Shown here: piece after piece, positions 1 through 64,000 of the stretch
Layout of the letters: each line of letters starts with the position of its first letter
Position numbering within the stretch: position 1 is the stretch's first letter
Virus record (IMG/VR): IMGVR_UViG_3300017992_000015
Coordinates: 85,367-149,366 of that record
DNA from: a virus
Taxonomy: Duplodnaviria > Heunggongvirae > Uroviricota > Caudoviricetes
DNA: 64,000 nt
Direction: 5' to 3' (one strand)
The notes under the pieces: model-generated
Database searches by the model: none
What the model was told of the DNA's origin: nothing
Seen by the model: only the letters and a program-made list of their open reading frames with translations
Position numbers and translations under genes: made by a program

Positions 1-76
1 GCACGCCCAACTCCTGTTGGAGGCCGTCGCCTCCGGAGCTGCTGCCCGTTCATCCTCGTCCTGGGACTTATTTCAG

Positions 77-286
77 TTAACCGCCCTTTTGCTCACCCTT
101 GATCTCGATTTCCTCGGGATCTTCGTAAGCCTCTGCGGTGTCGAGGGTTTCTTCAACCTCACCGAACAGGTTCTCGTAACCTTCGGTCAGGGCGCGGCAG
201 CTGCCGCCTTGGACGCCGAAAACTGCGGTCGTTGCTTCTCCCTTGGGAGAGACCGTAATCTCGATGCGGGGTCCGGTGATAGGCAT
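77..286 (-). CDS. DUF2997-family small protein
   Basis: IEITVSPKGEATTAVFGVQGGSCRALTEGYENLFG matches the DUF2997 pattern. Start reassigned to the ATG at 286 behind a GGAG RBS. Third gene of the Ycf46/DUF1257/DUF2997 triad. Confidence 0.75.
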   Translation of the reverse strand: MPITGPRIEITVSPKGEATTAVFGVQGGSCRALTEGYENLFGEVEETLDTAEAYEDPEEIEIKGEQKGG

Positions 287-326
287 TTGTTCTCCAATCT
301 TGTTCTCGTGAATAAAATTGGCAGGA

Positions 327-749
327 CTAGACGTCCCAGCCATCACCTCCGCCGCCGTCGCCTTCGACCGCGTAGTCACCGCCCCCGATGGGGATGACCA
401 GCTTGATCGAGCCGTCGTCCAGTTTCAGTTCTTCCATCTCGGTAGCGCCTTCGGCTTCCGCCTTGGCTTTGGCAGCTTCGACCCCGTACTGCTGCTTGAG
501 GTTGTCGAGTTCTTTCTCTTTACCCCAAGAGCCGTTGTAGTTGTCGAACGAACATTCCCCAGTGGTCTGATCGATCGTTACAGGGTATCGCCAACCGGGC
601 AGTTGGACTTGGTGGCCGTGCTTGTTGCGCATGCCACCGCCTTTGCCCTTGGCGACGCCCATATATTGTGCGCCGGGAATCTTGTCGCACGCTTTTTTCA
701 AGGCCGCGGCGTCCTTGATAGCGCTTTTGCGTCGAGTCATGTGGCTCAA
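327..749 (-). CDS. DUF1257 (Ycf35-like) protein
   Basis: Begins (M)SHMTRRKSAIKDAAALKKAC and contains QLPGWRYPV and DNYNGSWG...LKQQYG, as in DUF1257. TTG start at 749 behind an AGGAG RBS. Confidence 0.75.
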   Translation of the reverse strand: MSHMTRRKSAIKDAAALKKACDKIPGAQYMGVAKGKGGGMRNKHGHQVQLPGWRYPVTIDQTTGECSFDNYNGSWGKEKELDNLKQQYGVEAAKAKAEAEGATEMEELKLDDGSIKLVIPIGGGDYAVEGDGGGGDGWDV

Positions 750-759
750 TGCAAATCTC

Positions 760-2466
760 CTAGTTGGAGGAGGGGTCTGCAGCCGTGGCGGCTCTCTCGG
801 TGGAGACCTTCCGCGACTTGCGGCCAGTATTGTGAACGCGTTCCCCGTTGACCGGGTAGGTGTTCTCCTGGCAGAATTTTCTGATAGCGGCGACAGCATC
901 TGCGTTGATCTTCGCTACCGGCGTGATTTCTCTCGCAGCGGCAAGAAGCTCTTCGGCAGTCGGACGGATCGCTTCAGCGTCGGGCGGGTCGCCCTTCTTG
1001 CCCGCGTCCTCCCACTTCGACATACGGTCGTCGTAGGCGTCATTGCGAGCGCTGATCACGATCTCTTCCAGCTCTGCGCCGGTGTATTGGTCGGTGCCGG
1101 TCACCACTGTACGCAGTGACTTTCCGTAGTGGGCCGAGTCGCAGTTGCGCCGGTCCAGGTGGATGCTGAGGATCTCGAGCCGCTCGTCTTGGTCCGGCAG
1201 GTCCGTGGACCACACCCGATCGAATCGTCCGGCACGCAGGAGTTCATCGGGAACCCCAGCCGTTCGGTTCATCGTGACCATGACGAACGTACGGGCGTCA
1301 GAATCGGACGCCATGTCCCGCTCGCTCAGCCAGTTGAGGAAGTAGCTCAACACCCGAGACGCCACGCCGCTGTCCGCAGCCTGGTTCTCGTGGGCGCCGC
1401 CGAAAGCCTTGTCGATCTCGTCGATCATGAGCAGGGCGTTCGGCATGGCTGCGACCATTTGGAGGGCAGAACGGATCTTCGCTTCCGATCCGCCGACATA
1501 CTTGTCGAACATGCTGCCGATGTCCATCAGCACCAGGTCCAGCCCAAGCATCTTGGCCGCGGCTTTCGCCACCAGTGTCTTGCCCGTACCCGCAGGCCCG
1601 ATCAGGACCGAGCCCCGTGGGAGCTCCAGCCCGACAGTTTGGGCGTGCTGGGTGTAGGCACGAGCGCGCTTACGCAGCCACGACAAGAAGGTCTTGAAGC
1701 CACCGATCTGATCGGCGTTCGGGATCTTCTCGTGCGGAATGAAGCGCAGACCCTCCACCTTCCGGATCACCTTCGCCTTTTCGGCGGCGATGATGTCCAG
1801 ACACTGCTCGTTGACGCCCCCACTCACAGCACACGCGTACGCAAAGATGCGCTGTGCTTCTTCGGAGGTCGTTCCGAGCATCGAGCGGATGATCTTTTCT
1901 TCCAGCTCTGCATCCACAGTTGTCTTCTTCTTACCTTTATTGCTCCGTGCGGCGGAGCCAACGATGAAGTCGAACACGTCTTTCTTCATCTCGTCGTATC
2001 GCGGGAGCTCGAAGTCGATGACGTCGCAGTACTCCGCAATATCGGCGTGAGGGACTGGCGTGTTGGCCAGTGTGACGATAGGTCGCGTTCTCTTGTCGTT
2101 GCTGAGCGCGTTGTCGATGCAAATCTCCATGAGCGCTCTTCGTAGTTGCAGGTTCTTCTGCCCCTGGCCGTTGAGATACGAGCCAAGATCCTTCATGAGA
2201 ATCAGGCCGTCCCCTGGCAGCTTCTGGGAAGCAGCCTCCTGCAATGCTTGTAACGGGTCGATACACTTCGTATTCCAGCTGGCTCCCGTCACACAGTTCC
2301 AGCTGTACCATCGCAGATCAACAGGCGTCTGCCTGGTATACTCGGCAGCGATCTCTTTCAGGGCTCGCTCTGCGCGGCCCTCGTCGCCAGACAAGTACAC
2401 CCAAATGACAGACGATCCAGAGTCGATCTTCGACATGAAGGACTGAGCGAATTTAGTCGCCATCAT
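760..2466 (-). CDS. Ycf46-like AAA+ ATPase
   Basis: Walker A GPAGTGKT, pore loop KYVGGSE, Walker B LMIDEIDK, SRH TMNR...PDELLRAGRFD. Degenerate N-terminal AAA domain (LILMKDL). Confidence 0.9.
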   Translation of the reverse strand: MMATKFAQSFMSKIDSGSSVIWVYLSGDEGRAERALKEIAAEYTRQTPVDLRWYSWNCVTGASWNTKCIDPLQALQEAASQKLPGDGLILMKDLGSYLNGQGQKNLQLRRALMEICIDNALSNDKRTRPIVTLANTPVPHADIAEYCDVIDFELPRYDEMKKDVFDFIVGSAARSNKGKKKTTVDAELEEKIIRSMLGTTSEEAQRIFAYACAVSGGVNEQCLDIIAAEKAKVIRKVEGLRFIPHEKIPNADQIGGFKTFLSWLRKRARAYTQHAQTVGLELPRGSVLIGPAGTGKTLVAKAAAKMLGLDLVLMDIGSMFDKYVGGSEAKIRSALQMVAAMPNALLMIDEIDKAFGGAHENQAADSGVASRVLSYFLNWLSERDMASDSDARTFVMVTMNRTAGVPDELLRAGRFDRVWSTDLPDQDERLEILSIHLDRRNCDSAHYGKSLRTVVTGTDQYTGAELEEIVISARNDAYDDRMSKWEDAGKKGDPPDAEAIRPTAEELLAAAREITPVAKINADAVAAIRKFCQENTYPVNGERVHNTGRKSRKVSTERAATAADPSSN

Positions 2467-3805
2467 CTCTCCTGTCTAAACGTACTCCTCTTGGACGTCT
2501 TTCACTTGTAACAGGACCTTGCGGTTCCTCTGCGTCTCCTCCGCGTTCGTCGAAGACGTCTTGCAATGCAGCACGGATCTGACTCCTGCTGCGGTCGAGA
2601 CCGTAGCGATCGGCGAGTACACGTCTGACAGCGCCAAGTGCTTCATCCACATCCGGGTTTTCTTGGCGTTGTAGCGTGCCGTCTCGCGAGATAGCTACGA
2701 ATTCCTCGCTTTGTATTAGGCCGTTGGCTGCGTCGAGCACGTCGTACAGATCCATATCGGCCACTAGGTTGTTCACGCCTCCGGTGGTGTGGGGCCACCC
2801 GTCGAGTCGCGTGATGATGTCCTCAACCCACGCCTGGCGACGGTGCTCCGCCTGGACGACCCCGAGGCAGCCCTCGAGCATCAGTACCAGCGCGCGGCAG
2901 TCGTTGGCGTCGTGGCGTACACGACGCGTCAGGTTGCCGGCAACCCCGTCGATCTCGCAGTTGCGCAGCATATCGCGGATGTCATCCATGGCGCGTGAGC
3001 GCGACGGAAAATCGCGATTGTAGTGACTCTGGAGCGCCGACATGATGAACTCCCGGTTCTGACCCGTCATGTACATCAGCCGGTGCCGAAGGTCCTCGAA
3101 CTGCATCTGAATCAGTCGTTCGAAGCTGTCCTCCGGTGCACGCAGTGCTTCTGCGAGGATTTCCTGCAAATGTGCACGTGCGTTGCGTAGCGCTGCCGTG
3201 TCGTCACGTGACATGTCGGACGATAGCGCGACCGCGGCATCAATCTCGGTTGTCCCTTCAATGCAGGCACGGACGATTCGGTGGATGGGTAGCATGGCGA
3301 GCCAGCTGCGCGCGATCGGACGCATCAGGCGATGCCAACCAGTCTCGCGCATGATCTTGCCGGTATTGACGTGGTATGTCAACGAATCCGGCAGCGCAAC
3401 ATACAGTCGCATCTCCTCGGCCATGCGTCGATGATGATAGCACGCCAGGATGACGTCTCCTACGGTGGCATCCCACTCGTAGTTGCCGTCGCTACTCCTC
3501 GCCGAAACGTATCGTCCACCGTAGTCCGACATAGATGTAGCGGTGTGCGTTACGTGCGACAGCACGCGAACGAACGAGTAGTTGGCGTTGAAGACTACTG
3601 GAGTCGGTGCGCGCCAGGCCTCGTTGCGAATCCAGCTGCGGTCGTTACCAATGGACCGCAGCCGCTCCTGGTCGATGGTCTCGGCGGTTCGGCGCCCGCG
3701 CCTTTGCCGCCGTTCACGTAGGTCTGGTGTGATAGCCGTGTAGTCACTATCAGACGTTTCGGGCATTCTGGGCATGCTGTCCTCCGACGGACAGCCAAGA
3801 CTCAA
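2453..3805 (-). CDS. Hypothetical protein (Arg/Asp-rich, 450 aa)
   Basis: Long ORF on the coding strand filling the gap between neighbours with short overlaps. No motif recognised. Confidence 0.55.
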   Translation of the reverse strand: MSLGCPSEDSMPRMPETSDSDYTAITPDLRERRQRRGRRTAETIDQERLRSIGNDRSWIRNEAWRAPTPVVFNANYSFVRVLSHVTHTATSMSDYGGRYVSARSSDGNYEWDATVGDVILACYHHRRMAEEMRLYVALPDSLTYHVNTGKIMRETGWHRLMRPIARSWLAMLPIHRIVRACIEGTTEIDAAVALSSDMSRDDTAALRNARAHLQEILAEALRAPEDSFERLIQMQFEDLRHRLMYMTGQNREFIMSALQSHYNRDFPSRSRAMDDIRDMLRNCEIDGVAGNLTRRVRHDANDCRALVLMLEGCLGVVQAEHRRQAWVEDIITRLDGWPHTTGGVNNLVADMDLYDVLDAANGLIQSEEFVAISRDGTLQRQENPDVDEALGAVRRVLADRYGLDRSRSQIRAALQDVFDERGGDAEEPQGPVTSERRPRGVRLDRRDDGD

Positions 3806-4515
3806 ATCGGTTTGAGTTTGCTGCCCTCTTCTTCTTTGGATTGAATTGCCCCAAGCATACGCTTAACGGAGTCGGTGGCGTCGCCGTCTCGCAACGGCAG
3901 GGCGTCCAGCGTCTCCAGCAGGCGCCGCAGCCGGGCTTTCACCACGGCGTTGATCTCGTCGGTCTTCTCACGCTCTTTGTCGTAGATCGCGTTGAACATC
4001 GACGGATCGTCTGAGTAGGTCGCCTGCACCTTCTCCCACGTCTGCTCGTTCAAGATGCCGAGCCGCAAGACGTCGGGAGGAGTCATAATGCCCTCTTCAT
4101 CTAGCGTCTTACCGATGTACTCAAGTATCTGATCAGTGAATGGTTCTTCTTCATTCGGATCGGGTGGCCAGATAAGGAGAGATTCAGTAATAGCCCACGC
4201 AATTTCCCCTGCGTCTGCGGGGTCAAACGCATGCGGACTGACGCTACCGTTGTAGAGGGCGTTGCAGAGTCGGATGAAGTCCGGAAGGTTAGTGTAAAAC
4301 CCATCGGTCGTTACGAGTTCCCTCGCTGCCAGGAGCTTGTTGAAAGAAGGCTCCTTAAGCGGGGATCCCAACTCCTCCTGCATCTCCATCCGGATCGTCA
4401 TCGGGTCCCAGTTCAGCCACTCCGGGCCGAGCAGGTCGCTCGCGGCGATCAACAGGACCGTCGCTGATGTCTCCGGGTCGAGAAGGATCTGCTTCATCTG
4501 CTGCGAGAGGGCCAT
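3802..4515 (-). CDS. Hypothetical phage protein
   Basis: 237 aa, acidic, GGAG RBS, 4-nt overlap with the next gene. Confidence 0.7.
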   Translation of the reverse strand: MALSQQMKQILLDPETSATVLLIAASDLLGPEWLNWDPMTIRMEMQEELGSPLKEPSFNKLLAARELVTTDGFYTNLPDFIRLCNALYNGSVSPHAFDPADAGEIAWAITESLLIWPPDPNEEEPFTDQILEYIGKTLDEEGIMTPPDVLRLGILNEQTWEKVQATYSDDPSMFNAIYDKEREKTDEINAVVKARLRRLLETLDALPLRDGDATDSVKRMLGAIQSKEEEGSKLKPI

Positions 4516-5014
4516 GTTCCTGGTTCTCCATAACTATCCGGCGCCATTCCATCAGCGTCGGTTGGCCGAGGTCATATGATATGCCCTCAAACGTCGGTGG
4601 CATCTGCTCGGTCACGTCACCGTGTTGCAACGTGAAGTGCGTATCCAGTCCACTGATACTGAACCAACGCCGATCGGCCAGCGATAGAAAGCGCGGGGCC
4701 AGATACGGGATGTTCGGATCAGTGTCTAGCATCTTACCGTACTCTCGACCGATCGCCAGCAGCGCGTCGCCGCGCTGTTGCAACAGGGAGATCATCATGT
4801 CCTGGTTGATGATGCCCCTCGGGATGATGTGTCCCGCTGTCCAGACTACGCATGCCTGCTCAAACGGGATCGTCCACGACGGGTCGAGTCCCAGGTAGGG
4901 CGGCATGTCTTCTTCAAACAATCGCACGGCATTCAGGATCGTGGACACAAGCAGCCGCTTCTGATGAAACAGCCGGTTCTGCCCCATAACCTGGCCGACT
5001 CGTAACTCGATCAT
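4355..5014 (-). CDS. Hypothetical protein
   Basis: ATGA-coupled to the upstream gene. The C-terminal ~50 codons overlap the next gene and look like run-on. Confidence 0.45.
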   Translation of the reverse strand: MIELRVGQVMGQNRLFHQKRLLVSTILNAVRLFEEDMPPYLGLDPSWTIPFEQACVVWTAGHIIPRGIINQDMMISLLQQRGDALLAIGREYGKMLDTDPNIPYLAPRFLSLADRRWFSISGLDTHFTLQHGDVTEQMPPTFEGISYDLGQPTLMEWRRIVMENQEHGPLAADEADPSRPGDISDGPVDRRERPARPGVAELGPDDDPDGDAGGVGIPA

Positions 5015-5301
5015 GCTCTCTGTGCGAAAAGGAACTCTGCGCGGAAGCCAACGACTTGCGCGTTTGGGTCCAGGGCGTCGGCACCGTCAAGCATTTCGCC
5101 ATCCGTACCGACCGGCCCTACGATTGGGTTGTCCGTCATCCCGCCGCCCGAGAAGCCACGCCGGGATGCTTCCTCCCGTGCCAGCTCCTTGCAGCGTTGA
5201 TGCTCCACCTCGCCCCGGTCCTGGCCATCGATGACGACCTTGAGCTTGTCCATACCCACCCCGCGGACGGGTCCCGATTCTCGTTCGTTGACGACGATCA
5301 T
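5011..5301 (-). CDS. Hypothetical protein
   Basis: Start moved to MIVVNE (ATG 5301) behind GGAG...AGG. A CATAAT element lies about 50 nt upstream. Confidence 0.6.
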   Translation of the reverse strand: MIVVNERESGPVRGVGMDKLKVVIDGQDRGEVEHQRCKELAREEASRRGFSGGGMTDNPIVGPVGTDGEMLDGADALDPNAQVVGFRAEFLFAQRA

Positions 5302-5515
5302 CCTATTTCTCCAGCGTTTCCGGTGCAATCCGACCTCCGGACTGCTGGTATTATGCTACCAAATCCGGATAGCTAAAGAAAGGTCGGGCCAATGCCCGGC
5401 CAGATCTTACATAAACTTACGAACTTTATAGCGGGAACAAGTGGAACAGGTTTTGGTGACGTCCTGTCCATAGTCCCCGACTATAAAGTCCGCAGGTCTA
5501 TGTACGATCAGGCCG

Positions 5516-6487
5516 TTAGGTGGGTACCGGAGTTTCCTTTGGCTCCGGCGTGGGGGTGTCCGTATTTCCTGCCAGCGCAAGCTTTGTGCACCTGGCGCAG
5601 AGATCCGGATTCGGGATGCTCTCCGTTGGAGATAGTATTAGGTCGCGCCCGAGTGGCTTCAACTCACCGCATGAGTTTTTCTTAGCCTTCGAGTGCCGAC
5701 CGCACCATTTGCAACGTAGAGGATCGTTATGAGAAGATGTGGGGGGCTTCTCAGGTTCTTGCGGCGGGGATGCCGCAGGGGGTTCCGGGCTTTTGGCTGC
5801 CCGGTCCGCGACTTTCGCAATCTTAGTCTCGGTACTTTGGAGGGACTTCCTGGTCTCGGCGAGCGCAGCTGACGCAGTGGCGAGCCCTTCAGTGAGGGTC
5901 GGGAGCTTCTTGAGCTCCGCCGCCGCTTCGAATAGCTGTCTCTCGAGCTCATCTTTGCCCGTCTCCAACTTACCGATCCGCGATCGCTGTTCGCGGGTTT
6001 CGGAAAGGAGTTCCGAATAGAGAAGAGGTCGCTTTTCTGGCGTCTCAGACGCCAGCACACCGGCCAGTCCGTGGGTGATGAAATCCTCCACGTAGGCCAG
6101 CATGTACTCCAACTGCCGCAACAAGGTGACAGGTGGAGGGTTGTTGGGATCGGCGATCTTGGACATGAGTTCGATCTCGATCTCCGCCATGTCCTGGATG
6201 TCTTTCGTGCCTTTGTCGGTTGCGTAATCACGCAACGCGGCGGTGAGTGTGGTCGAAACTCTGTTGTGCACTCGACTCTTGGTGGCCAAGACGCGCAACT
6301 TTTGTTGTTTCTCCCGATGGCGCTCCAGCAGATGCTGCCAGATGAAAGCGCCTACGGCACCCACGGTGGCCAGAAAGGCAAGGCCGAGCCCACGAAACGC
6401 TGCATCGGTGCAGTAGACGTCAAGCGTCACGATAATCGCTCCAGCAACACCGATAATTGCTGGAATGATCCACTTCCCAAACCTCAT
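5516..6487 (-). CDS. Membrane-anchored coiled-coil protein with C-terminal CxxC...CxxC ribbon
   Basis: Two N-terminal hydrophobic helices, heptad region (ELERQLFEAAAELKKL), Pro-rich linker, CKWC and CARC motifs. GGAGG RBS. Confidence 0.65.
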   Translation of the reverse strand: MRFGKWIIPAIIGVAGAIIVTLDVYCTDAAFRGLGLAFLATVGAVGAFIWQHLLERHREKQQKLRVLATKSRVHNRVSTTLTAALRDYATDKGTKDIQDMAEIEIELMSKIADPNNPPPVTLLRQLEYMLAYVEDFITHGLAGVLASETPEKRPLLYSELLSETREQRSRIGKLETGKDELERQLFEAAAELKKLPTLTEGLATASAALAETRKSLQSTETKIAKVADRAAKSPEPPAASPPQEPEKPPTSSHNDPLRCKWCGRHSKAKKNSCGELKPLGRDLILSPTESIPNPDLCARCTKLALAGNTDTPTPEPKETPVPT

Positions 6488-6691
6488 GGCTGTGCCTCCA
6501 CGGTAAGGATAAGTTGGAAAACCAAGCTGCTTTCGCAGCTCCCTGAAATATTGAGTTGCCCCAGCTCCAATCTGGTCTAAGCCATGCCGGCATCAGGGGC
6601 CGACTAACGGAGAGTAAGACCGTCTCCGGTCCGTCCGACTTCATTCGTCCTGGGGCAACTCACACAACCGGATGGGCCGGATTGTGTACCT

Positions 6692-6725
6692 AAAAAACCG
6701 CGGCGGACGTTGCCAGTCGCCGCGG
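6692..6725 (-). terminator. Rho-independent terminator
   Basis: Minus strand reads CCGCGGCGA-CTGGCAACG-TCCGCCGCGG followed by TTTTTT. Confidence 0.75.
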
Positions 6726-6928
6726 CTGGTAGACGCGAAGCTTTAATGCTTCCACTCTCGGCGAAGCCATGAGCGTTGTCTAACCTGTTCTACTATATAA
6801 TGCCCGGGTATTATGTCGTTTTTGACAGGCCCAGCGCCCGTTTTCGACGAGTTTTGGTAGCTAAAAATGGTGGCACCCCTGGCCCTCCGCATTCGCGGAG
6901 GGCAGCAGGGGGCCATTCGTCGGTTGTA

Positions 6929-7555
6929 TCAGAGCGAGATGCCAAACTTTTTACAGATCCGAGTGATCTTTCCGACGTAAAGTTTGATCTCGATGTCGTC
7001 GACAGGGCAGTGGTTGTGCTGAAGCACGCTGAAGATGCGTTGCTTGTCCACTTCCTTACCTTCGACCAGCCTGGTTTCCGTTGCCTGCATCATGCGCGGA
7101 CCCAGAACCCGCACGGCAGGGTGCATCACGTTGTCAGCCAGGTATGCTGGACCGTCCGGATTCAGCAGCACAATCGCCACCAACTCCGGGAGCTCCTCGT
7201 CCTGACCGCCGTCTGCCGCCAACAGAAGCAGCATCCGGCGCATATCAGCCCAGTCGGCCTGGGAAATCTCGCTCGGACACGCGTCCGGCGTGTAGATCTG
7301 CGCCAGATCGCGCAGAACCGCCTTTCCCTCCGCCGACTGCGCAAAAACACGCAAGCCACGCTTCGAACTCATGGTGGGCATGCGCATCCACTTCTGTGGC
7401 TTCTGATCGATCGTCGGGATGATCGTCCCGACATCATTGACCTGCCCGGGCCAATGGATCGATTTGAGAAAATCCTGCTCCTTCTCCGTCAGCTCGGCCC
7501 CGCAGCACAGCGAACTCAGCAACAGCATCGCGATTGTAGTAACCATAAAACGCAT
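6929..7555 (-). CDS. Putative exported protein (signal peptide)
   Basis: Start reassigned to MRFMVTTIAMLLLSSLCCGA-E (ATG 7555): a basic residue, hydrophobic core and small-residue cleavage site. AAGGA RBS. Confidence 0.6.
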   Translation of the reverse strand: MRFMVTTIAMLLLSSLCCGAELTEKEQDFLKSIHWPGQVNDVGTIIPTIDQKPQKWMRMPTMSSKRGLRVFAQSAEGKAVLRDLAQIYTPDACPSEISQADWADMRRMLLLLAADGGQDEELPELVAIVLLNPDGPAYLADNVMHPAVRVLGPRMMQATETRLVEGKEVDKQRIFSVLQHNHCPVDDIEIKLYVGKITRICKKFGISL

Positions 7556-7626
7556 CGTACATCCTTTCGAAAGGGGAGCACCTGGCGCTGCCCCGCACCA
7601 GGTGCTCCGGGGTGAGTTGAAACCGA

Positions 7627-7854
7627 CTAGTAGTCCTCGGGAATGGTACCGTGCAGGAAGTTCCTGCTTCCCAGGGGGTCGTCTTGCAGCCACGCTGCTT
7701 CACAGCCAGCGCTGCAGACGTGCACAAATCCCATCGATTGGTGCATCTTCTCGGCCGGTAGCTTGGTACCGCAGCCGACACATTCCTGAAGCTCCTCAGG
7801 GGGAGCCTCTACGGCGTCATCCGTTTGGGTCGCCGTCTCGACAGCTTCAGACAT
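7627..7854 (-). CDS. Small zinc-finger protein (CxxC...CxxxC)
   Basis: CVGC and CSAGC motifs (TRASH/MYM-like spacing). GGAGG RBS. Confidence 0.6.
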   Translation of the reverse strand: MSEAVETATQTDDAVEAPPEELQECVGCGTKLPAEKMHQSMGFVHVCSAGCEAAWLQDDPLGSRNFLHGTIPEDY

Positions 7855-8123
7855 ATCTCGCCCTCCTTCGTAGCGGGATAGGGGCAGCGAGGTTGCCGCC
7901 CCGTGTTGAAGTGATGCAGGAACAGGCGCTTGACCCGTTCTTGGACACGCTTGTCACCGAGGTCTGGGTGCCCCGGCCACAGCGACAGTTCATTCAGCGT
8001 TGCGCACATACAACACTGTCCGAGCTCTTCCATGAACTCATAGATCATCAGCTTGTGATGGTCGACCTTACGCCAGCACTTGCGTATTGCACCATCGCAG
8101 CTGAGTATCCTTTCCCCATGCAT
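7809..8123 (-). CDS. Hypothetical protein
   Basis: GGAGG/GGAG RBS, 104 aa, 46-nt overlap with the downstream gene. Confidence 0.45.
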   Translation of the reverse strand: MHGERILSCDGAIRKCWRKVDHHKLMIYEFMEELGQCCMCATLNELSLWPGHPDLGDKRVQERVKRLFLHHFNTGRQPRCPYPATKEGEICLKLSRRRPKRMTP

Positions 8124-8253
8124 CTCCGTCCTCCTTGGGGGGGGATGAGAGCTTGAAACACCGACGATGGCGAGAACGGCAGCTCCAAACCGCCTCTAGG
8201 CACCGGTAAAGGGGCTCTATGTAATAATGCCCTGAATATGTCGGTTATTCAGC

Positions 8254-8595
8254 TCAGATAACCCGTCGCTGCATGGCGTTGCGGCGATCGCGGTAGTGGA
8301 GCTTTAGAGAGGTGCAGCTAAACAACTCCTTGAGTCGCTGCTGCTGATCGAAGGTAAGGCTCATGATGCACCGCTTGATCTCGTTGTAGTCGACGACCGG
8401 GCTGGTCGCGGCTTTCTGGGCCTGCTTCTTGGCCAGTTTGCTACAACGAGGGCGGCCACAGCCGACCGCCTTCGACTGCGGTATGACATACGGCTTCTCG
8501 TGAGGCGGATCTTTGAAGAACACGAACTCGTGGTACGCCTCAGAGGCAATAGCCTTGTCGATCATCTGCGGTGACAGCAGAAGCGGTGCGCCCAT
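8254..8595 (-). CDS. Hypothetical protein
   Basis: Directly follows the stop of the upstream gene. Basic and Cys-containing. Confidence 0.6.
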   Translation of the reverse strand: MGAPLLLSPQMIDKAIASEAYHEFVFFKDPPHEKPYVIPQSKAVGCGRPRCSKLAKKQAQKAATSPVVDYNEIKRCIMSLTFDQQQRLKELFSCTSLKLHYRDRRNAMQRRVI

Positions 8596-8597
8596 GA

Positions 8598-9020
8598 CTA
8601 GCTCGATATGATCGTGACCGGCGGTTGTGCCTCCAGGTTCTCTCCGTCCTTCACCGTTTGGACGAGCTCCTGGACCTGTGTCTGAATGAGCTCCCAGATG
8701 TCGGTGGCCATCGACTCGCTGTCGACCACGACATCCATGTAGCTCAAGCGAAAGCCCGGAGGACTAGTGTCCGGCTCTGGCTCGGTGATAGGAAGCTCGA
8801 GGAGGTCGGGCCACGAGCAAACGCCGGATAGGACGCTGTCGGACACCCCCGTGACCTGGTTGATAGGCTTCCGAAAGTAGCGAAAGATCTCGTCATCGAT
8901 CCCCTCGCCGGCCGAGGCCTCAATTCTGAGACGGAAACCAACATTCCCGTTGATCACGTAGTCCGCCTCAAAGTACGGGGTAAGAGTTATTGATACCTCG
9001 GGACCGAGTGAGCTGGACAT
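8598..9020 (-). CDS. Hypothetical protein
   Basis: AAGGAGG RBS, 140 aa, acidic. TATAAT about 40 nt upstream. Confidence 0.7.
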   Translation of the reverse strand: MSSSLGPEVSITLTPYFEADYVINGNVGFRLRIEASAGEGIDDEIFRYFRKPINQVTGVSDSVLSGVCSWPDLLELPITEPEPDTSPPGFRLSYMDVVVDSESMATDIWELIQTQVQELVQTVKDGENLEAQPPVTIISS

Positions 9021-9057
9021 TCCTAGCCTCCTTGCTGGGCTTCGTGCACGATCTCGG

Positions 9058-9063
9058 TATTAT
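9058..9063 (-). promoter_or_regulatory. Candidate -10 element (TATAAT)
   Basis: Perfect TATAAT on the minus strand in a 50-nt intergenic gap of a GC-rich genome. No canonical -35 seen. Confidence 0.45.
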
Positions 9064-9071
9064 ACGCACTA

Positions 9072-11042
9072 TCAGCGTCTTTTGGATACCCCGCCTGGCA
9101 CCCAGCCCGGCATCCCCGTATGGACCTCATCCAGCCCCCGCCGCCCGACGGAAGACGAGTGGACGAACCGTTTTCCCTTGTTCCAGTCGGCCGTATGGTA
9201 CCCGGCCTGCCACACCTGCTCCCCGATCATGTAGTCCCCGCCGTTGTGGCCGAACTGCTCGTCGGGGATGCCCGCGGCGTACATAACCTCAGTTGACAAC
9301 GCCCAGAAGGCCCCGCTTGCGAAAAAGACTTTGTTGCCGTTTGGCGCCTCCCGACGGTTCTTCATCTGGAAGTTCCGGCCCTTGTACCACGGGCGGGAGA
9401 CAATCCAGGCCATCTGGGTGGGGTTGAACGTCGAGTACAGCAGGTCGCCAAACATCCGCGCGCCCCGAGGGTACTCGGCGATGATCTTGTGGCCCAGCTT
9501 GTGGAACCACTTCGGGTCCCGGTTGCAGATCGTGTCATCGTCGAACCAGAGGACCCACTTGTCGGTGATCGGGTCCTCCCGATCGTGGAACATCCGGCGC
9601 ATCACCGGGTACTTCTTGTCGTTGGTCGGATTGATGTAGAGCTTGTGGATCTCGCCGCTGGCATGCAGCGCCTCCAGGTAGTGCCGTGTGCCCGGGCAGA
9701 GGGCGTTACCCCCAACTCGGATCTGCACGCGCGCGGGCGCAGTCGTGCGGATGATGCTGTCGAGGCATGCCTTGTGCATATCGTGGTAGTCGCCGTACAT
9801 GAGGACGCACAGCGTCGCATGGCCCCCGAGGAACTCGTGGTCCCAGGGGTCGGCAACGATCGGCTTCTCCGGGTTGTCGCCTTTCATCACTGCGAAGTTG
9901 TGCAGCATGTCGTCTGGCGGCGGTGTCGGCTGCTGCACCTGCGCCATCAGCTCGTCGATCGGGGCGAACAGATCGAGCGTGGTCTTCGGAACCACGGGCT
10001 GCGGTGGCGGGTCGCCGGTCGGCAGCACGATCTTCTCCTGCGGGTTCTGCGAGATGGGCGGCAGGGTTCCGTCTTCGTAATAGGTCATGACAGCCTCTAC
10101 GACATGGTCAACTGTGATCATTTCAAGGCACTTGGGGATCGTCTGGCCGAACCCGTCGGCGACCGGGAGTTTGCAGTACGACCGGCCCTTGTCCGGCTCA
10201 GCCCTGGTCACCTTGTTCTTCCAGCATCCCCGCCCCTTACAACAGTCTAGCAGATCCTGGGTATGTAGGAATCGGTGAGGTGTCACCACATCCTGGGCAT
10301 ATGGTCCGAAGTGTCTTACTCCGGCGACGTTCACATAGGCTTCCCACCACCAGTGCTCCCGCCCCCCGGCGATCACCACGCATGGTTTGTCGAACACCGC
10401 GGCCACGTGCGCCGCAAACGTCACGTGGCAGATCACGCCGTCCGCGTGTTTGATTAGCCATAACATCTCCCTCAGGTTGGTTTGGTCGACTAGATTAACT
10501 ACGTTACTCAGTTCAGGCTGCCAGTTCTGGGGCGGGCCTTTGTGGGTCGCACCGCACTGGACAACCGTGATGCCCCGCTCGCCGAGCTGGTCGACGACCA
10601 TCTGCCAGCGGCGGGACGACCAGATCTTGCACGTGAAGTCGGATTTTCCGCCCGCGATAACAACCCAGTACCGGCCCTGGATCGGCGGGTTGGATTCCTT
10701 CCACGTGTCGATGTACAGGTCACCCTTCGGATAGAGCACGGGCACTTGGAGCTTCTCGCGTCTGAAGAAGTCACGATGAAATGCCGTGATGAAGTGCAGC
10801 TTGTTAGCCGTGATCTGCCGGATGGCCCAGCCGTAGTCGATCTTGATCTGGCGCAGGCCACGCTGCGGCTTGCTGTAGACCCCGGCGACGTGCGGGTTGT
10901 TCTTCCACAGCGTCTTGGCGTGCGTCGCCACGTGGATCTCGTACTTCCCGGGGTATGCCGCCTGGATGTCCCGTGGCAGCGCCGTCATGCAGACGATGTC
11001 GCCTGGGGCGCAGCCGTGTGTGAGGACGATCTTCTCGGACAT
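9072..11042 (-). CDS. Bifunctional glycosyltransferase: GT9 (heptosyltransferase-like) domain fused to a GT-A/GT2-like domain
   Basis: N-terminal PGDIVCMTA, YWVVIAGGKSDFTCKIW, LVDQTNLREMLWLIKHADGVICHVTFAAHVAAVFDKPCVV (GT9 pattern). Pro-rich linker. C-terminal WVLWFDDDT (DxD) and GAFW. Start reassigned to the ATG at 11042. Confidence 0.85.
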   Translation of the reverse strand: MSEKIVLTHGCAPGDIVCMTALPRDIQAAYPGKYEIHVATHAKTLWKNNPHVAGVYSKPQRGLRQIKIDYGWAIRQITANKLHFITAFHRDFFRREKLQVPVLYPKGDLYIDTWKESNPPIQGRYWVVIAGGKSDFTCKIWSSRRWQMVVDQLGERGITVVQCGATHKGPPQNWQPELSNVVNLVDQTNLREMLWLIKHADGVICHVTFAAHVAAVFDKPCVVIAGGREHWWWEAYVNVAGVRHFGPYAQDVVTPHRFLHTQDLLDCCKGRGCWKNKVTRAEPDKGRSYCKLPVADGFGQTIPKCLEMITVDHVVEAVMTYYEDGTLPPISQNPQEKIVLPTGDPPPQPVVPKTTLDLFAPIDELMAQVQQPTPPPDDMLHNFAVMKGDNPEKPIVADPWDHEFLGGHATLCVLMYGDYHDMHKACLDSIIRTTAPARVQIRVGGNALCPGTRHYLEALHASGEIHKLYINPTNDKKYPVMRRMFHDREDPITDKWVLWFDDDTICNRDPKWFHKLGHKIIAEYPRGARMFGDLLYSTFNPTQMAWIVSRPWYKGRNFQMKNRREAPNGNKVFFASGAFWALSTEVMYAAGIPDEQFGHNGGDYMIGEQVWQAGYHTADWNKGKRFVHSSSVGRRGLDEVHTGMPGWVPGGVSKRR

Positions 11043-11062
11043 TTTATTCCTGTGAATAAAAT

Positions 11063-12139
11063 CTACCACTGCCAGATAGGACAGTGTTCGGTTGCCATCC
11101 GTATCTTGTTGAGGATAGGCTTGTCGCTGACCTGCGTCAAACGACTGGTGACTCCCGGCTCGTCGCCGCGAACGCTCGAGCCGCACGATGTGCACGTGTT
11201 GTCCACTAGATTGGGACACTTGAGGCAGCACTCGTTGTAGATGTAGATCCGCTCCTCGTCGTTCCGCTCCGGCGTGCCGGCGGTGACCCAGTTCTGCATG
11301 GCGAGTACGAACTTGGTCACGTAGTTGGAGGACAACTTGGCGCTCTTCACAGGCGTCCGGGCCATCGGTCCGATCCGCTTCGGCCGGAAGAACGGCAGGT
11401 CGCCGGTGTTGACGATTTCAACGCACACGTCGCCACGTGGTAGCGACACGCCGGACGCCTCCTCTAACCCGTCCAGCTTATGTGCGTTGGCATCGTCGTC
11501 GACTACAGTCATCTGGTTCAAGTGTAGTAGCGTGGGCTCACACCATTCGTACCGGTACGTGGCCAGCTGCGGCAGCGTCTGCAGGCTGTCGGGCAGCTCG
11601 TGCGTGAACTGCGTCGCCTGGTGCGCCCGCCATAGCTTGGACGCGGCTCCGCCGACCAGGTAGAACCGATGCAGCCGTGTCTTCTGGGCGCGCGGCGCCT
11701 CAGTATCCAAGGCGAACCAGGTAGGCCATATCCGCTGGCCCTCTGGCATTGCCGCGCCGCGCGCCGCAACTTCAAAGTCGGACAGCAGTACGCGTGCATC
11801 TGTCTTCAAATAGGGCACCAGGTCCCCGTGAAACACCGCCATGAACCGCTCGGGCTGCGCCAGCGCGTGTTCGATGCACTGGTTGATGAGCAGCGGTACC
11901 CGGTGGGAGATCTGGAAGCCGCCGACGACCTGGGCACCGGTCAGCAACTCGATGCCGAGCTCCTCTGCCTTCACCGGGGTCATCATCTTGGTCCCTGCAG
12001 AGATCCAAGGGTTCGTCCCGAACGGACCCTGCACGGCAACGATGCGTGACACATCGTTCATGTTCTCGCGGATCATCTTCAGCTGCGCCTGCAGCATGTC
12101 TCCGCGGTGCGACAATAGCGTGTAGACAATCGTGGACAT
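11063..12139 (-). CDS. Possible GT-A-fold protein with C-terminal Cys-rich domain
   Basis: N-terminal FMAVFHGDLVP resembles a GT-A metal-binding strand (weak). C-terminal CCLKCPNLVDNTCTSCG...ATEHCPIWQW. TAATG-coupled to the upstream gene. Confidence 0.6.
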   Translation of the reverse strand: MSTIVYTLLSHRGDMLQAQLKMIRENMNDVSRIVAVQGPFGTNPWISAGTKMMTPVKAEELGIELLTGAQVVGGFQISHRVPLLINQCIEHALAQPERFMAVFHGDLVPYLKTDARVLLSDFEVAARGAAMPEGQRIWPTWFALDTEAPRAQKTRLHRFYLVGGAASKLWRAHQATQFTHELPDSLQTLPQLATYRYEWCEPTLLHLNQMTVVDDDANAHKLDGLEEASGVSLPRGDVCVEIVNTGDLPFFRPKRIGPMARTPVKSAKLSSNYVTKFVLAMQNWVTAGTPERNDEERIYIYNECCLKCPNLVDNTCTSCGSSVRGDEPGVTSRLTQVSDKPILNKIRMATEHCPIWQW

Positions 12140-13914
12140 TACGGGAAACTCACACTGACGGTTGGTATCTGGCTCGGACAGTCATCAATGGAAATGTGCA
12201 TCGTGTAGGCGCCGGTCGGCGGGCACCGCGATGCCCCTGACGGCTCGCGCGGCTCGCTCGTCCAGCCCGGCTCCTTGTCGAAGCCGGGCCCACACGACGA
12301 CCCCTGGATGGACACGACCCAGGCGCCGCAGTCACAGGTCAACCAGTACGATGCCTGGATGCACGTGGACGGGAAGTTGGTAGCGAAGTAGTAGCAGTCC
12401 GTGCCCGACCCGGTCTTGGCCAGCGAGATGTTCCCGTTCATCCCACTACAAATGCTGCCGCTCAGCCCCGAGATGCTCAGCGTCGCCGTCGACTGGCAGT
12501 TGCTGCAGTCCGTGAGGCAGTTGCTGCAGCAATCTACCGTGGCGTCACCGCTCCCGGCGCCGTAGTTTGAGTACGAACCGGTTGGCGGATCGCCGATTGC
12601 GACCACGTACATCTGCCAGGCGTACGTGTCATACGGCGTCCCGGGCGGCGTGTCTTGCAGCCACCACGACGGCGAGAACGGATCGTCATCGAAGACGATG
12701 TAGTAGCCCGGCACGTCGCAGCTGGTGTAGTACAGCTGGCCGTTGTACCAGCCGCCCACGTTGTAGATCCCAGTCACGTTCGGCGACATGTTGCCCGTGA
12801 CTTCCAGTCCGGACAGCTCGCAGGCACAGTCGGCGGCGAACGAGGACGACGACGACACCGACACGCTCTCCTGCACCTCGCAGGCGCAGTAATACACGAG
12901 CTCGCCGTAGAACCGTCCCTTGATCGGCGGCGGTCCGGGGTCTTCACCCCCTTCGTACGGCAGCCACTCACCCGGATCGATCTGTGTCGACGTCCCTGGG
13001 AATGGGCATGTTGGGTTGCTGGGGTACGTGATGGCGCACGGATCAGCCGCCTCGTTGCAGGGACACCAGATCCACCCGCCGCAGATCCCGTCGAGCCCGC
13101 AGCCGGCGCCGTCGTCGTTCCAGCCCTCCGGGATCAGCTCGAGATCCATGTCCCACCAGAAGAACGGGAACTCCGGCATGGAGCAGCTGTCCGACGTCTC
13201 CGGTACATACGAGGACATCTCCGTGCTCGTCTCGTCCTGGCAGCAGAAGCCGATGAACACTGTCTCGCCGTAGAACCGGCCGACGATCGGCGGCGGACCG
13301 AGATCCGACGAACCTCCGCGGAAGAGCCATTCGCCAGGCCCCGCGGAATCGCTATCGCAGTTGCCCGGGAACGGGCAGTCACCGATCGAGTTGGACATCT
13401 GGACTTCGCCGCTACATGGACACCATGTCCACGCGCCTTTAGCCCCCGGTCCGGGCGGGTCGTCGGCGAATAGGATATCCGGGACATATCCGCCGGGCGA
13501 GTACGGACCCCAGTCGACGAACCACGGGAACGGCCCGGGCGGCGCGCCGGAGCAGGACCATTCGCCGACGGAGATCTCTGGTTCGTACAAGCTGGTGCTG
13601 CTCTGCTCCGGGTCCGTCGGGCACCGGCAGATCACGACGCCCTCGCCGTAGAACCTCCCGGTGATGCACGGCGGACCGATCGACTCGTCGCCGCAGACAA
13701 ACTCCCAGGTCCCGTCGCCGCCGCACTCCGGCCCGTTGTTCTCCGCAGCCTCACACACCGACGCCTGCATCGAGCAGTGCATCCAGTCCGTATCGCCATC
13801 GCACGGGCACCACCGCCAAACAGCACAGTCCATCGCGACCATGCTGAATTCGGAAGTGCTGATGTGCATGCCGAAATCGAACGTCGGCATCGAGCATGAT
13901 TGTGGTGCGCTCAT
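12139..13914 (-). CDS. Cys-rich, acidic repeat protein (probably virion/baseplate-associated)
   Basis: About 43 Cys by my count, three WxWCPC...GPPxIxGRFYGE repeats, Ser-rich linkers. TAATG-coupled to both neighbours. Confidence 0.7.
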   Translation of the reverse strand: MSAPQSCSMPTFDFGMHISTSEFSMVAMDCAVWRWCPCDGDTDWMHCSMQASVCEAAENNGPECGGDGTWEFVCGDESIGPPCITGRFYGEGVVICRCPTDPEQSSTSLYEPEISVGEWSCSGAPPGPFPWFVDWGPYSPGGYVPDILFADDPPGPGAKGAWTWCPCSGEVQMSNSIGDCPFPGNCDSDSAGPGEWLFRGGSSDLGPPPIVGRFYGETVFIGFCCQDETSTEMSSYVPETSDSCSMPEFPFFWWDMDLELIPEGWNDDGAGCGLDGICGGWIWCPCNEAADPCAITYPSNPTCPFPGTSTQIDPGEWLPYEGGEDPGPPPIKGRFYGELVYYCACEVQESVSVSSSSSFAADCACELSGLEVTGNMSPNVTGIYNVGGWYNGQLYYTSCDVPGYYIVFDDDPFSPSWWLQDTPPGTPYDTYAWQMYVVAIGDPPTGSYSNYGAGSGDATVDCCSNCLTDCSNCQSTATLSISGLSGSICSGMNGNISLAKTGSGTDCYYFATNFPSTCIQASYWLTCDCGAWVVSIQGSSCGPGFDKEPGWTSEPREPSGASRCPPTGAYTMHISIDDCPSQIPTVSVSFP

Positions 13915-14897
13915 TACGGCCCCTTGACGGCGTGTACCGACAGCTCCGGCGGCAGGATCTGCCGGAGCAGGTCCAGATCGATGTCGGCGTGCCGCGTCAT
14001 TATCACGATAGCGTTGCTAGTACTGGGCAAGGTAAGTTGGGTAAACTCGCTAATGTCGTCGCCGCGGCCAGGCTCGTAGACGCGGTACTCGGGGACCAGC
14101 TGTTGGCCGCACAGCAGCTCAGAGCCTCTGTGGAGCCCGTACGCGGCCCTCGGCGGCAAACGGTAGACATTGTGGTCCGTGACCACGAACGGCCCTCTAC
14201 GGTCCTCTGAGAGGCTCTGAACGATCTCCTTGGGCTCCTTTACCAATGGGGTGCCCGTCATGATGGCCAGGATGGCATTGAGCTTGGTCAGTGTGAGCCC
14301 TTCGGACAGCGCATCCATGATGGCATTGATAGTATCTTTGTACTCTTGGCTGGTCGACATACGCAATCCCAGCAGGTAACCGAAGTGGTTGTAGAGATAT
14401 TCGTAGTCGTATTCTGCGCGGAAGCCCCACAGCGCGAGGGTGCCGTCCCCATCTTGGGGGATCAGCGGGTTGTCGAAAGGGTTCTTGCGGAAGGTGATGT
14501 ACCCTTTCTCCACATAAAAGTCAGTGCCCGGACAAAGTACTACGCTAGGTTCTATGATCCTGTTCATCAGCAACCGCACGTCGACCGGCCCAGGAAGTTT
14601 TAGCGTTGCGCACCCTAGACTATCGTTGCGCACCCCGCTGCGGTGTAGTTCGAGCAGCGCCCAGTTCTCAGTGTGGTACAGCGGAATGTCGAATCGTGAC
14701 ACACAAGCTGCCGTCTCGCAGAGATTCAGGTACTCTTGCGTAAAATTTTGCAAAACTGTCTGCGCCATATTCTCAACGACTAAGCCGTCGCCGTAAGTCT
14801 TTGTCCACAAAGAGCCTAGGACACCAAGAATTGTGCTTGGGTCGTGAAAAATACGGGGGTTGTGTGGGGCACCGCTCGGGCTTATGTAAGTGCTCAT
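13914..14897 (-). CDS. Probable baseplate wedge protein
   Basis: Directly after the baseplate J-like gene. The segment DTINAIMDALSEGLTLTKLNAILAIMTGTP resembles gpI/wedge proteins. Confidence 0.5.
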   Translation of the reverse strand: MSTYISPSGAPHNPRIFHDPSTILGVLGSLWTKTYGDGLVVENMAQTVLQNFTQEYLNLCETAACVSRFDIPLYHTENWALLELHRSGVRNDSLGCATLKLPGPVDVRLLMNRIIEPSVVLCPGTDFYVEKGYITFRKNPFDNPLIPQDGDGTLALWGFRAEYDYEYLYNHFGYLLGLRMSTSQEYKDTINAIMDALSEGLTLTKLNAILAIMTGTPLVKEPKEIVQSLSEDRRGPFVVTDHNVYRLPPRAAYGLHRGSELLCGQQLVPEYRVYEPGRGDDISEFTQLTLPSTSNAIVIMTRHADIDLDLLRQILPPELSVHAVKGP

Positions 14898-15025
14898 AGG
14901 ATATACACTACACCCCCTTTGCGTTACACAAAATTCTAAGTCGTTGGCCTGCTTTGAGTTGCGTGTACGGCATTTGTACGTACAGGGGTATGGGGGTAAC
15001 GTCCGAGGGGCCGCTTATGTAAGTG
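14880..15025. repeat. 13-bp direct repeat GCTTATGTAAGTG (14880-14892 and 15013-15025)
   Basis: Two exact copies 133 bp apart around an AT-richer intergenic stretch. The core CTTA-TG-TAAG is an inverted repeat. Confidence 0.7.
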
Positions 15026-15060
15026 GGCAGTTATTCATAAAAGTCTTTAACTATCTCGCG

Positions 15061-16590
15061 CTAACGGTAGTAGTCGATTCGGACTGACTCTGGCTCGCAA
15101 AACATGGCGATCGTCTTGTCGTTTCGCGTGGCCGTCAGGATGTCAGACACGTCAACGAGGGTGTCGTCGTCTCCGTCCAAGTGCTTCACAACTCCATCCA
15201 CGGAGACGTCCTCGAGCTTCACGTTGGGTGGCAGCATTGGGCCGAGCTTGGCCACGATGTCGTTCACAAATAGCTTACCACTAATGCCCTGCGAATTCAC
15301 GAGGTTGGCGACCTCAGACTTGAGAGCGATCTCCAAGTGATCCGTGACGACGTCGTGCGTCTTGTACAGGCTGATGTAGACGGTGACGAAGCACGGTATC
15401 GGCGCGCGGATCAGCACGTCGGCAGCCGGCGGCCGGATATCCGGGTGGTCGATGTGTCTCTGGATCTGGTCAAGCCACGGCATCATCAGCGCCTGGCAGG
15501 TGTACTGCAGATCCTCCGGCGGGTTGGGGTCCTTGAACTTGATCTGCCCACGCTGGTAGCACGTGTAGACGGCGTCCCTGGTAGCCAGAACGGTCGTGCC
15601 GTTCCGCCCGCCTGCGTGCTCGTCGATGAGGCGTATGTCTTTGCGGATTGGGATGTGGGGCTCCTGCAGGCCTTGGCTGAGCTGCCGCAAGTTCTGGATG
15701 CGGTAGTAGCCCGGGGCGTCCGACGCGTCGATGTTGATGGCGTAGAGGTTGTCCGGCCCGATCTCCTTCGCTGTCTTCAGCAGGTGCCGCACCACAGGGT
15801 ATTTGGCCGACCTGACGTAGATGTCAATCTTCCCGCCGTGCCCGCCGTCCCTGGTCATCTCCTTGTCGTTGGCGCCGACCACGGACACATCCTCTACCGT
15901 GCTGCAGTCGTGGTTGATGCCGCGGATTAGCGATGTAATTGTCTGGCGGTTAGCGAACCCAGGCGGGGCCGCACGGGTTTTCAGCTGCTGGGCCAGGTCA
16001 GCAGTGCTCGCTGCCGACTCACCGCCCTCGAAGTCCTCGATCGCCCACGCCTCGACGAAGCCGGTCGGCGGATGCAGCGGGGCCAGCTTGGTGTTGGCGC
16101 GCAGCTTGCTGCCCGGGCCTGGGTGCATTGCGTGGACGTTGATGTCGTAGATCCAGCGGTTGTTGTCGACAGGCACCGGTTCGACCTCTGTGTGCACGTC
16201 CACTTCGAAGTGGTTGCCGCCGCTGATCCAGCGGTTGTCTTTGGAGAAGATCTGCCGGTCTGGGCGGTCGAAGACTACCAGCACGCGGCCAGAAGCGAAG
16301 CCGGCCGGGTCCCGCTGGATGCCGAAGCTGTTCAACCATCCGTCGGTGACCTCCCGGTAGGTGCGGGAGGGGTCCTCTTCGACCAGCGCCAGGCTCAGCG
16401 ATCGGCGGAACCGCTCGATCATCTCCAGATTCGCAGCATGCATAACGGCATGCATACCGGTCACCAGCTCTCCGAGCATGCCCCGGTCCAGCTCCATGTC
16501 CGGATAGCGCTCCTGGAGGAACTGTTGGGCGAATTCACGCGCTTTGTCGACGGTCTCCGGCGGGAGATCGTTCAGATGCGGGAGTTCCAT
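15061..16590 (-). CDS. Baseplate J-like wedge protein
   Basis: ASGRVLVVFD, FEGGESAASTADL, VEDVSVVG...GGKIDIYVR follow the baseplate J/gp47 pattern. Located after the gp25-like gene. Start at MELPHL. Confidence 0.75.
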   Translation of the reverse strand: MELPHLNDLPPETVDKAREFAQQFLQERYPDMELDRGMLGELVTGMHAVMHAANLEMIERFRRSLSLALVEEDPSRTYREVTDGWLNSFGIQRDPAGFASGRVLVVFDRPDRQIFSKDNRWISGGNHFEVDVHTEVEPVPVDNNRWIYDINVHAMHPGPGSKLRANTKLAPLHPPTGFVEAWAIEDFEGGESAASTADLAQQLKTRAAPPGFANRQTITSLIRGINHDCSTVEDVSVVGANDKEMTRDGGHGGKIDIYVRSAKYPVVRHLLKTAKEIGPDNLYAINIDASDAPGYYRIQNLRQLSQGLQEPHIPIRKDIRLIDEHAGGRNGTTVLATRDAVYTCYQRGQIKFKDPNPPEDLQYTCQALMMPWLDQIQRHIDHPDIRPPAADVLIRAPIPCFVTVYISLYKTHDVVTDHLEIALKSEVANLVNSQGISGKLFVNDIVAKLGPMLPPNVKLEDVSVDGVVKHLDGDDDTLVDVSDILTATRNDKTIAMFCEPESVRIDYYR

Positions 16591-16600
16591 TGTGCTTCCT

Positions 16601-17020
16601 TTATACTGCAATCGGTAAGACGATATCCATCTGGTCCACGTGACTCTCGATGGTGATGTGCAGATGCATTTGTCCTGGCATCAGCTCGATCTTGTTGAGC
16701 GTCGAGTCCTTGTAGAGCTCGTCCGGCGGATCGGTCGGCCGCTGCTCGCTCTCCAACGCGCCGCGTACCATAGCCCTGGACAGCGCGAAGCCGCCCACCA
16801 CGTCCATCTCTGACCGCATCATACCCTTTCGGAGCTGCGGCATAAAGTAGGTGCCGTACGGGATCCGACGATGCTTGTACAGCTTGGAGTCCGGGTCCTG
16901 CAGGAAAGCGATCAGCCAGCGCTGTACCAGCTTCCTGATGCCGGAGATCGGCACGCCGGTCAGTCCGGCCGCGGTCACCATGCCGTCGGGCTCGACGTGC
17001 CAGAGCTCAATGTCATACAT
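16601..17020 (-). CDS. gp25-like baseplate wedge / sheath initiator
   Basis: ISGIRKLVQRWLIAFLQDPDS...PYGT pattern, 139 aa, immediately before baseplate J. Confidence 0.6.
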   Translation of the reverse strand: MYDIELWHVEPDGMVTAAGLTGVPISGIRKLVQRWLIAFLQDPDSKLYKHRRIPYGTYFMPQLRKGMMRSEMDVVGGFALSRAMVRGALESEQRPTDPPDELYKDSTLNKIELMPGQMHLHITIESHVDQMDIVLPIAV

Positions 17021-17029
17021 CCTGCACTC

Positions 17030-17449
17030 CTACGACTTGAACGTGTCATCCACGTGCTTCCAGACAGAGCCCTTGTGGACGCCATCGGCAATGCCGTGGG
17101 CCTTCTTGCGCCCGGCCAGGTGGGAGAACGGGCGGCAGGCGGTGCGGTGGCGCTCGCGGAAGGCCCGCTCCATCATACCCATGTAACAGATCTGCATGTT
17201 GGTGCCCATGACCACCCGGACATGGTCCTCGCCGCTGCCATTGTACTCAGCAGCGTAGTTTGCATTCAGTGTGCTGCGGTCGAACCCGTCCTCCAGCGAC
17301 TGGATGTCGGTCGGATCGTGCGAGCTTGCGTTGGTGGGGATCATCCACAGACGCTGCGTACCGTCCTGGGTCAGATACTTGTGCGTCTTGTCCGCAAAGC
17401 TCTGCATGTCGTCCATCAGCTGCGTGAAGTTGGTGTCGGGCGTTGCCAT
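17030..17449 (-). CDS. Hypothetical protein (baseplate region)
   Basis: 139-aa ORF on the coding strand between the sigma and gp25-like genes. Confidence 0.6.
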   Translation of the reverse strand: MATPDTNFTQLMDDMQSFADKTHKYLTQDGTQRLWMIPTNASSHDPTDIQSLEDGFDRSTLNANYAAEYNGSGEDHVRVVMGTNMQICYMGMMERAFRERHRTACRPFSHLAGRKKAHGIADGVHKGSVWKHVDDTFKS

Positions 17450-17489
17450 GAGATCACCTGTAAGTCGTAATATTTGTCGAGTTAAGCGC

Positions 17490-18230
17490 CTAGATCATGT
17501 CTAACTCGTCACGTTTGTCGAGTTTGGCCTGGATCTGCGCCATCCGGTGGCTGACTGCCGCCGGGCTGATCTTGAGCATCCTGGCGACCTGGCTGGGCTT
17601 GTGCGGCTTGTGGCCATGCATCCCCAGCACACGCTCCATGATGTACTGGTTGGTCTCGTCGATGTCGTCGTAGACCAGCTCCAGCCACGCACTGTCGTCC
17701 TCCACCATCGGCTTGACGCTCGGATCGTACCCGCCGCCACCCTCCTCAGTCATCTGGGTGATCGTGCTGGCCGCCATCGGCCGGGTGCCGCTGCGGATGT
17801 ACTCAAGCCGCTTGACCGACAGGCCGGTGAAGTTCGCCAGCTCCTTGTCCGACGGCGGACGACCGAGGTCATCCTCGAGCTCCTTGTACGCGGCCTCCGT
17901 CTGCATCTGGTCGAGCGCCACCTGCTCCGGCATCCGTACGATCTGCCGCTGCTGCGCGGCGGTCCGGCGGAGACGCTGCAGCCGCGTCATCAGGTGCGAT
18001 GTCAGCGGGGCCTTGCTGGGGTCGTATGTGCCCATTGCCTCGATGGCCATCTTCTTGGCCTGGGATTTCAGCGTGACACTGGAGGCCGACGGACCGCCGT
18101 AGGCACGCATCGCCGAGTCGAGCACCGGGTTTACGGCCTTAAGCATGGCGCCGGTGTTGGTTTTGCTCGGGTCGGCCATCCAGTTGTTGTAGGCGTCCTG
18201 GTATTCTGGTTCGAGCAGGTTCTTTGGCAT
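17490..18230 (-). CDS. Sigma-70-family RNA polymerase sigma factor (group 3, FliA/SigF-like size)
   Basis: Region 2 AMGTYDPSKAPLTSHLMTRL, IVRMPE, region 3 ELEDDLGRPPSDKELANFTGLS, region 4 HTH KPSQVARMLKISPAAVS. ATG 18230 is TAATG-coupled to the hub gene. Confidence 0.85.
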   Translation of the reverse strand: MPKNLLEPEYQDAYNNWMADPSKTNTGAMLKAVNPVLDSAMRAYGGPSASSVTLKSQAKKMAIEAMGTYDPSKAPLTSHLMTRLQRLRRTAAQQRQIVRMPEQVALDQMQTEAAYKELEDDLGRPPSDKELANFTGLSVKRLEYIRSGTRPMAASTITQMTEEGGGGYDPSVKPMVEDDSAWLELVYDDIDETNQYIMERVLGMHGHKPHKPSQVARMLKISPAAVSHRMAQIQAKLDKRDELDMI

Positions 18231-19885
18231 TATTCTTCTCCAATTTCTGGACATTCAGCGCCCAGTTCCAGATTGTAATCGCCGATGAACTTGTTGACGT
18301 ACAGCGGATGCCGCGGCACGCTGAAGTTCGGGCTGTCGAACTCGGTCTGTGTGCGGATATGCGCCAGGCGGAATGCAGAATAGCACTTCTGCTGCTGCGC
18401 CTGGAAGAAGTGGCTGGTTCGAACCACGGAACCGTACCGCGCCTCGCCCGGATCGTTGTACGCTCCCGCGGTGCCTTCCATCTTGATCGTCGTACCCGGC
18501 GCAATGTCGAACCGGACCGGCCCGGAGATGTCGCCGTAGCGGTTCTTGAGCAGCTCCGTCACGTACATGCTGTGCGCGAGGCGGTTCAGCAGCGTCTCCG
18601 TGTCCGCCTTGATGATCTTCGGATCCTGACTCGACGGTGCCGCGCCGTTGCCGGGGTGGTTGAAGGCGTTGCCGCGAGTCTTGCCGGCCCCGATCGCCTG
18701 CGAGTCGGCTGAGAAGATGCACGGGATGATGTAGTTCGTGGCCCAGGTCGGCGCCTGCCGCATGATGACAATGCCGTCCTCGCGGCCGACGTACTGTCCG
18801 CCAATCGTGAGGTTCACGTTCTCGCCCTGCTTGCCGCGGGCGTCGGAGCCCGCCCGCAATCCACGTCCGCCGAAGAGGCCGACCGAGCGGGTGGCGCGCG
18901 GCAGGTGGGCATTCATATCCTGCGTGGCCATGTCTCGTGCCAGGATCGTGTAGCCGAGACCGTACGGGTCCCAGAACTCATTCAGCCCCGGGATGAACGG
19001 GACGATCTTGGCCTTCGTCGGGTACGGGATCAGCGCGAACATGTAGTTCGGCGCCAGCGACCCGATGATCTTGTCCCAGAATGTGGTATTGGCCATCGCC
19101 ATCAGCGTGTTGCCCACTGACGACGGGGTCAGCGTCGACACGGCGATGTCGTCGGCGATGGCGAGGGCCGCCTGGTTCCCGTCCAGCCCAGCGTCGTCGA
19201 ACTCAAGTGGCCCGTCGATGATGTTGAGTGCGTCCTGTGCCTCGCCACCGTTACCGTCGTTGCCAACGTTGCCGCCCAGCGCCAGGAACTGCACCCGATT
19301 GATACGATCCTGAGCTGCCAGCTCCAGGAACCACGGCTTCAAGGCGTCTCCCCACATGTCATTGGTGAGGTTCGCGGCTGTCACCACGGCCTGCGCTGCG
19401 GTGCGGCCGTTGAAATGGCCAAGCCCGCCGCCGCCCGGGTCCAGGATGATTCTGGAGTTGAAGATGAACTGCGTCGGGTTCAATGGGTTGCTCGTCTCGC
19501 TCATGGTCGACGAGAACGAGAGGGCAGACAGCCAGTGCGTGCCCTCGATCGTCATGGCGTAGCTGCTGTACGTCTTCCGGTAGCCCACGCCCGTCACCCA
19601 GCCGCAGAAGATCAGGTACGTACCCACAGGGATGATCGCCGTCTGGTCGCCGCTGATGAACGTCACCTGGATGTAGACCTTCAGCGGGATCTGCAGCATC
19701 TCCTGGTTGTCGACGGTGTGTGTCGTTGCCGGAGGGTGGGGAGGCAAGACATAGTACCCCACAGGCAAGACGGCGGTGCAGCTGGGGATGCGGTTCATCT
19801 CATACGAACACGCAAACTGGTTCAGCTCCACGATCGTTCCGCCGATGTCCGCCCAGAGGCGGAACCGCATTGAGGCATAAGACAT
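18230..19885 (-). CDS. Probable baseplate hub protein (gp27/gp44-like)
   Basis: N-terminal SYEMNRIPSCTAVL and C-terminal GDISGPVRFDIAPGTTIKMEG...YGSVVRTSHFF resemble hub proteins. Position after the tape measure. Confidence 0.55.
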   Translation of the reverse strand: MSYASMRFRLWADIGGTIVELNQFACSYEMNRIPSCTAVLPVGYYVLPPHPPATTHTVDNQEMLQIPLKVYIQVTFISGDQTAIIPVGTYLIFCGWVTGVGYRKTYSSYAMTIEGTHWLSALSFSSTMSETSNPLNPTQFIFNSRIILDPGGGGLGHFNGRTAAQAVVTAANLTNDMWGDALKPWFLELAAQDRINRVQFLALGGNVGNDGNGGEAQDALNIIDGPLEFDDAGLDGNQAALAIADDIAVSTLTPSSVGNTLMAMANTTFWDKIIGSLAPNYMFALIPYPTKAKIVPFIPGLNEFWDPYGLGYTILARDMATQDMNAHLPRATRSVGLFGGRGLRAGSDARGKQGENVNLTIGGQYVGREDGIVIMRQAPTWATNYIIPCIFSADSQAIGAGKTRGNAFNHPGNGAAPSSQDPKIIKADTETLLNRLAHSMYVTELLKNRYGDISGPVRFDIAPGTTIKMEGTAGAYNDPGEARYGSVVRTSHFFQAQQQKCYSAFRLAHIRTQTEFDSPNFSVPRHPLYVNKFIGDYNLELGAECPEIGEE

Positions 19886-20376
19886 TAGCTTTTCTCCCTC
19901 AGTTCATCCATGCGGTACGCCAGCGCCAGTGTGATGCCTGCGACCTTGTACGGGAAGAAACACATCTCCTTCCAGAAGTAGTGGAACGTATCGTACGGCG
20001 ACAAACGCGGCGAACCAAACAGCTCGTCGATCTCGTCGGGCGACAGGTTCATCGCGAACACCAGGTCCTGGAGGTCTCCGAGCGTCGCCAGTCGACGAAG
20101 CTGCAGCGCTTCCCCTCGCGGCTCGTAGCTGATCCGCTTGTCCTTGTCCAAGACGAAGTATTCCAGGTCCGGACACGAGTGGTACAGCGCCATCAGCTGT
20201 GCCAGCCGGTAGTTCTTGGCAGCTCTGTCGCTGGTCGGGAACAGGATGCCGTAGACACGTGCCAACACAGGTGGCAGTGCGAGCGTACGGGACTCCTCGG
20301 GGACGTACTCCTCGTACGGACCGTCGAGCGCGGCCGCCGGTTCATTCAGCAGCAATGTACGTACGTGGTTTATCAT
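19885..20376 (-). CDS. Hypothetical tail/baseplate protein
   Basis: Start reassigned to MINHVRTLLLN (ATGA overlap with the upstream stop). Confidence 0.6.
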   Translation of the reverse strand: MINHVRTLLLNEPAAALDGPYEEYVPEESRTLALPPVLARVYGILFPTSDRAAKNYRLAQLMALYHSCPDLEYFVLDKDKRISYEPRGEALQLRRLATLGDLQDLVFAMNLSPDEIDELFGSPRLSPYDTFHYFWKEMCFFPYKVAGITLALAYRMDELREKS

Positions 20377-20825
20377 TGCGTGATGGTCTTCAGTTTGAAT
20401 GTGAATTGCCCGATGCCGGACCGCGGGTTGTTGGCGGTGAAGTTCGCCGCGATGACGAACGCCCATGCAGCCCACCCGGCCATGTTGACCACGACGGGCG
20501 TGCCGGTCACCGAGATCGCGTACGTGTTGTAGTACTCGATGGCCTTGTTCATGCCGTGCGGTCCTGCGTTTGGGCAGTCTCCGGCCAGCGCCATCCCGTT
20601 GACGACGAAGTCACCCATCTTCTCGCCGAAGACGTAGACGTAGGTGAAGTTCCGCAGCGTCAGGAGGAACTGGAAGTTGCCCATTGTGTTGCCTGCGACT
20701 CCGGTCAGCACACAGTGCGTAGCCGGGAAGCCCGTCCAGCCGCCCAGCGAGAACTGCATCGGTGCGGCCTTCGGGTCAGACACGACGCCGGGTACGCCGA
20801 CGTATGATGGAAATATGTATGCCAT
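20373..20825 (-). CDS. Possible tail-tube-initiator-like protein
   Basis: Beta-rich 150-aa ORF directly after the tape measure. NFQFLLTLRNFTYVYVFGEKMG loosely parallels the tube protein. Start at MAYIFP. Confidence 0.45.
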   Translation of the reverse strand: MAYIFPSYVGVPGVVSDPKAAPMQFSLGGWTGFPATHCVLTGVAGNTMGNFQFLLTLRNFTYVYVFGEKMGDFVVNGMALAGDCPNAGPHGMNKAIEYYNTYAISVTGTPVVVNMAGWAAWAFVIAANFTANNPRSGIGQFTFKLKTITQ

Positions 20826-20829
20826 GTTA

Positions 20830-23331
20830 TTACCCTGGGTTCGTTGCTGAATCCAAGTTTTGACCTTCAGTAGAACCTGTGTCAACGTCCTCGTTGTCGT
20901 TGACAACCGTGTTGACCTGGTTGACGACTTCAACCTGCGTGACGCCCTTACCAGCCTCGCCGCCGCCGACAGCCCCGCCGTCCTGTGAGGTATCGTCCTG
21001 CTGCGAGACAGGTTTTATAGTGGAGTCGTCACCGCCCTCGCCGGTGAAAAAGCCTTTGGCTGCAGCCTCACGATTCGCCGCTTCGCTTCGAGCGATCGCC
21101 GCGTCGCGCTCTTGCTTGTCCATCTTTGCGACTTCTTCCTTACCGAAGATCCGTTCGGCGTCCTTACGGAGGTCGGCTTGTCGCTTGTCTTCTGCACTCT
21201 GGAAACCCTCAGACTTTGCTTCCAGCTCTTCGATGCGCTTTCGCGACCGCTCCGCGCGCGACCGCGCGAACTTCAGCTCGCCGACACCTTCAGCTTCACC
21301 CTCGGCAATGGCAGCCTCGAGGCCTTCCAGCTTCTTGCGTTCGTCACGCAGCTCCATGTCGATCTTCTTCTTTTCGTCCTTGACCTTCTCCTTCGTGTCC
21401 TTCTTGGATTCCTTATCCTCGCTCTTCTCGATGTCACCGATGATCGCCTGGATCTTCTCCTGATCGACGCCGAGTCCGCCGAGCAGCTTGGCGATGATCG
21501 TCGCGGCCGACGTGTCACCGCCCTTGATCGCGTCGACGACGCGTTCGAGCGGCTGGTCTTGTCCGACCGCTGCCGTACGCGCTTCGGCTTCGGCCTTACG
21601 CTTGGCGATGGCCTGCTGCTCCTGCACTCGATCGAGGATCTGCTCGTTGTTCAGCAGCGCCGCCTCGCCGAAGCTGGAGAAGCCGAACTGCTGGGCAGTA
21701 CGAGTGGCTTCGCTCAGCGCCAGTGAGGACGCCGTCCGGGCATCACTGTCGCTGAAGCCCAACTCCTTGAGTCGTGCGGTGGCCTCTGCCTGCACTTCCT
21801 CCCGCGACTGGCCGGCACTCTCTCGGATTGCATCCGACACGACGGCACCGGCCTGCATGGCCAGTTGACCAGACAGCCCGCGCTTGCCGCCGACGGCGCT
21901 CAGGGTGTTGGCGATGTTCCGTGTCAGGGACTGCTTAATATCCACGTCCCACTGCTGGTTCCGGGCGGACTGTGCCACCTTGTCGCCGTACCGCATGAGG
22001 TTGTCCTCACGCTGGTTGCGGATGATGGCCGCCACTTTCGGGTCGACGCCGCTGTTCACGAGCATCTCGCGGAAGTCGCCCTCCTCCATGTACCGATAGT
22101 TGCCCTTCATCAGCTCTTCGTACTTCGCCTTGGCTTGGCCGGAGAGCATGCCTTCCTCGCCCATACGCATGAGCGCAGCCATCTGGTCGGCAACCGGGCT
22201 GTTGGCAGCCTGTGCTGTCAGCAGCGCGTCCTTCTGCATGAGCTGGGCCTTACTAGTACGCGACTCCATCAGCGCCTGCCCGCCGAGCTGCCCGGCGACA
22301 GCACCCATCGCCAGCGCGTGTTGCCCTGCGATGACACCAGAGCTGATGTCGCCGCCCTGTTCGAGCGACCGCTGGCCCGCCATCTGCTGCAGCCCGATCG
22401 CTTTGCCGAACGCGCCGGGGTCGTCACCGTAGCCAGCACGTGCCAGCTGCTTGAACTGCCGCACTTGCATACCGAGATCGCCGAGCTCCTCGCGGCTCGT
22501 ACCGCTCAGCGTCACCAGGTTCAGCGCCTGGAACTGCTGCGAGGTCGTCAGACCCGGACCAAACACGTCACGGATGGCGCTGATCGGCGAGGTGATCTGC
22601 TGTGCGAACTGGTTGAGTGACTGCGCGTCCTGGTTGAAGTCGCCTTCCAGCAGGTTCCCCGGGCCGAGACCCTGACGCTGCGCTTCGGCGATGATGGATC
22701 CAGTCTGCCCGATCCCGAAACCGTGTGTCGCCTGCGGTCGACGGACCTGGTTGCCTGCCGCATCGTGGAACAGGCTGCGGTACACGTTCTGGGTCAGGTT
22801 CTGCACACGCATCTGCGTGTCCATCATGCTGACACCGGTACCGGGCATGTTCGGAGCAGCCATCTGTGGGCGGAACATGCCGCCCAGCTGCTGCGCGAAC
22901 TGCATCTGACCCATGCCGGGGCCAAGGGCATCAGCCAGCCCAGGCGCCGCCATACTTGCGAACGGCAGGATCTGCCCAGCAATCTGGCCGATCTGTTGGC
23001 TCTGCTGCGCGAACCCAGGCGTACCGTGCCCGGCCAGCATCCCGCTCATGCCGAGCCCGCCGAGCAAGCCCCGCACGTCTGCCGCGGCACCGCTCGCACC
23101 GATCGTACTGGAGAGCCCCATCTGCATCCGCTGGAACTGTTGAGCTTCCAGCGTGTTCATGAAGCTCTGGTTGGGCATGAACTGGCCCATCTGCATGCCA
23201 GGCGCTAGCATGCCCGCCCCGAACTGCGCGCCCATACCGATCAGCGGATTCATACCGGGAAACAGATTCGGCGAACCGAACGGTGACATGTACGGCGGCT
23301 GAAACCCCGGTGCTTGATACCCCATGGACAT
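20830..23331 (-). CDS. Tape measure protein
   Basis: 833 aa, Ala/Gly/Gln/Met-rich helical with a charged coiled-coil end. Lies immediately after a frameshift-linked chaperone pair. Confidence 0.75.
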   Translation of the reverse strand: MSMGYQAPGFQPPYMSPFGSPNLFPGMNPLIGMGAQFGAGMLAPGMQMGQFMPNQSFMNTLEAQQFQRMQMGLSSTIGASGAAADVRGLLGGLGMSGMLAGHGTPGFAQQSQQIGQIAGQILPFASMAAPGLADALGPGMGQMQFAQQLGGMFRPQMAAPNMPGTGVSMMDTQMRVQNLTQNVYRSLFHDAAGNQVRRPQATHGFGIGQTGSIIAEAQRQGLGPGNLLEGDFNQDAQSLNQFAQQITSPISAIRDVFGPGLTTSQQFQALNLVTLSGTSREELGDLGMQVRQFKQLARAGYGDDPGAFGKAIGLQQMAGQRSLEQGGDISSGVIAGQHALAMGAVAGQLGGQALMESRTSKAQLMQKDALLTAQAANSPVADQMAALMRMGEEGMLSGQAKAKYEELMKGNYRYMEEGDFREMLVNSGVDPKVAAIIRNQREDNLMRYGDKVAQSARNQQWDVDIKQSLTRNIANTLSAVGGKRGLSGQLAMQAGAVVSDAIRESAGQSREEVQAEATARLKELGFSDSDARTASSLALSEATRTAQQFGFSSFGEAALLNNEQILDRVQEQQAIAKRKAEAEARTAAVGQDQPLERVVDAIKGGDTSAATIIAKLLGGLGVDQEKIQAIIGDIEKSEDKESKKDTKEKVKDEKKKIDMELRDERKKLEGLEAAIAEGEAEGVGELKFARSRAERSRKRIEELEAKSEGFQSAEDKRQADLRKDAERIFGKEEVAKMDKQERDAAIARSEAANREAAAKGFFTGEGGDDSTIKPVSQQDDTSQDGGAVGGGEAGKGVTQVEVVNQVNTVVNDNEDVDTGSTEGQNLDSATNPG

Positions 23332-23720
23332 TACTTAGTCCTCCAGTGCTGGATCAGGCGCTGCATCTCCGCCTGGTAAGTAGGATCGTTCGGATCGCCC
23401 CAGGTTTCGATGTAGCGGTCACGCATTTCCTTCAACGTCTCCTTTACGTCCTCGGGTCCAACTTTAAGCCAGGGCGCGAGCTTACGACACAGCCGGGACC
23501 GCAGCATCTCTGCTGAGTCCCAGTGCATCTCGAGCGTATCCCTATGCGTCAGGTAACTCAGTACGGCCAGGTTGAACTGGAACTTGTGCTCCGCCAACTT
23601 GGCTGACACCTGTCTTCCAACGTAATCGATGACTACTCTAAGCTTCCGCCACCACCAGGGATCTCGTAGATCGGCCTGTCGGAAATCGATCATGCCTTCA
23701 CAGGCCGCCTGAATCATCAA
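23331..23720 (-). CDS. Tail assembly chaperone, second (gpT-like) frame
   Basis: In the -1 frame of the upstream gene and open from the slippery site at 23741-23747. TAATG-coupled to the tape measure. Confidence 0.7.
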   Translation of the reverse strand: MMIQAACEGMIDFRQADLRDPWWWRKLRVVIDYVGRQVSAKLAEHKFQFNLAVLSYLTHRDTLEMHWDSAEMLRSRLCRKLAPWLKVGPEDVKETLKEMRDRYIETWGDPNDPTYQAEMQRLIQHWRTK

Positions 23721-23725
23721 ACAGG

Positions 23726-24973
23726 CTACGCGATCCCGGAGAAAAAATCCGGGTCTTCCGCCTTCGCCTCAAGCGTTGCCAGGGTGCCGAGGAACTCGGC
23801 CCAGGCGTTGTAGATCACCTTCCGGAGGCTGTCCGTGGTGAACACCTCGTTGTGCAGGTAGTCGTCCATTGCAGCCACCGGAGTGGCGAAGTTCTCTTCA
23901 TCATACTCGAGCGCTCCGATCTCCGGGAACTCAAGCTCCGTGTGGCCCTGCCGGGCGATGACAGCAATGCCAGCAGCCAGCTTGTACCGCTCGATTTCCC
24001 GGCTGTACTGGACGAGGTTCACGATCTTGTCGGCCTGCAGGTCGATGTCGGCCTGTTGGATCGCTGTGTCGACCTCGCGCGGCTTCAGTGCCCGGAACAC
24101 CACCTTGATCTTCCCGCCGAACAACGAGTACTCCTTCGTGAACCTGTGCTCACCGCCGAGAATGCAGGCCACGAAGGCGATTTTGTCGGCGTCCGTCGGC
24201 TCGTTCAGGTCCGTGTTCAGATCGAACGAGCAGCGCGGGCAGATCACGGCGTAATCCTCGGGCACCGCGCCGCCGGCCTCCGAATTTTCTTCACGTGAAT
24301 AAATTTCAGGCTCCGGATCCGACGGAACCTCGGGTTTTGCGGGCTTTTGCTTCAGCGAGAAGCCCGGCTTGCTCCGATCGCCGAGGTCGTCGGTGATGGT
24401 GAGCTTGCCCTGCTGCTGCGCTGCCGCCTGCCGTGCGTGCTGCACTGCAGCAAAGCCGCCGGGCGCGCTGGCCACGGACGCTGGCATGGCGTTGGCCGCG
24501 GCTTCGGCGCTCTTCTGCGACTTGGCGGCGGCCAGCTGTACCTGCAGCTCCTGCATCTCGAGCATCCGCGCAGCCAGCGCTTGCTGCTCCGCTTCGGGCA
24601 GCTCCTCGATCGGGACTGGCTCGGGCATCTTGATAGGCGGCGTGCGCGGATCTACCGGCGTCAACCCGGCCAGGTCGGAGGCCTCCTGCTCGATCTGCGC
24701 GGCCTGCGCTGCCAGCCTGCGGCCGACTGCGGTAGTGGACAGGTCCGGGACTGGATCGCCAGCTTGGTGGCCGGCGTGCGCCAGCAGGACACGTTCGTCC
24801 TCTGTGAGGTCTTCAGCTCCGCGCACGGCATCCACCGGCAGTTTGCCGAGGATCTTGCCGGGGCGTTGCGGAGGCATCTCCGCGCCGACGGAAGCAGCAG
24901 CGGCAGCCTGGGCCTTACGCTGCTCGGCAGTGGGCGGGAGCGGGAAACGTCGTCGTGGGGTGTCTTTGGCCAT
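23726..24973 (-). CDS. Tail assembly chaperone (gpG-like), long form with CPRC motif
   Basis: Ends ...EDPDFFSGIA across a T TTT TTC heptamer, upstream of the tape measure. The N-terminal half is Pro/Ala/Gln-rich. Confidence 0.65.
   Translation of the reverse strand: MAKDTPRRRFPLPPTAEQRKAQAAAAASVGAEMPPQRPGKILGKLPVDAVRGAEDLTEDERVLLAHAGHQAGDPVPDLSTTAVGRRLAAQAAQIEQEASDLAGLTPVDPRTPPIKMPEPVPIEELPEAEQQALAARMLEMQELQVQLAAAKSQKSAEAAANAMPASVASAPGGFAAVQHARQAAAQQQGKLTITDDLGDRSKPGFSLKQKPAKPEVPSDPEPEIYSREENSEAGGAVPEDYAVICPRCSFDLNTDLNEPTDADKIAFVACILGGEHRFTKEYSLFGGKIKVVFRALKPREVDTAIQQADIDLQADKIVNLVQYSREIERYKLAAGIAVIARQGHTELEFPEIGALEYDEENFATPVAAMDDYLHNEVFTTDSLRKVIYNAWAEFLGTLATLEAKAEDPDFFSGIA
23741..23747 (-). 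other. -1 programmed ribosomal frameshift slippery heptamer (U UUU UUC)
   Basis: Minus strand GAT TTT TTC TCC. A -1 slip gives TTT CTC CGG GAT CGC GTA GCC TGT TTG ATG ATT CAG, in frame with 23331..23720. Confidence 0.8.
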
Positions 24974-24982
24974 GATTTTCCT

Positions 24983-27790
24983 TTACTTTCCGATGATTAG
25001 GTAGTTACCGTCGAGCTTCACGTCGTTGAGGCTGTTGAGCGTAACCGGCGACTCGTACGTGCTTCCTCGGTCCGCTGCCTGCCCGGTGCTCATGTTGTAC
25101 AGCTTCAGATCGTGCTGCAACCATGTCCGGCTGCCGCTTCCGGTCTCTTGGAACCGATCGCGACCCGGGAACGGGTAGGTTTCATCGCTCGTGATATCGC
25201 CGTGTGCTTGGTTTGCCTCAACGTAGTTCTCGGTCCAGGTCTGCGTGCCCGAGCTGCCACCGAGCCGGGCCATCTGTTGCCAGCGGGATTCGTACAGGAA
25301 GAACCCATCCGACTTGTAGTCTTCCTCGGTCCGCAAGTGGACCCACACGCTGGAGATCACATCATTTTTACCAGGTCGTGAGGTCCCGTACCACATACGG
25401 GTCATATCTTTGGCGTAGCTGCTGACGCCCCAGGCGATCAGCGCGATCTCGTACTGGTGCCCTTGGTCGATGGCGTCCGAGATGTTCCCGGCGCTCGCCG
25501 TGGTCAGCTTACCGACCAGACCGCCTGACGTCGAATAGTGGTGGCCTTCCGGTGTCAGGAAGTCGCCCTTGGCCAGGTGCGACCCATACGACAGCAGGTC
25601 GCCGTCGGTGTACACGTCGCCGCCGAGCGTGACCCCGTCCTCGGTGAAGAAGTGCACCGTGCTGCCAGCCGTATCCGGGAAGATATGGGCCACAGCGCAG
25701 TGGACGAAGTGCTTCACGAAGTTGGAGCGCGTGACGATATCACCCTTGCCGTAGGCGTCGAGCGTGATGTCGCCGACCTTCGGCAGCGGGTCTTCGGCCG
25801 TACCCGAGTCGCCAGCCGACTTGGAGTCGACAGCCGGACCTCGCGTACGCAGGTAGATGCTCTCCGCCCAGCCGATGATCTCAGTACCCAGCGCCTTGAA
25901 GATGATCCCGTTGGCCTCAACGTCTTCGCCGGTGTTGTTGTAGAAGTCGTATTTCGGCGGACCGTCCGCGCGGCATTCGATGATGACGCCGCCCTGACTC
26001 TCGCCGGTGGCCTCGCTGTTGCCAGCCAAGATCCAGCAGTTCTTCTCGGCCTTGATGCGCACGTCCTTCTCGTTGGCCGTGACATCCACACAGTTCCAGG
26101 CGCGCCAGCAGATGTCACGACCACCCCACCCAATAAGGTTACGGCCCGAGGACATGAAAATATCGCCCGGCGCGTCGATGAAGATGCAGCCGTTCGACAT
26201 CCGGATCTCAGAGCCCCAACCGTCGCCTAGCAGCACGCCGCCTTCCTCTAACAGCGTGAGATAGGCTGTGCTGTGGTAAATGTTCTTGGTGTTGTCCGAC
26301 CGGTGATCCAGCGTGTACGAGTTATACGACGGGTCGCCGAGATACCATGAGGTGTCCACGTTGAGATCGCCCCAGGTCGGAATCTCCTGGTTCGTCGAGA
26401 TGTGGTCGTATCCCGACTCTTCTGGGTAGTAGTAGTCGTCACTGTGGTAATGGAACGGGTGCGCGCTGCTCCAGTTGAACAGGTATGCGTGGTGATCCAT
26501 GACGGTGGCGGCCGCGGACATGGCGAACTCGCCGGACGCGACGGTCGGCAGCGGCTGCATCTTGTGGGCGGAGCCCGAGCCGTACTGCGACGAGGCCTTG
26601 TACGTCGACGGCTGGTCGCCAGCGTAGTGCGTCACATCCCTGATGCGCTTCGGCACCGGGAGGATCGGGCGCTTGGCGATGGTGATGCCGGAGGCCGTAC
26701 GCACCGACCAGTGGCCCGCCATGTCGATGTTCTGTTCGTGCAGACCGATCGGCTCGTAGTCCTGGTCGCTGTAGAGCATCTGGTAGTCTGTGCCGGTCTG
26801 CAGCGGCGCACACATCATCTTCTTCTGGCCCTGGCCGAGGTAGCCAGCGTACTCGCGGAACCGGTGGAACGGCTGCAGATCGTCGTTGTCCGGCTCGAAC
26901 CTGGCGTAGTAGGGCGCCGTGTTCTGTGTGACGTCGGCGGAACGCTCCTGCAGGACGCTGGAGTCGGGACCCTGGAGCTGGCCCATGTGTTCCCACGGGT
27001 ACGTGGCGATGCCCTTGTACCACATGTGCTCGCCTTCGTCGTCGTACGACTCGAGCTCGGATCCGCTTGTCCACCGCTGGAAGTTCTGCCCTGACAGACG
27101 GACGAGGCCGTCCCAGTAGAACATCCACAGCCCGGACCACTCGTCGGCACGCATGAACGCCATGTACGGGTCCATGTGGAGCATCAGCCCGGTCTCCATC
27201 GATCGGTTGAACTCACCGATCTCCAGGCTGTCAAACGGGGTGCGGCCGGCATAGTCGGTGACGCCGCCGTTCAGGGACATGGGACCCTGGAACCCGCCAA
27301 GCAGGAAGACTTCGTGGAAGCCGGTCTCTACGTTGAGCCCGGTGTTGGAACCCTGTGAGATCACGTCGCCGTAGAACAGCCGCGGATCGTACATGTACAT
27401 CGGTTCGATGGCGACGATCAGGCCGGTCGGGTCGTTCTTCTGTTGGACGTACCGGACGTGCGTACCGGCGATGAGGGTGTCGGCGTCGTAGGAGCCCATC
27501 GGAGAGACGGTGCCACGCATACCGAGCGAGCAGTCGATGACAGGCCCGCCGTTCTCGGGTTGGACACGGTAGCAGCGGACGCTGGGCAGCGCGTCGATGA
27601 CGAAGCCGTACTGTACCGTGCTGGAGGCAGCCAGGTCGGTGTTGTGCGCAGTGATCGCACCGGCAGGGTCAGACACCGGGTTTTGTCCGGCGGCGGAGCC
27701 TGGCTGCAGACGAGAATTCCAGTCCAGGTTACGCGCAAGGCGGGCGAGCCCGTCCATTGCGGTCCTGATCTTCTTGAATGGTGATGGCAT
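24983..27790 (-). CDS. Probable baseplate central spike (gp5/VgrG/gpV-like)
   Basis: N-terminal OB-fold-like VIDALPSVRCYRVQPE...TLIAGTHVRYV, then beta-helix-like repeats GWGSEIRMSNGCIFIDAPGDIFMSSGRNL...VDVTANEKDVRIKAEKN. Confidence 0.55.
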   Translation of the reverse strand: MPSPFKKIRTAMDGLARLARNLDWNSRLQPGSAAGQNPVSDPAGAITAHNTDLAASSTVQYGFVIDALPSVRCYRVQPENGGPVIDCSLGMRGTVSPMGSYDADTLIAGTHVRYVQQKNDPTGLIVAIEPMYMYDPRLFYGDVISQGSNTGLNVETGFHEVFLLGGFQGPMSLNGGVTDYAGRTPFDSLEIGEFNRSMETGLMLHMDPYMAFMRADEWSGLWMFYWDGLVRLSGQNFQRWTSGSELESYDDEGEHMWYKGIATYPWEHMGQLQGPDSSVLQERSADVTQNTAPYYARFEPDNDDLQPFHRFREYAGYLGQGQKKMMCAPLQTGTDYQMLYSDQDYEPIGLHEQNIDMAGHWSVRTASGITIAKRPILPVPKRIRDVTHYAGDQPSTYKASSQYGSGSAHKMQPLPTVASGEFAMSAAATVMDHHAYLFNWSSAHPFHYHSDDYYYPEESGYDHISTNQEIPTWGDLNVDTSWYLGDPSYNSYTLDHRSDNTKNIYHSTAYLTLLEEGGVLLGDGWGSEIRMSNGCIFIDAPGDIFMSSGRNLIGWGGRDICWRAWNCVDVTANEKDVRIKAEKNCWILAGNSEATGESQGGVIIECRADGPPKYDFYNNTGEDVEANGIIFKALGTEIIGWAESIYLRTRGPAVDSKSAGDSGTAEDPLPKVGDITLDAYGKGDIVTRSNFVKHFVHCAVAHIFPDTAGSTVHFFTEDGVTLGGDVYTDGDLLSYGSHLAKGDFLTPEGHHYSTSGGLVGKLTTASAGNISDAIDQGHQYEIALIAWGVSSYAKDMTRMWYGTSRPGKNDVISSVWVHLRTEEDYKSDGFFLYESRWQQMARLGGSSGTQTWTENYVEANQAHGDITSDETYPFPGRDRFQETGSGSRTWLQHDLKLYNMSTGQAADRGSTYESPVTLNSLNDVKLDGNYLIIGK

Positions 27791-27823
27791 TGTCTTATCC
27801 GGTTATGGGCTGAGTACGCCCTA

Positions 27824-27849
27824 GGGGGCCCGGCTGATGCCGGGCCCCC
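27824..27849. terminator. 11-bp GC hairpin without U-tract after the tail tube gene
   Basis: GGGGGCCCGGC-TGAT-GCCGGGCCCCC, 17 nt past the tube stop codon. Confidence 0.55.
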
Positions 27850-27866
27850 AATACCAATGCTGATCA

Positions 27867-28343
27867 CTACGGTGCTGGTGCGGCTACTCCGTAGGTCAGC
27901 CAGAGGAACAACAGTGTCAGCGATTCGTTGACAACCATGTCCTGCGCCGTCACCGCCCCACCGTAGCCGACGATGACCACGGAGTTCATGACGATCGTCA
28001 CCGTATCACCGGTGTCGCCACCGGAGGCGCAGTTCGCCTGGGCGGTAAACGTCAGGGTGTTGGTGTCGGCGTTACACACGTCGCCGTAGGTTTCGTAGAA
28101 TGCTTCAGCAAGCGCGGCAGGTCCCATGACCCGCTGCACGGTTGCCTGCCCTTGGGTTCGACCGGCAACGAGATACACGTCGCTCGACGCGACCTCGTAC
28201 AATCGTGTGACGTTCTGCTGGTATTGCCATTGCACGCTTTGAGCGAGCAAGCCAGCGCCGAATTCGTCGAATGCCAGCGAGGCCCCGTCAGCAGAGAACG
28301 CACCACCAAAGGTGACTTCACGGGAGAAAATGTCTTGAGCCAT
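27867..28343 (-). CDS. Tail tube protein
   Basis: 158 aa directly after the sheath. LAQSVQWQYQQNVTRLYEVASSDVYLVAG is a tube-like pattern. GGAGG RBS and a 3' hairpin. Confidence 0.75.
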   Translation of the reverse strand: MAQDIFSREVTFGGAFSADGASLAFDEFGAGLLAQSVQWQYQQNVTRLYEVASSDVYLVAGRTQGQATVQRVMGPAALAEAFYETYGDVCNADTNTLTFTAQANCASGGDTGDTVTIVMNSVVIVGYGGAVTAQDMVVNESLTLLFLWLTYGVAAPAP

Positions 28344-28385
28344 TGGCTTTAACCTCCATGTTGGTCAAGTTCGCCAATCCTGGCG

Positions 28386-28391
28386 ATTATA
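28386..28391 (-). promoter_or_regulatory. Candidate -10 element (TATAAT) upstream of the tail tube gene
   Basis: CGTATAAT on the minus strand, overlapping the sheath stop, 43-48 nt before the tube ATG. Same CG prefix as the 9058 element. Confidence 0.4.
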
Positions 28392-30384
28392 CGATAATCT
28401 GCTGGTACACCTCGACATTACCAGCGGTGATCCCACGTTCCTGTGGTACCGGTACCACGAGACGTAGGCTCAACACAAGTCGGTTGCTCAGGAAAGCGTG
28501 TCGACGGACGACGCGAACCGTCTTGTCGATCAGCTGCCTGCCCACCCGCGGTGATCTCGTCACGCACATAGCGTTGAGTTGACCGTGCGCCTTGGCGATG
28601 ACATGATGCTGGATCTGGCCCGCGCCATGCGCTTTACCGATGGTCGACCTCAACTCATCTCGCAGCGCTCCACAGATACAATCCAGGTTGGTGACCACCG
28701 CCTCATCGTGTTGCGATGGATCACCGTACGCTGCTGTCGTCAAGCCTCGTAGAGAGCGGGCGACACCGTCGTCGGCGCTGACCACCCACACTCCAAAGTC
28801 TGTCAACATCTCGAGCTGCTCCTCCGTGAACAGCTCGTCGGTCCTTGGCAATTCGTCGATGCCGGCTAGCTCTACGCCGGCCAAACTTTGGTGCGGCGCG
28901 CAGCCGGACCGGAGTCCGGCGAGCGCTGCGCACACGTACATTCCGTCGAATGCTACCCCGCCACCAATGGCACGGTCCGGCCACACGGCACGGACGCGTT
29001 TGCTGCCATACTCTTTGGCCTTCGCGGCGACCCGCGCGGCCATTGCGTCTGAATCCAATGTCCTCCAGACTTCGACCGGGTGGGCGAAGTCAGACGGTTG
29101 GATGCCCTGGCTATCCTGGACAACCACCGCGTCCTCGTTCAGGACTGCGTGGATGACATATTCAATATACCCATTTTCGCCGACGTTGTAACGCAGGATA
29201 TCGCCCGGTTGGACCCCCAGCGACAGGAATTGCGCATTTCCCTCCTGAACGTCCACCAGGAAGGCCCCACCACCGGGCTGCTCCCGGACCACGGCCTTCA
29301 GCGGCGCCCCGTCCACGCTGTTCGAGGCGTCCGCCACAGCCACGGTAGCGCGCGCCTGCAGCGGGAGCCACGTGACACACTCCCGGCCCGTGGCGGCCTG
29401 GGAACGGTCGTCTACGAGCTGTATCACGGCCTCCTGGACTGCCGGATCGGTGGTCATCGGCACGACGCTGTAGAACCGGAACTTTCCAGCACGCCGGAGG
29501 GTCTCAACCCAGGATGCCGGATCGTCCGGGTCCGGCACGGCGATGAATTTGACAGCAGTGATATTAGAGTGCAGCTTCGCCATTTTCACACCGAACTTCA
29601 GCGGGTTGGCCGGCGACTCCTGTCCGGGGATCAGATCGAGATCCTCGCCATCCGCCAGGGCGTAGACGGTGTCTGCAAACTCGCTACGCCAGGCCTTGTA
29701 CTGGATGTAGAGGTCGGCCTCCACGATCGGGAGCGGGTGCGGCTCACCGTCGTCGATCCAACCGCTGTCGGCCAGATAGATGCCGCCGCCAACGACGACG
29801 TGGTCGGCGCGGGCGCACCAGTTGTCGACCTGGCCGTCGAACGCTTCGACCGGGATCTCGATGTCGTGCCGTACGACACAGGCGCGGAACCGCATCTTCG
29901 CAGGATCCGCGGCCCGCATCGGCGCTGGCAGGTTTCGGCTAAGAACCAGGGCGTAGTAGTCTCCGTCTTTGGCATGCCCCAGCACCTTGGCGCTGAAGTG
30001 CAGATCGTCCAGCTTGACATCGATGACGGCGCCGACAACGCAGTCTTCCATGAGGCACTCGTCCTCGGTGACCAGGCGATCGTAATGTTCCTGGTCCGGC
30101 GTGAATCCGCCGTATGCCTGGTGGATCTGCAGGTAGACGTTGTCGGCGTACAGCCGGACGCTCCGCTGGTCGATGACGCTGTTCTCGGGGCGGTACGGGT
30201 ACGGGTATTCCGTACCGTTGTCGCAGTCGTACTTGCCGATGCCGATCAGGGCACGCTCGTCTTCCACAGAATAGCGATAGAGTTGGGCGTTCCCGCCCAC
30301 GATGAGGGCCTGCTGGCGGTCGAGCATGTCGGCACCGACGGCCTTGGCCTCGCTGTGGACCAGCTCCCGTGACAAACTGAACAT
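28387..30384 (-). CDS. Tail sheath protein
   Basis: FYSVVPMTTDPAVQEAVIQLVDDRS...VRAVWPD...AALAGLRSGCAPHQSL...FTEEQLEMLTDFGVWVV fits sheath C-terminal domains. Precedes the tube. Confidence 0.75.
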   Translation of the reverse strand: MFSLSRELVHSEAKAVGADMLDRQQALIVGGNAQLYRYSVEDERALIGIGKYDCDNGTEYPYPYRPENSVIDQRSVRLYADNVYLQIHQAYGGFTPDQEHYDRLVTEDECLMEDCVVGAVIDVKLDDLHFSAKVLGHAKDGDYYALVLSRNLPAPMRAADPAKMRFRACVVRHDIEIPVEAFDGQVDNWCARADHVVVGGGIYLADSGWIDDGEPHPLPIVEADLYIQYKAWRSEFADTVYALADGEDLDLIPGQESPANPLKFGVKMAKLHSNITAVKFIAVPDPDDPASWVETLRRAGKFRFYSVVPMTTDPAVQEAVIQLVDDRSQAATGRECVTWLPLQARATVAVADASNSVDGAPLKAVVREQPGGGAFLVDVQEGNAQFLSLGVQPGDILRYNVGENGYIEYVIHAVLNEDAVVVQDSQGIQPSDFAHPVEVWRTLDSDAMAARVAAKAKEYGSKRVRAVWPDRAIGGGVAFDGMYVCAALAGLRSGCAPHQSLAGVELAGIDELPRTDELFTEEQLEMLTDFGVWVVSADDGVARSLRGLTTAAYGDPSQHDEAVVTNLDCICGALRDELRSTIGKAHGAGQIQHHVIAKAHGQLNAMCVTRSPRVGRQLIDKTVRVVRRHAFLSNRLVLSLRLVVPVPQERGITAGNVEVYQQIIV

Positions 30385-30396
30385 CAATCTCTCCCT

Positions 30397-31053
30397 TTAC
30401 CCGTAGTATGTCTCGAAGATTTGCGACAGCCGCAGGTCGGTGATGTTGGGACCCCATGGTCGGATGGCCCAGTTCTCCTGCCAACCGTACGCGACGGTGA
30501 TCGGGCAGGCGTAGGCCTTGCTGGTCTCCTCGATCATCGAGAGTTCGCCAACCTGCAGCAACTCGAACTTCATCAGGTTGAAGTACTGCCGGAATATCGG
30601 TCCGAAGTGCATCAGGAATCGATAGGTCTCGGCCACAAGGATCTCGCACTCCCCTCCTTCCGGGGAGACGGCGAAGATCGTGTGGCTGCCCCGCCACAGC
30701 TTGGTGTATGTAGGGCGTCCGTCCTCGGTCGTGCCCGACTGGCTGTCGAACGTGAAGCGTTTCGTATGCTCCCAGGAGTTCCGCTTGACCAGCAGGGCCG
30801 GGCGGCGCTGGGTCATCTCCGGCGTCCAGACCGTCGCGTCCTCGATCATGACGCGGGTGGCGCAGGCCTCGGAGTCCCACAACCGATCACGGAAGATGGC
30901 GTGCTCGATGTTGTCCGAGTCCGAGAAATGCTCACGCAGCCAGGTGAGGAACAGGCTAGTCATGATCTGGGGCGTGGGCCCCAGCGCGCACAACGTATCA
31001 GGAGTTGAGGTCCAATCTTCCGGCATTTGCTCGTTCCTGTTTGGATAGCTCAT
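30397..31053 (-). CDS. Probable tail terminator / completion protein
   Basis: 218 aa between the neck genes and the sheath. Contains RRPALLVKRNSW. Confidence 0.5.
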   Translation of the reverse strand: MSYPNRNEQMPEDWTSTPDTLCALGPTPQIMTSLFLTWLREHFSDSDNIEHAIFRDRLWDSEACATRVMIEDATVWTPEMTQRRPALLVKRNSWEHTKRFTFDSQSGTTEDGRPTYTKLWRGSHTIFAVSPEGGECEILVAETYRFLMHFGPIFRQYFNLMKFELLQVGELSMIEETSKAYACPITVAYGWQENWAIRPWGPNITDLRLSQIFETYYG

Positions 31054-31183
31054 CGTCGAAGATGTCGATGAGATATTGCGGCGGTTTCCAGCGTCTGATG
31101 CTTATCGGCAGCAGGAACGGGTTGCGCGGGGCCTCTTCCGGCTCTTGCGGCTGCAGTTTCTCAGGCGCGCCTTGTACTGGCAT
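30998..31183 (-). CDS. Small hypothetical protein
   Basis: AGGAGG RBS and TAATG coupling to the upstream stop. Overlaps the next gene by 56 nt. Confidence 0.5.
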   Translation of the reverse strand: MPVQGAPEKLQPQEPEEAPRNPFLLPISIRRWKPPQYLIDIFDDELSKQERANAGRLDLNS

Positions 31184-32001
31184 TAGTTCCCCTCCTCTGG
31201 ATCCACATCGTACAGCACGTCACCAAATTCTACCAGCCGAAGCTCGGCTTGTACAATCAGGGGGACGCGTCGCAACTCCGCCACCCCGCGGACGGAGTTG
31301 ACGACGTACCTTCGGTCACTATCTGCTTCGATCCAGACGTCGTTCCGTTTTACCGGGGGAATTCCAATGAACCGCCCCACGATGACGTTGTCATTGACGG
31401 TGCCGCGCTGGCTACGCTTGGTGTCCTCGTTCTCGGGGGCGCACTCGAACAGCGTATCCTCCACAGCTTTCCAGTATCCGTCGACCTTGCCGGTGCCCTT
31501 GCACGCAAGACAGTCCGAGTTGATGATGCCGCCCGTGATGGGGTGGACACACTCTGTGCATACAGCATTGTGGATCCTGCGTTTCATGAGGTAGCCGGGG
31601 AACTTCTCGAGCTGCCTGGATTGCAGGCGGAACCGGCGCATCATGGCCCGGGCCAGCAGCCACTGGCGCTTGGTCATGTTGCCGTACGTCTGGGCCACCT
31701 CGGACGTGTACGTCTCCTCGCTGGTCGTCAGGACCACGCGGTAGGCCGCCCGCAGGCCCTTGCCGCACTCCCGTTGCTCATCGTCGATGGCGTAGAACTG
31801 GTTGACGACAGGCGCACCGACATCCTCCCAGTCGTCCGGCTCGTCCCAGTTGGGGTTCGCCTGGAGCTGGAACGAATGCGGCTCTGGCCAGAGGAAATCG
31901 TCGCGGAGCTCCCACGTGACACGCGCTACGCCGGAGCGCAGGGCATAGTCCACGTAGATGCGATCGAACGGCTCGCCGTAGTTGTCACGAGTTCTGGGCA
32001 T
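31183..32001 (-). CDS. Probable head-closure / stopper protein with Zn finger
   Basis: CTEC...CLACKGTG motif and C-terminal PPVKRNDVWIEADSDRRYVVNSV typical of head-tail joining proteins. Follows the adaptor. Confidence 0.6.
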   Translation of the reverse strand: MPRTRDNYGEPFDRIYVDYALRSGVARVTWELRDDFLWPEPHSFQLQANPNWDEPDDWEDVGAPVVNQFYAIDDEQRECGKGLRAAYRVVLTTSEETYTSEVAQTYGNMTKRQWLLARAMMRRFRLQSRQLEKFPGYLMKRRIHNAVCTECVHPITGGIINSDCLACKGTGKVDGYWKAVEDTLFECAPENEDTKRSQRGTVNDNVIVGRFIGIPPVKRNDVWIEADSDRRYVVNSVRGVAELRRVPLIVQAELRLVEFGDVLYDVDPEEGN

Positions 32002-32450
32002 TATGCCTGCTCCAGGTAGTTGGCGGCTTTACGCAGGGTGTCTGGATTGTCTTGGGACCGTCCGAGCATGTTGTTGCAGTTGTTACACAAAAGGCCGCGG
32101 ATCTTTCCGGTCGCATGGTCGTGATCCACAGCAAGACGTTTCACTTTACCGCGCAGGGTAGCCGTCTCCGTGTTACCGCAGATGGCACACACGCCAGCCT
32201 GTTTCTCCAAGAGCTCGTCGTAGTTGTCTATACCGTACCGGCGTTTGCGTTCGTTTGCGCTGCACCGCGCCCGGTATTCTGGCGTATTGCCATGTTTTGC
32301 TCGCCATTCGCGCTCATGCACGCGGCAGCACTTACGGCAGTAATTGTGCAGCCCGTCGCTGCTGCCACGGCTCTTGTTGAACTCCGTCAGCGGCTTCGAC
32401 TCCTTGCACTTGCTACAGCGTTTCGTCTTGGTCTTACCAGCGGTAGCCAT
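32001..32450 (-). CDS. Endonuclease VII-family (HNH-type) homing endonuclease
   Basis: QAGVCAICG...[25 protein letters not shown] plus an N-terminal CSKC...CRKC domain. Start at MATAGK. Confidence 0.88.
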
Positions 32451-33507
32451 AACCTGCCCTTCCATATCCGTAGCCGTATCCGTAGCCCGCACCAAACGCG
32501 CTGAAGCACTTGGACATGTTGATGGAGGCCTTCTGATGCATCACGAGCGATCGGAACTTCTGGAACCGTTCCTTCCAGGCCTGGTTGTAGTCGCGGGCCT
32601 TGGCCTTGTCGTCGAGCGATACCCCACCGGCGCTGTACTGCAGCTTGTTCCGGCGGTAATGCTCCTCGGCCAGCTCGAACAGGTAGTGGTGGATGCCGGC
32701 CAGCCAGATCTCCCTGAACGGGAAGTTCTTGGTGGAGTACGTGGCCCCGAGGATCGGCGGAGGCTGGTTGTTCCAGAAGGTGACTGTCCTCACGGCGGCG
32801 AAGCAGATCTCCGTCAGGTCGAAGTCGAAGTTGTCGATCAGCTCGTTCATGAGCGGGTCGGCGTCACGGAGGCCCAGCCGCACGTCGTCGATGGTCGGCG
32901 GGCCTACCTGCGGGTTCTGCTGCGGATTGTGCCATGCGCTGTGGCCGACGTACAGGTAGACCTCGTACAGCCACACCGGACAGGCATCGGTATCGGTGTC
33001 CGGGTCCACGCCCGGCTCGAAGATGCCGAAGTTCACCAGATAGATGCCGGTCTTCGTGTAGATCTGTTCCGGGACCTCCACACGCACGATGCCCTTCTCG
33101 GCATCGAAGATCACGGCCTCGTTCTGGTAGAGGTTCTTGTCGATCAGTGAGGCCTCCCGCCAGCGGACCTTGACGACAGGCAACTCGATGGCACAGGACG
33201 ATTCGTGGCTGTGACTCAGGCTGCACTCCGGGTCGATCAGCGGGCCTTCAATGAACATGAAGGTATCCCAGTCGTTCCAGCCGAAGTTCTCCCAGTCTTG
33301 CTCGCCGACGTTCTGGTTGGTGTCGGGCTCGGTCGCGATCGTCAGATCCTCGAGGTTGATCGGATAGCCCTCGCGCAGCAGGGTTACCTGCAGCATCCCG
33401 CACGTTCCCTGATCCATGGCGATTGCTCGCTTCTTGCGAGTGAGCAGCTCGTCATAGGCTGTAGAGATAACCGGAGAGCGAACATTGATTGCGTCTGACC
33501 GCGCCAT
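32434..33507 (-). CDS. Probable head-tail adaptor with N-terminal BppU-like extension
   Basis: C-terminal [12 protein letters not shown]...[18 protein letters not shown] resembles adaptor proteins. N-terminal [21 protein letters not shown]...[11 protein letters not shown]...TGIY is BppU-N-like. Ends in GY repeats. Confidence 0.6.
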
Positions 33508-33518
33508 GATGGGGCTCC

Positions 33519-33917
33519 TTAGGTGGCACCCAGCTGGGTGCGTACTGAGTTGAGCTGGTTCTGCAGTCCCGTCGGGTCCTGACCCTCTTCCAGCGCATCG
33601 ATCTCTTCCAACAGCTGTTTCTCGATCACCAGCTTGTTGAGCAGATCGCCGAGCGAGTTGACCACCGCCTGAATCGCCGAGCAGCGGTCCATTTCAGCGG
33701 CAAGGCTGGGAATGTTGATGATGACGTTGTCGTTGGCCCGACTGTTCGCGAACTCCTTGGTGTCCCAGTTGTACGGCCGCAGCTCAGCACGGACCAACTT
33801 GTCACCGTTGGGCAGGGCCTTCACGGTAAATCGATCGAGCTCTAGGTCGGTGTAATCCTTCTCCACCGCTGACGGCGTGGTGTACGTTGCGCGGGACGTG
33901 ATGCGTGGCATTGCCAT
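33519..33917 (-). CDS. Hypothetical protein
   Basis: GGAG RBS, 132 aa, helical C-terminus. Confidence 0.6.
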   Translation of the reverse strand: MAMPRITSRATYTTPSAVEKDYTDLELDRFTVKALPNGDKLVRAELRPYNWDTKEFANSRANDNVIINIPSLAAEMDRCSAIQAVVNSLGDLLNKLVIEKQLLEEIDALEEGQDPTGLQNQLNSVRTQLGAT

Positions 33918-33928
33918 TTTGTGGTCTC

Positions 33929-34567
33929 CTACAGGCCAAACGAGTAGCCGAATGTCTGGATGTCCTCTTCGAAGAGGCGGTCCACCATCTTCCGTGTTTT
34001 CGCGTCGTAGTATTCAGTATACCGTGGATGGCCGGAGGTATTAAGGCGAGGCATCTCCTGCTTTGGGAGGCCTAAATGGTCCCATACCGGGTCCATTCCA
34101 ACGGCGATTTCCTCCAGCTTTATGATCCGGTTCGGTCGCATGTTCCCCTGGCGGTCCTTGACAAACTGCACCTGGGGCAGGGTCAAGTGGTACCACGCCG
34201 ACTTCAACTCACTCGGGTCCGCGTCCGCGTAGATCCCGTCGAACTGGTTCTTGTGTGGCAGCTCCTGCAGCACGCGTCGCAGCGTCTTGTTCTTGAGCAG
34301 CGTGCAGAATCGCCAGGCGGAGACCACTCTCGCCCACGGGTTGCGGACAACGGCGAACGACCACGTGTTCCGCACGGATGCATAATCGTAGTACGAATTG
34401 CCGTTCGGTCCCGTCAGGATCGCCACCTCGTTCTTGAGGTGGTTCAGATTGTCGATGCCGGCACACTGGACCTTCTTGAGGTTCCGCGCCTGCATACCGT
34501 TCTCTCGAAGCACATGGAGGAACGAGGTCGCTCCGCACTTCGGTACTCTTACCCAGATAATCGGCAT
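33929..34567 (-). CDS. PAPS-dependent sulfotransferase (Sulfotransfer_2 family)
   Basis: 5'-PSB loop IWVRVPKCGATS, 3'-PB motif FAVVRNPWARVVSAW, IKLEEI and C-terminal EEDIQTFGYSF. Start at MPIIWV. Confidence 0.85.
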   Translation of the reverse strand: MPIIWVRVPKCGATSFLHVLRENGMQARNLKKVQCAGIDNLNHLKNEVAILTGPNGNSYYDYASVRNTWSFAVVRNPWARVVSAWRFCTLLKNKTLRRVLQELPHKNQFDGIYADADPSELKSAWYHLTLPQVQFVKDRQGNMRPNRIIKLEEIAVGMDPVWDHLGLPKQEMPRLNTSGHPRYTEYYDAKTRKMVDRLFEEDIQTFGYSFGL

Positions 34568-34577
34568 CACTCTTCCT

Positions 34578-35390
34578 TTAGAACGTACTCGTCGGACGGA
34601 ACGTACGCAGACGCAGAATATGCGTGTGCGACCCGGCACCTGCTGGGTAATACGCCCAGACGCGGAGACGGGATACCTCGATTGACTGTGCAGGGTCCAA
34701 CTCAATAGCCAGCGTGTTGTTGGTTTGCATCCAGTTGCCCTTATACGGGTAGAGATACCCGTCGAAGAACCGCACACCGCCGCCCATCGCCTTCGGGATA
34801 TTTGGTGCCACGATAACGTAGACTTGGTGCTCCCACTTGTTGGCGTCGTTCGGCAGGCTGTCGTCGACCCAGAGTGTGCCGCCCTGGATCTCGTAGACGG
34901 TCTTTGTCGGCGTTGCTTCCTGATCGTCCGGATGGAAGTCCAGGATAGTCAGGCAGGCGTTGCTGTCCGCGTCGGTCTGATCGGCACAGAGCTCGTAGCC
35001 GCCAGCTCCGTCGTCCTTGTAGACGCCCACCACGGTTACTTCGCCCCACCCAATGCGGACGTTATCGGCCATATTGACCTTCATGTCCTCGAACGACTCG
35101 TCGCCCATCTTGGCGGTGATGATTTTGATATCACGGTCACACATCCGGTAGCCGGTACGTCCTGGCGCTACGACAACGCGGACAGGATCGTGATCCTCTT
35201 TGTCGACGGTGTTCTCAACCTCGACCTGGCCTTTGTGGATGGTCTCCACGATGGAGACGCTGTCGGCTGTGATTGTGTGCCCGGCATCGTGTTGACACTG
35301 CGTAGGCGCGACGTCGCGGAGCTGATCCTCCACGATGTGCAGCTGCTCTGTCTCGCAGTAGTAGCTGTAGCGATTCCATTTCTTGGCCAT
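34578..35390 (-). CDS. Hypothetical virion-associated protein with N-terminal YxYxCET...PTxCxxDxGH domain
   Basis: Shares its N-terminal ~45-aa Cys/Cys/His module with 35401..35904. Confidence 0.65.
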   Translation of the reverse strand: MAKKWNRYSYYCETEQLHIVEDQLRDVAPTQCQHDAGHTITADSVSIVETIHKGQVEVENTVDKEDHDPVRVVVAPGRTGYRMCDRDIKIITAKMGDESFEDMKVNMADNVRIGWGEVTVVGVYKDDGAGGYELCADQTDADSNACLTILDFHPDDQEATPTKTVYEIQGGTLWVDDSLPNDANKWEHQVYVIVAPNIPKAMGGGVRFFDGYLYPYKGNWMQTNNTLAIELDPAQSIEVSRLRVWAYYPAGAGSHTHILRLRTFRPTSTF

Positions 35391-35400
35391 TGGGCTGCTC

Positions 35401-35904
35401 CTAGTAGATCATGGCGGAGTAGATCCGCAGAATGTCGGACGCGTCTGTTACCTGCACCTGCACCTCCATGATCGAATTCTGGGTCGGCTGATTGGCCGGC
35501 GGGTCCTTTTTGGTTTGGTAGCCTTCCTCGGACCATCCTTTGAAAAATAGGTTGTTGTTCTCGCCGATGTTACGGACACGCACACGGGCGGTACCGGCAG
35601 TGCCAATCTTGTCCACAACGACCCACAGGTAGTGCCGCTCACCGTCGTCGATGTCGTAGCGGAACGACCCGACAGTGACCCAGTCGGTACTCTGTGTCTC
35701 GTACCATGGGTTGGTGCCGTCGGAGAAGTTGAGCGTCACATAGGGCAACACGTCGCGGGAGCCCACGATCTTCAGCGTGGTCCAATCCACTGTGTGGCCG
35801 GAATCGTTGACACATTCCGTAGGCGCACCGTCTTTGTCCTCTCGCCATTCCTCGACGATGTTGCACGTCTCACAGTCATATGAGTAGCAATGTTCGTGGG
35901 CCAT
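35401..35904 (-). CDS. Hypothetical virion-associated protein (CET module plus beta-sandwich)
   Basis: N-terminus like 34578..35390, C-terminus like 35913..36815. Start at MAHEHC. Confidence 0.65.
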   Translation of the reverse strand: MAHEHCYSYDCETCNIVEEWREDKDGAPTECVNDSGHTVDWTTLKIVGSRDVLPYVTLNFSDGTNPWYETQSTDWVTVGSFRYDIDDGERHYLWVVVDKIGTAGTARVRVRNIGENNNLFFKGWSEEGYQTKKDPPANQPTQNSIMEVQVQVTDASDILRIYSAMIY

Positions 35905-35912
35905 TAAGTCAC

Positions 35913-36815
35913 CTACGTCGAGTTTTGCCGGAACCGTACCGAGTGGCACCGGGCTGTCTTCACGCCGCCGCCTGTGCTCTTACGCATCTGGATCTCGAAC
36001 ACGGCATTGCTGGATGGCAGGTTGTTGATGGTTGTGGTCTCTTCCAAGTGGATCGTATCATCCGTCCATGTGATCGTCGCGATCACCTGGCTGTTGGTCA
36101 CGTCGTAGATCCGAAGTTCAGCCGTGCCGGACGTACCGTTGCGGCTGACCACTGCGGTGATCTTATCGAGTACGGCGTTGGCTCCGTCGTACGGTAGGTT
36201 AGCCACTGAGGTCCACGTCACCTGGTTGACCTCGAAGTACGGCGTATTCTGCCCTGCCGTCGTCACGACCATCAGGTCAAGGTTCTCGATCTCGTCGAGC
36301 GAGTGCGAGTGCCCAGACAACAGCGGAGCAAATGCGATCCTGCCGGAAGCCGCATGGGCAAACAGCACGAAGGCAACCTTCTGCTGTTTGCTGGGCGCAG
36401 CAGGTGGTGTCTTGGTAAGGCCGCCGCCTGCCGCCACGTACAGCACGTCGCCCGCGACGAAGCCCGATGTGTTGATGTCTTCCAGCTCGCCAATGACAGA
36501 CGCATGCCCAGTGGTCGAGTCTGTCATCTCCTCGTCCACGATCATGCGTGCCGGCATCGTAGCCGGATCGCTGGCGTCAGATGCCTCGACAAGCATGACC
36601 ATATTGACGGCATCCCAGCCAACGAAATAGCACGGCGTCCCCTTTGTCAGGGTGCCGGCGGTGCTCTTGCGAGCCCCCATCCTGGTCGTCAGCATTCGCG
36701 CATTGGTAGCGTCCAGTTGCGGCTGGATGTAGTCATTCAGCCCGCCCAGCCACGACAGCTCCTGCGCAGTGACGCCAGGGAGGTTCTTATCGAGTTGGAA
36801 GTATTTCTCAGCCAT
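35913..36815 (-). CDS. Fibre-associated protein with cement-like (DUF2190-type) domain
   Basis: MAEK... N-terminus shared with the fibre genes. TLTKGTPCYF...DASDPATMPA...GELEDINTSGFVAGDVLYV. Confidence 0.6.
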   Translation of the reverse strand: MAEKYFQLDKNLPGVTAQELSWLGGLNDYIQPQLDATNARMLTTRMGARKSTAGTLTKGTPCYFVGWDAVNMVMLVEASDASDPATMPARMIVDEEMTDSTTGHASVIGELEDINTSGFVAGDVLYVAAGGGLTKTPPAAPSKQQKVAFVLFAHAASGRIAFAPLLSGHSHSLDEIENLDLMVVTTAGQNTPYFEVNQVTWTSVANLPYDGANAVLDKITAVVSRNGTSGTAELRIYDVTNSQVIATITWTDDTIHLEETTTINNLPSSNAVFEIQMRKSTGGGVKTARCHSVRFRQNST

Positions 36816-36829
36816 CGGCCCCTCGGTTC

Positions 36830-37153
36830 TTAGACGTCGGTGACCGTACCCGCAGTACCGTCGTATTCCGGCGTCTCAGCCTTCAGGTACTCGTACGCCT
36901 TGACCACTTCGCTCTTGTCGACGAGCGCGACGGCAGCGTTACCGAAGTACGTGGTGTAGTCGGTACCCTTCACGCGGCACGCGAAGGAGCCAACCGGCGC
37001 CTTGTCGTCGGTCTTGGCCTGTGCGTCCTTGAAGATCGAGACGGAGATGACCATGGACTCGGCATCCCGCGTATTTCGCAGGTTCGTGATCTTGTGGTAC
37101 GCCGAGGCGTGGGTGCTCCCACACTCGTCGTCGAAAGTACGTTGCATACTCAT
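36830..37153 (-). CDS. Small fibre-assembly-like protein
   Basis: 107 aa, AYHKITNL...KAYEYLK, a pattern common next to phage fibre genes. Confidence 0.5.
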   Translation of the reverse strand: MSMQRTFDDECGSTHASAYHKITNLRNTRDAESMVISVSIFKDAQAKTDDKAPVGSFACRVKGTDYTTYFGNAAVALVDKSEVVKAYEYLKAETPEYDGTAGTVTDV

Positions 37154-37164
37154 TCTTGATTCTC

Positions 37165-38208
37165 CTATGTATTCCAGCGTAGCTGTACGGTTTTCAGGTG
37201 ACAGACCCAGCGTACCACATCACTGGCAGCGCCGCTATCTGAAACCTGGATGAGCAGCGCCCGGTTGGTCCCGTCAACGGCTGCCTGTGCGTTGAAATTG
37301 GTGTCGCTCTCGTGAATAACGCTTGTGGACTGGCCCAGGATCGACATCGTGCCGTTGTCGCATTCAACGCAGCCAGTGATCTTGTAGCTGAACGTCTTGC
37401 CCAGACCGCTGGTGGCTCCGACGAGCATAGCCTCGAACGTCCAGATGGTGTTGCCGTTGACCGCCGTATCCAGTACCGCCAGATGCGTGGTATCTGTACC
37501 GTTGAGGTACAAATCAAACCAGGCTGTCGATGAGTGCGTCACAGATCGCGACAGCATCATCTCGCCGAACTGGTTGTCCCCGCGGTCGAAGAACTGGCCA
37601 TTGGCGAAGCATCGCTCTGTGTACCGCATGGCCTGTGCTTCGAGTCCGTGTGCGACGCCGTACGGAGCATTGGCATGTACCCAGCAGTCGTCGCCGCCAA
37701 TGACCACGCCATAGTTGGCTTGGCACTGGTTGTCGAGGCCGCCGACCACGCTGCCGTACTGGCCGCTCACCAAGCCGTTGTAGCCGCCGCCGATGAACCC
37801 GTAGATGTTCGAGACTTGGTTGGAGTAGCCGCCGCAGACGACCGCATGTGTCGCTCCGGCCTGGTTCTCCTGTCCGCCGCCGATGAAGCCCCACGGCTGT
37901 GTAATCCAGTTGTCCTGGCCGCCTACGATGGACGAGCGTGCGCCGCCGGAGTCGATCTGGTTGGAGTCTCCGCCGACAATGACCGAGTAAATGGCGCCCG
38001 CTACGTCGTCGGCAGCGTCGCGGAACGTCTGTAGGTCGACCGAGTTTTCACCACGGGCGTTGCCGGTGGTCGCACCCTCGTTACCGGCACGTATATTGTA
38101 TGTGTTGCCGTCGGTGCCCTGGACGATGCCTTCGCCGAAGTTGATCAGCGAACCCTCGGAGCCGATGGCCTCGATCGTGTTGGCTGTATGGTTGAGTTCA
38201 ACTGTCAT
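37165..38208 (-). CDS. Fibre/adhesin-like protein, paralog 5
   Basis: GNARGENSVDLQT module, GGxxN beta-roll repeats, shared C-terminal domain (...VRWVCHLKTV). Confidence 0.8.
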   Translation of the reverse strand: MTVELNHTANTIEAIGSEGSLINFGEGIVQGTDGNTYNIRAGNEGATTGNARGENSVDLQTFRDAADDVAGAIYSVIVGGDSNQIDSGGARSSIVGGQDNWITQPWGFIGGGQENQAGATHAVVCGGYSNQVSNIYGFIGGGYNGLVSGQYGSVVGGLDNQCQANYGVVIGGDDCWVHANAPYGVAHGLEAQAMRYTERCFANGQFFDRGDNQFGEMMLSRSVTHSSTAWFDLYLNGTDTTHLAVLDTAVNGNTIWTFEAMLVGATSGLGKTFSYKITGCVECDNGTMSILGQSTSVIHESDTNFNAQAAVDGTNRALLIQVSDSGAASDVVRWVCHLKTVQLRWNT

Positions 38209-40529
38209 TAGTAGATCACCTCAACTGTGCGTACGTGAGCTACCCATCGCATGGAATCGGCTGGCGCTGCGCCAGCCACAGAGCGACGCACCTGGATACT
38301 GAGCGCGTCATAGGTAGTATTTGCTACTACTTGGCACTCATACAGCGTATCGTCGCTGTTGTCGATGACGTCGACAACCGCGTTCTTCAGTGTCATCGTT
38401 CCGCCGACGTTCTTGATGGCACCGGTGACACGCCAGTGGATTGTCTTGCTCTGCGCGTCGTTGGACCCGACAACGATCCCGTCGAATGTCCAGGTGGCGT
38501 TGGCTTTCAACACCATCCCGTTTGAACCTGTAAGATTGGCACCGCTAGGCGTCAGGTCGTACCAGGAATTGTTAATGTGATTCAACGCACGCCGAATAGT
38601 GTATTCGCTGGTCTGTGCATCGCCAGTGGCTGCAAAGCGCCCGGAAGCCCTCGCTCGCTGCCCGTAGTTGTAAGCGTCGCCGTAATAACCGCTCACCTGT
38701 GAGTAATCGGCACCAGACGAAATTGTGCAGTTGCTGCCAAGCACGTAACTGTGGTCGGCGGTGGTGATCGTGTTTTGCAGGCCACCCAGGATAACGGCGT
38801 AGTTCGAGCCGGTGTTGATGACATTGGTGTGCCCGCCAGCGACGACGCAGTACAACGCGTTGACGATGTGATCCGTACCGGAGCCGATGAACGTATAGTC
38901 GCCGCCAGTCTGGATCTCGTTGTCCAGCCCACCACCAATGACGCCATAATCAGCGTTGATGAGGTTCTGAGAGCCGCTGCCGATGAAGCAGTTGAAGGAG
39001 GCGTGCGTCGTTCCGATAGCGTTGGTCGCACCGGCGCAGATGGCATTTCGGTCGCTACCGACGCCGCCGATCGTGTTGCTGCTGCCGCAGCCGATGAAGT
39101 TGTAATCAGACTGGGCCGTCGTGATTACGTTGCTCTGCCCGCCGCAGATCGTATTGGAGTTGCCTGCGAAGATGTCGTTGCTAGACCCGCCGAGGATGCT
39201 GCATTGCCCGCCAGTGCCTACGTCATTCACGTTGCCGAAACAAACACCGTAGATAGAGGCACAGTCGTTCGTGTTTCCCGCGACGAGGGCACCATTGGCA
39301 GTCGCCGTGCAGTTGATGCCGTTGATGACCGTCGAATAGAAGGCCGAGAGCTGGTTGTTGTTGCCTTGCAGGATCAGCCCGTAGTCTCCCGAGCCCGTCA
39401 GATCATGCGAGAAGCCGTTCAGAACCGTGTTGAAGGAGCCCGTCGATGTCGCGACGATATTGCTGCCGTTGCCGATGAAACCGTAAGTCGCCGAGTCCAA
39501 GTTGCCGTTGTAGCCGCCGCAGATCACGTTGTAGTTGCCATCAGCTTTGTTGAGCTGCCCGCTGGCTATGAGACAGTAATCCGAAGCCGCTGTCGTCACG
39601 CCAATCTGGTTGACCTCTCCGCTGACGATGGCGTTGAACTCGCCTGTTGTCGCAGAGATGGTGTTCGTGCTGCCGCCGAGAATAACATGGTAACCCGCCA
39701 GCGAAGACGCAGCGATGTAGTTGGCATAGCCGCCCAGAATCGAGCTGTAGCTCTCGTCGACACGGTTGCGAGCACCGCCGACGATGACCGAATACGTCGC
39801 CGAGGCTACCTGCGTTGCCAGGGCACGGTCAGTCTGGAGGTCGACCGAGTTTTCACCACGGGCGTTACCTGCGACCGTGCCTTCGTTGGCTGCTTGGATG
39901 TCGTAGGTCGCGTCCGATCCTTGGACCGTGCCGCCACCGCCGCCAGCCAACGCATCGAGCTGTGACTGGATGTTGGACGTCGCGCCGTCCAGGTACGACA
40001 CCTCCGTCGGCGAGATCGTTGTCGGACCTGCCGCGGTGATGTTGTTGCTGTTCATGTCCAAGTCACCGCCCAACTGCGGGGTGGTGTCGGCGACGACCTG
40101 CGGAGCCGCCCAGCTAAGACCACCCGCGCCGTTGGACGTTGGGACTTGGTTCGCTGCTCCGGTGCTGGCTCCTATGTTGAACGTGTGTCCGTTCACGTCC
40201 AAGTCAGCACCGAGCTGAGGAGTAGTATCTTCCACGACGTTCTCAAGGTAGCTTCCGAGGTCAGTGATGTCCGACTCCGTGTGCGTATGCACGGTCGGAG
40301 CCTTACCATTCAGCTGTGTCTGGATGGCTGATGTGACGCCGGACAGGTAGCCCATCTCCGTAGGCGTGACGCCCTCGATATTGTTGCCGTTCATATCGAG
40401 ATCGCCGCCGAGTTGGGGCGTAGTGTCTTCGACCAGGTTGTTGATTCCCAACCCGGTGAAGTTCACCAGCGTACCGGCTGTGCCGATCGCTTCGATCTGA
40501 TTCGTTCTGTTGTTATAGTGCAGGGACAT
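38208..40529 (-). CDS. Fibre/adhesin-like protein, paralog 4
   Basis: Three DTTPQLG(G/A)DLD repeats, GNARGENSVDLQT, long GGxxN repeat tract, shared C-terminal domain. Confidence 0.82.
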   Translation of the reverse strand: MSLHYNNRTNQIEAIGTAGTLVNFTGLGINNLVEDTTPQLGGDLDMNGNNIEGVTPTEMGYLSGVTSAIQTQLNGKAPTVHTHTESDITDLGSYLENVVEDTTPQLGADLDVNGHTFNIGASTGAANQVPTSNGAGGLSWAAPQVVADTTPQLGGDLDMNSNNITAAGPTTISPTEVSYLDGATSNIQSQLDALAGGGGGTVQGSDATYDIQAANEGTVAGNARGENSVDLQTDRALATQVASATYSVIVGGARNRVDESYSSILGGYANYIAASSLAGYHVILGGSTNTISATTGEFNAIVSGEVNQIGVTTAASDYCLIASGQLNKADGNYNVICGGYNGNLDSATYGFIGNGSNIVATSTGSFNTVLNGFSHDLTGSGDYGLILQGNNNQLSAFYSTVINGINCTATANGALVAGNTNDCASIYGVCFGNVNDVGTGGQCSILGGSSNDIFAGNSNTICGGQSNVITTAQSDYNFIGCGSSNTIGGVGSDRNAICAGATNAIGTTHASFNCFIGSGSQNLINADYGVIGGGLDNEIQTGGDYTFIGSGTDHIVNALYCVVAGGHTNVINTGSNYAVILGGLQNTITTADHSYVLGSNCTISSGADYSQVSGYYGDAYNYGQRARASGRFAATGDAQTSEYTIRRALNHINNSWYDLTPSGANLTGSNGMVLKANATWTFDGIVVGSNDAQSKTIHWRVTGAIKNVGGTMTLKNAVVDVIDNSDDTLYECQVVANTTYDALSIQVRRSVAGAAPADSMRWVAHVRTVEVIY

Positions 40530-40531
40530 GT

Positions 40532-42313
40532 TTAGCCCTTAACCTGAGTAAGTTCTACTCGAGCCACGAATCTGACTGTCTTGCCTGCCTCACCCTTGCC
40601 GCGGATGTACAGCCGATAGTTGACTGCCCAGATGGTTGCATCGGCGTCCCACGTGCCCGCGGAGTCATCGGCAATGACCGTCTTGCTGACGGAGCCGATA
40701 AGCGACGGGTAGCTGACACCGGCAGGCCGACGCACGGCGTAGCTGAACTCCCACGCGGCACCCTCGCCGTCTACGTCTGTCCGACGCGCAACGACGTAGA
40801 CCTTCACCAGCCACGTCGTACTTTCCGGGATGACGAGCGTCGTGTTCGTGCCGGGAGTCTGGCCGCGGTATGCCAGTTCCGTGAGCGTTGCTGTGGTCAC
40901 ATCCTTCATCAGGATGTGTGTACTCCCTTGTGCTACGCCGCTGGCTGTGCCGTTGCCGTAGTGCAGCCCCTCGTGATCGCTGCGGCCGTAGTAGCCCAGT
41001 ACGATCGAGTGCGGCGACGAAGCTACGTTCAGGTACCCGGATACGAGAGCGTAGTTGGAGCTGTCGATGACCGAGTTGCCGTTGCCGCCGAGGACAGTGG
41101 CGTAATCGCCGCTGGTGATGTCGTTGTTGTACCCGCCGAGGATCGCACAGTAGTCCTGCAGTGCGACGATCTCATTGAGCTGTCCGCCAACGATACTCGA
41201 AGCGGTGATTGCTGCAGCGCCGGCCGAGCCCACGATGTTGTCGTGTCCCCCGACGATGACGCAGCCGCTCGCTGTGCCTCGCAGGAGGTTGGTGTCGCCG
41301 CCACCGAGGAAACTATACTGAGCGTTCTCGACAAGGGTATTTGCAAGACCGCCGCCGAGGAAGTTGTAGTCGCCGCCGCAGTAGTTGCTATTTCCGCCAA
41401 CGAGTACTGAGTAGATGGTGCCAAGCGAGCTGGCATCATCCATGTCGTTGCTAAAACCTCCAACGATCACATTGTGTCCGCCCGTCGAGTTGACGTGCGT
41501 CAGGTTGATCGTGTTCTGCCGGCCGCTGAAGATGGCACAGTGCGACGTGTAGCCGCCGCTGATCGTATTCTCTTGGCCGCCACCGATAACTGCGTGCGGT
41601 CCGCCGCTGATCGTGTGGTCTTGGCCGCCCAGGATGCTCTGGTAATCGCCCGTACCGGAGATGTCACTCGAGAAGCCGAGTACGACACAGTAAGCATTGC
41701 CCGCTGCTGTCGTATTGCTTCCGCACGCAACAAGCCCGCCACCGCCGGCTACCGTATGATTGAGGCCGCCAACCAGATTGCGGTTGCCAGATACAGTGTT
41801 CGTATCGCCGCCGATAAGGTTGTGCGTGCCGGAGACGGTGAGGGCGTAGCCGCCGAGAGCCGCGCTATAGTCGCCAGAGGCAGTATTGCGGCCTCCGCCA
41901 ACAATAACTGAGCCGGTGCCTGATGCAACTTGCGTTACTGCATTGCGATCAGTCTGGAGGTCGACCGAATTCTCGCCGCGGGCGTTGCCTGCGGTAGCGC
42001 CCTCGTCGGCCGCCTGGATATCGTAAGTCTCATCGACACCTTGGGTTGTTCCGCCGGCGTAATCCCAGGACGCACCGCCAGCGCCGTCAGAGACGACGGC
42101 CTGGCCAGCTAGCCCGGTGCCGCCACTGATCGAGAAGGTGTTGCCGTTGAGGTCGAGGTCACCACCCAACTGAGGAGTGGTGTCCTCGACCACGTTGGCA
42201 AGCTTTCCGTTGATCTGAGTCTGGATGGCGGAGGTAACACCGGACAGGTAGCTAATCTCTTCCGCCGTGACCAGTGTAAATCCATCATCCAGATTCCATG
42301 AGCGTTCAGCCAT
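40532..42313 (-). CDS. Fibre/adhesin-like protein, paralog 3
   Basis: EISYLSGVTSAIQTQ, DTTPQLGG, GNARGENSVDLQT, GGxxN tract, shared C-terminal domain. Confidence 0.82.
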   Translation of the reverse strand: MAERSWNLDDGFTLVTAEEISYLSGVTSAIQTQINGKLANVVEDTTPQLGGDLDLNGNTFSISGGTGLAGQAVVSDGAGGASWDYAGGTTQGVDETYDIQAADEGATAGNARGENSVDLQTDRNAVTQVASGTGSVIVGGGRNTASGDYSAALGGYALTVSGTHNLIGGDTNTVSGNRNLVGGLNHTVAGGGGLVACGSNTTAAGNAYCVVLGFSSDISGTGDYQSILGGQDHTISGGPHAVIGGGQENTISGGYTSHCAIFSGRQNTINLTHVNSTGGHNVIVGGFSNDMDDASSLGTIYSVLVGGNSNYCGGDYNFLGGGLANTLVENAQYSFLGGGDTNLLRGTASGCVIVGGHDNIVGSAGAAAITASSIVGGQLNEIVALQDYCAILGGYNNDITSGDYATVLGGNGNSVIDSSNYALVSGYLNVASSPHSIVLGYYGRSDHEGLHYGNGTASGVAQGSTHILMKDVTTATLTELAYRGQTPGTNTTLVIPESTTWLVKVYVVARRTDVDGEGAAWEFSYAVRRPAGVSYPSLIGSVSKTVIADDSAGTWDADATIWAVNYRLYIRGKGEAGKTVRFVARVELTQVKG

Positions 42314-42347
42314 GTTTAGGACCGAATTTTGTTCTTAGGAACAAATT

Positions 42348-44660
42348 TTAGCCAGTCGTCGACACCAGCCGGATGAAGGCCACCCAGTTGATGTTCTTCG
42401 CCGCCTGACCGGTAACCTCGATCTTCAACGATCCATTGGTCGTATCGGCCGACACGTCCGCATCCCACTGCGCCGTGTCCTCGATACGGTCTTTGCTCAC
42501 GCCATCGACCAGAGCTGTCGACGCGGCGTTGGTCTGGCGATCGATCACGCCGGCGAAGCGGTAGCCGGCCGACTCGCCGTCGACGTCCGTCCGGCGACCC
42601 ACGACGTAGACCTCGAACAGCGAGGTTGTGTCGTTCGGCAGGACGATCCGGTCGTCCGTTCCGTCAAGGAACAGCTCGGTGACCGTGGCGTCGGTCGTTT
42701 GGTTACGCGCGACCAGGGTGATGGTCTGTGCGTCGCCGGGGCTCGAGAACGCCCCACCAGCCTGGGCTCGCCCAGCATACAGGTCTGCCAGCGCGGCTTC
42801 GCCGCCAGCGAACGAGTTGATGGCCGTCGCCTTGTTGTCCGAACCGCCGAGCAACGAAGCGCCAACACCGCTGGCAACCTCGTCCGCGTTCGTGCGGCTG
42901 GTCTGCAAGTCGACCGAGTCCTCACCGCGGGCATTACCGTCGGGCGAGCCGTCGAGCCTCGCCTGGATGTCCCGAGTACCGTCGGTACCCTGAACCGTAC
43001 CAGAGTCGCCACCGGACTGATCTGCCCAGCTCATGCCGCCAACACCGTCCGAGACCAGAACTTGCTGATCCGCACCAGTGCCGGTGCCGTCATTGATCGA
43101 GTTGCCATTCAAGGCAAGGTCGCCACCGAGCTGCGGCGTGGTGTCTTCCACGACGTTCTCGAGGTACGACCCGAGGTCGGTGATGTCGGCTTCGGTGTGG
43201 GTGTGGCTCGTCGGAGCCTTACCGTTGAGCTGCGTTTGGATCGAGCTCGTGACGCCCGAGACGTAACCGATCTCTGTCGCGGTGACGCCCTCGATGTTGA
43301 ACGTCGACATGTCGAGGTTCCCGCCGAGGGTCGGCGACGTGTCGTGCGAAATGTCCAACGCGATCCATTCGGCGCTTCCGCCGGCAGCCGTCGCATTGAG
43401 GTAGGTGTTGGCCGCACCTGTCGAATCCGCGTTGTCCTGGATAGCCTGGTCCGCGAGGTCGAGCGTGCCGCCGAGTTCCGGCGTGGTGTCCTCGGACAGG
43501 TTCTTCAGGTACTGCGGGTGGTCGTCGTCGCCGAGACCGCCCAGGTTACCGTGGTCGACCGTTGCACCGATCTTGACCCAATCACCACCTGGGTGTGCGG
43601 CGTTGTAGACCTTTTGGGTATCCTCGGTTTCGTCCCAGCACGCCCAGCCTTCTTCCGGCGTACCGTAATCCCAGCTCGAGCCGTTCCACTCGGCGATCTT
43701 CTCGGCTGCGCTATCCGTCGACCACTGCCCGGTGGGCGTGTCGCCGACGATGTAACGATCGCCAGTCGTTGGCGATGCGGGCGGATCGTTCTGCTCGGCG
43801 ATGACCGGCTCCTGCCAGAACAGACCACCAGCGATTCCGTCGATCTGATCCTGGATGTTACTCGACGCGTTGTTCAAGTACGACATCTCTGTCGGCGAAA
43901 TCAGCGTTCCACCGGCATTGATGTTGTTGCCGTTCATGTCCAGGTCGCCGCCGAGTTGCGGAGACGTGTCATGCGAGATGTCCAGGGCTTGCCATGCGAC
44001 ACTTCCGCCAGCACCGGTCGCGTTGAGGTACTGGTTGGCAGTACCAGTCGACGCAGCGTTGTCTTGGAGGGCGTTGGAGTTGAAGTCCAACGTTCCGCCG
44101 AGCTGCGGCGTGGTGTCTTCGACCACGTTCTCCAGGTACGAACCCAGATCCGTGATGTCCGATTCCGTGTGCGTATGGCTCGCATTGGCCTTGCCGTTCA
44201 GCTGCGTCTGGATGTTCGACGTAACGCCGTCCAGATAGCTCACCTCAGTCGAGGAGATGGTCGTCGGACCCGCGGCAGTAATATCCTGCCCGTTCAGGTC
44301 AAGCGTGCCACCCAAGGTCGGCGACGTGTCCCAGCTGATGTCCAGCGAGGAGTACGACATCGTGCCGTCACCGTTCGAGATGACGAGCTGGTTGGCCGTA
44401 CCAGTTCCACCACTGATGGAGATGGCGCTGCCGTTCAAGTCGAGGTCGCCGCCCAACTGGGGCGTGGTATCCTCAACGAGGTTTTCCAGGTAGTTGCCCA
44501 AGTCCGTAATGTCGGACTCGGTGTGGGTGTGTGAAACCGGAGCCTTGCCGTCCAACTGCGTCTGGATATTCCCGGTAAGGTTCCGAAGATAGTCGAATTC
44601 CTGCGGCGTAACGCCAATCGGGAAATTCGCTGCATCGTAGGTGAAGGTCTTCTCAGCCAT
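42348..44660 (-). CDS. Fibre protein, paralog 2 (DUF2793-like module)
   Basis: Seven DT(T/S)PxLGG repeats, HTHTESDITDLG repeats, PPASPTTGDRYIV...IAEWNG...PEEGW (DUF2793-like), shared C-terminal domain. Confidence 0.82.
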   Translation of the reverse strand: MAEKTFTYDAANFPIGVTPQEFDYLRNLTGNIQTQLDGKAPVSHTHTESDITDLGNYLENLVEDTTPQLGGDLDLNGSAISISGGTGTANQLVISNGDGTMSYSSLDISWDTSPTLGGTLDLNGQDITAAGPTTISSTEVSYLDGVTSNIQTQLNGKANASHTHTESDITDLGSYLENVVEDTTPQLGGTLDFNSNALQDNAASTGTANQYLNATGAGGSVAWQALDISHDTSPQLGGDLDMNGNNINAGGTLISPTEMSYLNNASSNIQDQIDGIAGGLFWQEPVIAEQNDPPASPTTGDRYIVGDTPTGQWSTDSAAEKIAEWNGSSWDYGTPEEGWACWDETEDTQKVYNAAHPGGDWVKIGATVDHGNLGGLGDDDHPQYLKNLSEDTTPELGGTLDLADQAIQDNADSTGAANTYLNATAAGGSAEWIALDISHDTSPTLGGNLDMSTFNIEGVTATEIGYVSGVTSSIQTQLNGKAPTSHTHTEADITDLGSYLENVVEDTTPQLGGDLALNGNSINDGTGTGADQQVLVSDGVGGMSWADQSGGDSGTVQGTDGTRDIQARLDGSPDGNARGEDSVDLQTSRTNADEVASGVGASLLGGSDNKATAINSFAGGEAALADLYAGRAQAGGAFSSPGDAQTITLVARNQTTDATVTELFLDGTDDRIVLPNDTTSLFEVYVVGRRTDVDGESAGYRFAGVIDRQTNAASTALVDGVSKDRIEDTAQWDADVSADTTNGSLKIEVTGQAAKNINWVAFIRLVSTTG

Positions 44661-44689
44661 TAGAGTGATCTCCTTATCAAGGCTCTATG

Positions 44690-46408
44690 TTATGCGGTAA
44701 CCTCGACGGTACGCACAAAGGCCACCCATCGGATGTTCTTACCGACTTCTCCAGTTACTTCAATCTCGAGCGCGCCGTTGACCGTGTCGGCGGTCACGTC
44801 GGCGTCCCAAGCGGACACATCTTTATGAACTTCCTTGCCCACCCCGGCGACCAATGCGGTCGACGCGAGCGTGCCCCTCTGGTCGATTGCGCCGCGAAAC
44901 ATGAACGACGCCGACTCTTCAACTAGCGAACTGACGTTCCGGCCGACGATCAGGATCTCGAACATCCACGTCGTGTAGTTGTCGAGAACTGGCTTCGCCG
45001 ACGTCCCGTCGAGTGTGAGGATGACGGGGGATGCGTTGGTGGTGGTGCCGCGCATCACATAGGTACTGGCCTGCGCGTCACCGTTGACAGCGAAACTGCC
45101 CGCAGCCTGCGCGACCTGCCCGTACCGCTTAGCAACAGCCTGCTTACCTGCCAGTGTAGCAGAATTCTGCCCACTTGCGGTATTGCTGTCTCCGGCGAGC
45201 GTAGCTGCGCCCGCACCAGACGCCACTTCCGTGGCTCCCGTTCTGATCGTTTGCAGGTCAACCGACGACTCGCCGCGGGCGTTGCCACCCACACCGACAC
45301 CGGTGTTCGCCGACCGGATATTGTACGAATTGCCGTCGGTGCCCTGGACCGTGCCGCCCGAACCGGACGGAGTCAACCAGGACAACCCGCCGACGCCGTC
45401 GGACGTTGGGACCTGTCCGCTGAGTCCAGTGCTTCCACTGATGCTGAACGAATTGCCGTTCACATCGAGGTCGCCGCCCAGCTGCGGAGTCGCATCGTCG
45501 AGGACGTCCTGCATGTACTGCGGATGATCGTCATCGAGCAGCCCGGACAGCGAGCCGTGGTCCGTAGTCCCGCCGATGTCGACCCACGCCGCGCCGTTGT
45601 ACGTCTGTTGCTTGTCCTGGACCTGGTTCCACACCGCCCAACCGTCGGTCGGCGTGTAGAAGTCCCAGCCAGAGCCGTTCCATTCCGCAATGTCGTCTGC
45701 ACGGCCCGCCCACGCACCGGTTGGCGACGAACCGACGATGTATCGGTCACCGACTAGCGGCCCGCCGGGCGGCGTCGACAGCTGGTCAATCACAGGATCA
45801 CGCCAGGTCAAGCCCACGGACAAGCTATTGATCTGATCCTGGATGTTTGACGTAACACCGTCGAGGTAACTGATCTCAGTCGACGTGATCGTCGTTGGCC
45901 CGGCGGCGATGATGCTGTTGCCGTCCAACGTGAGGTTGCCGCCGAGTGTCGGCGCCAGGTCTTCGACGAGTGCCGTAAGGTAGTCGCCGAGGTCCGTGAT
46001 GTCAGCTTCTGTGTGCGTGTGCGTGACATTCGCTTTGCCGGCAAGCAGAATGTCTACTTCTGTTTCTGTGTAGTAGAGATCGTTGTGGTTGTGCGGATCG
46101 TCGGCTTTGCCTGCGAGCAGCGCGTCGACTTCCGTCTCAGTGTAGTAACGATCGTCGTGGATGTGCCCGACGTCAGACTTGCCGAGCAGGAGCGTGTCAA
46201 CTTCTGACTGTAGATAATAGAGAGAGTTGTGGTCGTGGACAGCTTCAGCCGCCCCGATCATCACGGTGGTGATGCCGTGCGGATTACCAGTCGTGTCGTC
46301 GACGTGGTCGGCTGACTTTATGAAGTTGAGATTGAGGGCTTGACCCGCGGAGTCCTCCGGGACCCCGTCGAAGATCCAGTAGCCCTTGTAGAGTGTACCA
46401 CCAGGCAT
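44690..46408 (-). CDS. Fibre protein, paralog 1 (DUF2793-like module)
   Basis: HxHDDRYYTETEVD repeats, DUF2793-like PPGGPLVGDRYIV...PTDGWAVW, GNARGESSVDLQT, shared C-terminal domain. AAGGAGG RBS. Confidence 0.82.
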   Translation of the reverse strand: MPGGTLYKGYWIFDGVPEDSAGQALNLNFIKSADHVDDTTGNPHGITTVMIGAAEAVHDHNSLYYLQSEVDTLLLGKSDVGHIHDDRYYTETEVDALLAGKADDPHNHNDLYYTETEVDILLAGKANVTHTHTEADITDLGDYLTALVEDLAPTLGGNLTLDGNSIIAAGPTTITSTEISYLDGVTSNIQDQINSLSVGLTWRDPVIDQLSTPPGGPLVGDRYIVGSSPTGAWAGRADDIAEWNGSGWDFYTPTDGWAVWNQVQDKQQTYNGAAWVDIGGTTDHGSLSGLLDDDHPQYMQDVLDDATPQLGGDLDVNGNSFSISGSTGLSGQVPTSDGVGGLSWLTPSGSGGTVQGTDGNSYNIRSANTGVGVGGNARGESSVDLQTIRTGATEVASGAGAATLAGDSNTASGQNSATLAGKQAVAKRYGQVAQAAGSFAVNGDAQASTYVMRGTTTNASPVILTLDGTSAKPVLDNYTTWMFEILIVGRNVSSLVEESASFMFRGAIDQRGTLASTALVAGVGKEVHKDVSAWDADVTADTVNGALEIEVTGEVGKNIRWVAFVRTVEVTA

Positions 46409-46440
46409 CTGAGCCTCCTTGCTTACACCATGGTAATTAC

Positions 46441-46469
46441 AGTATAGAGGAGCGGCCCTCGGTGGCCAA
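46441..46469 (-). promoter_or_regulatory. Sigma-70-like promoter for the fibre array
   Basis: Minus strand TTGGCC-N17-TATACT immediately after a terminator and 33 nt before the first fibre ATG. Confidence 0.55.
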
Positions 46470-46477
46470 GCCTAATG

Positions 46478-46510
46478 AAAAAGGCGGCGGAGAAGGGGTC
46501 CTCCGCCGCC
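46478..46510 (-). terminator. Rho-independent terminator ending the head operon
   Basis: GGCGGCGGAG-8 nt-CTCCGCCGCC followed by TTTTT on the minus strand. Confidence 0.8.
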
Positions 46511-46541
46511 CTTTAAGCGCTATGCCTACTGCAAGCAGGGT

Positions 46542-46904
46542 CTAGCACGAGATCGCTTCCGAGCTGTAAGCGCCCCAGCACGGATCAGCGGCAGCAAAGC
46601 TGCCATTGTCCAGCGTGAGGATCTTGGTCTCGTCGAGCGTATCGTCGAACAGATGCACTGCCGGCGTGTTGACGACGACAAGGTAGTCGTTGTCCAACGC
46701 GTACTCCAGGGAGCGACGCTCTCGCTCATTCGGCGTAAACCGCGTGAGCCAGTGTTGAATGTCGCCCCAGACCGCAAGTTCTTCGCCACAGGCCATCCGC
46801 TTTCCGTGCGGAGGCAAGAAGCCGTAGAACTTCTCGGACGCAGCGATGTTGCGAACCGTACTGTAAAGACAGGCGGTCGCCGGATTGGCTTCATTGATGG
46901 CCAT
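46542..46904 (-). CDS. Hypothetical virion protein
   Basis: 120 aa, last gene of the head module. Confidence 0.65.
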   Translation of the reverse strand: MAINEANPATACLYSTVRNIAASEKFYGFLPPHGKRMACGEELAVWGDIQHWLTRFTPNERERRSLEYALDNDYLVVVNTPAVHLFDDTLDETKILTLDNGSFAAADPCWGAYSSEAISC

Positions 46905-46973
46905 TTGTCACATCCCTGTATATGCAAAGGGTTTGTTGGTAAAGGTCAAGCGACTCGGTGGTCGCCCCGGCTG

Positions 46974-47366
46974 CTACTCTGCGGCCGGTTGCTCGTCGGC
47001 AAGTTCGCCGCCCGACACGGTGTGCGCGTAAATCAGCGCAGCGTTTCGAGCGAGTTCACTCTCTCCGACGAGTTGGTCTGCGGACTGCTTGACGTAGTCG
47101 TCCACATTCGGAGCCGATTGCGGGGCGAAGCGTTGCAGCATGTCCGTCAAGAACGGGTTCTCGGCGGAAGCTTGCTTCACTTGGCCTTGCTGCGCAGCTT
47201 CGGCAAGCACGGCGCCGAGTTGAAGCAGCTGCTTCGCTTCTGCGTCGTTCCGAGGCTCCACACCGTGGGCTGCCAGCTTCTCGAAGAAAGCCGGAACGTG
47301 GATCCGGTCAAGCATATAGGACTGAGCCTGGAGGGCTTGGTCCTGAGTCGGAAGATTGGTACTCAT
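46974..47366 (-). CDS. Hypothetical head-module protein
   Basis: 130 aa, acidic, carries EKLA and VKQA motifs. Confidence 0.7.
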   Translation of the reverse strand: MSTNLPTQDQALQAQSYMLDRIHVPAFFEKLAAHGVEPRNDAEAKQLLQLGAVLAEAAQQGQVKQASAENPFLTDMLQRFAPQSAPNVDDYVKQSADQLVGESELARNAALIYAHTVSGGELADEQPAAE

Positions 47367-47412
47367 TTGTTTTCCGTTCCGGATTGGGGTTCAAGGTTGA
47401 TCCACAGGTCCC

Positions 47413-47443
47413 GCCTCCCGGGGTTTACAAAGCCCCGGGAGGC
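47413..47443. terminator. 11-bp GC hairpin without U-tract after the major capsid gene
   Basis: GCCTCCCGGGG-9 nt-CCCCGGGAGGC, 21 nt past the MCP stop. Confidence 0.55.
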
Positions 47444-47464
47444 AAGCCACGGAAAGGGATTCGA

Positions 47465-48391
47465 CTACGCGAAGTCGGCACGTGCGAGACCGCCCGTATG
47501 ACCGATGCTTCCGCCACAGGTTTCGTAGGCGAAGAACTCGATCATGAAGGCTTCCCGCTTGATGTGCATCGTGGTGTCTTCCAGAAGATACGACTTGCCG
47601 ATGAACCGAGGGTCACCGAACATGTAGAACGTATCGTCGGGAACGAGGTCACGTTTGATCGTGACGACCCACTTGACACCCATCAGGTCGATCTCCGACC
47701 AGCCGTTCTTCAAGAAGTCGCCCGAGAGGTCGCCGCCGGCCTCGTCGTAGCCCCACTTGAGGATTTCACGGATGGTGACGTTGTTCACCAGGACCGTGTT
47801 GACCTCGAGGTGCGACGGGGTCTTCGGCATGATCTTCAGGGCTTCTTGAGTGGTGTCACGCGAGATCCCACCGAAGATGGTTTCCCACTGGATGACTCCA
47901 CTGGTCGGGACGATGGCATTCGCACCAACGAGGGCGGTGTTCACGGCGGTGAGGAACTTGGAGTCCTCTTCCGCGAGCATGTCCTTGATGGCGTTGTCCG
48001 AAAGGACTTGCCGAATATCCATCTGCCATGTTCTCAGTTCGTCAATGTCCTTGACGAAACGCGGCGTCACGATCCGGTCGAACATCACGCGGTAGCGAGG
48101 ACCGCGGATGTACACGTTGATCGGCAACGTGGCGAAAGGGATGGAGATGGCGGCCGGCGAACCGGGTTCTTTGTCCACCACGACCACGGGCTTGTCCGTG
48201 TCGACTTGACGATCGAGATCGTCGTTCGCAACCTGGACAGGCGGGATGATCTTGCGGTAGAAACCATCTTCGCGGACTCGTACGCGGGTGAATTCGTTCA
48301 CCGCGTCGAGCGCGTTCTTTTCCATCCCCGGCGTCTCGAGCTGAGCAAACAGCTCTTCGTTCAGGACTTGGACGCTAGAGGGACTGGACAT
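47465..48391 (-). CDS. Major capsid protein (HK97-fold, inferred)
   Basis: 308 aa. Order protease, acidic scaffold-like proteins, cement, this gene. RVRVREDGFYRKIIP and AIKDMLAEEDSKFL fit the backbone-helix pattern. 3' stabilising hairpin. Start at MSSPSS. Confidence 0.78.
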   Translation of the reverse strand: MSSPSSVQVLNEELFAQLETPGMEKNALDAVNEFTRVRVREDGFYRKIIPPVQVANDDLDRQVDTDKPVVVVDKEPGSPAAISIPFATLPINVYIRGPRYRVMFDRIVTPRFVKDIDELRTWQMDIRQVLSDNAIKDMLAEEDSKFLTAVNTALVGANAIVPTSGVIQWETIFGGISRDTTQEALKIMPKTPSHLEVNTVLVNNVTIREILKWGYDEAGGDLSGDFLKNGWSEIDLMGVKWVVTIKRDLVPDDTFYMFGDPRFIGKSYLLEDTTMHIKREAFMIEFFAYETCGGSIGHTGGLARADFA

Positions 48392-48477
48392 CAGTTTCCT
48401 CCTTGCAATGGTAAATCGCCGCATCCTCGCGGCGCTGGGTTGTCAGTTACGAAAACGGACTCCCTTCGAGCCTAACC

Positions 48478-49059
48478 CTAGACGATCGGGGCAGCAGGCA
48501 GGAAGTAGGTCCAGAACGAAAGCACGGTGACGCCGTGGGCGTTTTCGCCGACGGGGCTCGTCGCGGCGGCCGACTGATTGTCGCCCTGCACGTGCCACGA
48601 GGCGATACCGCAAATCCAGTCGGTGTACTGAAGAGCGCCGACGTTGGTCAGGATGCCATCGGCATCCCCGGTCAGCGGATCATTCGGTGCGTACACCTGT
48701 TGATCGTCGAACTCCGTGGTTTGGAGTTCATAGCCACCGGTGGCGACCAGACCGGACATTACGCCAGTCGGGGCGACAGCCCACCAGTGATCGACGTCCG
48801 TGACGGGACTGGTCCCGTTGTTGTAGACGTCGGGGTGGTCCTTCCCGTTCCACAGGAAGATCGGCATCTGCGTGCCGTCACCACCCAGCTCAAACTCACC
48901 GTCCACGTTGATGTGCGCCACGCGGCCCGCGGGGACCTCGGTCGCACTGTCAAGCAGCGAAGCGGCCAGCTTGGCAGATTTGTCGAGTGCAGACAAGTGG
49001 AACCAGCCCTTGAGCGTGTCCAAAGCCTGTTCGAACATTTGAGGCACTTGACCAGGCAT
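48478..49059 (-). CDS. Capsid cement/decoration-like protein
   Basis: Directly upstream of the MCP. VPAGRVAHIN...GVMSGLVATGGYELQTTEF...YAPNDPLT. GGAGG RBS, start at MPGQVP. Confidence 0.55.
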   Translation of the reverse strand: MPGQVPQMFEQALDTLKGWFHLSALDKSAKLAASLLDSATEVPAGRVAHINVDGEFELGGDGTQMPIFLWNGKDHPDVYNNGTSPVTDVDHWWAVAPTGVMSGLVATGGYELQTTEFDDQQVYAPNDPLTGDADGILTNVGALQYTDWICGIASWHVQGDNQSAAATSPVGENAHGVTVLSFWTYFLPAAPIV

Positions 49060-49130
49060 TCTTAACCTCCGTGTCAAGATTTGTATGCCAGCCTTGCGGA
49101 CTGACGTTGGTTACAGGGTGAACTACTCAG

Positions 49131-49538
49131 TTACTGGCTGAGCAGTCGGTCGCGAAACGCACGACCTGCATCCGTCTCGTCGAAGTCAGCCACACGGCTG
49201 CCTGTCGCTCCACGGGCGCTAGCAGTCTTCTCTTGGCCGACCGGGGTGCCAATCGAGGAAACCTCTTCGGCGGTCCGGTGCTTGGCCAGGTCGCGGATGA
49301 ACGTCAGACACGCGGCGTGGCCCGTTTCCGGGTCGCCGAGGGCTGCCGCCACCTTCTCACTCTGATCACCGTAGATGCGCTCGTTGTCGACGCACGCGGC
49401 AACAGCTTCCGGAAGCGCTTCCTTGACTTGTGCTTCCTTGGCTTGATCGGCAGCGACCTTTTCTTGGAACCGCTTGCTAATCTCGTTGCTCGCACGCAGA
49501 GCCGCGAGGACCTTTGGTGCGTTCGAGTTGGTGCTCAT
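49131..49538 (-). CDS. Head-module protein (scaffold/core-like)
   Basis: 135 aa, helical, with EKVA (twice) and EKTA motifs. GGAGG RBS. Confidence 0.65.
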   Translation of the reverse strand: MSTNSNAPKVLAALRASNEISKRFQEKVAADQAKEAQVKEALPEAVAACVDNERIYGDQSEKVAAALGDPETGHAACLTFIRDLAKHRTAEEVSSIGTPVGQEKTASARGATGSRVADFDETDAGRAFRDRLLSQ

Positions 49539-49600
49539 GTTAAACCTCCGGGTTCACAAAACCGCATCGCCTCGCGGCGACAACAGGATTTTTGGTGAAA

Positions 49601-50851
49601 CTACTTTTGGCTGCGTCGATACAGTTCGGTGACGAAGCCCTTCATGTAGTCCCTGACCTTACGTTCGTCCGAGCCTTGCTTCGCTTCTTCGAAGTAGAAG
49701 CGGCCCGAGCTCTTGTGGTCGTGGACTGCGGCTGCGATCTTGGCCCCTTCGGGACCAGCGGCAGCAAGTGCAGCGGGATCGATGCCGGCTTCCATCAGGG
49801 CCATAGCCAACTGTTGGATAGCCGCTTCATCAGGCATGCCGCCCATTTCCGGCGGAGGTCCGCCTTCAAGGCCGCCCATCTCCGGCGGCATCCCGCCTTC
49901 GAGACCGGGCTCCATGCCAGGCTCCATGCCCGGTTCCATGCCAGCTTCCGGGGGAAGCTCGCCACCGAGACCTTCTTCAGGGCCGCCGCCGCCCATGGCA
50001 GCCAGAAGTTCCTCAGCGCCTTCTTCACCACCTTCTTCACCTTCGGGCGGCGCTTCGGTAGGGTCCGAGCCGTTGTCCTCCCCTTCTTCGGCTCCGCCGG
50101 TGGGATCTTCAAGCGCAGCGGTGTCTTCTTCCGCTTGCTTCAAGAGCTCGAGGTCGTGGTAGACCTGAGCCGCGACGAGATCGGCTTGGTGATAGGCTTG
50201 CTTGACGATGTTCTGGACAACGCCCGAAGCAATCTTCTCCATCTCGTCGCCAGCGTCAGAGGCGTCCGACGCTACCTTCTCACCAGCACGCGCAGCCGCA
50301 TTGGCGTCGCCAGCCGGAGCAGGAGTGTCGCCGTCCCAGAGACCGTTGGCAACATCCGCGAGGATGTCATCGCCAAGGTCCTTGGCGCACTTGCAGAGAT
50401 CGTCGTCACCAAGTTCGGCGAGCTTGTCGGCGGAGTACTTCTCGCCGTAGTCGCCCTTGGCCGGATGGCTCGTGCCACCCTGGTCGCCTTCCCGCTTGTC
50501 GCCCTGAAGCGTACCCTTGTAGTCCTCCTCGGTCGAAGGATCTTGGCCGGTCGGCTTCGCGGCATCGACGCCCTGTCCGAGCTGCACGTCTTCGGCCTTG
50601 GGGGCCGAGCCTTCGGTGAGCTCAGGCTTCTTGTTCGTCGTGTCGGGAATGTCCTCTTTCACTTTCCGCTCGTTGTCAGCGGATTGGAAACCTTCCACGG
50701 GATCCTGTTCGTTGTCGTCCGGCTTCTTGGACGGGTGCGAGGTAGGACCCTCATAGCCACCTGGGTCGTCCATCGCGGACTTGTCGGCGGCCGTCTTTTC
50801 CGCACCGATCTCGTTGACGAGGTCAGTGACGTTGTCGAATAGGCTAGGCAT
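49601..50851 (-). CDS. Acidic low-complexity head protein (scaffold/core-like)
   Basis: Very Glu/Asp/Gly/Pro-rich, EPGM tandem repeats, many KxA motifs. GGAGG RBS. Confidence 0.7.
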   Translation of the reverse strand: MPSLFDNVTDLVNEIGAEKTAADKSAMDDPGGYEGPTSHPSKKPDDNEQDPVEGFQSADNERKVKEDIPDTTNKKPELTEGSAPKAEDVQLGQGVDAAKPTGQDPSTEEDYKGTLQGDKREGDQGGTSHPAKGDYGEKYSADKLAELGDDDLCKCAKDLGDDILADVANGLWDGDTPAPAGDANAAARAGEKVASDASDAGDEMEKIASGVVQNIVKQAYHQADLVAAQVYHDLELLKQAEEDTAALEDPTGGAEEGEDNGSDPTEAPPEGEEGGEEGAEELLAAMGGGGPEEGLGGELPPEAGMEPGMEPGMEPGLEGGMPPEMGGLEGGPPPEMGGMPDEAAIQQLAMALMEAGIDPAALAAAGPEGAKIAAAVHDHKSSGRFYFEEAKQGSDERKVRDYMKGFVTELYRRSQK

Positions 50852-50929
50852 CTTTGTCCTCCATGACTTGGTAGGGTCTCTGCCTTGGCAGTGTTAAACC
50901 CGTCAGGTATTCATTGTGGACTAATTGAA

Positions 50930-50957
50930 GCAGTGCAGTCAATACGGACTTCACTGC
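50930..50957 (-). terminator. Hairpin at the end of the endonuclease gene (possible weak terminator)
   Basis: GCAGTG-A-AGTC-CGTATT-GACT-G-CACTGC followed by TTCAATT on the minus strand. Confidence 0.35.
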
Positions 50958-51418
50958 TTAACGTACAAATTTTCCGCCGGAGCGGGTTCGGCCACCTCCT
51001 CAAGGTAGGTGGCGGCCTTTTTCAGCCGGCCGGGATCGTCTCGAAAGCACCCCAGGCCGCGATTACAGGAATTACATAGTAGTCCCCGTATTTCTGCTGT
51101 TTCGTGGTCGTGATCAACGACGAGTGGTAGTACCTTACCACCCCTGCGTTGCGTCTCTGGTTGGCCGCAGATGGCACAGACACCGCCCTGATCTGCCGCC
51201 ATTTTATCGTAATCAGCTACACGGAGCCCATATCTACGTAAATTTAAACGCCGCTCCGCTGCTAACGTACGTGTTGGGTCTGCCTGCCGCCACACTTTTT
51301 TATAAGCGTTGCGGCACTGTTTGCATTGACCCGCGTGCCCGTCTCTGCACTGTTTATTTTTCGTAAACGCCTGTAGTGGCTTGGTTTTACGGCATGTATT
51401 GCACTGTTTCTCTGTCAT
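50951..51418 (-). CDS. Endonuclease VII-family (HNH-type) homing endonuclease
   Basis: QGGVCAICG...LVVDHDHETAEIRGLLCNSCNRGLG and N-terminal CNTC...CKQC. Visibly more AT-rich than its neighbours. Confidence 0.88.
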   Translation of the reverse strand: MTEKQCNTCRKTKPLQAFTKNKQCRDGHAGQCKQCRNAYKKVWRQADPTRTLAAERRLNLRRYGLRVADYDKMAADQGGVCAICGQPETQRRGGKVLPLVVDHDHETAEIRGLLCNSCNRGLGCFRDDPGRLKKAATYLEEVAEPAPAENLYVKQ

Positions 51419-51419
51419 C

Positions 51420-52928
51420 TTACCTCACAAAGTTTGATCTGACGGCCATCTCCTGCATGAATGCGGCGTCTGGATCAGCCGCATGGGCTTGGAGGAAGCC
51501 AAGCTGGTACAAGGCGTACTGCTTGGCCAGCTCCTCAGCACTGTCGACCATAGCTATCTTGGTCATCGACCGACGGGGGTCAGGCGCCTTCGGCTGCCGC
51601 AAAACGGACAGTTGGAGCCGCTCGATGACGCGGTCGCGAGCCAGCGACCATTCGCCGGCGTGTTTCAGCACCCAATGCCTGACGCGTTTTGGCGCTGGAC
51701 CACCGGGCAAATAGGGGTTCTGACGGAGGTCCTCTTCGAGCCTCGGATCAGATGCCAGACGATTGTACACGCCTGGCAAGCGGTCCGCAACGGCGTCCGC
51801 TGCGGCTGCTGTTTTGGTGTTGTGTTCGCCGGTCAGCATGGCGATGAACGAATCAACAGGAAGCATGCACTTCTCTGCTGCCAGTGCTGTCACGACGTGG
51901 GCCAGCTTGTACGGACCCTTGCGGACGTCAGGAGCGTCGATCCGGAGCGGTTGCACAACCGGCTGGCACGCACGATCTTGCGCAATGGGGCTCCCGTCGA
52001 CCTCCAGTGCGTTCTCTTGCTGGATCAGGTAGTTTGCCACCTTGAGTTGTCCAACGACACGCGGGTCACTCCAGGGGCCGTCTGTGAGGATCCAGAGAGG
52101 CGGGGTAACCCCAAGTCGCTCCGCAAGCGCTGCAGCACTTTGCTCAGATCCGTAGGTGTCTGCGGCGGCTTTGAGCATTTCTTGGTAGTCTTCTGCTGCA
52201 GCACATTTACCAAGCGTGTAAGCGATGCGATCTGCCGGGCGAAAGACCTTCGAGATGTCGAAGAAGCATGGATCTGGGTTGTCGACATGGAGCGTATGTC
52301 CGTCATCGAAAGTCTTGGCGAGGTTATCTCTGCATCCGCCATATTTGCACATCTCCGGTCCACAGTATTCTTTGCGGCTCTTGGCATGGTTGCCACAGCC
52401 AGAACAGACGTCATGGCTGACACGGCAGGCCATCGACACCGGGATGTCTTCGCCTCGTGCCAGTTTCTCGAGCTCTTCGTCAGCGACAAGCCCGCCGTTG
52501 CGATCGGCAGCTTCCTTGGTGCCGTTGAGCGCAACGATCAGCTCCACGCGCCGCATATCGCCATTATACGCGGAAGCTTTGATGATACCACGTCCCTTGG
52601 AGACGTCCTTGTTCTGATGATCGCGGTACCAGCGGGCGAATTTCTGGAAAGTCGGGTGATATGCCTGCAAGACCTCCTCACGGAAGCCGTCGCCGTTGCG
52701 GTTGGCTCCGTAGTACTCTTGGGCACCGACGGCTAGCAAGTGGACAGGGACCTCCCCAGGGCCAAGCTGCATGCTGGCCACCTTGTCGATGAACTGCACC
52801 GACGCGCGTTTCACGAACTCATCCATATCAGATCCACGGAGCCTGCCGTCGCGGCCCGTCTTGATCTGCTGTGCCACCGGAGCGTGAAAGTCGTACGATC
52901 CAGGAGTCAAAAGTTTCGTGAGTGCCAT
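51420..52928 (-). CDS. Prohead maturation protease (assemblin/HK97-type serine protease fold, inferred)
   Basis: YYGANRNGDGF, YRDHQNKD (candidate catalytic His), RVELIV, IPVSMACRVSHDVCSGCGN (candidate catalytic Ser followed by a Cys cluster). Located upstream of the capsid genes. Confidence 0.72.
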   Translation of the reverse strand: MALTKLLTPGSYDFHAPVAQQIKTGRDGRLRGSDMDEFVKRASVQFIDKVASMQLGPGEVPVHLLAVGAQEYYGANRNGDGFREEVLQAYHPTFQKFARWYRDHQNKDVSKGRGIIKASAYNGDMRRVELIVALNGTKEAADRNGGLVADEELEKLARGEDIPVSMACRVSHDVCSGCGNHAKSRKEYCGPEMCKYGGCRDNLAKTFDDGHTLHVDNPDPCFFDISKVFRPADRIAYTLGKCAAAEDYQEMLKAAADTYGSEQSAAALAERLGVTPPLWILTDGPWSDPRVVGQLKVANYLIQQENALEVDGSPIAQDRACQPVVQPLRIDAPDVRKGPYKLAHVVTALAAEKCMLPVDSFIAMLTGEHNTKTAAAADAVADRLPGVYNRLASDPRLEEDLRQNPYLPGGPAPKRVRHWVLKHAGEWSLARDRVIERLQLSVLRQPKAPDPRRSMTKIAMVDSAEELAKQYALYQLGFLQAHAADPDAAFMQEMAVRSNFVR

Positions 52929-52940
52929 GGTGGGTTCCTG

Positions 52941-54320
52941 TTATTGAAGCGATTCGTTGGCTTTACGTTCTGCCTCAGCCAGCCGCTGCGTAATCGACGT
53001 GGGTCCGCCGCGGAGGCCCTGCATCGCAGCGTCCACGACCGGCGGCAATGCGGCCAGACCGAGCGACGCGGCGCCACGCATACGTTTGCTGGGGCCCTTG
53101 GAGGCCCGACGCTGTGCCTGTGCCCGGGCCATGTCCATCTGATCCGTTCCGCGGAATTTCCTGAGCAGCGAATCTTTCTTGTCGCCCGCGGTCAGCTGCT
53201 TTGCGCCCTCGCTCAGCCGCCGCCACTCCTTGTTCTTGAGACGCTCAGCATCCCGGATCTTCTTAAACTCCTGTTGGGCCTCATAAAGCTGTTGCTGGAT
53301 CTGTGGGCTCGGCGGTTGTGCACCAGTCTTCAGCTGCTGGTCGATCTGTTTTTGGATCTGCCGCACCTTTTTGGCGGCCTGCGCAGAATCAGCCATCCGT
53401 TGTGGTCGAGAGTCTTCGAGGTTCTTCAGCTGCTTCTTGTGCTTACGCCACCGCTTGTTTACGGCATCGTGCGTACCTTCTCGCAGCATAACCTTGTCTG
53501 CTTCTGCAGGACTCAGACCGAGATGCTTCATCACGTCACGGCCCTGTTGAAACGCCGGCGCGTCTGTGGGCACACGGCCTTTGATACGTTGAATGGCCTC
53601 GAGCTTGTTCAAAATCGGCACCTTGTCGAGCCACGGCAGCGAAGCGCCAACAGCTGACGCAACCGGAGTCACAGCGTCGTCAGGCGTGAAGACGTCTGTG
53701 GCTGCTTCTAGCGGCTGCATGTTACGCCAATCCCACCCCCACTCGCCACTCTCCGGGTCGGCAGTAACACCGCCACGGCGTAGCGCCCATTCACGCCCGC
53801 TCATCGGCTCGCCGATGCCTGGCTCGCTCTCAAAGCGCGGACGCGCGGCTTCGCGGTTGACCAAATGCTCACGCGCGGCTTCAGTCGTAGCTTTATTCAT
53901 CACGTCTTGGGACTCTGCGTGGCGACCGTGCTGCCCGCGGTAAAGCGCACTGCCGAGGCCGGCACCTACGCCGCCGAGGAGACCGCCGGTCAGCGTACGG
54001 CCAACCCAGTCCCCGCGACGTCGCCGCGGTTGAAACAGCGTGCTCAGCGCGCCGAGCCCAGCGCCACCAGCCGTACCGATGGCAATGTTGCGCAGATTCG
54101 GATATTGGTTGACCTTATCGAGGACACTCTTGCCTGCCGCGGTAATCCCGCGTTCAGCCGCCCAGTCGCCGACCCGCCCGGCCTGTTGGCCCAGCCAGTC
54201 TTTGGCGCCCGACGCAGCATCCCCGATACCCTGCTTGAGTTCAGCAAGGCTGAGTGCCTCCTTGACGAGTGCATGGCCCTCGTCATAACTCATCTCATTG
54301 AAGTCTACGTCGGGTAGCAC
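52941..54320 (-). CDS. Putative internal virion protein with glycine-zipper helices
   Basis: IAIGTAGGAGLGALSTLF and TLTGGLLGGVGAGLGSAL GxxxG arrays, basic C-terminal half. GTG start behind AAGGAG. Confidence 0.6.
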   Translation of the reverse strand: MLPDVDFNEMSYDEGHALVKEALSLAELKQGIGDAASGAKDWLGQQAGRVGDWAAERGITAAGKSVLDKVNQYPNLRNIAIGTAGGAGLGALSTLFQPRRRRGDWVGRTLTGGLLGGVGAGLGSALYRGQHGRHAESQDVMNKATTEAAREHLVNREAARPRFESEPGIGEPMSGREWALRRGGVTADPESGEWGWDWRNMQPLEAATDVFTPDDAVTPVASAVGASLPWLDKVPILNKLEAIQRIKGRVPTDAPAFQQGRDVMKHLGLSPAEADKVMLREGTHDAVNKRWRKHKKQLKNLEDSRPQRMADSAQAAKKVRQIQKQIDQQLKTGAQPPSPQIQQQLYEAQQEFKKIRDAERLKNKEWRRLSEGAKQLTAGDKKDSLLRKFRGTDQMDMARAQAQRRASKGPSKRMRGAASLGLAALPPVVDAAMQGLRGGPTSITQRLAEAERKANESLQ

Positions 54321-54331
54321 GGTAATGCTCC

Positions 54332-56002
54332 TTACGGATTGGGCTTGGGCTTTCTGAGCGCGTCGAGCTGCTTCTTCTGCTCAGCAAGTTGCTTCTTCTG
54401 CTCAGTAATTAGATCTCGATTCTCCCGATCCTGTCCCGGCGTCAAGTGCTGGAACGACGGGCGCATCGCGCTGCTGACGTCAGACGGCAGCACCGGCATT
54501 TGCGCACCGGTCGGCAGCGGGTTCGGCGGGCCGAGCTCGCGGGACACACCCATACGGCCGACGTTGGCCAGCTGTTGCGGCATGTCGCGGTCGGCGACCT
54601 GTCCCTCGATCTTGAGCGCCTGCTCGACGTCGAACGGGTCGATCGCCGATGCCTGCTCCAGGTACTTGCGGATCAGGCCCTGGGCCATCACCCGGTGCTG
54701 CATGGCGCGCGGCGCGACCTCGGCCAGGTGGTTGTAGGCGTCGATCACGTCGGAGTGGTCGTAGCCGCTGATGACCGGGTCGGCGGACATCATCTCGTGG
54801 ATCATGGCCTGGGCACGGATGGCTCGCAGGTGGTCTTCGTGGCCCGGATCGGCAATCGACTTGAGGTGCTTCTGGATCAGCTCCTCGCGCGTCTCCGGGG
54901 CGTACTTCTCAGCAAGACCCTTTGCGGTACCGCCCAACGCGCCAGCCATTGTCAGACCCATGAACGACGCAGACTTAGTCTGCGATTGATTGTCCCATAC
55001 TGAGCCTGTGATCACGTTTGGACGGTCCGGTGCAAAAGGGCGCAGAGTCTCCGCGCGCTTCTCCGGGAGAGCGGCTTCGAAGTCGGCCAGGGCCTTCTTG
55101 GTGTCGTTGAAGCGGGCGATCGCGTCGACAGCGGACTTGATCAGCGAGTAGGGCGCCTCGTCCCAGTCGACATCGTGGGTCACCTGGGATGGTTGGGCGT
55201 ACGCCTGCTTGAACATCACGGTGGACTTCTCGACCAGGCCGCGGCCCGTCTGTCCGTAGCGTGCTCCGGCATTGGCCCAGACCTCGTTGATCGGGCGGCT
55301 GTCAAACCGGCGGAAGTAGTTGGCCAGCTTCTCGACGCCGTTCGTCACGTCGTACGCCGATTTGATCGCAGCGTCCTTGCGCTGCTGGTGCTCGCGCCGG
55401 AGATCGTGCATGGCCGACAGGGCCTTCTTCTCCTGGCGGTACGGGTATGCCGGGTACGCTGCCTCTTTTTCCTCTGCCTCTTCTTCGGCAGCTTCTTCTT
55501 CGGCGGACTCCCTTTCGACCTCCACTTCGCCGTCTTCGATCTCAACTTCGATGACGCCGCCTCCTGGCGCCTTGGTCTCGATCTCCAGCTCTTCGGCGGA
55601 CTTCACCAGCGACACAGTGCGCGCAGCCTCTGCCCGGCGCTTGAGCCAGCCAGCAGGCGACATGTTGTAGTCGTCCGAGATGGACACACCGTGGGCTTCC
55701 TCGGCAGCCGTCTTGACCTCCGACGGGAACATCCGTTCAAGGATCTTCCTACCGTCAGCCAGCGGGAACGCCGCAGCCTTTTCGGTGAGCGTCTCGTGTT
55801 CGCGGATATGGCCGAGGCTTCGGCCGTTGTTGAACGCCCGCACCATGAGATTGACATGGCCAGCCGGCAGTTTTGCGGCGGTCGCAACCTTAACAATCGC
55901 ATCGTCCGGATTCGTTCCGGAGTTGGTCAAATCTGTGACCTTTGCGAGAGCGTTGCTGATCCGCTGCTCACTCTCCTTCGTGAGCCTTTGCATTTTGGTC
56001 AT
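54332..56002 (-). CDS. Putative internal head protein (many KxA motifs)
   Basis: Acidic linkers, KVA/KAA/KTA/KSA/KEA/KLA/KQA motifs, FMGLTMAGALGG segment. Start at MTKMQ behind GGAG. Confidence 0.7.
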   Translation of the reverse strand: MTKMQRLTKESEQRISNALAKVTDLTNSGTNPDDAIVKVATAAKLPAGHVNLMVRAFNNGRSLGHIREHETLTEKAAAFPLADGRKILERMFPSEVKTAAEEAHGVSISDDYNMSPAGWLKRRAEAARTVSLVKSAEELEIETKAPGGGVIEVEIEDGEVEVERESAEEEAAEEEAEEKEAAYPAYPYRQEKKALSAMHDLRREHQQRKDAAIKSAYDVTNGVEKLANYFRRFDSRPINEVWANAGARYGQTGRGLVEKSTVMFKQAYAQPSQVTHDVDWDEAPYSLIKSAVDAIARFNDTKKALADFEAALPEKRAETLRPFAPDRPNVITGSVWDNQSQTKSASFMGLTMAGALGGTAKGLAEKYAPETREELIQKHLKSIADPGHEDHLRAIRAQAMIHEMMSADPVISGYDHSDVIDAYNHLAEVAPRAMQHRVMAQGLIRKYLEQASAIDPFDVEQALKIEGQVADRDMPQQLANVGRMGVSRELGPPNPLPTGAQMPVLPSDVSSAMRPSFQHLTPGQDRENRDLITEQKKQLAEQKKQLDALRKPKPNP

Positions 56003-56933
56003 CTCCGTCTGGGTATCCAATGTCGGTGGTAAGATATTCCAAGCCTTCCGGCTCGATGCCCATCGAGAGCATCATCAACTCGTGTGATCGCAGGGTCATA
56101 CCATCCTTCTCGAACTCGGTGGAACGACCAATCATCTTCGGCGAGACGCCTTCGATGTACTTGATCCACGGGATGCAGTTCTGCATCGCCTGGACGTTCT
56201 CAGCCATCAGCTCGCTGCCGCCACCCGCCGCACCAGCCTGTTGCTCGAGTGCGGCCATGTTGTGGAACATGTTCAGGATGCCTTCGGCAGTGTAGCCGTT
56301 GATCTGGATGGTACGCGCGGCCACGTTGGCCTTCACTTTGATCACTTCCTTCGTGTCGTCGCCCCAATGCGCTGAGACCTGACTTGGGGTCTCCGGGCGC
56401 GTCGGCGCGTTGAACTTGTAGATAAAGGCGTCCAAGACTAGCGGGCCGCAGTGGTATCCAAACAGCTTCCACAGCAAATCGTATTGCCGCTCCGCAAGGC
56501 CGGTCTGCACAGCTTTGCCGACAATGATGTGGGTGATCAAGCCTGGATGATCAATACGACTCATCACATCGAAGAAGGCCTCCTCGTAGCGCTTGATCAC
56601 ATCCACGTCTTCGTGGATCTTCTGACCAATGCTTTCGAAGGACTCACGGGCCAACAGGCGAGCCTCGAGCTCCCATCGAGTCTCAGTGGGGGTTTCGTTG
56701 GCATCGTAAATCAAATAGGCCGAAAACAGCACGGGATCGGCATCCAGCGCCGCGAGCCGGTCTTCGTCCGTCTCACAGCGGTCCAGGAGTCGGCGGAACT
56801 TCGTCAGCTCCCTTACGATGCTGTCATCCCGTCCAGCGATGAGGCGCGAGCCGTTGGCGAGTTCGCCAGCCCGCTGCCACCGCCAGTCTGCGGGACGCCT
56901 CTTGTTATCGGGTCTGTTTACCAGAATCGACAT
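55968..56933 (-). CDS. Hypothetical protein
   Basis: 321 aa, GAGG RBS, 35-nt overlap with the next gene. Confidence 0.7.
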   Translation of the reverse strand: MSILVNRPDNKRRPADWRWQRAGELANGSRLIAGRDDSIVRELTKFRRLLDRCETDEDRLAALDADPVLFSAYLIYDANETPTETRWELEARLLARESFESIGQKIHEDVDVIKRYEEAFFDVMSRIDHPGLITHIIVGKAVQTGLAERQYDLLWKLFGYHCGPLVLDAFIYKFNAPTRPETPSQVSAHWGDDTKEVIKVKANVAARTIQINGYTAEGILNMFHNMAALEQQAGAAGGGSELMAENVQAMQNCIPWIKYIEGVSPKMIGRSTEFEKDGMTLRSHELMMLSMGIEPEGLEYLTTDIGYPDGDDQNAKAHEGE

Positions 56934-56968
56934 CTACACCTCTGAATTTTATTCACGAGAATAATTTT

Positions 56969-57427
56969 CTAGTCCTCGTTGCCTACTTCCCCGGTGATCG
57001 CAACTTCCCAGTTGGTATCCTGGCCGTCATCGTCGACGGTCAGCTGCAGGTAGACCGCGCGGTCCGGGACCGAGTACGAGCCCACCCGATTGCGGTATGC
57101 GTACCCCGTGGGGCTGTAGAACTCCAGCGATTCGCCCGCGGCCTTGGCCGGGAGCTGGTCGTCGGGGATGATCTTGGCCGTGTTGAAGCAGATCGGGTCG
57201 ATTTCTGCCGAGTGCGACGCTTCGGGGCCCAGCTCGCAGACAGCCCGATCGAGCAGCCTGACGCTGTAGCCTACCTGGACCGGGTCATCGGCGACCTGGC
57301 AGACTTGTAGACGCTTGATCGAACCCTCTTGCGGGTACCCAATACGGAAGCACATCGAGGTCTCACCGGCTGGCATGACCAGTGCTTCGCCGTTCGCGAC
57401 GGACAGTTCTCTCTTGTAGATATGCAT
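56969..57427 (-). CDS. Hypothetical protein
   Basis: 152 aa, beta-rich, on the coding strand. Confidence 0.65.
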   Translation of the reverse strand: MHIYKRELSVANGEALVMPAGETSMCFRIGYPQEGSIKRLQVCQVADDPVQVGYSVRLLDRAVCELGPEASHSAEIDPICFNTAKIIPDDQLPAKAAGESLEFYSPTGYAYRNRVGSYSVPDRAVYLQLTVDDDGQDTNWEVAITGEVGNED

Positions 57428-57441
57428 GTGGCTACCTTTGC

Positions 57442-59814
57442 TTAGACCTCACCCTCGCCGAAGTCGACGTCGACTCCCTCGTCCGGGTAGGGCTCGATTG
57501 TTTTCTGCTTGAGTTCCAGGGTCACGTCACCCAGGCTCTCGAACGAGTTGCGCATGGCATCTTCCAGCTCGGGCAGATTGTTGCTGCCGTATCTGTCCTC
57601 AAATTTGTCGTGATGCCAGTACATGTTGAACAGCAGCCGGCCCATGCTGTCCAGACCCTTCATCAGGTCCGGCAGGTGCCGATCGATCAGAGTCTCGTTC
57701 TGCGAGCCCTTGAGCAGGTTCGACAGGAGCGAAGTGTCGAGCACTTCCTTCTGGCCTGTCTGGGCTGCTTCCATGAGTTGCTGCCCCATCATCGGCTCGG
57801 GCGGCTCGGCCATCTGCCCGCGCTGGCGGCGTCCGCCACGCAGGTCGTCGACCGGGTACTCCTCTTCCATGCCGTAGTTGGTCGGCAGGCCGGAGCCCAT
57901 GATGAAGTCGGTGGACTCGTACTGTTCCGGGATCGCCGGAGCCGACGGGGCGCTGGAGAGCAGATCGTACGGCTGGGCGTACTTGATCCGGTACTTCACG
58001 CCTCGCTGCAGCTGGGCGTTCTTCAACACGTCCTTAGCGGTCTTCTCGGCGCATCCGTAGTCGCGGACGAGCGAGATGAGCGCAGCCTTGGGCGTCGAGT
58101 GCCTGCCGTTGACGATCGCTTCGGTGCCGTTGTTGAAGACTTCCAGCGCGCTGGACGTCTTGTAGATGCCCAGCTGGAGGTCGACGTGGTCGCCTGGCAC
58201 AAGCGCGGGCGGGTCGCTCGAGTCCGCGCACGGGTTGCAGCACCCGGGGATGCTGTCGCCGTCCTCGTCCTTCGGCGGGTCGGCAATCTTCAGTGCCTTG
58301 GCGCCGGGCGGTACGAGCAGCTCGTCCAACCGCGACACGAGCTTGTGGCCCTTGATGCGGTTCAGCACAATCTGTTCGACGCTGCTGGTGTTGTCCCACT
58401 CGTAGTGGCCGTGGCTCGGCGACGGGATCAGCTTGTCGGCCCGACGCCGGACGTTACCGTAATGACGCCAGCGGACCTTGTACCGCTTTTCCTCGCCCTC
58501 GGAGGGCAGAGTGTCCTCGACCTCGAACACGCTCGTACCGTGTCCGGTCGTGGTGAGCAGCGCATAGGTCGCTCCGACCTGCAGGCTGTCCGCGTTCGGC
58601 AGTCCGTTGAACCAGTCGTTGTAGTCGCTACCGGAGTACTTCTCGATGACGTAGATGTCGCCGGGGTGCACTTCGGTATAGGCCTTCTTGTCGCCGCCGA
58701 CCCGTACCAGGACGCCGTTCGGCTTGCGGCCACGCGGGCCGTGCGGGGCGTGGATGTACAGGCACTTCTCGAAGGAGTCCGGCTTGCAGAGGACGTCGTA
58801 GTGTCCAGTCTCGTCCGGGTTCTGGAGCGTCATCGGCTCCTGGACCTTGTAGACCTTCGACTTGTCGTAGCGGTCGTCCTTGATGTAGACGCCGTCGCGT
58901 TGCAGTTGCTCGGCCTGCTTTTCGGTCAGCCCCCTGCGGCATGCTTTCGTGCCGTTGTATGTCCAAATGCGGAGGCTGCCAGTGTTGATCGGATCGGCTT
59001 CTTTCGCTTGGTCCATCGCGGACTTCTCGCGGAAGATGCTACCACCGACTTGGATGTCTCGTTTCTTGCGCGGCGGTTCCGTCGGACAGACGGTGCTGGC
59101 GGTCTTGGCAACGCCGATCGCTTCGTCGACAAGCTCCCGACCGTAGTTTTCGACGATCGGGCGAGCCAGCTGCGGCGTGGAGTCAAGGACCTGGAGGAAC
59201 CGCGTAGCGACCGCGGCACTGGCCTTGATCAGCTCCGGCGCTTTCGGCTCACGCTTAGCGACGCGACCGAGCGCGTGCATGAGGCCGGGCATACCGGCGT
59301 CGAGCCATTGATCCGACGCGTACTTGTTCGGTGATTCGCGGAACTGGTCGAGCGATGGGCGACTGACGCCGAGCATGCTCAGGTTGCGTGTGACCTCTTC
59401 GCCGATGACGTTCGGCTTGCGGTTCAGCACGTAGTTGACCCAGTTCTCTTTGAGGGGAACGAACGTGTCGCTCTCCTTGAGGTACATGAGCTCGTGCCCG
59501 CGGAGTTCGCCGTTCAGGAAGAACACCGGAGCATAAATGAGTTGCGGCCCCACCTTGAAGCCAAAGACACCGACAGCCCGATCGTTGTCCTCATTTTTCT
59601 CGAGAAGCTGGAAGCCCAGCATGAAGTCGAGCAGCTGTGGAGCCTTGTCTTTGAGGTAGGCGTGTGCCAAGTTGCTGAAGGCACTCTCGAAGCTCTGGCT
59701 GTCGCCGGATTCTCCACCCATGTCCGCCTGTTTGAGAAAGTCGGAGCGTTGGAGCGAGCGGCAGACACCGCGCCAGTAGCTTACCCCACCCATCTGTCGT
59801 AGGTTTGTACTCAT
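57442..59814 (-). CDS. Large head-module protein of unknown function
   Basis: 790 aa. An N-terminal leader ends DFLKQA, and further KxA motifs sit at compositional boundaries. Confidence 0.75.
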   Translation of the reverse strand: MSTNLRQMGGVSYWRGVCRSLQRSDFLKQADMGGESGDSQSFESAFSNLAHAYLKDKAPQLLDFMLGFQLLEKNEDNDRAVGVFGFKVGPQLIYAPVFFLNGELRGHELMYLKESDTFVPLKENWVNYVLNRKPNVIGEEVTRNLSMLGVSRPSLDQFRESPNKYASDQWLDAGMPGLMHALGRVAKREPKAPELIKASAAVATRFLQVLDSTPQLARPIVENYGRELVDEAIGVAKTASTVCPTEPPRKKRDIQVGGSIFREKSAMDQAKEADPINTGSLRIWTYNGTKACRRGLTEKQAEQLQRDGVYIKDDRYDKSKVYKVQEPMTLQNPDETGHYDVLCKPDSFEKCLYIHAPHGPRGRKPNGVLVRVGGDKKAYTEVHPGDIYVIEKYSGSDYNDWFNGLPNADSLQVGATYALLTTTGHGTSVFEVEDTLPSEGEEKRYKVRWRHYGNVRRRADKLIPSPSHGHYEWDNTSSVEQIVLNRIKGHKLVSRLDELLVPPGAKALKIADPPKDEDGDSIPGCCNPCADSSDPPALVPGDHVDLQLGIYKTSSALEVFNNGTEAIVNGRHSTPKAALISLVRDYGCAEKTAKDVLKNAQLQRGVKYRIKYAQPYDLLSSAPSAPAIPEQYESTDFIMGSGLPTNYGMEEEYPVDDLRGGRRQRGQMAEPPEPMMGQQLMEAAQTGQKEVLDTSLLSNLLKGSQNETLIDRHLPDLMKGLDSMGRLLFNMYWHHDKFEDRYGSNNLPELEDAMRNSFESLGDVTLELKQKTIEPYPDEGVDVDFGEGEV

Positions 59815-59904
59815 GTGCAGACGTCCTTGTCAATGGGAGCGACCCAGGTTCCGTCCTAAGATATGCTTTATATCCTACTGGATCTGACTGCAATACTGCA
59901 ATGT

Positions 59905-61791
59905 CTAGGTTTTTGGAGGCTTCAGTACGCTCTGAGGCCAGTTCTTGGCAAAATCTTCTCCGGCGGCCAGCGACGGTACGAAGCTGGTGCTCTTTGTGTC
60001 CGAGACGGCACCGCGATGGACCGCGGACATCAGGTTCTTCTTCTGATCACTTCCTAGGAAGCGGACGAGCGGGTCCGGGTCGTGTCCGACCGAAGCCTGC
60101 GCCCGGACCATGTACGGTCGAAAAGGCGGAGCTTCGTCGTGGACATCGATGTTCTTGACACCGAACTCGTCCAAAACTGGTAGCATTGACGGCTTAATCT
60201 GGGTGCCGACCGTGTAGTGCAGCACCGGGCTCTCCAGGTACTTGCCGACGCCCAGTTTGGGGGCTACGGAACGCATCCCGTCACGGGGTTGCCACCCGGC
60301 CTCGAGCTGCTGGTACGGGATCACATCGCCGGGGACGTGATCGTCGTCCTCGTCGGTCATCTCGACGTGGTCGATCAGGCTCCGAGACAGCAGTTCGATG
60401 TTCCTGCGATTGGCATACATCTTACCGGCACGGTACGCATCGGCAAAGATGTCGATGAAGTAGCGCCGACCCTCGCCGATGCCCTTGTGCTTGACGATTT
60501 CGGACGGATTCGGGATGCCGTCGCTGATCACGTCGCCGGCTTCGACGTTGTCGCCACGCTTCACCTTGAGGCCGAACCCGGGCAAAACGAAGTGCCGCTC
60601 GCCGCTGATGGTCACGTACTGGCCACCGGCGGGCGCTTCTGTGATATCGGTCACTTTTCCGTCCATTTGGGCGTGCGCAGCGCCACCTTTGAACGTTTTT
60701 GGCACCTGCACGAGCTGATTGACGTGCTGGAAGCCCGTCACGGACTGTGTTTCGCCCTTCACGCCGCCGGAGTGCTTCGAACTCAGGGCACCCTGTGTGA
60801 GCTTCTCAGAGAGCGCCTGTGCGGCTGCGATGCCAACCATGTCTCCAACCGGGGGCAGGTCTCCGCGCTCGCGTACGCCCACGTCACGGGCGTATACGCC
60901 GCTTGACGGGCCGGCGACCGTCGGAGAACGCACAAGGATGCGTTCCATGCCCTGATCGGCCAAATCTTCAAGGATTTTGGGCGTCAGAACTGTATTTCGC
61001 TTGTATCCGCCCATATCTGAGGCCAAAAGTGCCCCTTCGTTGTCCGGATCGTCGGTTTTGACCGGCAAACCACGCAAAACACGGCTCTTTTTGGCCGTTT
61101 TGTCCTCTTCAGCGTCGTCGGCGAGCACCATGAGCCGATGAGTGAGCTGATTCAGCTGTTTCGAGAAGTATCCGACGTCCATCGTGGCAAATTTCTCGTC
61201 GATGATGCCTTTCCGGGCTCCGTACGTGCCCGCCCAGTACGAAGCGGGGTCGAGACCCTCGCCGTAGCTCTGTTGCACCGGAAACGGGATCGTGTGGTCG
61301 TGGTGGTCGACGTAGAGCATGTCGCCGCCGATCAAACGCTTCAGGGTCATTTTGTTGCCTCGGGCACCCGATGCGACCTGGTCGGCGAGCGGGTTGCCCA
61401 GCTCTTTGGCGTCAGCGTACACGCCATCGAGCAGCTTCTCGTGCTCGGCGGCGGTCGCCTCGATGATCTTGGCTTCCTTCTTGTCCTCGTCCCAGTTGTC
61501 CTTCGACATGATCTCGCGGATGCGCCGGTTCAGGCGCTGGCGAGACGCCAGTACGGACTTGGTCGGACGCAGGTGCTCGATGCTGAACGACTGACCGCCG
61601 GTTGTATACGCCGCGTCACGGCCGACATCGGCGAGCTTCTTCGAGATCTCGCGGTACTTGTCCGGATCCTTCTCTGCGATCTCACGGAGCAACTTCTTGA
61701 CGCCCTTACCGTCCAAGGTGCGTGTGTAGTCACGCATCTCTTTCGGCAGGGCCTCGTTGACCAGCAGTTGTCCAATGGTCGTCTTAAGCAT
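59905..61791 (-). CDS. rpoC: Phage multisubunit RNA polymerase beta-prime, C-terminal half
   Basis: KTTIGQLL (TTVGR motif), ASGARG, SYGEGL...YGARKGIIDEKFATMDVGYFSKQL (bridge helix), VGIAAAQALSEKLTQGALSSKHSGG (trigger loop), VEAGDVISDG, NRRNIELL. Confidence 0.93.
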   Translation of the reverse strand: MLKTTIGQLLVNEALPKEMRDYTRTLDGKGVKKLLREIAEKDPDKYREISKKLADVGRDAAYTTGGQSFSIEHLRPTKSVLASRQRLNRRIREIMSKDNWDEDKKEAKIIEATAAEHEKLLDGVYADAKELGNPLADQVASGARGNKMTLKRLIGGDMLYVDHHDHTIPFPVQQSYGEGLDPASYWAGTYGARKGIIDEKFATMDVGYFSKQLNQLTHRLMVLADDAEEDKTAKKSRVLRGLPVKTDDPDNEGALLASDMGGYKRNTVLTPKILEDLADQGMERILVRSPTVAGPSSGVYARDVGVRERGDLPPVGDMVGIAAAQALSEKLTQGALSSKHSGGVKGETQSVTGFQHVNQLVQVPKTFKGGAAHAQMDGKVTDITEAPAGGQYVTISGERHFVLPGFGLKVKRGDNVEAGDVISDGIPNPSEIVKHKGIGEGRRYFIDIFADAYRAGKMYANRRNIELLSRSLIDHVEMTDEDDDHVPGDVIPYQQLEAGWQPRDGMRSVAPKLGVGKYLESPVLHYTVGTQIKPSMLPVLDEFGVKNIDVHDEAPPFRPYMVRAQASVGHDPDPLVRFLGSDQKKNLMSAVHRGAVSDTKSTSFVPSLAAGEDFAKNWPQSVLKPPKT

Positions 61792-62071
61792 GCGGAGGAT
61801 CCTCGCCAGGCTTCCAGAGGCGGCTGCCCTTAGGCGGCGCCGCGAAGGAATCCTTGTCGATATGATCGCTGATGACGGTCTCGTTGATGCCCAACTGAGA
61901 GAGCATCTTGTTCATGACCTCGTCGCCGTCGCCGCGATCGATGATGTACTGGTGCCCTGGAGTCGGTTCCAGGGCCACAGCAATGACGCCGTTGATTGGG
62001 CACCGCAGTACAACGCGAGTCGCTTCGATGCGCTGCGGATTGCCCAACTTGTTGTGGAGTTCAACAATCAT
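61784..62071 (-). CDS. Hypothetical protein between the RNAP halves
   Basis: 95 aa, AGG RBS, overlaps the start of the beta-prime C-half by 8 nt. Confidence 0.65.
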   Translation of the reverse strand: MIVELHNKLGNPQRIEATRVVLRCPINGVIAVALEPTPGHQYIIDRGDGDEVMNKMLSQLGINETVISDHIDKDSFAAPPKGSRLWKPGEDPPHA

Positions 62072-62073
62072 GA

Positions 62074-62760
62074 TTACCTACGGTGCAGGCTTCGGGACAT
62101 GGCGGAGATCGCATCGAGCCGCAACTGCGACGCGTCCTCTCGCTCCCCGTCGACTGGACCGCGGAACATCGACAACGCATCGGCTCCTGCTTTCTCAGGC
62201 CCGGACGGGGCTTCAATCGGGCTGACGGGCGCGTTCCCGCCGATACCCGGCAACGCCGGTCCGCCGCCGCCACCCTCGGGCGGGGCACCTTCGGCGCCGG
62301 CTCCGAGCGGCGCGCTCTGCGGCATCTGGCCTTGAGCGACCATCGCCACAGCACCGTCGTCCAGAATGTCGGGAGGCATGTCGATGCCCGTGTGCTTCAT
62401 CATGTGGGTCAAGAGCTTCCGAACGCGGGAGAGCTCCATGTAGATGAAGGTAGGATCGATCTTGGGCTTTCCACCGGCTCCTGGGGCTCCACCAGCTGCA
62501 GGCGCAGGGGCAGCGGCTGGCGGTGCTCCCGCCATTGCAGCCGGGTCCATCGGCGGGGCGGCTCCTGCCATCGCCGGGTCCATCGGCGGTGCTCCGCCTC
62601 CTGCCATCGGATCCATCGGCGGAGCTCCTCCGGGCGGCATCGCTCCCGGCGGCATTCCGCCCGCCGCCGGATCACCTGGTACGAAAGCCTTTTTCTCGTT
62701 CTCACCGGCCAACCTCCATTCGGCAAGATCGAAAAGCATCGGGTTCATTTCGTGGGACAT
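62074..62760 (-). CDS. Low-complexity Gly/Pro/Ala/Met protein between the RNAP halves
   Basis: Leader ending ENEKKA, followed by GGMPP and PPMDP(A)MAG tandem repeats. Confidence 0.7.
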   Translation of the reverse strand: MSHEMNPMLFDLAEWRLAGENEKKAFVPGDPAAGGMPPGAMPPGGAPPMDPMAGGGAPPMDPAMAGAAPPMDPAAMAGAPPAAAPAPAAGGAPGAGGKPKIDPTFIYMELSRVRKLLTHMMKHTGIDMPPDILDDGAVAMVAQGQMPQSAPLGAGAEGAPPEGGGGGPALPGIGGNAPVSPIEAPSGPEKAGADALSMFRGPVDGEREDASQLRLDAISAMSRSLHRR

Positions 62761-62874
62761 TAGTGCGACTCCGTTCGTTGTTCATGTGACACTACTAGTA
62801 GCTTACAGGGGTTGCGTTGATTCTACAATCCAAAACGACGACGCAGTCGTCGCGCGAATTTTTTGCTAGTGTTG

Positions 62875-64000
62875 CTAGCGTCCTTCGCGAATCTCGATTC
62901 GTTGACCTACGCCAATCTCTCCGCGCTTGTAAGCCTTGATCGCGTCGAGCTTCGAGTTGAAGACTCGGACGGGCTTCTTCTTGTCGTTCCGCGTCGTCGC
63001 CTCCCACAATCCACCGACGTACTCCATCGACGGGGCGTGGATGACTTCGAAGTCGCTGACCGCGAACAGGTTCTTCGACGGCAGGAGTTTCTCCTGCGCC
63101 TCCTGCACGGCTTCGTCGGTCGACGGCAGGTGAAACTGCATGGCGTCGCCGTCAAAGTCGGCATTGAAGCCTTTCACGATCAGTGGCGGAATCTGCAAGG
63201 TGTTTGCGGACGTGAGTTGTGGCCAGAACGCCATGACCCCGAACCGGTGCAACACCGGGGCTCGGTTGATCACGACAGGACGGGATTTCATCTCGGATTG
63301 CAGCTCACGCATAGCTGTATCGGTACGGTCTTTGACGGCCTCCATCGCCTTGATCTTGCTCATGCCGCGGCGGACCAGTCGACGGACGACGAACGGCTGA
63401 TACAGCGTCCACGCCTTGTCGGCCGGGATTCCTACCTGGTCCATGTCGAGGTTGGGATCTGGCGAAATAGCAGCACGGCCCACGAGATCCACGGTGGACC
63501 CGAGAAGCTTGCGCTGCACGGTGCCGAACTTCGGGCTGGTCCCGAAGACGTGCTTCAGGATGCCCTTGACCGGTTGTGATTTGTTCTCTGGGCGAATGGG
63601 ATCGCCAAGGCCTGTGACACCCTTGAAGGCGTCGTAGACCGCTAGCCGCTCGTCGGACACGTCATCCGTCATGCGGGTGAGTTGTTTCAGGTTGTCGTTC
63701 GCGTCGAACAGCTCCTTGTAGAGGAAGTTCGCGTCGTCGACGAGCCGGCCACCGGACCCCATCATGGAGACCGGGCGGAACATCGGCGGCAGCACCGGGA
63801 CTCGATCCATCATCCAGTCCTTCGGGTGCTGCCCGAGCTTCTTCGCTGACTTGAGGAACTGCAGTCGACGGATCGCCTTGTCGCGGTAGGTCTTCTTACC
63901 GCTGCTCATCTCGGCGCGGGCTCGCTCGATCTCCTTGTCGAGGTTGATGTCCTCGAGCACTTTGGCGAGCCCCTTGGGGCCAGTGAGTCCTTCGCGCCCT
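62875..64000 (-). CDS. rpoC: Phage multisubunit RNA polymerase beta-prime, N-terminal (catalytic) half; 5'-truncated by the window edge
   Basis: VPVLPPMFRP, GRAAISPDP, VINRAPVLHR, catalytic NADFDGD at 63145-63165. The frame stays open to position 64000. Confidence 0.96.
   Translation of the reverse strand, partial: GREGLTGPKGLAKVLEDINLDKEIERARAEMSSGKKTYRDKAIRRLQFLKSAKKLGQHPKDWMMDRVPVLPPMFRPVSMMGSGGRLVDDANFLYKELFDANDNLKQLTRMTDDVSDERLAVYDAFKGVTGLGDPIRPENKSQPVKGILKHVFGTSPKFGTVQRKLLGSTVDLVGRAAISPDPNLDMDQVGIPADKAWTLYQPFVVRRLVRRGMSKIKAMEAVKDRTDTAMRELQSEMKSRPVVINRAPVLHRFGVMAFWPQLTSANTLQIPPLIVKGFNADFDGDAMQFHLPSTDEAVQEAQEKLLPSKNLFAVSDFEVIHAPSMEYVGGLWEATTRNDKKKPVRVFNSKLDAIKAYKRGEIGVGQRIEIREGR

Follow-up and report, generated by a model that had tools for sequence, protein, structure and literature searches.

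A Lys-x-Ala motif in the head-module proteins of an uncultivated phage as a probable prohead-protease cleavage code

In an uncultivated 162-kb phage, the short pattern Lys-x-Ala (K-x-A) recurs in proteins encoded by the head module. The question raised by this locus is whether the recurrence reflects a functional signal and, if so, whether it is the code by which a prohead protease cuts its substrates, as a first-pass annotation had proposed. The window analysed here is the whole stretch of 64,000 nucleotides taken from this phage; its head module occupies positions 46974-62760 on the minus strand and comprises 14 ORFs (4,996 aa). All features given below with coordinates lie on the minus strand, and the coordinates are those of the window. 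With expected counts computed from each protein's own composition, the head module contains 68 K-x-A occurrences versus 30.7 expected (z 6.7), and the pattern ranks first among approximately 1,600 spaced residue-pair patterns (gaps 0-3). The remaining 42 ORFs of the window are at expectation (44 observed, about 48.6 expected), and K-x-A per Lys amounts to 23.5% in the head module and 8.2% elsewhere. The examples quoted in the first-pass annotation were all found in the genes it named, and the enrichment that its proposal required is large and specific. Its statement that the motif recurs in nearly every head gene was too broad: the excess is strong, but it is concentrated in five proteins (135, 416, 502, 562, and 790 aa), whereas the RNA-polymerase piece and the 321-aa, 152-aa, and 459-aa proteins have no more K-x-A than expected. 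Of 13 head proteins, 10 have a site between residues 15 and 50, compared with 24 of the 119 non-head proteins of the genome (Fisher p 7e-5).

The excess is specific to both spacing and residues. K-A, K-xxx-A, wider spacings, and A-x-K show no excess over expectation, and K-xx-A rises only slightly above it (z 1.7 over the whole module, 2.2 in the five proteins alone). R-x-A and K-x-S do not depart from expectation, and K-x-G is depleted. Composition-preserving shuffles of each protein give z values of about 7-10 for K-x-A, and the excess remains against local, decile-level composition. Internal repeats that could account for it were not found, nor is there an excess in other helical proteins of the genome. 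At the DNA level, AAR-NNN-GCN occurs 53 times in frame 0 versus 7, 1, and 10 times in the other frames and on the opposite strand, and codon usage at the sites is the general usage of the same genes; the signal thus resides at the protein level. As a positive control, the same blind scan was applied to T4 gp20-gp24, in which I-x-E ranks first, and to the T4 core proteins, in which I-x-E ranks first and L-x-E second, with T4 non-head proteins at expectation. Since the scan recovers the experimentally known gp21 code, a known cleavage code does leave a statistical trace of this kind.

The same trace is found in relatives of the phage, whose capsid proteins are 29-96% identical. K-x-A ranks first in the head modules of Salmonella phage Arash (z 5.4) and Vibrio phage D69 (z 6.0) and is not top-ranked in their tail genes. 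Nearly all of approximately 70 IMG/VR relatives show it in first or second place in the region preceding the capsid gene (z 4-8.6), where it is paired with L-x-K or M-x-K; downstream, in the tail genes, it takes such a place in none of them. Over 3,156 sites, information is confined to P5-P2' and gives the footprint [L/M]-[E/V]-K-x-A-[S/A]-[D/E]; the K-x-A core that was first described thus stands, but the real signal is longer. Pro is depleted 3-5-fold from P5 through P1' at motif sites, and Trp is nearly absent at P1', whereas tail K-x-A sites show no matching flank preferences. When scored with a flank matrix trained on distant relatives, 23 of the 68 head sites reach at least 2 bits versus 1 of 44 elsewhere. 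Single sites mostly turn over among homologues while site density stays; the conservation on which the first-pass annotation had made its proposal depend takes two forms, key sites that align in register and a density that persists.

Among the enriched proteins, the 502-aa protein (51420..52928) is the predicted protease precursor, in which a disordered linker joins the prohead-protease domain at the N-terminus to a helical domain at the C-terminus. It contains 12 K-x-A versus 3.3 expected, and its family contains 515 versus 185 (54 sequences) or, across 150 cluster representatives, 1,954 versus 561. In its AlphaFold model (m89c0ce927a3d), pLDDT exceeds 90 at residues 50-235 and falls below 50 at residues 240-274 and 451-460. 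In this model, the catalytic domain (residues 17-240; 52209..52880) folds like T4 gp21 and herpesvirus assemblin: the VIA-align Z score is 9.9 against T4 gp21 (5jbl; rmsd 2.8 A over 139 of 165 residues), 8.4 against the VZV protease, and 6.4 against the HCMV protease, with the next unrelated fold at 5.2. The modelled structure thus confirms the fold typical of MEROPS S77/S21/S78 enzymes, the family to which the earlier annotation had pointed. From the sequence itself, the family relation is not detectable: a Pfam search with the 502-aa protein returned no match, Peptidase S78 included, and hhalign against T4 gp21 gave a probability of 0.2. The catalytic domain also carries a four-Cys motif (C168, C175, C178, and C189), of which the last three residues are invariant in 48 homologues and the first nearly so. 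The candidate catalytic residues His104 and Ser165 are invariant in the same 48 homologues; their spacing is 61 residues compared with approximately 55 in T4 gp21, and the NRNGD motif upstream of them aligns with NRNKR of the T4 enzyme. The protease gene shares its strand with the capsid gene, whose product has the HK97 fold, and precedes it by 3 kb; Arash, D69, and 68 IMG/VR loci have the two genes in this order.

The domain boundaries of this protein themselves carry the motif. Immediately ahead of the catalytic domain, K40-R-A42 (52803..52811) is where the enzyme is predicted to process its own N-terminus; in the 48 homologues, K40 never varies and A42 hardly does, the site is in register in 94% of homologues, its flank score is 4.4 bits, and a site within the 50 aa preceding the NRN motif is present in 48/48 homologues versus 13.6 expected. 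Position and conservation likewise point to K241-C-A243 and K253-A-A255 (52164..52208), in the disordered linker, as release ('R-like') sites: K-x-A occurs within 45 aa after the RPAD motif in 48/48 homologues (12.2 expected), and the linker position after the protease domain reads L-[EQ]-K-V-A in Arash, D69, and phage G gp19. K457-I-A459 (51552..51560), a predicted 'M-like' site 43 residues from the C-terminus and before the last two helices, sits in the low-confidence loop 451-460, and 47/48 homologues have a site in their last 70 residues (17.4 expected). In terms of architecture only, this is a herpesvirus-like layout: an N-terminal protease, a linker with a site, and a C-terminal domain with a site near its end. 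Several further K-x-A sites lack conservation and sit inside helices of the protease domain that are predicted with high confidence, so some occurrences of the motif cannot be substrates.

The major capsid protein (319 aa; 47465..48424) was assigned to the HK97 fold from its model (mbab1c7a0ba32, pTM 0.79) and from Foldseek matches to the HK97 and D3 capsid proteins (probability 1.00, E about 1e-9); it also has a weak PHROG major-head-protein match. Its single K-x-A site, K36-N-A38 (48311..48319; context P-G-M-E-K-N-A|L-D-A-V), lies in the model at a helix break (residues 31-34). The Lys and Ala are invariant in 61/61 non-redundant homologues, with L, M, I, or H at P5, and this conservation suggests a maturation site; the mature protein is predicted to comprise residues 39-319 (281 aa). 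The mature part of the capsid protein actively avoids the motif: 59 homologues contain 16 K-x-A in this region versus 75.7 expected, and 45 of them contain none.

The remaining enriched proteins are the predicted multi-site substrates. The 562-aa acidic protein (54332..56020), possibly a scaffold or internal protein, has 15 K-x-A versus 4.7 expected (263 versus 86 in its family), all within residues 44-372, and is poorly structured by prediction (Atlas model pLDDT 0.43). In its family, the first 70% of the length has 3-4 times the expected number of sites and the last 30% hardly any (0, 3, and 0 versus 8, 3, and 6 expected), so that the C-terminal part would be spared; 95% of homologues keep the site at residue 44, and 81% keep the one at residue 81. 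In the 790-aa probable virion protein (57442..59814; 12 versus 3.2 expected, family 188 versus 92.5), sites are clustered and none lies beyond residue 613; its homologue, Arash gp218, was found in a virion preparation (PMC10585845). The 416-aa acidic Pro/Gly/Met-repeat protein (49601..50851), a predicted scaffold-like substrate, has 9 versus 3.5 (family 215 versus 87), five of its sites scoring at least 3 bits on the flank matrix, and the 135-aa protein (49131..49538), also a predicted substrate, has 5 versus 1.5, two at 4.4 bits. A putative polyprotein-like release of multiple products from such proteins is read solely from their site-dense versus site-free regions. Other proteins carry few sites: the 130-aa protein (46974..47366) has two high-scoring ones, at residue 30 (3.7 bits) and at residue 64 (5.2 bits, the maximum of the window), and the 199-aa protein adjoining the capsid gene (48478..49077), a candidate substrate and, as the first-pass annotation labelled it, a putative cement protein, has overlapping N-terminal sites at residues 33 and 36, weakly conserved among homologues, and no others. 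Single N-terminal sites occur in the 459-aa protein (52941..54320; residue 20), which is otherwise depleted (1 versus 4.0 expected), and in the 228-aa Pro/Ala/Gly-rich protein (62074..62760; residue 23). A separate observation concerns an unlinked 405-aa protein, which is encoded away from the head module and carries 15 sites.

It is reasonable to assume, with a probability of roughly 0.7, that the phage encodes a prohead serine protease, the N-terminal domain of the 502-aa protein, which recognises and cuts its substrates at [L/M]-[E/V]-K-x-A-[S/A]-[D/E], and the prohead-protease reading of K-x-A given by the first-pass annotation is in this respect supported. The motif is presumably cut; the proteases of T4, phiKZ-type phages, and herpesviruses have P3-x-P1 codes, and by analogy the cut would fall after the Ala. 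The occurrences named above as cleavage sites are predicted ones. Most likely, the code represents a new specificity within a known mechanism; a description of Lys-x-Ala protease specificity for any phage was not found in the literature. Inside the assembled prohead, the enzyme would first free itself by cutting at K40-x-A42, at the R-like linker site (241-255), and at the M-like site, 43 residues from its C-terminus. It would then shorten the capsid protein, which has the HK97 fold, by approximately 27-38 residues at the N-terminus, cutting after A38. Finally, many cuts would be made in the scaffold-like or internal proteins of 135, 416, 562, and 790 aa and in the unlinked 405-aa protein; site-free C-terminal parts would stay intact. 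The sole virion proteome of a relative, that of Arash, is available as coverage figures: the homologous proteins have 85-100% tryptic coverage in a list of 116 proteins that includes metabolic enzymes (PMC10585845), and such data neither show nor exclude processing. Full tryptic coverage means that uncleaved copies were present in the preparation. RNA-polymerase pieces, which are abundant in that preparation, show no avoidance of the motif, and this counts against the cleavage reading.

Two alternatives are of similarly low probability. The prohead protease might read the motif but cut elsewhere, either behind Lys, which would put Ala at P2', or at some other bond of the P5-P2' stretch; the footprint, which covers both sides of Lys and Ala, would allow this. 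However, the characterised enzymes of the gp21-assemblin fold all use a P3-x-P1 code. The L/I-x-E code of T4 was recovered in the control scan, SPN3US uses an A-x-E code with Ser favoured at P1' and several motif copies in propeptides (PMC10052503), and herpesvirus proteases cut after Ala (YLQA-T, VQA-S; PMC4498786). The small Ser or Ala that follows the Ala, together with the near absence of Trp, also fits a P1' position, which makes another scissile bond improbable. The second alternative, that the motif is an uncleaved short linear binding or targeting signal, one that for instance tethers internal proteins to the inner capsid surface, portal, or scaffold or loads them into the prohead, likewise seems unlikely. 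It would account for the restriction to head proteins, for the frequent location in the first 15-50 residues, where T4 capsid-targeting sequences lie, and for the recovery of Arash homologues at high coverage in the virion preparation. Nevertheless, 10-15 copies per protein with rapid turnover of single sites would be unusual for a targeting signal, and a binding motif does not predict avoidance by the mature capsid protein. The presence in all homologues of sites on either side of the protease domain, in disordered linkers, also counts against it. As T4 targeting sequences end in a cleavage motif, targeting and cleavage are in any case compatible.

It is considerably less probable that the motif marks Lys for another head-specific modification, such as acylation, methylation, or cross-linking by some enzyme. 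Lys is indeed strictly needed and Arg is no substitute, but no candidate Lys-modifying enzyme was seen in the head module; the protease is the sole enzyme there, its own domain boundaries carry the motif, and a footprint that spans P5-P2' and excludes Pro is typical of a peptide bound in extended form in a protease cleft. That the enrichment is a by-product of composition or secondary structure, arising from Lys/Ala-rich helices, low complexity, or internal repeats, for example, without sequence-specific function, is barely credible: the proteins concerned are rich in Ala, Glu, and Lys and for the most part helical or disordered, but the excess survives the shuffles, decile-level expectation, and the spacing controls (K-xx-A z about 2), is not due to repeats or shared by other helical proteins, and comes with specific flanks and motif avoidance in the mature capsid protein.

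Cleavage at K-x-A by the phage's own protease can be compared with four known systems. HK97 gp4 (Peptidase S78) belongs to the same enzyme superfamily, in both cases the protease gene precedes that of an HK97-fold capsid protein within the head module, and removal of an N-terminal capsid segment, predicted here, is common to both; HK97-type enzymes, however, digest a long delta domain. To our knowledge, no simple recurring code in many head proteins has been described for HK97-type proteases. T4 gp21 (PDB 5JBL) is the best structural match of the catalytic domain and has the N-R-N motif in common with it. Both systems have a code of the P3-x-P1 type, seen statistically in the head module by the same scan, and the cuts in T4 match those predicted here: in the capsid N-terminus, at many sites in scaffold or core proteins, and in the enzyme itself. 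In contrast to the Glu and Leu/Ile of T4, P1 and P3 are proposed to be Ala and Lys, and the 502-aa protein has a four-Cys insertion by the candidate catalytic Ser and a 260-residue C-terminal extension. T4- and phiKZ-type codes are not enriched in the head module (L-x-E z 1.0, I-x-E 1.5, A-x-E 0.9, S-x-E 0.5, and G-x-E 1.7).

The herpesvirus assemblin precursor (pUL26/pUL80a; PMC4498786) shares the fold, as judged from the VZV and HCMV proteases, and, when architectures are compared, the order of an N-terminal protease of approximately 240 residues, a linker, and a C-terminal domain that is helical. In both, conserved sites directly follow the protease domain and recur some tens of residues short of the C-terminus, and the Ala of the site is followed by Ser, Ala, or Thr. 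The codes differ in that P3 is strictly Lys here and Val, Leu, or Ile in herpesviruses, and in the hydrophobic P5 and Glu/Val P4 preferences, which are peculiar to the phage clade; V/L/I-x-A is at expectation in the head module, and the sites do not follow the herpesvirus consensus. More tentatively, and with the odds somewhat against it, Lys-x-Ala may be common to a whole family of prohead proteases as their code, a very large and nearly entirely uncultivated family (approximately 2,500 clusters at 50% identity) that reaches megaphage G and perhaps cluster C mycobacteriophages and combines a T4-gp21-like fold with assemblin-like Ala-P1/Ser-P1' and the protease-linker-scaffold layout. If this were true, the family would be a living intermediate between phage and herpesvirus maturation systems, and the capsid-internal (ejected) proteome, including the unlinked 405-aa gene, could be read from sequence alone.

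Finally, phiKZ gp175 and SPN3US gp245, with their (S/A/G)-x-E code (PMC10052503, PMC5694885), provide the precedent of large phages in which many head-internal proteins are processed at one short motif. Their head genes have no detectable sequence relationship to those described here, A/S/G-x-E is not enriched in this module, and the capsid protein is far smaller (319 aa). Features in common are the several motif copies in propeptides, the preference for Ser at P1', and virion-associated RNA-polymerase subunits, which for this clade are known solely from the Arash preparation (PMC10585845).

K-x-A (Lys, any residue, Ala) was read by the first-pass annotation as a candidate cleavage code of head maturation, and its best explanation is indeed that it is the predicted cleavage signal of the phage's own prohead protease, the 502-aa protein (proteins are named here by length). 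When minus-strand ORFs were called and K-x-A was counted against shuffles preserving the composition of each protein, the head module (window 46974-62760, minus strand) contained 68 copies against approx. 30 expected (z ~7), whereas the other 42 ORFs of the window contained 44 against 48. The excess is carried by five proteins (135, 416, 502, 562 and 790 aa), which together have 53 sites vs. 16 expected. Strong enrichment is found at this spacing only: K-xx-A reaches z ~2, K-A, K-xxx-A and wider spacings, A-x-K, R-x-A and K-x-S are at expectation, and K-x-G is depleted. A blind scan covered every residue pair at gaps 0-3 (~1,600 patterns): K-x-A was the top pattern of the head module, with z 6.7, and took rank 1,151 elsewhere, the background maxima in other gene sets being z 3.7-5.3. 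Glu-ending codes and V/L/I-x-A are not enriched in this phage. There is also an N-terminal bias, as K-x-A occurs at residues 15-50 in 10 of 13 head proteins vs. 24 of 119 other proteins.

The signal is at the protein level. A DNA-level motif is ruled out by the frame counts of AAR-NNN-GCN (53 in frame vs. 7, 1 and 10 in the other frames or on the opposite strand), together with ordinary codon choice at the sites; internal repeats, another conceivable source, are not present. That the enrichment merely reflects the composition of the head proteins is improbable; the excess holds against local, decile-level composition. Genome-wide, only these head proteins and two unlinked proteins stand out. 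One is a 405-aa protein of no known family (genome 78585-79802, plus strand; L089), encoded 5.6 kb before the window start, with 15 K-x-A vs. 2.3 expected and typical flanks (e.g., F-V-K-S-A|S and L-E-K-L-A|R); it is a predicted additional substrate inside the head whose gene lies outside the head module. The other is a 112-aa protein (genome 34385-34723, minus strand; L090) with 5 vs. 1.1 expected, the gene of which adjoins one for an SMC/Rad50-like ATPase.

The same trace is found in relatives. The nearest cultured ones are Salmonella phage Arash (181 kb) and Vibrio phages D69, D181 and D148 (~187 kb), with a capsid protein identity of only ~30%; in both Arash (46 vs. 21) and D69 (51 vs. 22), the blind scan of the head module puts K-x-A on top, and in the tail modules it comes far from the top. 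An alignment of capsid proteins, used to search IMG/VR, yielded 80 loci on contigs of 150-230 kb (capsid identity 29-96%). Where the sequence upstream of the capsid gene was long enough, K-x-A almost always took first or second place there (z 4-8.6), usually partnered by L-x-K or M-x-K, whereas downstream of the capsid gene it is at expectation. When 3,156 K-x-A sites were pooled, a compact footprint emerged, with no information beyond P6 or P3': Leu/Met at P5 (42%), Glu (26%) or Val (13%) at P4, Gln/Glu favoured at P2, Ser/Ala at P1' (44%, with Trp almost excluded) and acidic residues at P2', while Pro is depleted 3-5-fold from P5 to P1'. The flanks of 500 tail-gene sites are those of the background. 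A flank matrix trained solely on relatives with <70% capsid identity gives at least 2 bits to 23 of the 68 head sites of the window vs. 1 of the 44 others. Sites at capsid residue 36, protease residue 40, residues 44 and 81 of the 562-aa protein and residues 598 and 611 of the 790-aa protein are well conserved in register; most others turn over, yet density is kept in each family (observed vs. expected: protease 515 vs. 185, 562-aa 263 vs. 86, 416-aa 215 vs. 87, 790-aa 188 vs. 92). In the 562-aa family, the first 70% of the length has 3-4 times the expected number of sites, and the last 30% has virtually none.

The 319-aa capsid protein has the HK97 fold. Its single K-x-A is P-G-M-E-K-N-A|L-D-A-V; all 61 non-redundant homologues keep the K and the A, while P4, P2 and P1' vary, and a cut after A38 would leave a capsid protein of 281 residues. 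Beyond this site, 59 homologues have 16 K-x-A vs. 75.7 expected, 45 of them having none at all, and this depletion of the predicted mature region is the strongest among seven control patterns. K-x-A might instead be a targeting motif that is never cleaved, which we consider unlikely: its presence at the processing point and avoidance in the shell protein are what a protease signal predicts and what a structural or binding motif does not. There is likewise little to recommend K-x-A as a mark for lysine modification.

The proposed enzyme is difficult to recognise by routine searches. The 502-aa protein (window 51420-52928, minus strand) has no Pfam match, and a profile search of PDB sequences returned nothing relevant. 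With hhalign, its comparison to T4 gp21 gave a probability of 0.2 and an aligned segment limited to NRN, where N-R-N-G-D of the 502-aa protein is matched to N-R-N-K-R. A Foldseek search with the full-length model had no significant match, gp21 and herpesvirus proteases being among the weak ones only. The fold was found by exhaustive structural comparison with VIA-align. The AlphaFold model, built on 48 homologues, has an N-terminal domain of high confidence, joined by a disordered linker (240-274) to a helical C-terminal domain, and its best match is T4 gp21 (Z 9.9, rmsd 2.8 Å, 139 of 165 residues), followed by the varicella-zoster (Z 8.4) and cytomegalovirus (Z 6.4) proteases, with unrelated folds at 5.2 or below. 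His104 and Ser165, invariant in the 48 homologues, are putative equivalents of the catalytic residues of the gp21-type fold. Directly after Ser165, a conserved four-Cys motif (C168, C175, C178, C189) resembles a zinc ribbon set into the protease fold; we know of none at such a place in gp21 or assemblin. About one-sixth of the protease homologues are ~380 residues longer and carry an intein (Hint plus LAGLIDADG endonuclease), among them the representatives P0001 (876 aa) and P0045 (888 aa), 24 more of the 150 nearest, and the proteases of loci L004, L020, L021 and L022. In P0001 the intein is placed at D-V-C, a conserved part of the four-Cys motif, and in P0045 it starts near residue 74; the presence of inteins in prohead proteases is a pointer to positions that are conserved and essential.

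K-x-A sites flank the protease domain with great regularity. All 48 homologues have one no more than 50 residues ahead of the NRN motif and one no more than 45 residues behind the RPAD motif, and 47 of 48 have one within the last 70 residues, shuffle expectations for these counts being 12-17. In the phage itself, these are K40-A42, then K241-A243 and K253-A255 within the disordered linker, and K457-A459, which is 43 residues from the end in a loop modelled with low confidence. The family comprises 2,522 clusters at 50% identity (E 1e-3 or better), and its 150 nearest representatives have 1,954 K-x-A vs. 561 expected, each of the 150 being enriched. Some sites sit in folded helices, and surely not all occurrences are used. 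The layout matches that of the herpesvirus pUL26 precursor, in which two sites are cut after Ala: a release site behind the protease domain, and a maturation site near the C-terminus whose cleavage separates the scaffold from the capsid protein (PMC4498786). The 502-aa protease is predicted to free itself by cutting at K-x-A, to remove the capsid-protein N-terminus and to cut scaffold-like or internal proteins at many sites. The scissile bond is predicted to follow Ala, because characterised relatives all use P3-x-P1 logic and the P1' residue is small; a bond elsewhere is a less probable arrangement.

That prohead proteases mature capsids is textbook knowledge, and I/L-x-E is the experimentally known code of T4 gp21. 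To our knowledge, few cleavage codes are known, and Glu is the last residue of those worked out for large phages (T4, phiKZ-type). In the blind scan, I-x-E ranks first in T4 gp20-gp24 (29 vs. 13.8), I-x-E and L-x-E rank first and second in the core proteins gp67, gp68, gp21 and gp22, and T4 non-head proteins are at expectation. The scan thus recovers the known gp21 code, which indicates that a prohead-protease code leaves such a statistical trace, and the trace in the present phage is stronger than in T4. The propeptides of phage SPN3US contain several copies of A-x-E, with Ser favoured at P1' (PMC10052503). The proposed mechanism is that of T4, phiKZ-type phages and herpesviruses, whereas the code differs. 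A literature search for a described K-x-A rule found none, although absence there is no proof of novelty.

If well supported, a Lys-x-Ala code would be a new specificity class for the gp21/assemblin enzyme fold and, through specificity as well as precursor layout, would tie the phage enzymes to the herpesvirus assemblins, which are Ala-specific. Mature capsid and packaged or ejected proteins would become predictable across a large clade of 150-230-kb phages known almost solely from metagenomes. Arash, D69 and phage G are cultured, which makes the code directly testable, and the blind spaced-pair scan of a head module, calibrated on T4, is reusable and makes such codes findable from sequence alone. 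Phage G gp19, named a maturation protease in the phage G paper without sites, has the same flanking sites as the 502-aa protease (G-L-V-K-T-A|A and L-E-K-V-A|S), and K-x-A is modestly enriched in phage G head genes (z 2.8, rank 3). Mycobacteriophage Alice gives a weak signal (K-x-A z 2.7, R-x-A z 2.8) and Gordonia phage Stormageddon no K-x-A enrichment (z 1.6). The capsid proteins of Alice (L088, 17791-18792) and Stormageddon (L087, 10987-11988), both distant protease relatives, share a conserved K-L-A approx. 45 residues from the N-terminus, just ahead of the conserved fold (Q-A-K-L-A-H and K-Q-K-L-A-S), possibly a maturation site of the K-x-A type.

Arash is described as an orphan myovirus that resembles no characterised phage (PMC10585845). 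Its virion proteome lists 116 proteins, metabolic enzymes among them, and is given as coverage (85-100% for the homologues of the proteins studied here) instead of peptides or termini; non-virion proteins were evidently part of the preparation. For the capsid protein of Arash the coverage is 86.6% (PMC10585845), which is not placeable on the sequence and is compatible with a missing N-terminal segment. RNA-polymerase subunits are among the most abundant proteins of that preparation (PMC10585845), though in the present phage the RNA-polymerase pieces have K-x-A at expectation and do not avoid the motif. These beta-prime-like pieces (window 59905-61791 and 62875-64000, continuing to genome 152614; minus strand) mark the head-module border, and one carries an N-A-D-F-D-G-D motif.

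The window spans bases 85367-149366 of one 161,817-bp contig with a G+C content of ~60%, in which the minus strand carries almost all genes. In the direction of transcription, a beta-prime-like piece is followed by the 790-, 152-, 321-, 562-, 459- and 502-aa genes, an endonuclease VII/HNH gene, the 416-, 135- and 199-aa genes, the 319-aa capsid gene and the 130-aa gene, after which come the tail-fibre genes. Ten head proteins searched against Pfam gave no match, PHROGs gave only a weak major-head-protein match and an unnamed family for the protease, and a Protein Atlas search with the 562-aa protein found no family. The endonuclease VII/HNH gene (window 50951-51418, minus strand; PHROG E 4e-39), between the protease and 416-aa genes, has three K-x-A with poor flanks and is probably a mobile insertion. 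The 459-aa protein (window 52941-54320, minus strand) contains two hydrophobic segments rich in Gly, is very basic in its C-terminal half and has one N-terminal K-x-A, being otherwise depleted (1 vs. 4.0 expected); blastp against the 80 related loci found no homologue. Low-complexity repeats occur in the 416-aa (M-E-P-G-M-E-P-G; window 49601-50851, minus strand) and 228-aa (A-P-P-M-D-P; window 62074-62760, minus strand) proteins, and the strand opposite both genes has long spurious ORFs, which a simple gene caller picks in preference. A 572-aa tail-fibre-like protein (window 44690-46408, minus strand), with PHROG tail-fibre matches, contains a repeated H-x-H...Y-Y-T-E-T-E-V-D unit near its N-terminus.

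Follow-up and report, generated by a model that had tools for sequence, protein, structure and literature searches.

The closest known systems to the RNA polymerase (RNAP) locus described here are the phages Arash (of Salmonella) and D69, D148, and D181 (of Vibrio), with which it shares gene layout, break point, clade in the phylogenetic tree, and a sigma70-type factor in the genome. Arash gp206 (1525 aa) and gp216 (606 aa; OQ632216), like proteins 0261 and 0264 of Vibrio phage D69, form the same two-chain layout, in which beta is fused to the front part of beta-prime and the remainder of beta-prime is a separate protein, with the same break. Nevertheless, identity to the Arash and D69 proteins is ~32% for the fusion and 24%–28% for the C-terminal half of beta-prime (C-half), and the gap between the two polymerase genes contains nine genes in Arash and, in D69, two small genes; the two genes found here (X and Y) are unrelated to any of these. 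Furthermore, the Cys4 zinc site of beta-prime is kept in Arash and D69, but was lost in the subclade of our phage. The Arash proteins were annotated simply as beta and beta-prime, and neither a fusion nor a split was described (Yousefi et al. 2023, PMC10585845).

The ways in which cellular RNAPs apportion the two catalytic barrels among their subunits are few and fixed, and the partition in this large environmental phage clade differs from them. In cyanobacteria and plastids, beta-prime is likewise divided, into RpoC1 (gamma) and RpoC2, shortly past the catalytic double-psi barrel, and both pieces come together again in the enzyme; there, however, gamma carries no fused beta, and the enzyme includes alpha and omega. 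Natural rpoB-rpoC fusions occur in Helicobacter and Wolbachia, where the C terminus of beta is joined directly to the N terminus of beta-prime, and we found a fusion of the same kind in a Paceibacterota metagenome-assembled genome. Unlike the phage proteins, all of these are full-length, unsplit, and cellular, and coexist with alpha and omega. Among viruses, phages of the phiKZ/AR9 type encode beta and beta-prime homologs without alpha or omega, as here, with one polymerase set packaged in the virion, and the break in their beta-prime likewise follows the barrel (review PMC7598289). They differ in having a split beta, two paralogous sets, and no sigma, whereas here beta is whole and fused, and a single set is accompanied by a sigma factor. 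The crAss-like phage gp66 and the tape-measure-fused virion RNAPs of P23-45 are described as single-chain two-barrel enzymes delivered with the virion; they are extremely divergent and lack recognizable beta or beta-prime Pfam domains, in contrast with the plainly bacterial-type single-chain relatives reported below (L059-L090). Finally, the mReC lineage comprises uncultured tailed phages whose cellular-type beta and beta-prime branch outside bacteria, in which it resembles our phage. Its genes are separate, with a beta of ~1000–1412 aa and an unsplit beta-prime of ~902–1301 aa (Weinheimer and Aylward 2020, PMC7481178). Because of this partition into separate full-length genes, selected with COG0085/COG0086 filters, as against the 1457 + 628 aa observed here, the mReC membership proposed in the initial annotation is unsupported.

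The window, that is, the whole stretch of DNA analyzed (64,000 nt), lies in a contig of 161,817 bp from a large uncultured phage, and the locus is at the end of the window:

62875..64000, minus strand: 3' part of the beta::beta-prime-N fusion gene, with the last 374 of its 1457 codons (ORF, Pfam, and blastp)
63145..63165, minus strand: catalytic NADFDGD, residues 1362-1368 of the fusion protein P0001 (alignment to bacterial beta-prime)
62835..62853, minus strand: putative terminator-like hairpin GCGACGAC-TGC-GTCGTCGT, then TTTGGATTGT (consensus scan only)
62074..62760, minus strand: gene X, 228 aa (ORF list)
61784..62071, minus strand: gene Y, 95 aa (ORF list)
59905..61791, minus strand: beta-prime C-half gene, 628 aa, protein P0002 (ORF, Pfam, and motifs)
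57442..59814, minus strand: conserved 790-aa gene, whose position after the beta-prime C-half gene is kept in relatives L008-L010

The ORF list agrees with the earlier description of a beta-prime split into two genes with two others between them: the first ORF, which the window end cuts, has its stop at 62875 and the C terminus ...GEIGVGQRIEIREGR, and the 628-aa ORF starts at 61791 with MLKTTIGQLLVNEALP. The putative hairpin begins 21 nt past the fusion-gene stop. The window truncates the fusion gene, for which reason the fusion with beta had been missed at first reading; in the contig the gene is complete (genome 148241-152614, 1457 aa), its start at 152614 corresponding to window-equivalent position 67248.

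Compared with Escherichia coli by blastp, P0001 covers beta 117–1336 and then beta-prime 150–551. Its beta portion is nearly complete, and its beta-prime portion consists of the front 40%, to approximately E. coli residue 554. The Pfam domains Rpb2_3 (30.3 bits, above the cut-off of 21) and Rpb2_6 (E 1.6e-54) are found in the same ORF as Rpb1_1 (29 bits, under its cut-off of 39.7) and RNA_pol_Rpb1_2 (E 7.6e-28 in one search and 2.3e-26 in another, with a match that includes NADFDGD), which demonstrates that beta is fused to the N-terminal part of beta-prime. The beta motif GDKFSGRYGDKG matches GDKMAGRHGNKG of E. coli, and the catalytic set is present across the two chains: NADFDGD, the beta Lys motif, the bridge helix GARKG, and the trigger-loop His (motif and alignment check). 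Chain 1 (1457 aa) consists of nearly the whole of beta, a short linker, and beta-prime through the end of the region that holds its catalytic double-psi barrel. The remaining beta-prime, including the bridge helix, the trigger loop, and the C-terminal clamp and jaw parts, makes up chain 2 (628 aa). In P0002, TTxG (TTIG) occupies residues 4–7, GARKG starts at 191, and the trigger loop is recognizable by AAAQALSE at 322 and KHSGG at ~339; Rpb1_5 matches with E 1.6e-20. Against PDB (phmmer), the N and C parts of beta-prime show strong similarity to bacterial beta-prime (E 5e-57 and 8e-37, respectively), while the similarity to phage AR9, of the far more divergent phiKZ/AR9 type, is weak (tblastn E 3e-6). 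This agrees with the initial annotation, in which the motifs were said to align with bacterial RpoC far more closely than phiKZ-type enzymes do.

The break falls in a lineage-variable surface hairpin directly before TTxG (E. coli beta-prime ~555–568): in the E. coli protein, residue 551 is the counterpart of P0001 residue 1454, and residue 572, in TTVGR, that of P0002 residue 4 (position 4 of the C-half profile). By alignment, no residues were lost at the break. The single-chain relatives that were aligned here are continuous across this position, and three of them (L060, L063, and L090) have just 3–4 residues there (...IKIGP-RETTMGW), while large insertions are seen in the same hairpin in L062 and in Truepera. 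Residue 1 of cyanobacterial RpoC2 falls at approximately position 12–19 of the phage C-half (profile alignment), so the cyanobacterial break lies 11–18 aligned residues downstream and TTxGR remains on gamma, as had been stated, but is carried by the C-half in the phage. The fission is thus just before TTxG, near the cyanobacterial site and distinct from it, as proposed in the initial annotation. When estimated from the length of gamma, the difference between the two sites was ~65 residues, most of which corresponds to a longer hairpin in gamma rather than to the aligned distance of 11–18. By homology with cyanobacterial gamma and beta-prime, the two phage chains would reassemble non-covalently. 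Contiguous inteins are common in the beta-prime C-half and beta genes of relatives, and one could imagine a split intein rejoining the two parts after translation, so that the mature enzyme would be a single chain. Yet the new termini bear no extra residues, each half reaching to within three residues of positions that align to contiguous sequence in bacteria and single-chain forms, which leaves no room for intein halves; and in Arash, gp206 and gp216 were each identified as a protein of its own (PMC10585845). We give this explanation almost no credence.

The fused-and-split layout characterizes a large, little-studied clade of phages rather than this phage alone. Relatives in IMG/VR were found by an alignment-based scan, whereas scanning with P0002 as a single protein gave no matches. 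Considering IMG/VR and assemblies, we observed the layout in 54 of 74 informative loci (52 complete and two partial), with three assemblies carrying the same two chains. The same break point is kept across relatives from 24% to 76% identity. A separate C-half of ~600–660 aa whose start lies 3–6 residues ahead of the conserved Gly in TTxG is characteristic of the Arash type, and P0002 conforms to it; in the 150 top-ranking representatives of 50%-identity clusters, every ungapped match starts within a few residues of the query start, the remaining matches being intein-interrupted or cut. Some C-half relatives are much longer (1100–2500 aa), and were considered as candidates for unsplit beta-prime; this was rejected, since among the matches listed none of 120 carries Rpb1_2, and they start at the same residue, with the extra length due to C-terminal extensions or inteins. 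Inteins (Hint or LAGLIDADG Pfam matches) are common in the beta-prime C-half and beta genes of relatives, mobile endonuclease genes also invade their polymerase genes, and additional breaks arose repeatedly in sublineages. The fission, which had been viewed as an event of this phage, is therefore common to a large clade. As for the suggestion that the same split might already be documented across the group, it is indeed shared across the group, but we found no published description of the layout in the literature on it and on its phages. Searches that depend on full-length hits to COG0085/COG0086 miss or mislabel phages with such a fused-and-split RNAP.

To place these enzymes, we built a careful concatenated IQ-TREE phylogeny (29 rows, 1936 columns), and a quick tree with 46 rows, which had the same outcome. 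The phage enzymes form one clade apart from the sampled bacteria (support 100/100), and our phage groups with Arash and D69 in both trees, excluding bacteria and single-chain forms. The bacteria included are biased toward Patescibacteria, and archaeal, mReC, and phiKZ-type sequences are absent, so that the phage clade is rooted with a limited outgroup; many rows of both trees failed the composition test. The sequences do not nest within a bacterial phylum, as a recent host capture would, and identity to the closest true bacterial beta-prime sequences is only 24%–30%. The motifs are clearly bacterial-type, and mobile endonuclease genes and inteins do invade polymerase genes of relatives, which could suggest a recently captured and decaying host rpoB-rpoC operon, with the split as a pseudogenizing disruption. 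This is refuted in practice by the separate phage clade, by the integrity of both ORFs with all catalytic motifs, by the maintenance of the break over such a range of identity, and by the abundance of both products in Arash preparations (PMC10585845).

All sampled split forms constitute one clade (100/99), recovered in 100% of bootstrap trees, whereas the single-chain beta-beta-prime forms branch as a grade at the base, and just 3% of these trees show them as monophyletic. Since the split clade nests among single-chain forms, the fusion came first, and was followed by one fission: the layout has a single origin, in an ancestor whose beta and beta-prime were fully fused into one chain. Several independent splits at a fragile hairpin would be conceivable, given that this hairpin is a hot spot for insertions, that cyanobacteria and, according to a review (PMC7598289), phiKZ-type phages are split nearby, and that other breaks arose repeatedly within the family. 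However, the monophyly of the split forms, together with their start within 3–6 residues of the same conserved Gly, makes this quite improbable. According to the tree and the survey, beta and beta-prime were already one chain in the ancestral phage gene; later a single fission, with genes inserted into the break, gave rise to the split clade, of which our phage is a member together with Arash and the group of Vibrio phage D69; and further breaks followed in sublineages. The history is directly readable, with a beta/beta-prime fusion, one fission at a new site, and then sublineage breaks. As an explanation of the whole, a phage-owned bacterial-type two-chain RNAP core, fused and then split once, is likely to be correct.

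The contig contains a single Rpb1_2 locus and one sigma70 gene (r2 + r4), and no match to alpha (PF01000) or omega (PF01192); as the contig is ~75% complete by CheckV, the absence of these subunits holds for the contig only. Both beta-prime zinc sites are missing: the N-terminal Zn ribbon segment is deleted, and there is no cysteine in residues 985-1457 of P0001 or in P0002. The covalent link between beta and beta-prime would stand in for the missing alpha2 assembly platform, and the polymerase would use the phage's own sigma70-type factor. The clade offers a natural experiment that bears on the covalent links required for assembly of an RNAP without alpha and omega.

Regarding the role of the enzyme, in Arash virion preparations gp206 had the most spectra of any protein and gp216 ranked fifth, and the sigma factor gp10 was detected; the authors themselves cautioned that abundant infection-phase proteins may contaminate such preparations (PMC10585845). 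The polymerase could accordingly be a non-virion enzyme made after infection for middle or late genes, with the phage sigma, and its signal in Arash particles could be carry-over; that the phage sigma is a host-like sigma70-family factor also speaks for this reading. We regard this as possible, although somewhat doubtful in view of the top spectral count of gp206, the structural genes that surround the polymerase genes in the relatives checked (in Arash, the portal gene is adjacent), and the conserved downstream protein: the 790-aa product is weakly similar to Arash gp218 and to its D69 counterpart, and gp218 was detected by virion mass spectrometry and re-annotated as structural (PMC10585845). 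We lean slightly toward a polymerase that is at least partly packaged in the virion, where it would serve early, host-independent transcription. More tentatively, this abundant clade may package and inject a complete sigma-dependent bacterial-type holoenzyme, in which alpha and omega are unneeded because the covalent link replaces the alpha2 platform, and the X-Y cassette might supply clade-specific assembly or packaging factors. If true, injected phage RNA polymerases would comprise a third kind, independent of the others, which would also serve as a minimal model, provided by nature, of how bacterial RNAP assembles. Arash and Vibrio phage D69 provide a tractable model for such a possibly injected, sigma-using polymerase.

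The two genes in the break have no match in Pfam or PHROG, and no homology by hhalign to the Arash gap families gp213 and gp212. An Atlas search yielded no informative neighbors for X and nothing for the 790-aa protein, and the AlphaFold model of the gene Y product (pLDDT 76) has no significant fold match in PDB, the best being Sso7d-like (E 0.3). A complex prediction for this 95-aa protein with the beta-prime C-half scored 0.00, which is evidence in neither direction. The gene Y product is a small protein with five strands and one helix, while that of gene X is Pro/Ala/Gly-rich and predicted to be disordered, with conserved termini. The gene X family lies between both polymerase genes in the loci of 37 relatives, and the gene Y family is likewise found in the loci of 37 relatives. 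Gene Y starts 2 nt past X and overlaps the start of the beta-prime C-half gene by 8 nt (ATGCTTAA); the cassette that X and Y form in the break is conserved and translationally coupled.

Four ORFs occupy 59905-64000 on the minus strand. The placement of Pfam domains along this ORF list confirms the initial annotation of a beta-prime subunit carried on two ORFs, with two further genes between them. The polymerase locus and two other relevant genes of the same contig (L001 and L004 are stretches of it) are as follows.

Open at the window end, stop at 62875, minus strand: 3' part of the fusion ORF, ending ...GQRIEIREGR; Rpb1_2 and Rpb1_1 (Pfam)
63145-63165, minus strand: NADFDGD motif, within RNA_pol_Rpb1_2 of the first ORF
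62074-62760, minus strand: gene X, 228 aa, without Pfam or PHROG match
61784-62071, minus strand: gene Y, 95 aa, without Pfam or PHROG match
59905-61791, minus strand: beta-prime C-half (P0002), 628 aa, starting MLKTTIGQLL; Rpb1_5 (Pfam)
L004:1060-1899 (genome about 46476-47315), minus strand: sigma70-family gene, 280 aa, regions 2 and 4; phrog_351, E 8e-34
L001:11793-12293 (genome 154789-155292), minus strand: staphylococcal-nuclease-like endonuclease gene, about 2.2 kb upstream of the fusion gene; PF00565, phrog_452

The window covers bases 85367-149366 of a single linear IMG/VR viral contig of 161,817 bp, which is about 75% complete according to CheckV and has only one Rpb1_2 locus. When read in the whole contig, beyond the window end, what had been called the catalytic half turns out to be the 3' end of a 1457-aa ORF (P0001) in which the beta domains Rpb2_3 and Rpb2_6 are found too (Pfam, E 1.6e-54 for Rpb2_6). 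By blastp, its residues 97-982 match E. coli beta 117-1336 (of 1342), and residues 1066-1454 match E. coli beta-prime 150-551. In the approximately 80 residues separating these blocks, the beta-prime N-terminus is still recognisable (GGLFDES...), but the zinc ribbon has been deleted. The second Cys4 site has likewise been replaced: there is not a single cysteine in the beta-prime portion of either chain (P0001 985-1457 and all of P0002), and thus both zinc sites are gone. Salmonella phage Arash and Vibrio phage D69 retain C-x6-C-x2-C and DC residues at the second site in our alignment. All catalytic elements are intact, and on this basis we take the locus to encode a presumptively active polymerase core. 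Homologues of alpha and omega were not found in the roughly three quarters of the genome that the contig represents; the covalent link of beta to beta-prime may replace the alpha2 platform. The sigma70 factor is likely a specificity subunit, either for the phage polymerase or for the host RNAP.

The same two-gene layout was detected by tblastn in the cultured phages Arash and Vibrio D69, D148, and D181. In Arash, nine genes lie between gp206 (1525 aa) and gp216 (606 aa), and in D69 two small genes separate the polymerase genes. We found no description of this layout in full-text literature searches, the Arash paper (Yousefi et al. 2023, PMC10585845), a jumbo-phage RNAP review (PMC7598289), or the overview of Iyer et al. 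Searched against a large protein database, the C-half has more than 2900 relatives of near-equal length. Among the 150 best clusters at 50% identity from an exhaustive search of representatives, all ungapped matches begin within a few residues of the query start; the rest are cut, or contain inteins near residues 200 and 336. Longer relatives of the C-half were considered as possible unsplit beta-prime subunits and rejected, since every one of those listed has a C-terminal extension, is a NUDIX fusion, or carries inteins. Many relatives have extensions of 500-1400 aa at the C-terminus, and inteins (Hint, Hom_end_hint, LAGLIDADG_3) are found repeatedly near residues 200-209 and 326-337 (e.g., in P0014, P0122, P0131, and P0222). 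In three assembly contexts, a beta::beta-prime-N ORF of 1456-1490 aa lies upstream of the C-half. We scored by script these three assembly loci and 80 IMG/VR loci fetched with the alignment; 74 loci show both beta-prime parts.

Layout of the polymerase genes in the 74 loci
Fusion plus C-half, complete: 52
Fusion plus C-half, beta truncated by contig end: 2
Single continuous ORF of 2016-2500 aa with beta and whole beta-prime: 8
No beta in the locus, beta-prime-N solitary (L061, L070, L079, L080) or cut by contig end: 7
Beta broken or unfused: 5

The polymerase genes are 0.6-5.9 kb apart in fused-and-split loci and up to about 9.6 kb apart where beta-prime-N is solitary. Locus L070 belongs to a complete 181-kb genome with terminal repeats (G001), in which beta is solitary in a 1136-aa frame. 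Together with L061, L079, L080, L052, and L066, it forms a sublineage with 50-53% identity to Arash and three genes: a solitary beta (the 1136-aa frame), a separate beta-prime-N of about 390 aa, and beta-prime-C, which lies 7-9 kb farther along. Beta is broken near residue 915 in L014 and L049, and near residue 517 in L078.

The alignments pair P0001 residue 1454 with beta-prime 551 of E. coli, and position 4 of the C-half profile with residue 572, where TTVGR begins, and so place the break within the hairpin at E. coli 555-568. This hairpin is variable across bacteria, with large insertions in Truepera and in one phage relative (L062). In the single-chain relatives aligned in this region, the sequence is continuous through the break, with only 3-4 residues there in L060, L063, and L090, and the insertion in L062. 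The split had been proposed to lie near the cyanobacterial site while being distinct from it, and this holds. In the same profile search, cyanobacterial RpoC2 chains start at approximately profile positions 12-19 (matches to the profile: 8gzg_Z 7-427 versus 19-422; 8syi_Z 12 versus 23; 8h3v_B 5 versus 23), and therefore the RpoC1/RpoC2 break lies 11-18 aligned residues downstream, across TTxGR. An estimate of about 65 residues, derived from gamma length, was wrong: the difference reflects the longer hairpin in gamma.

In bacteria, beta is unfused and beta-prime unsplit. We built concatenated beta and beta-prime trees (IQ-TREE, LG+C20 PMSF) in a quick version of 46 rows and a careful version of 29 rows and 1936 columns; the outgroup was rich in Patescibacteria; archaeal, mReC, and phiKZ-type sequences were left out; and many rows deviate in composition. 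The phage enzymes group as a single clade (100/100), which a long branch separates from the bacteria sampled. The split forms likewise make up a single clade (UFBoot 100, SH-aLRT 99), recovered in 100% of bootstrap trees. This clade is nested among single-chain forms, whose monophyly is seen in only 3% of bootstrap trees. The most economical reading is that beta and beta-prime were fused once in an ancestral phage and that beta-prime was split once thereafter. These polymerase genes often carry mobile elements: inteins occur in those of relatives, and in D148 and D181 a homing endonuclease lies within the gene. It is thus plausible that the fission was driven by insertion. In a 72%-identical relative, a 54-aa Endonuclease_7 ORF (PF02945; L008:8844-9008, plus strand) directly follows the stop of the fusion gene and is possibly the remnant of a homing endonuclease in the break.

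The initial annotation had raised recent host capture as an alternative. In a scan of one genome per prokaryotic species, the top matches (41-54% identity) were phage contigs wrongly binned into MAGs, some of which bear the labels Gemmataceae or Planctomycetales; genuine bacterial rpoC ranked below them with only 24-30% identity, which makes such a capture very unlikely. Contigs with this polymerase (L091-L099) are binned under Gemmataceae, Planctomycetales, Pacearchaeota, Clostridia, and others, and the planctomycete labels are weak evidence of host. In a Candidatus Paceibacterota MAG (DATMBM010000004.1), the rpoB and rpoC matches fall in the same open frame (at least 2313 aa), which may represent a cellular fusion of beta with beta-prime in a bacterium of the CPR. 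The phage had also been proposed as a probable member or neighbour of the mReC lineage with cellular-type RNAP. The architecture gives no support for membership: in the mReC tables, beta (about 1000-1412 aa) and beta-prime (about 902-1301 aa, unsplit) are separate genes, and the text mentions fusion for crAssphage only (Weinheimer and Aylward 2020, PMC7481178), whereas this phage has the 1457-aa fusion and the 628-aa C-half.

A terminator-like hairpin with a T-run (62853-62835, minus strand) lies 21 nt past the fusion-gene stop, and suggests that the two polymerase genes may belong to separate or attenuated transcription units. Gene X has GGAG 9 nt upstream of its ATG, Y starts 2 nt after X, and the C-half ATG lies inside the 3' end of Y (8-nt overlap, ATGCTTAA); thus X, Y, and beta-prime-C look like a tightly coupled unit. 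Two genes are indeed present in the gap, although not as the unrelated pair they were thought to be: they are a conserved cassette. X-like (196-341 aa) and Y-like (68-102 aa) genes each occur in 37 relatives' loci of the subclade (38 with the window), kept between the polymerase genes, usually as the sole two genes of a gap of approximately 0.9-1.0 kb, and in most of the related loci (gap regions of L009-L069) Y adjoins or overlaps the start of beta-prime-C. They are conserved companions of the polymerase genes in the subclade and no random inserts. The X family (about 230 aa) is Pro/Ala/Gly-rich, and X is predicted to be disordered; for Y (family about 80 aa), the predicted fold is a five-strand sheet with one helix, without significant match in the PDB. 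A complex prediction of Y with the C-half scored 0.00, which speaks neither for nor against an interaction. No homology was detectable between X or Y and the gap families of the Arash subclade (gp212-like and gp213-like).

In the proteomics of purified Arash virions, gp206 gave the most spectra of any protein and gp216 ranked fifth; the sigma factor gp10 and the conserved downstream protein gp218 were likewise detected, and the authors warn of carry-over (PMC10585845). In Arash and D69 the fusion gene comes after a portal or portal-sized gene, and in this phage the locus lies among unannotated genes syntenic with relatives, including a 790-aa gp218 homologue. Together, the Arash proteomics, the portal neighborhood, and the gp218 homologue tilt us somewhat toward virion association and early transcription for this polymerase.
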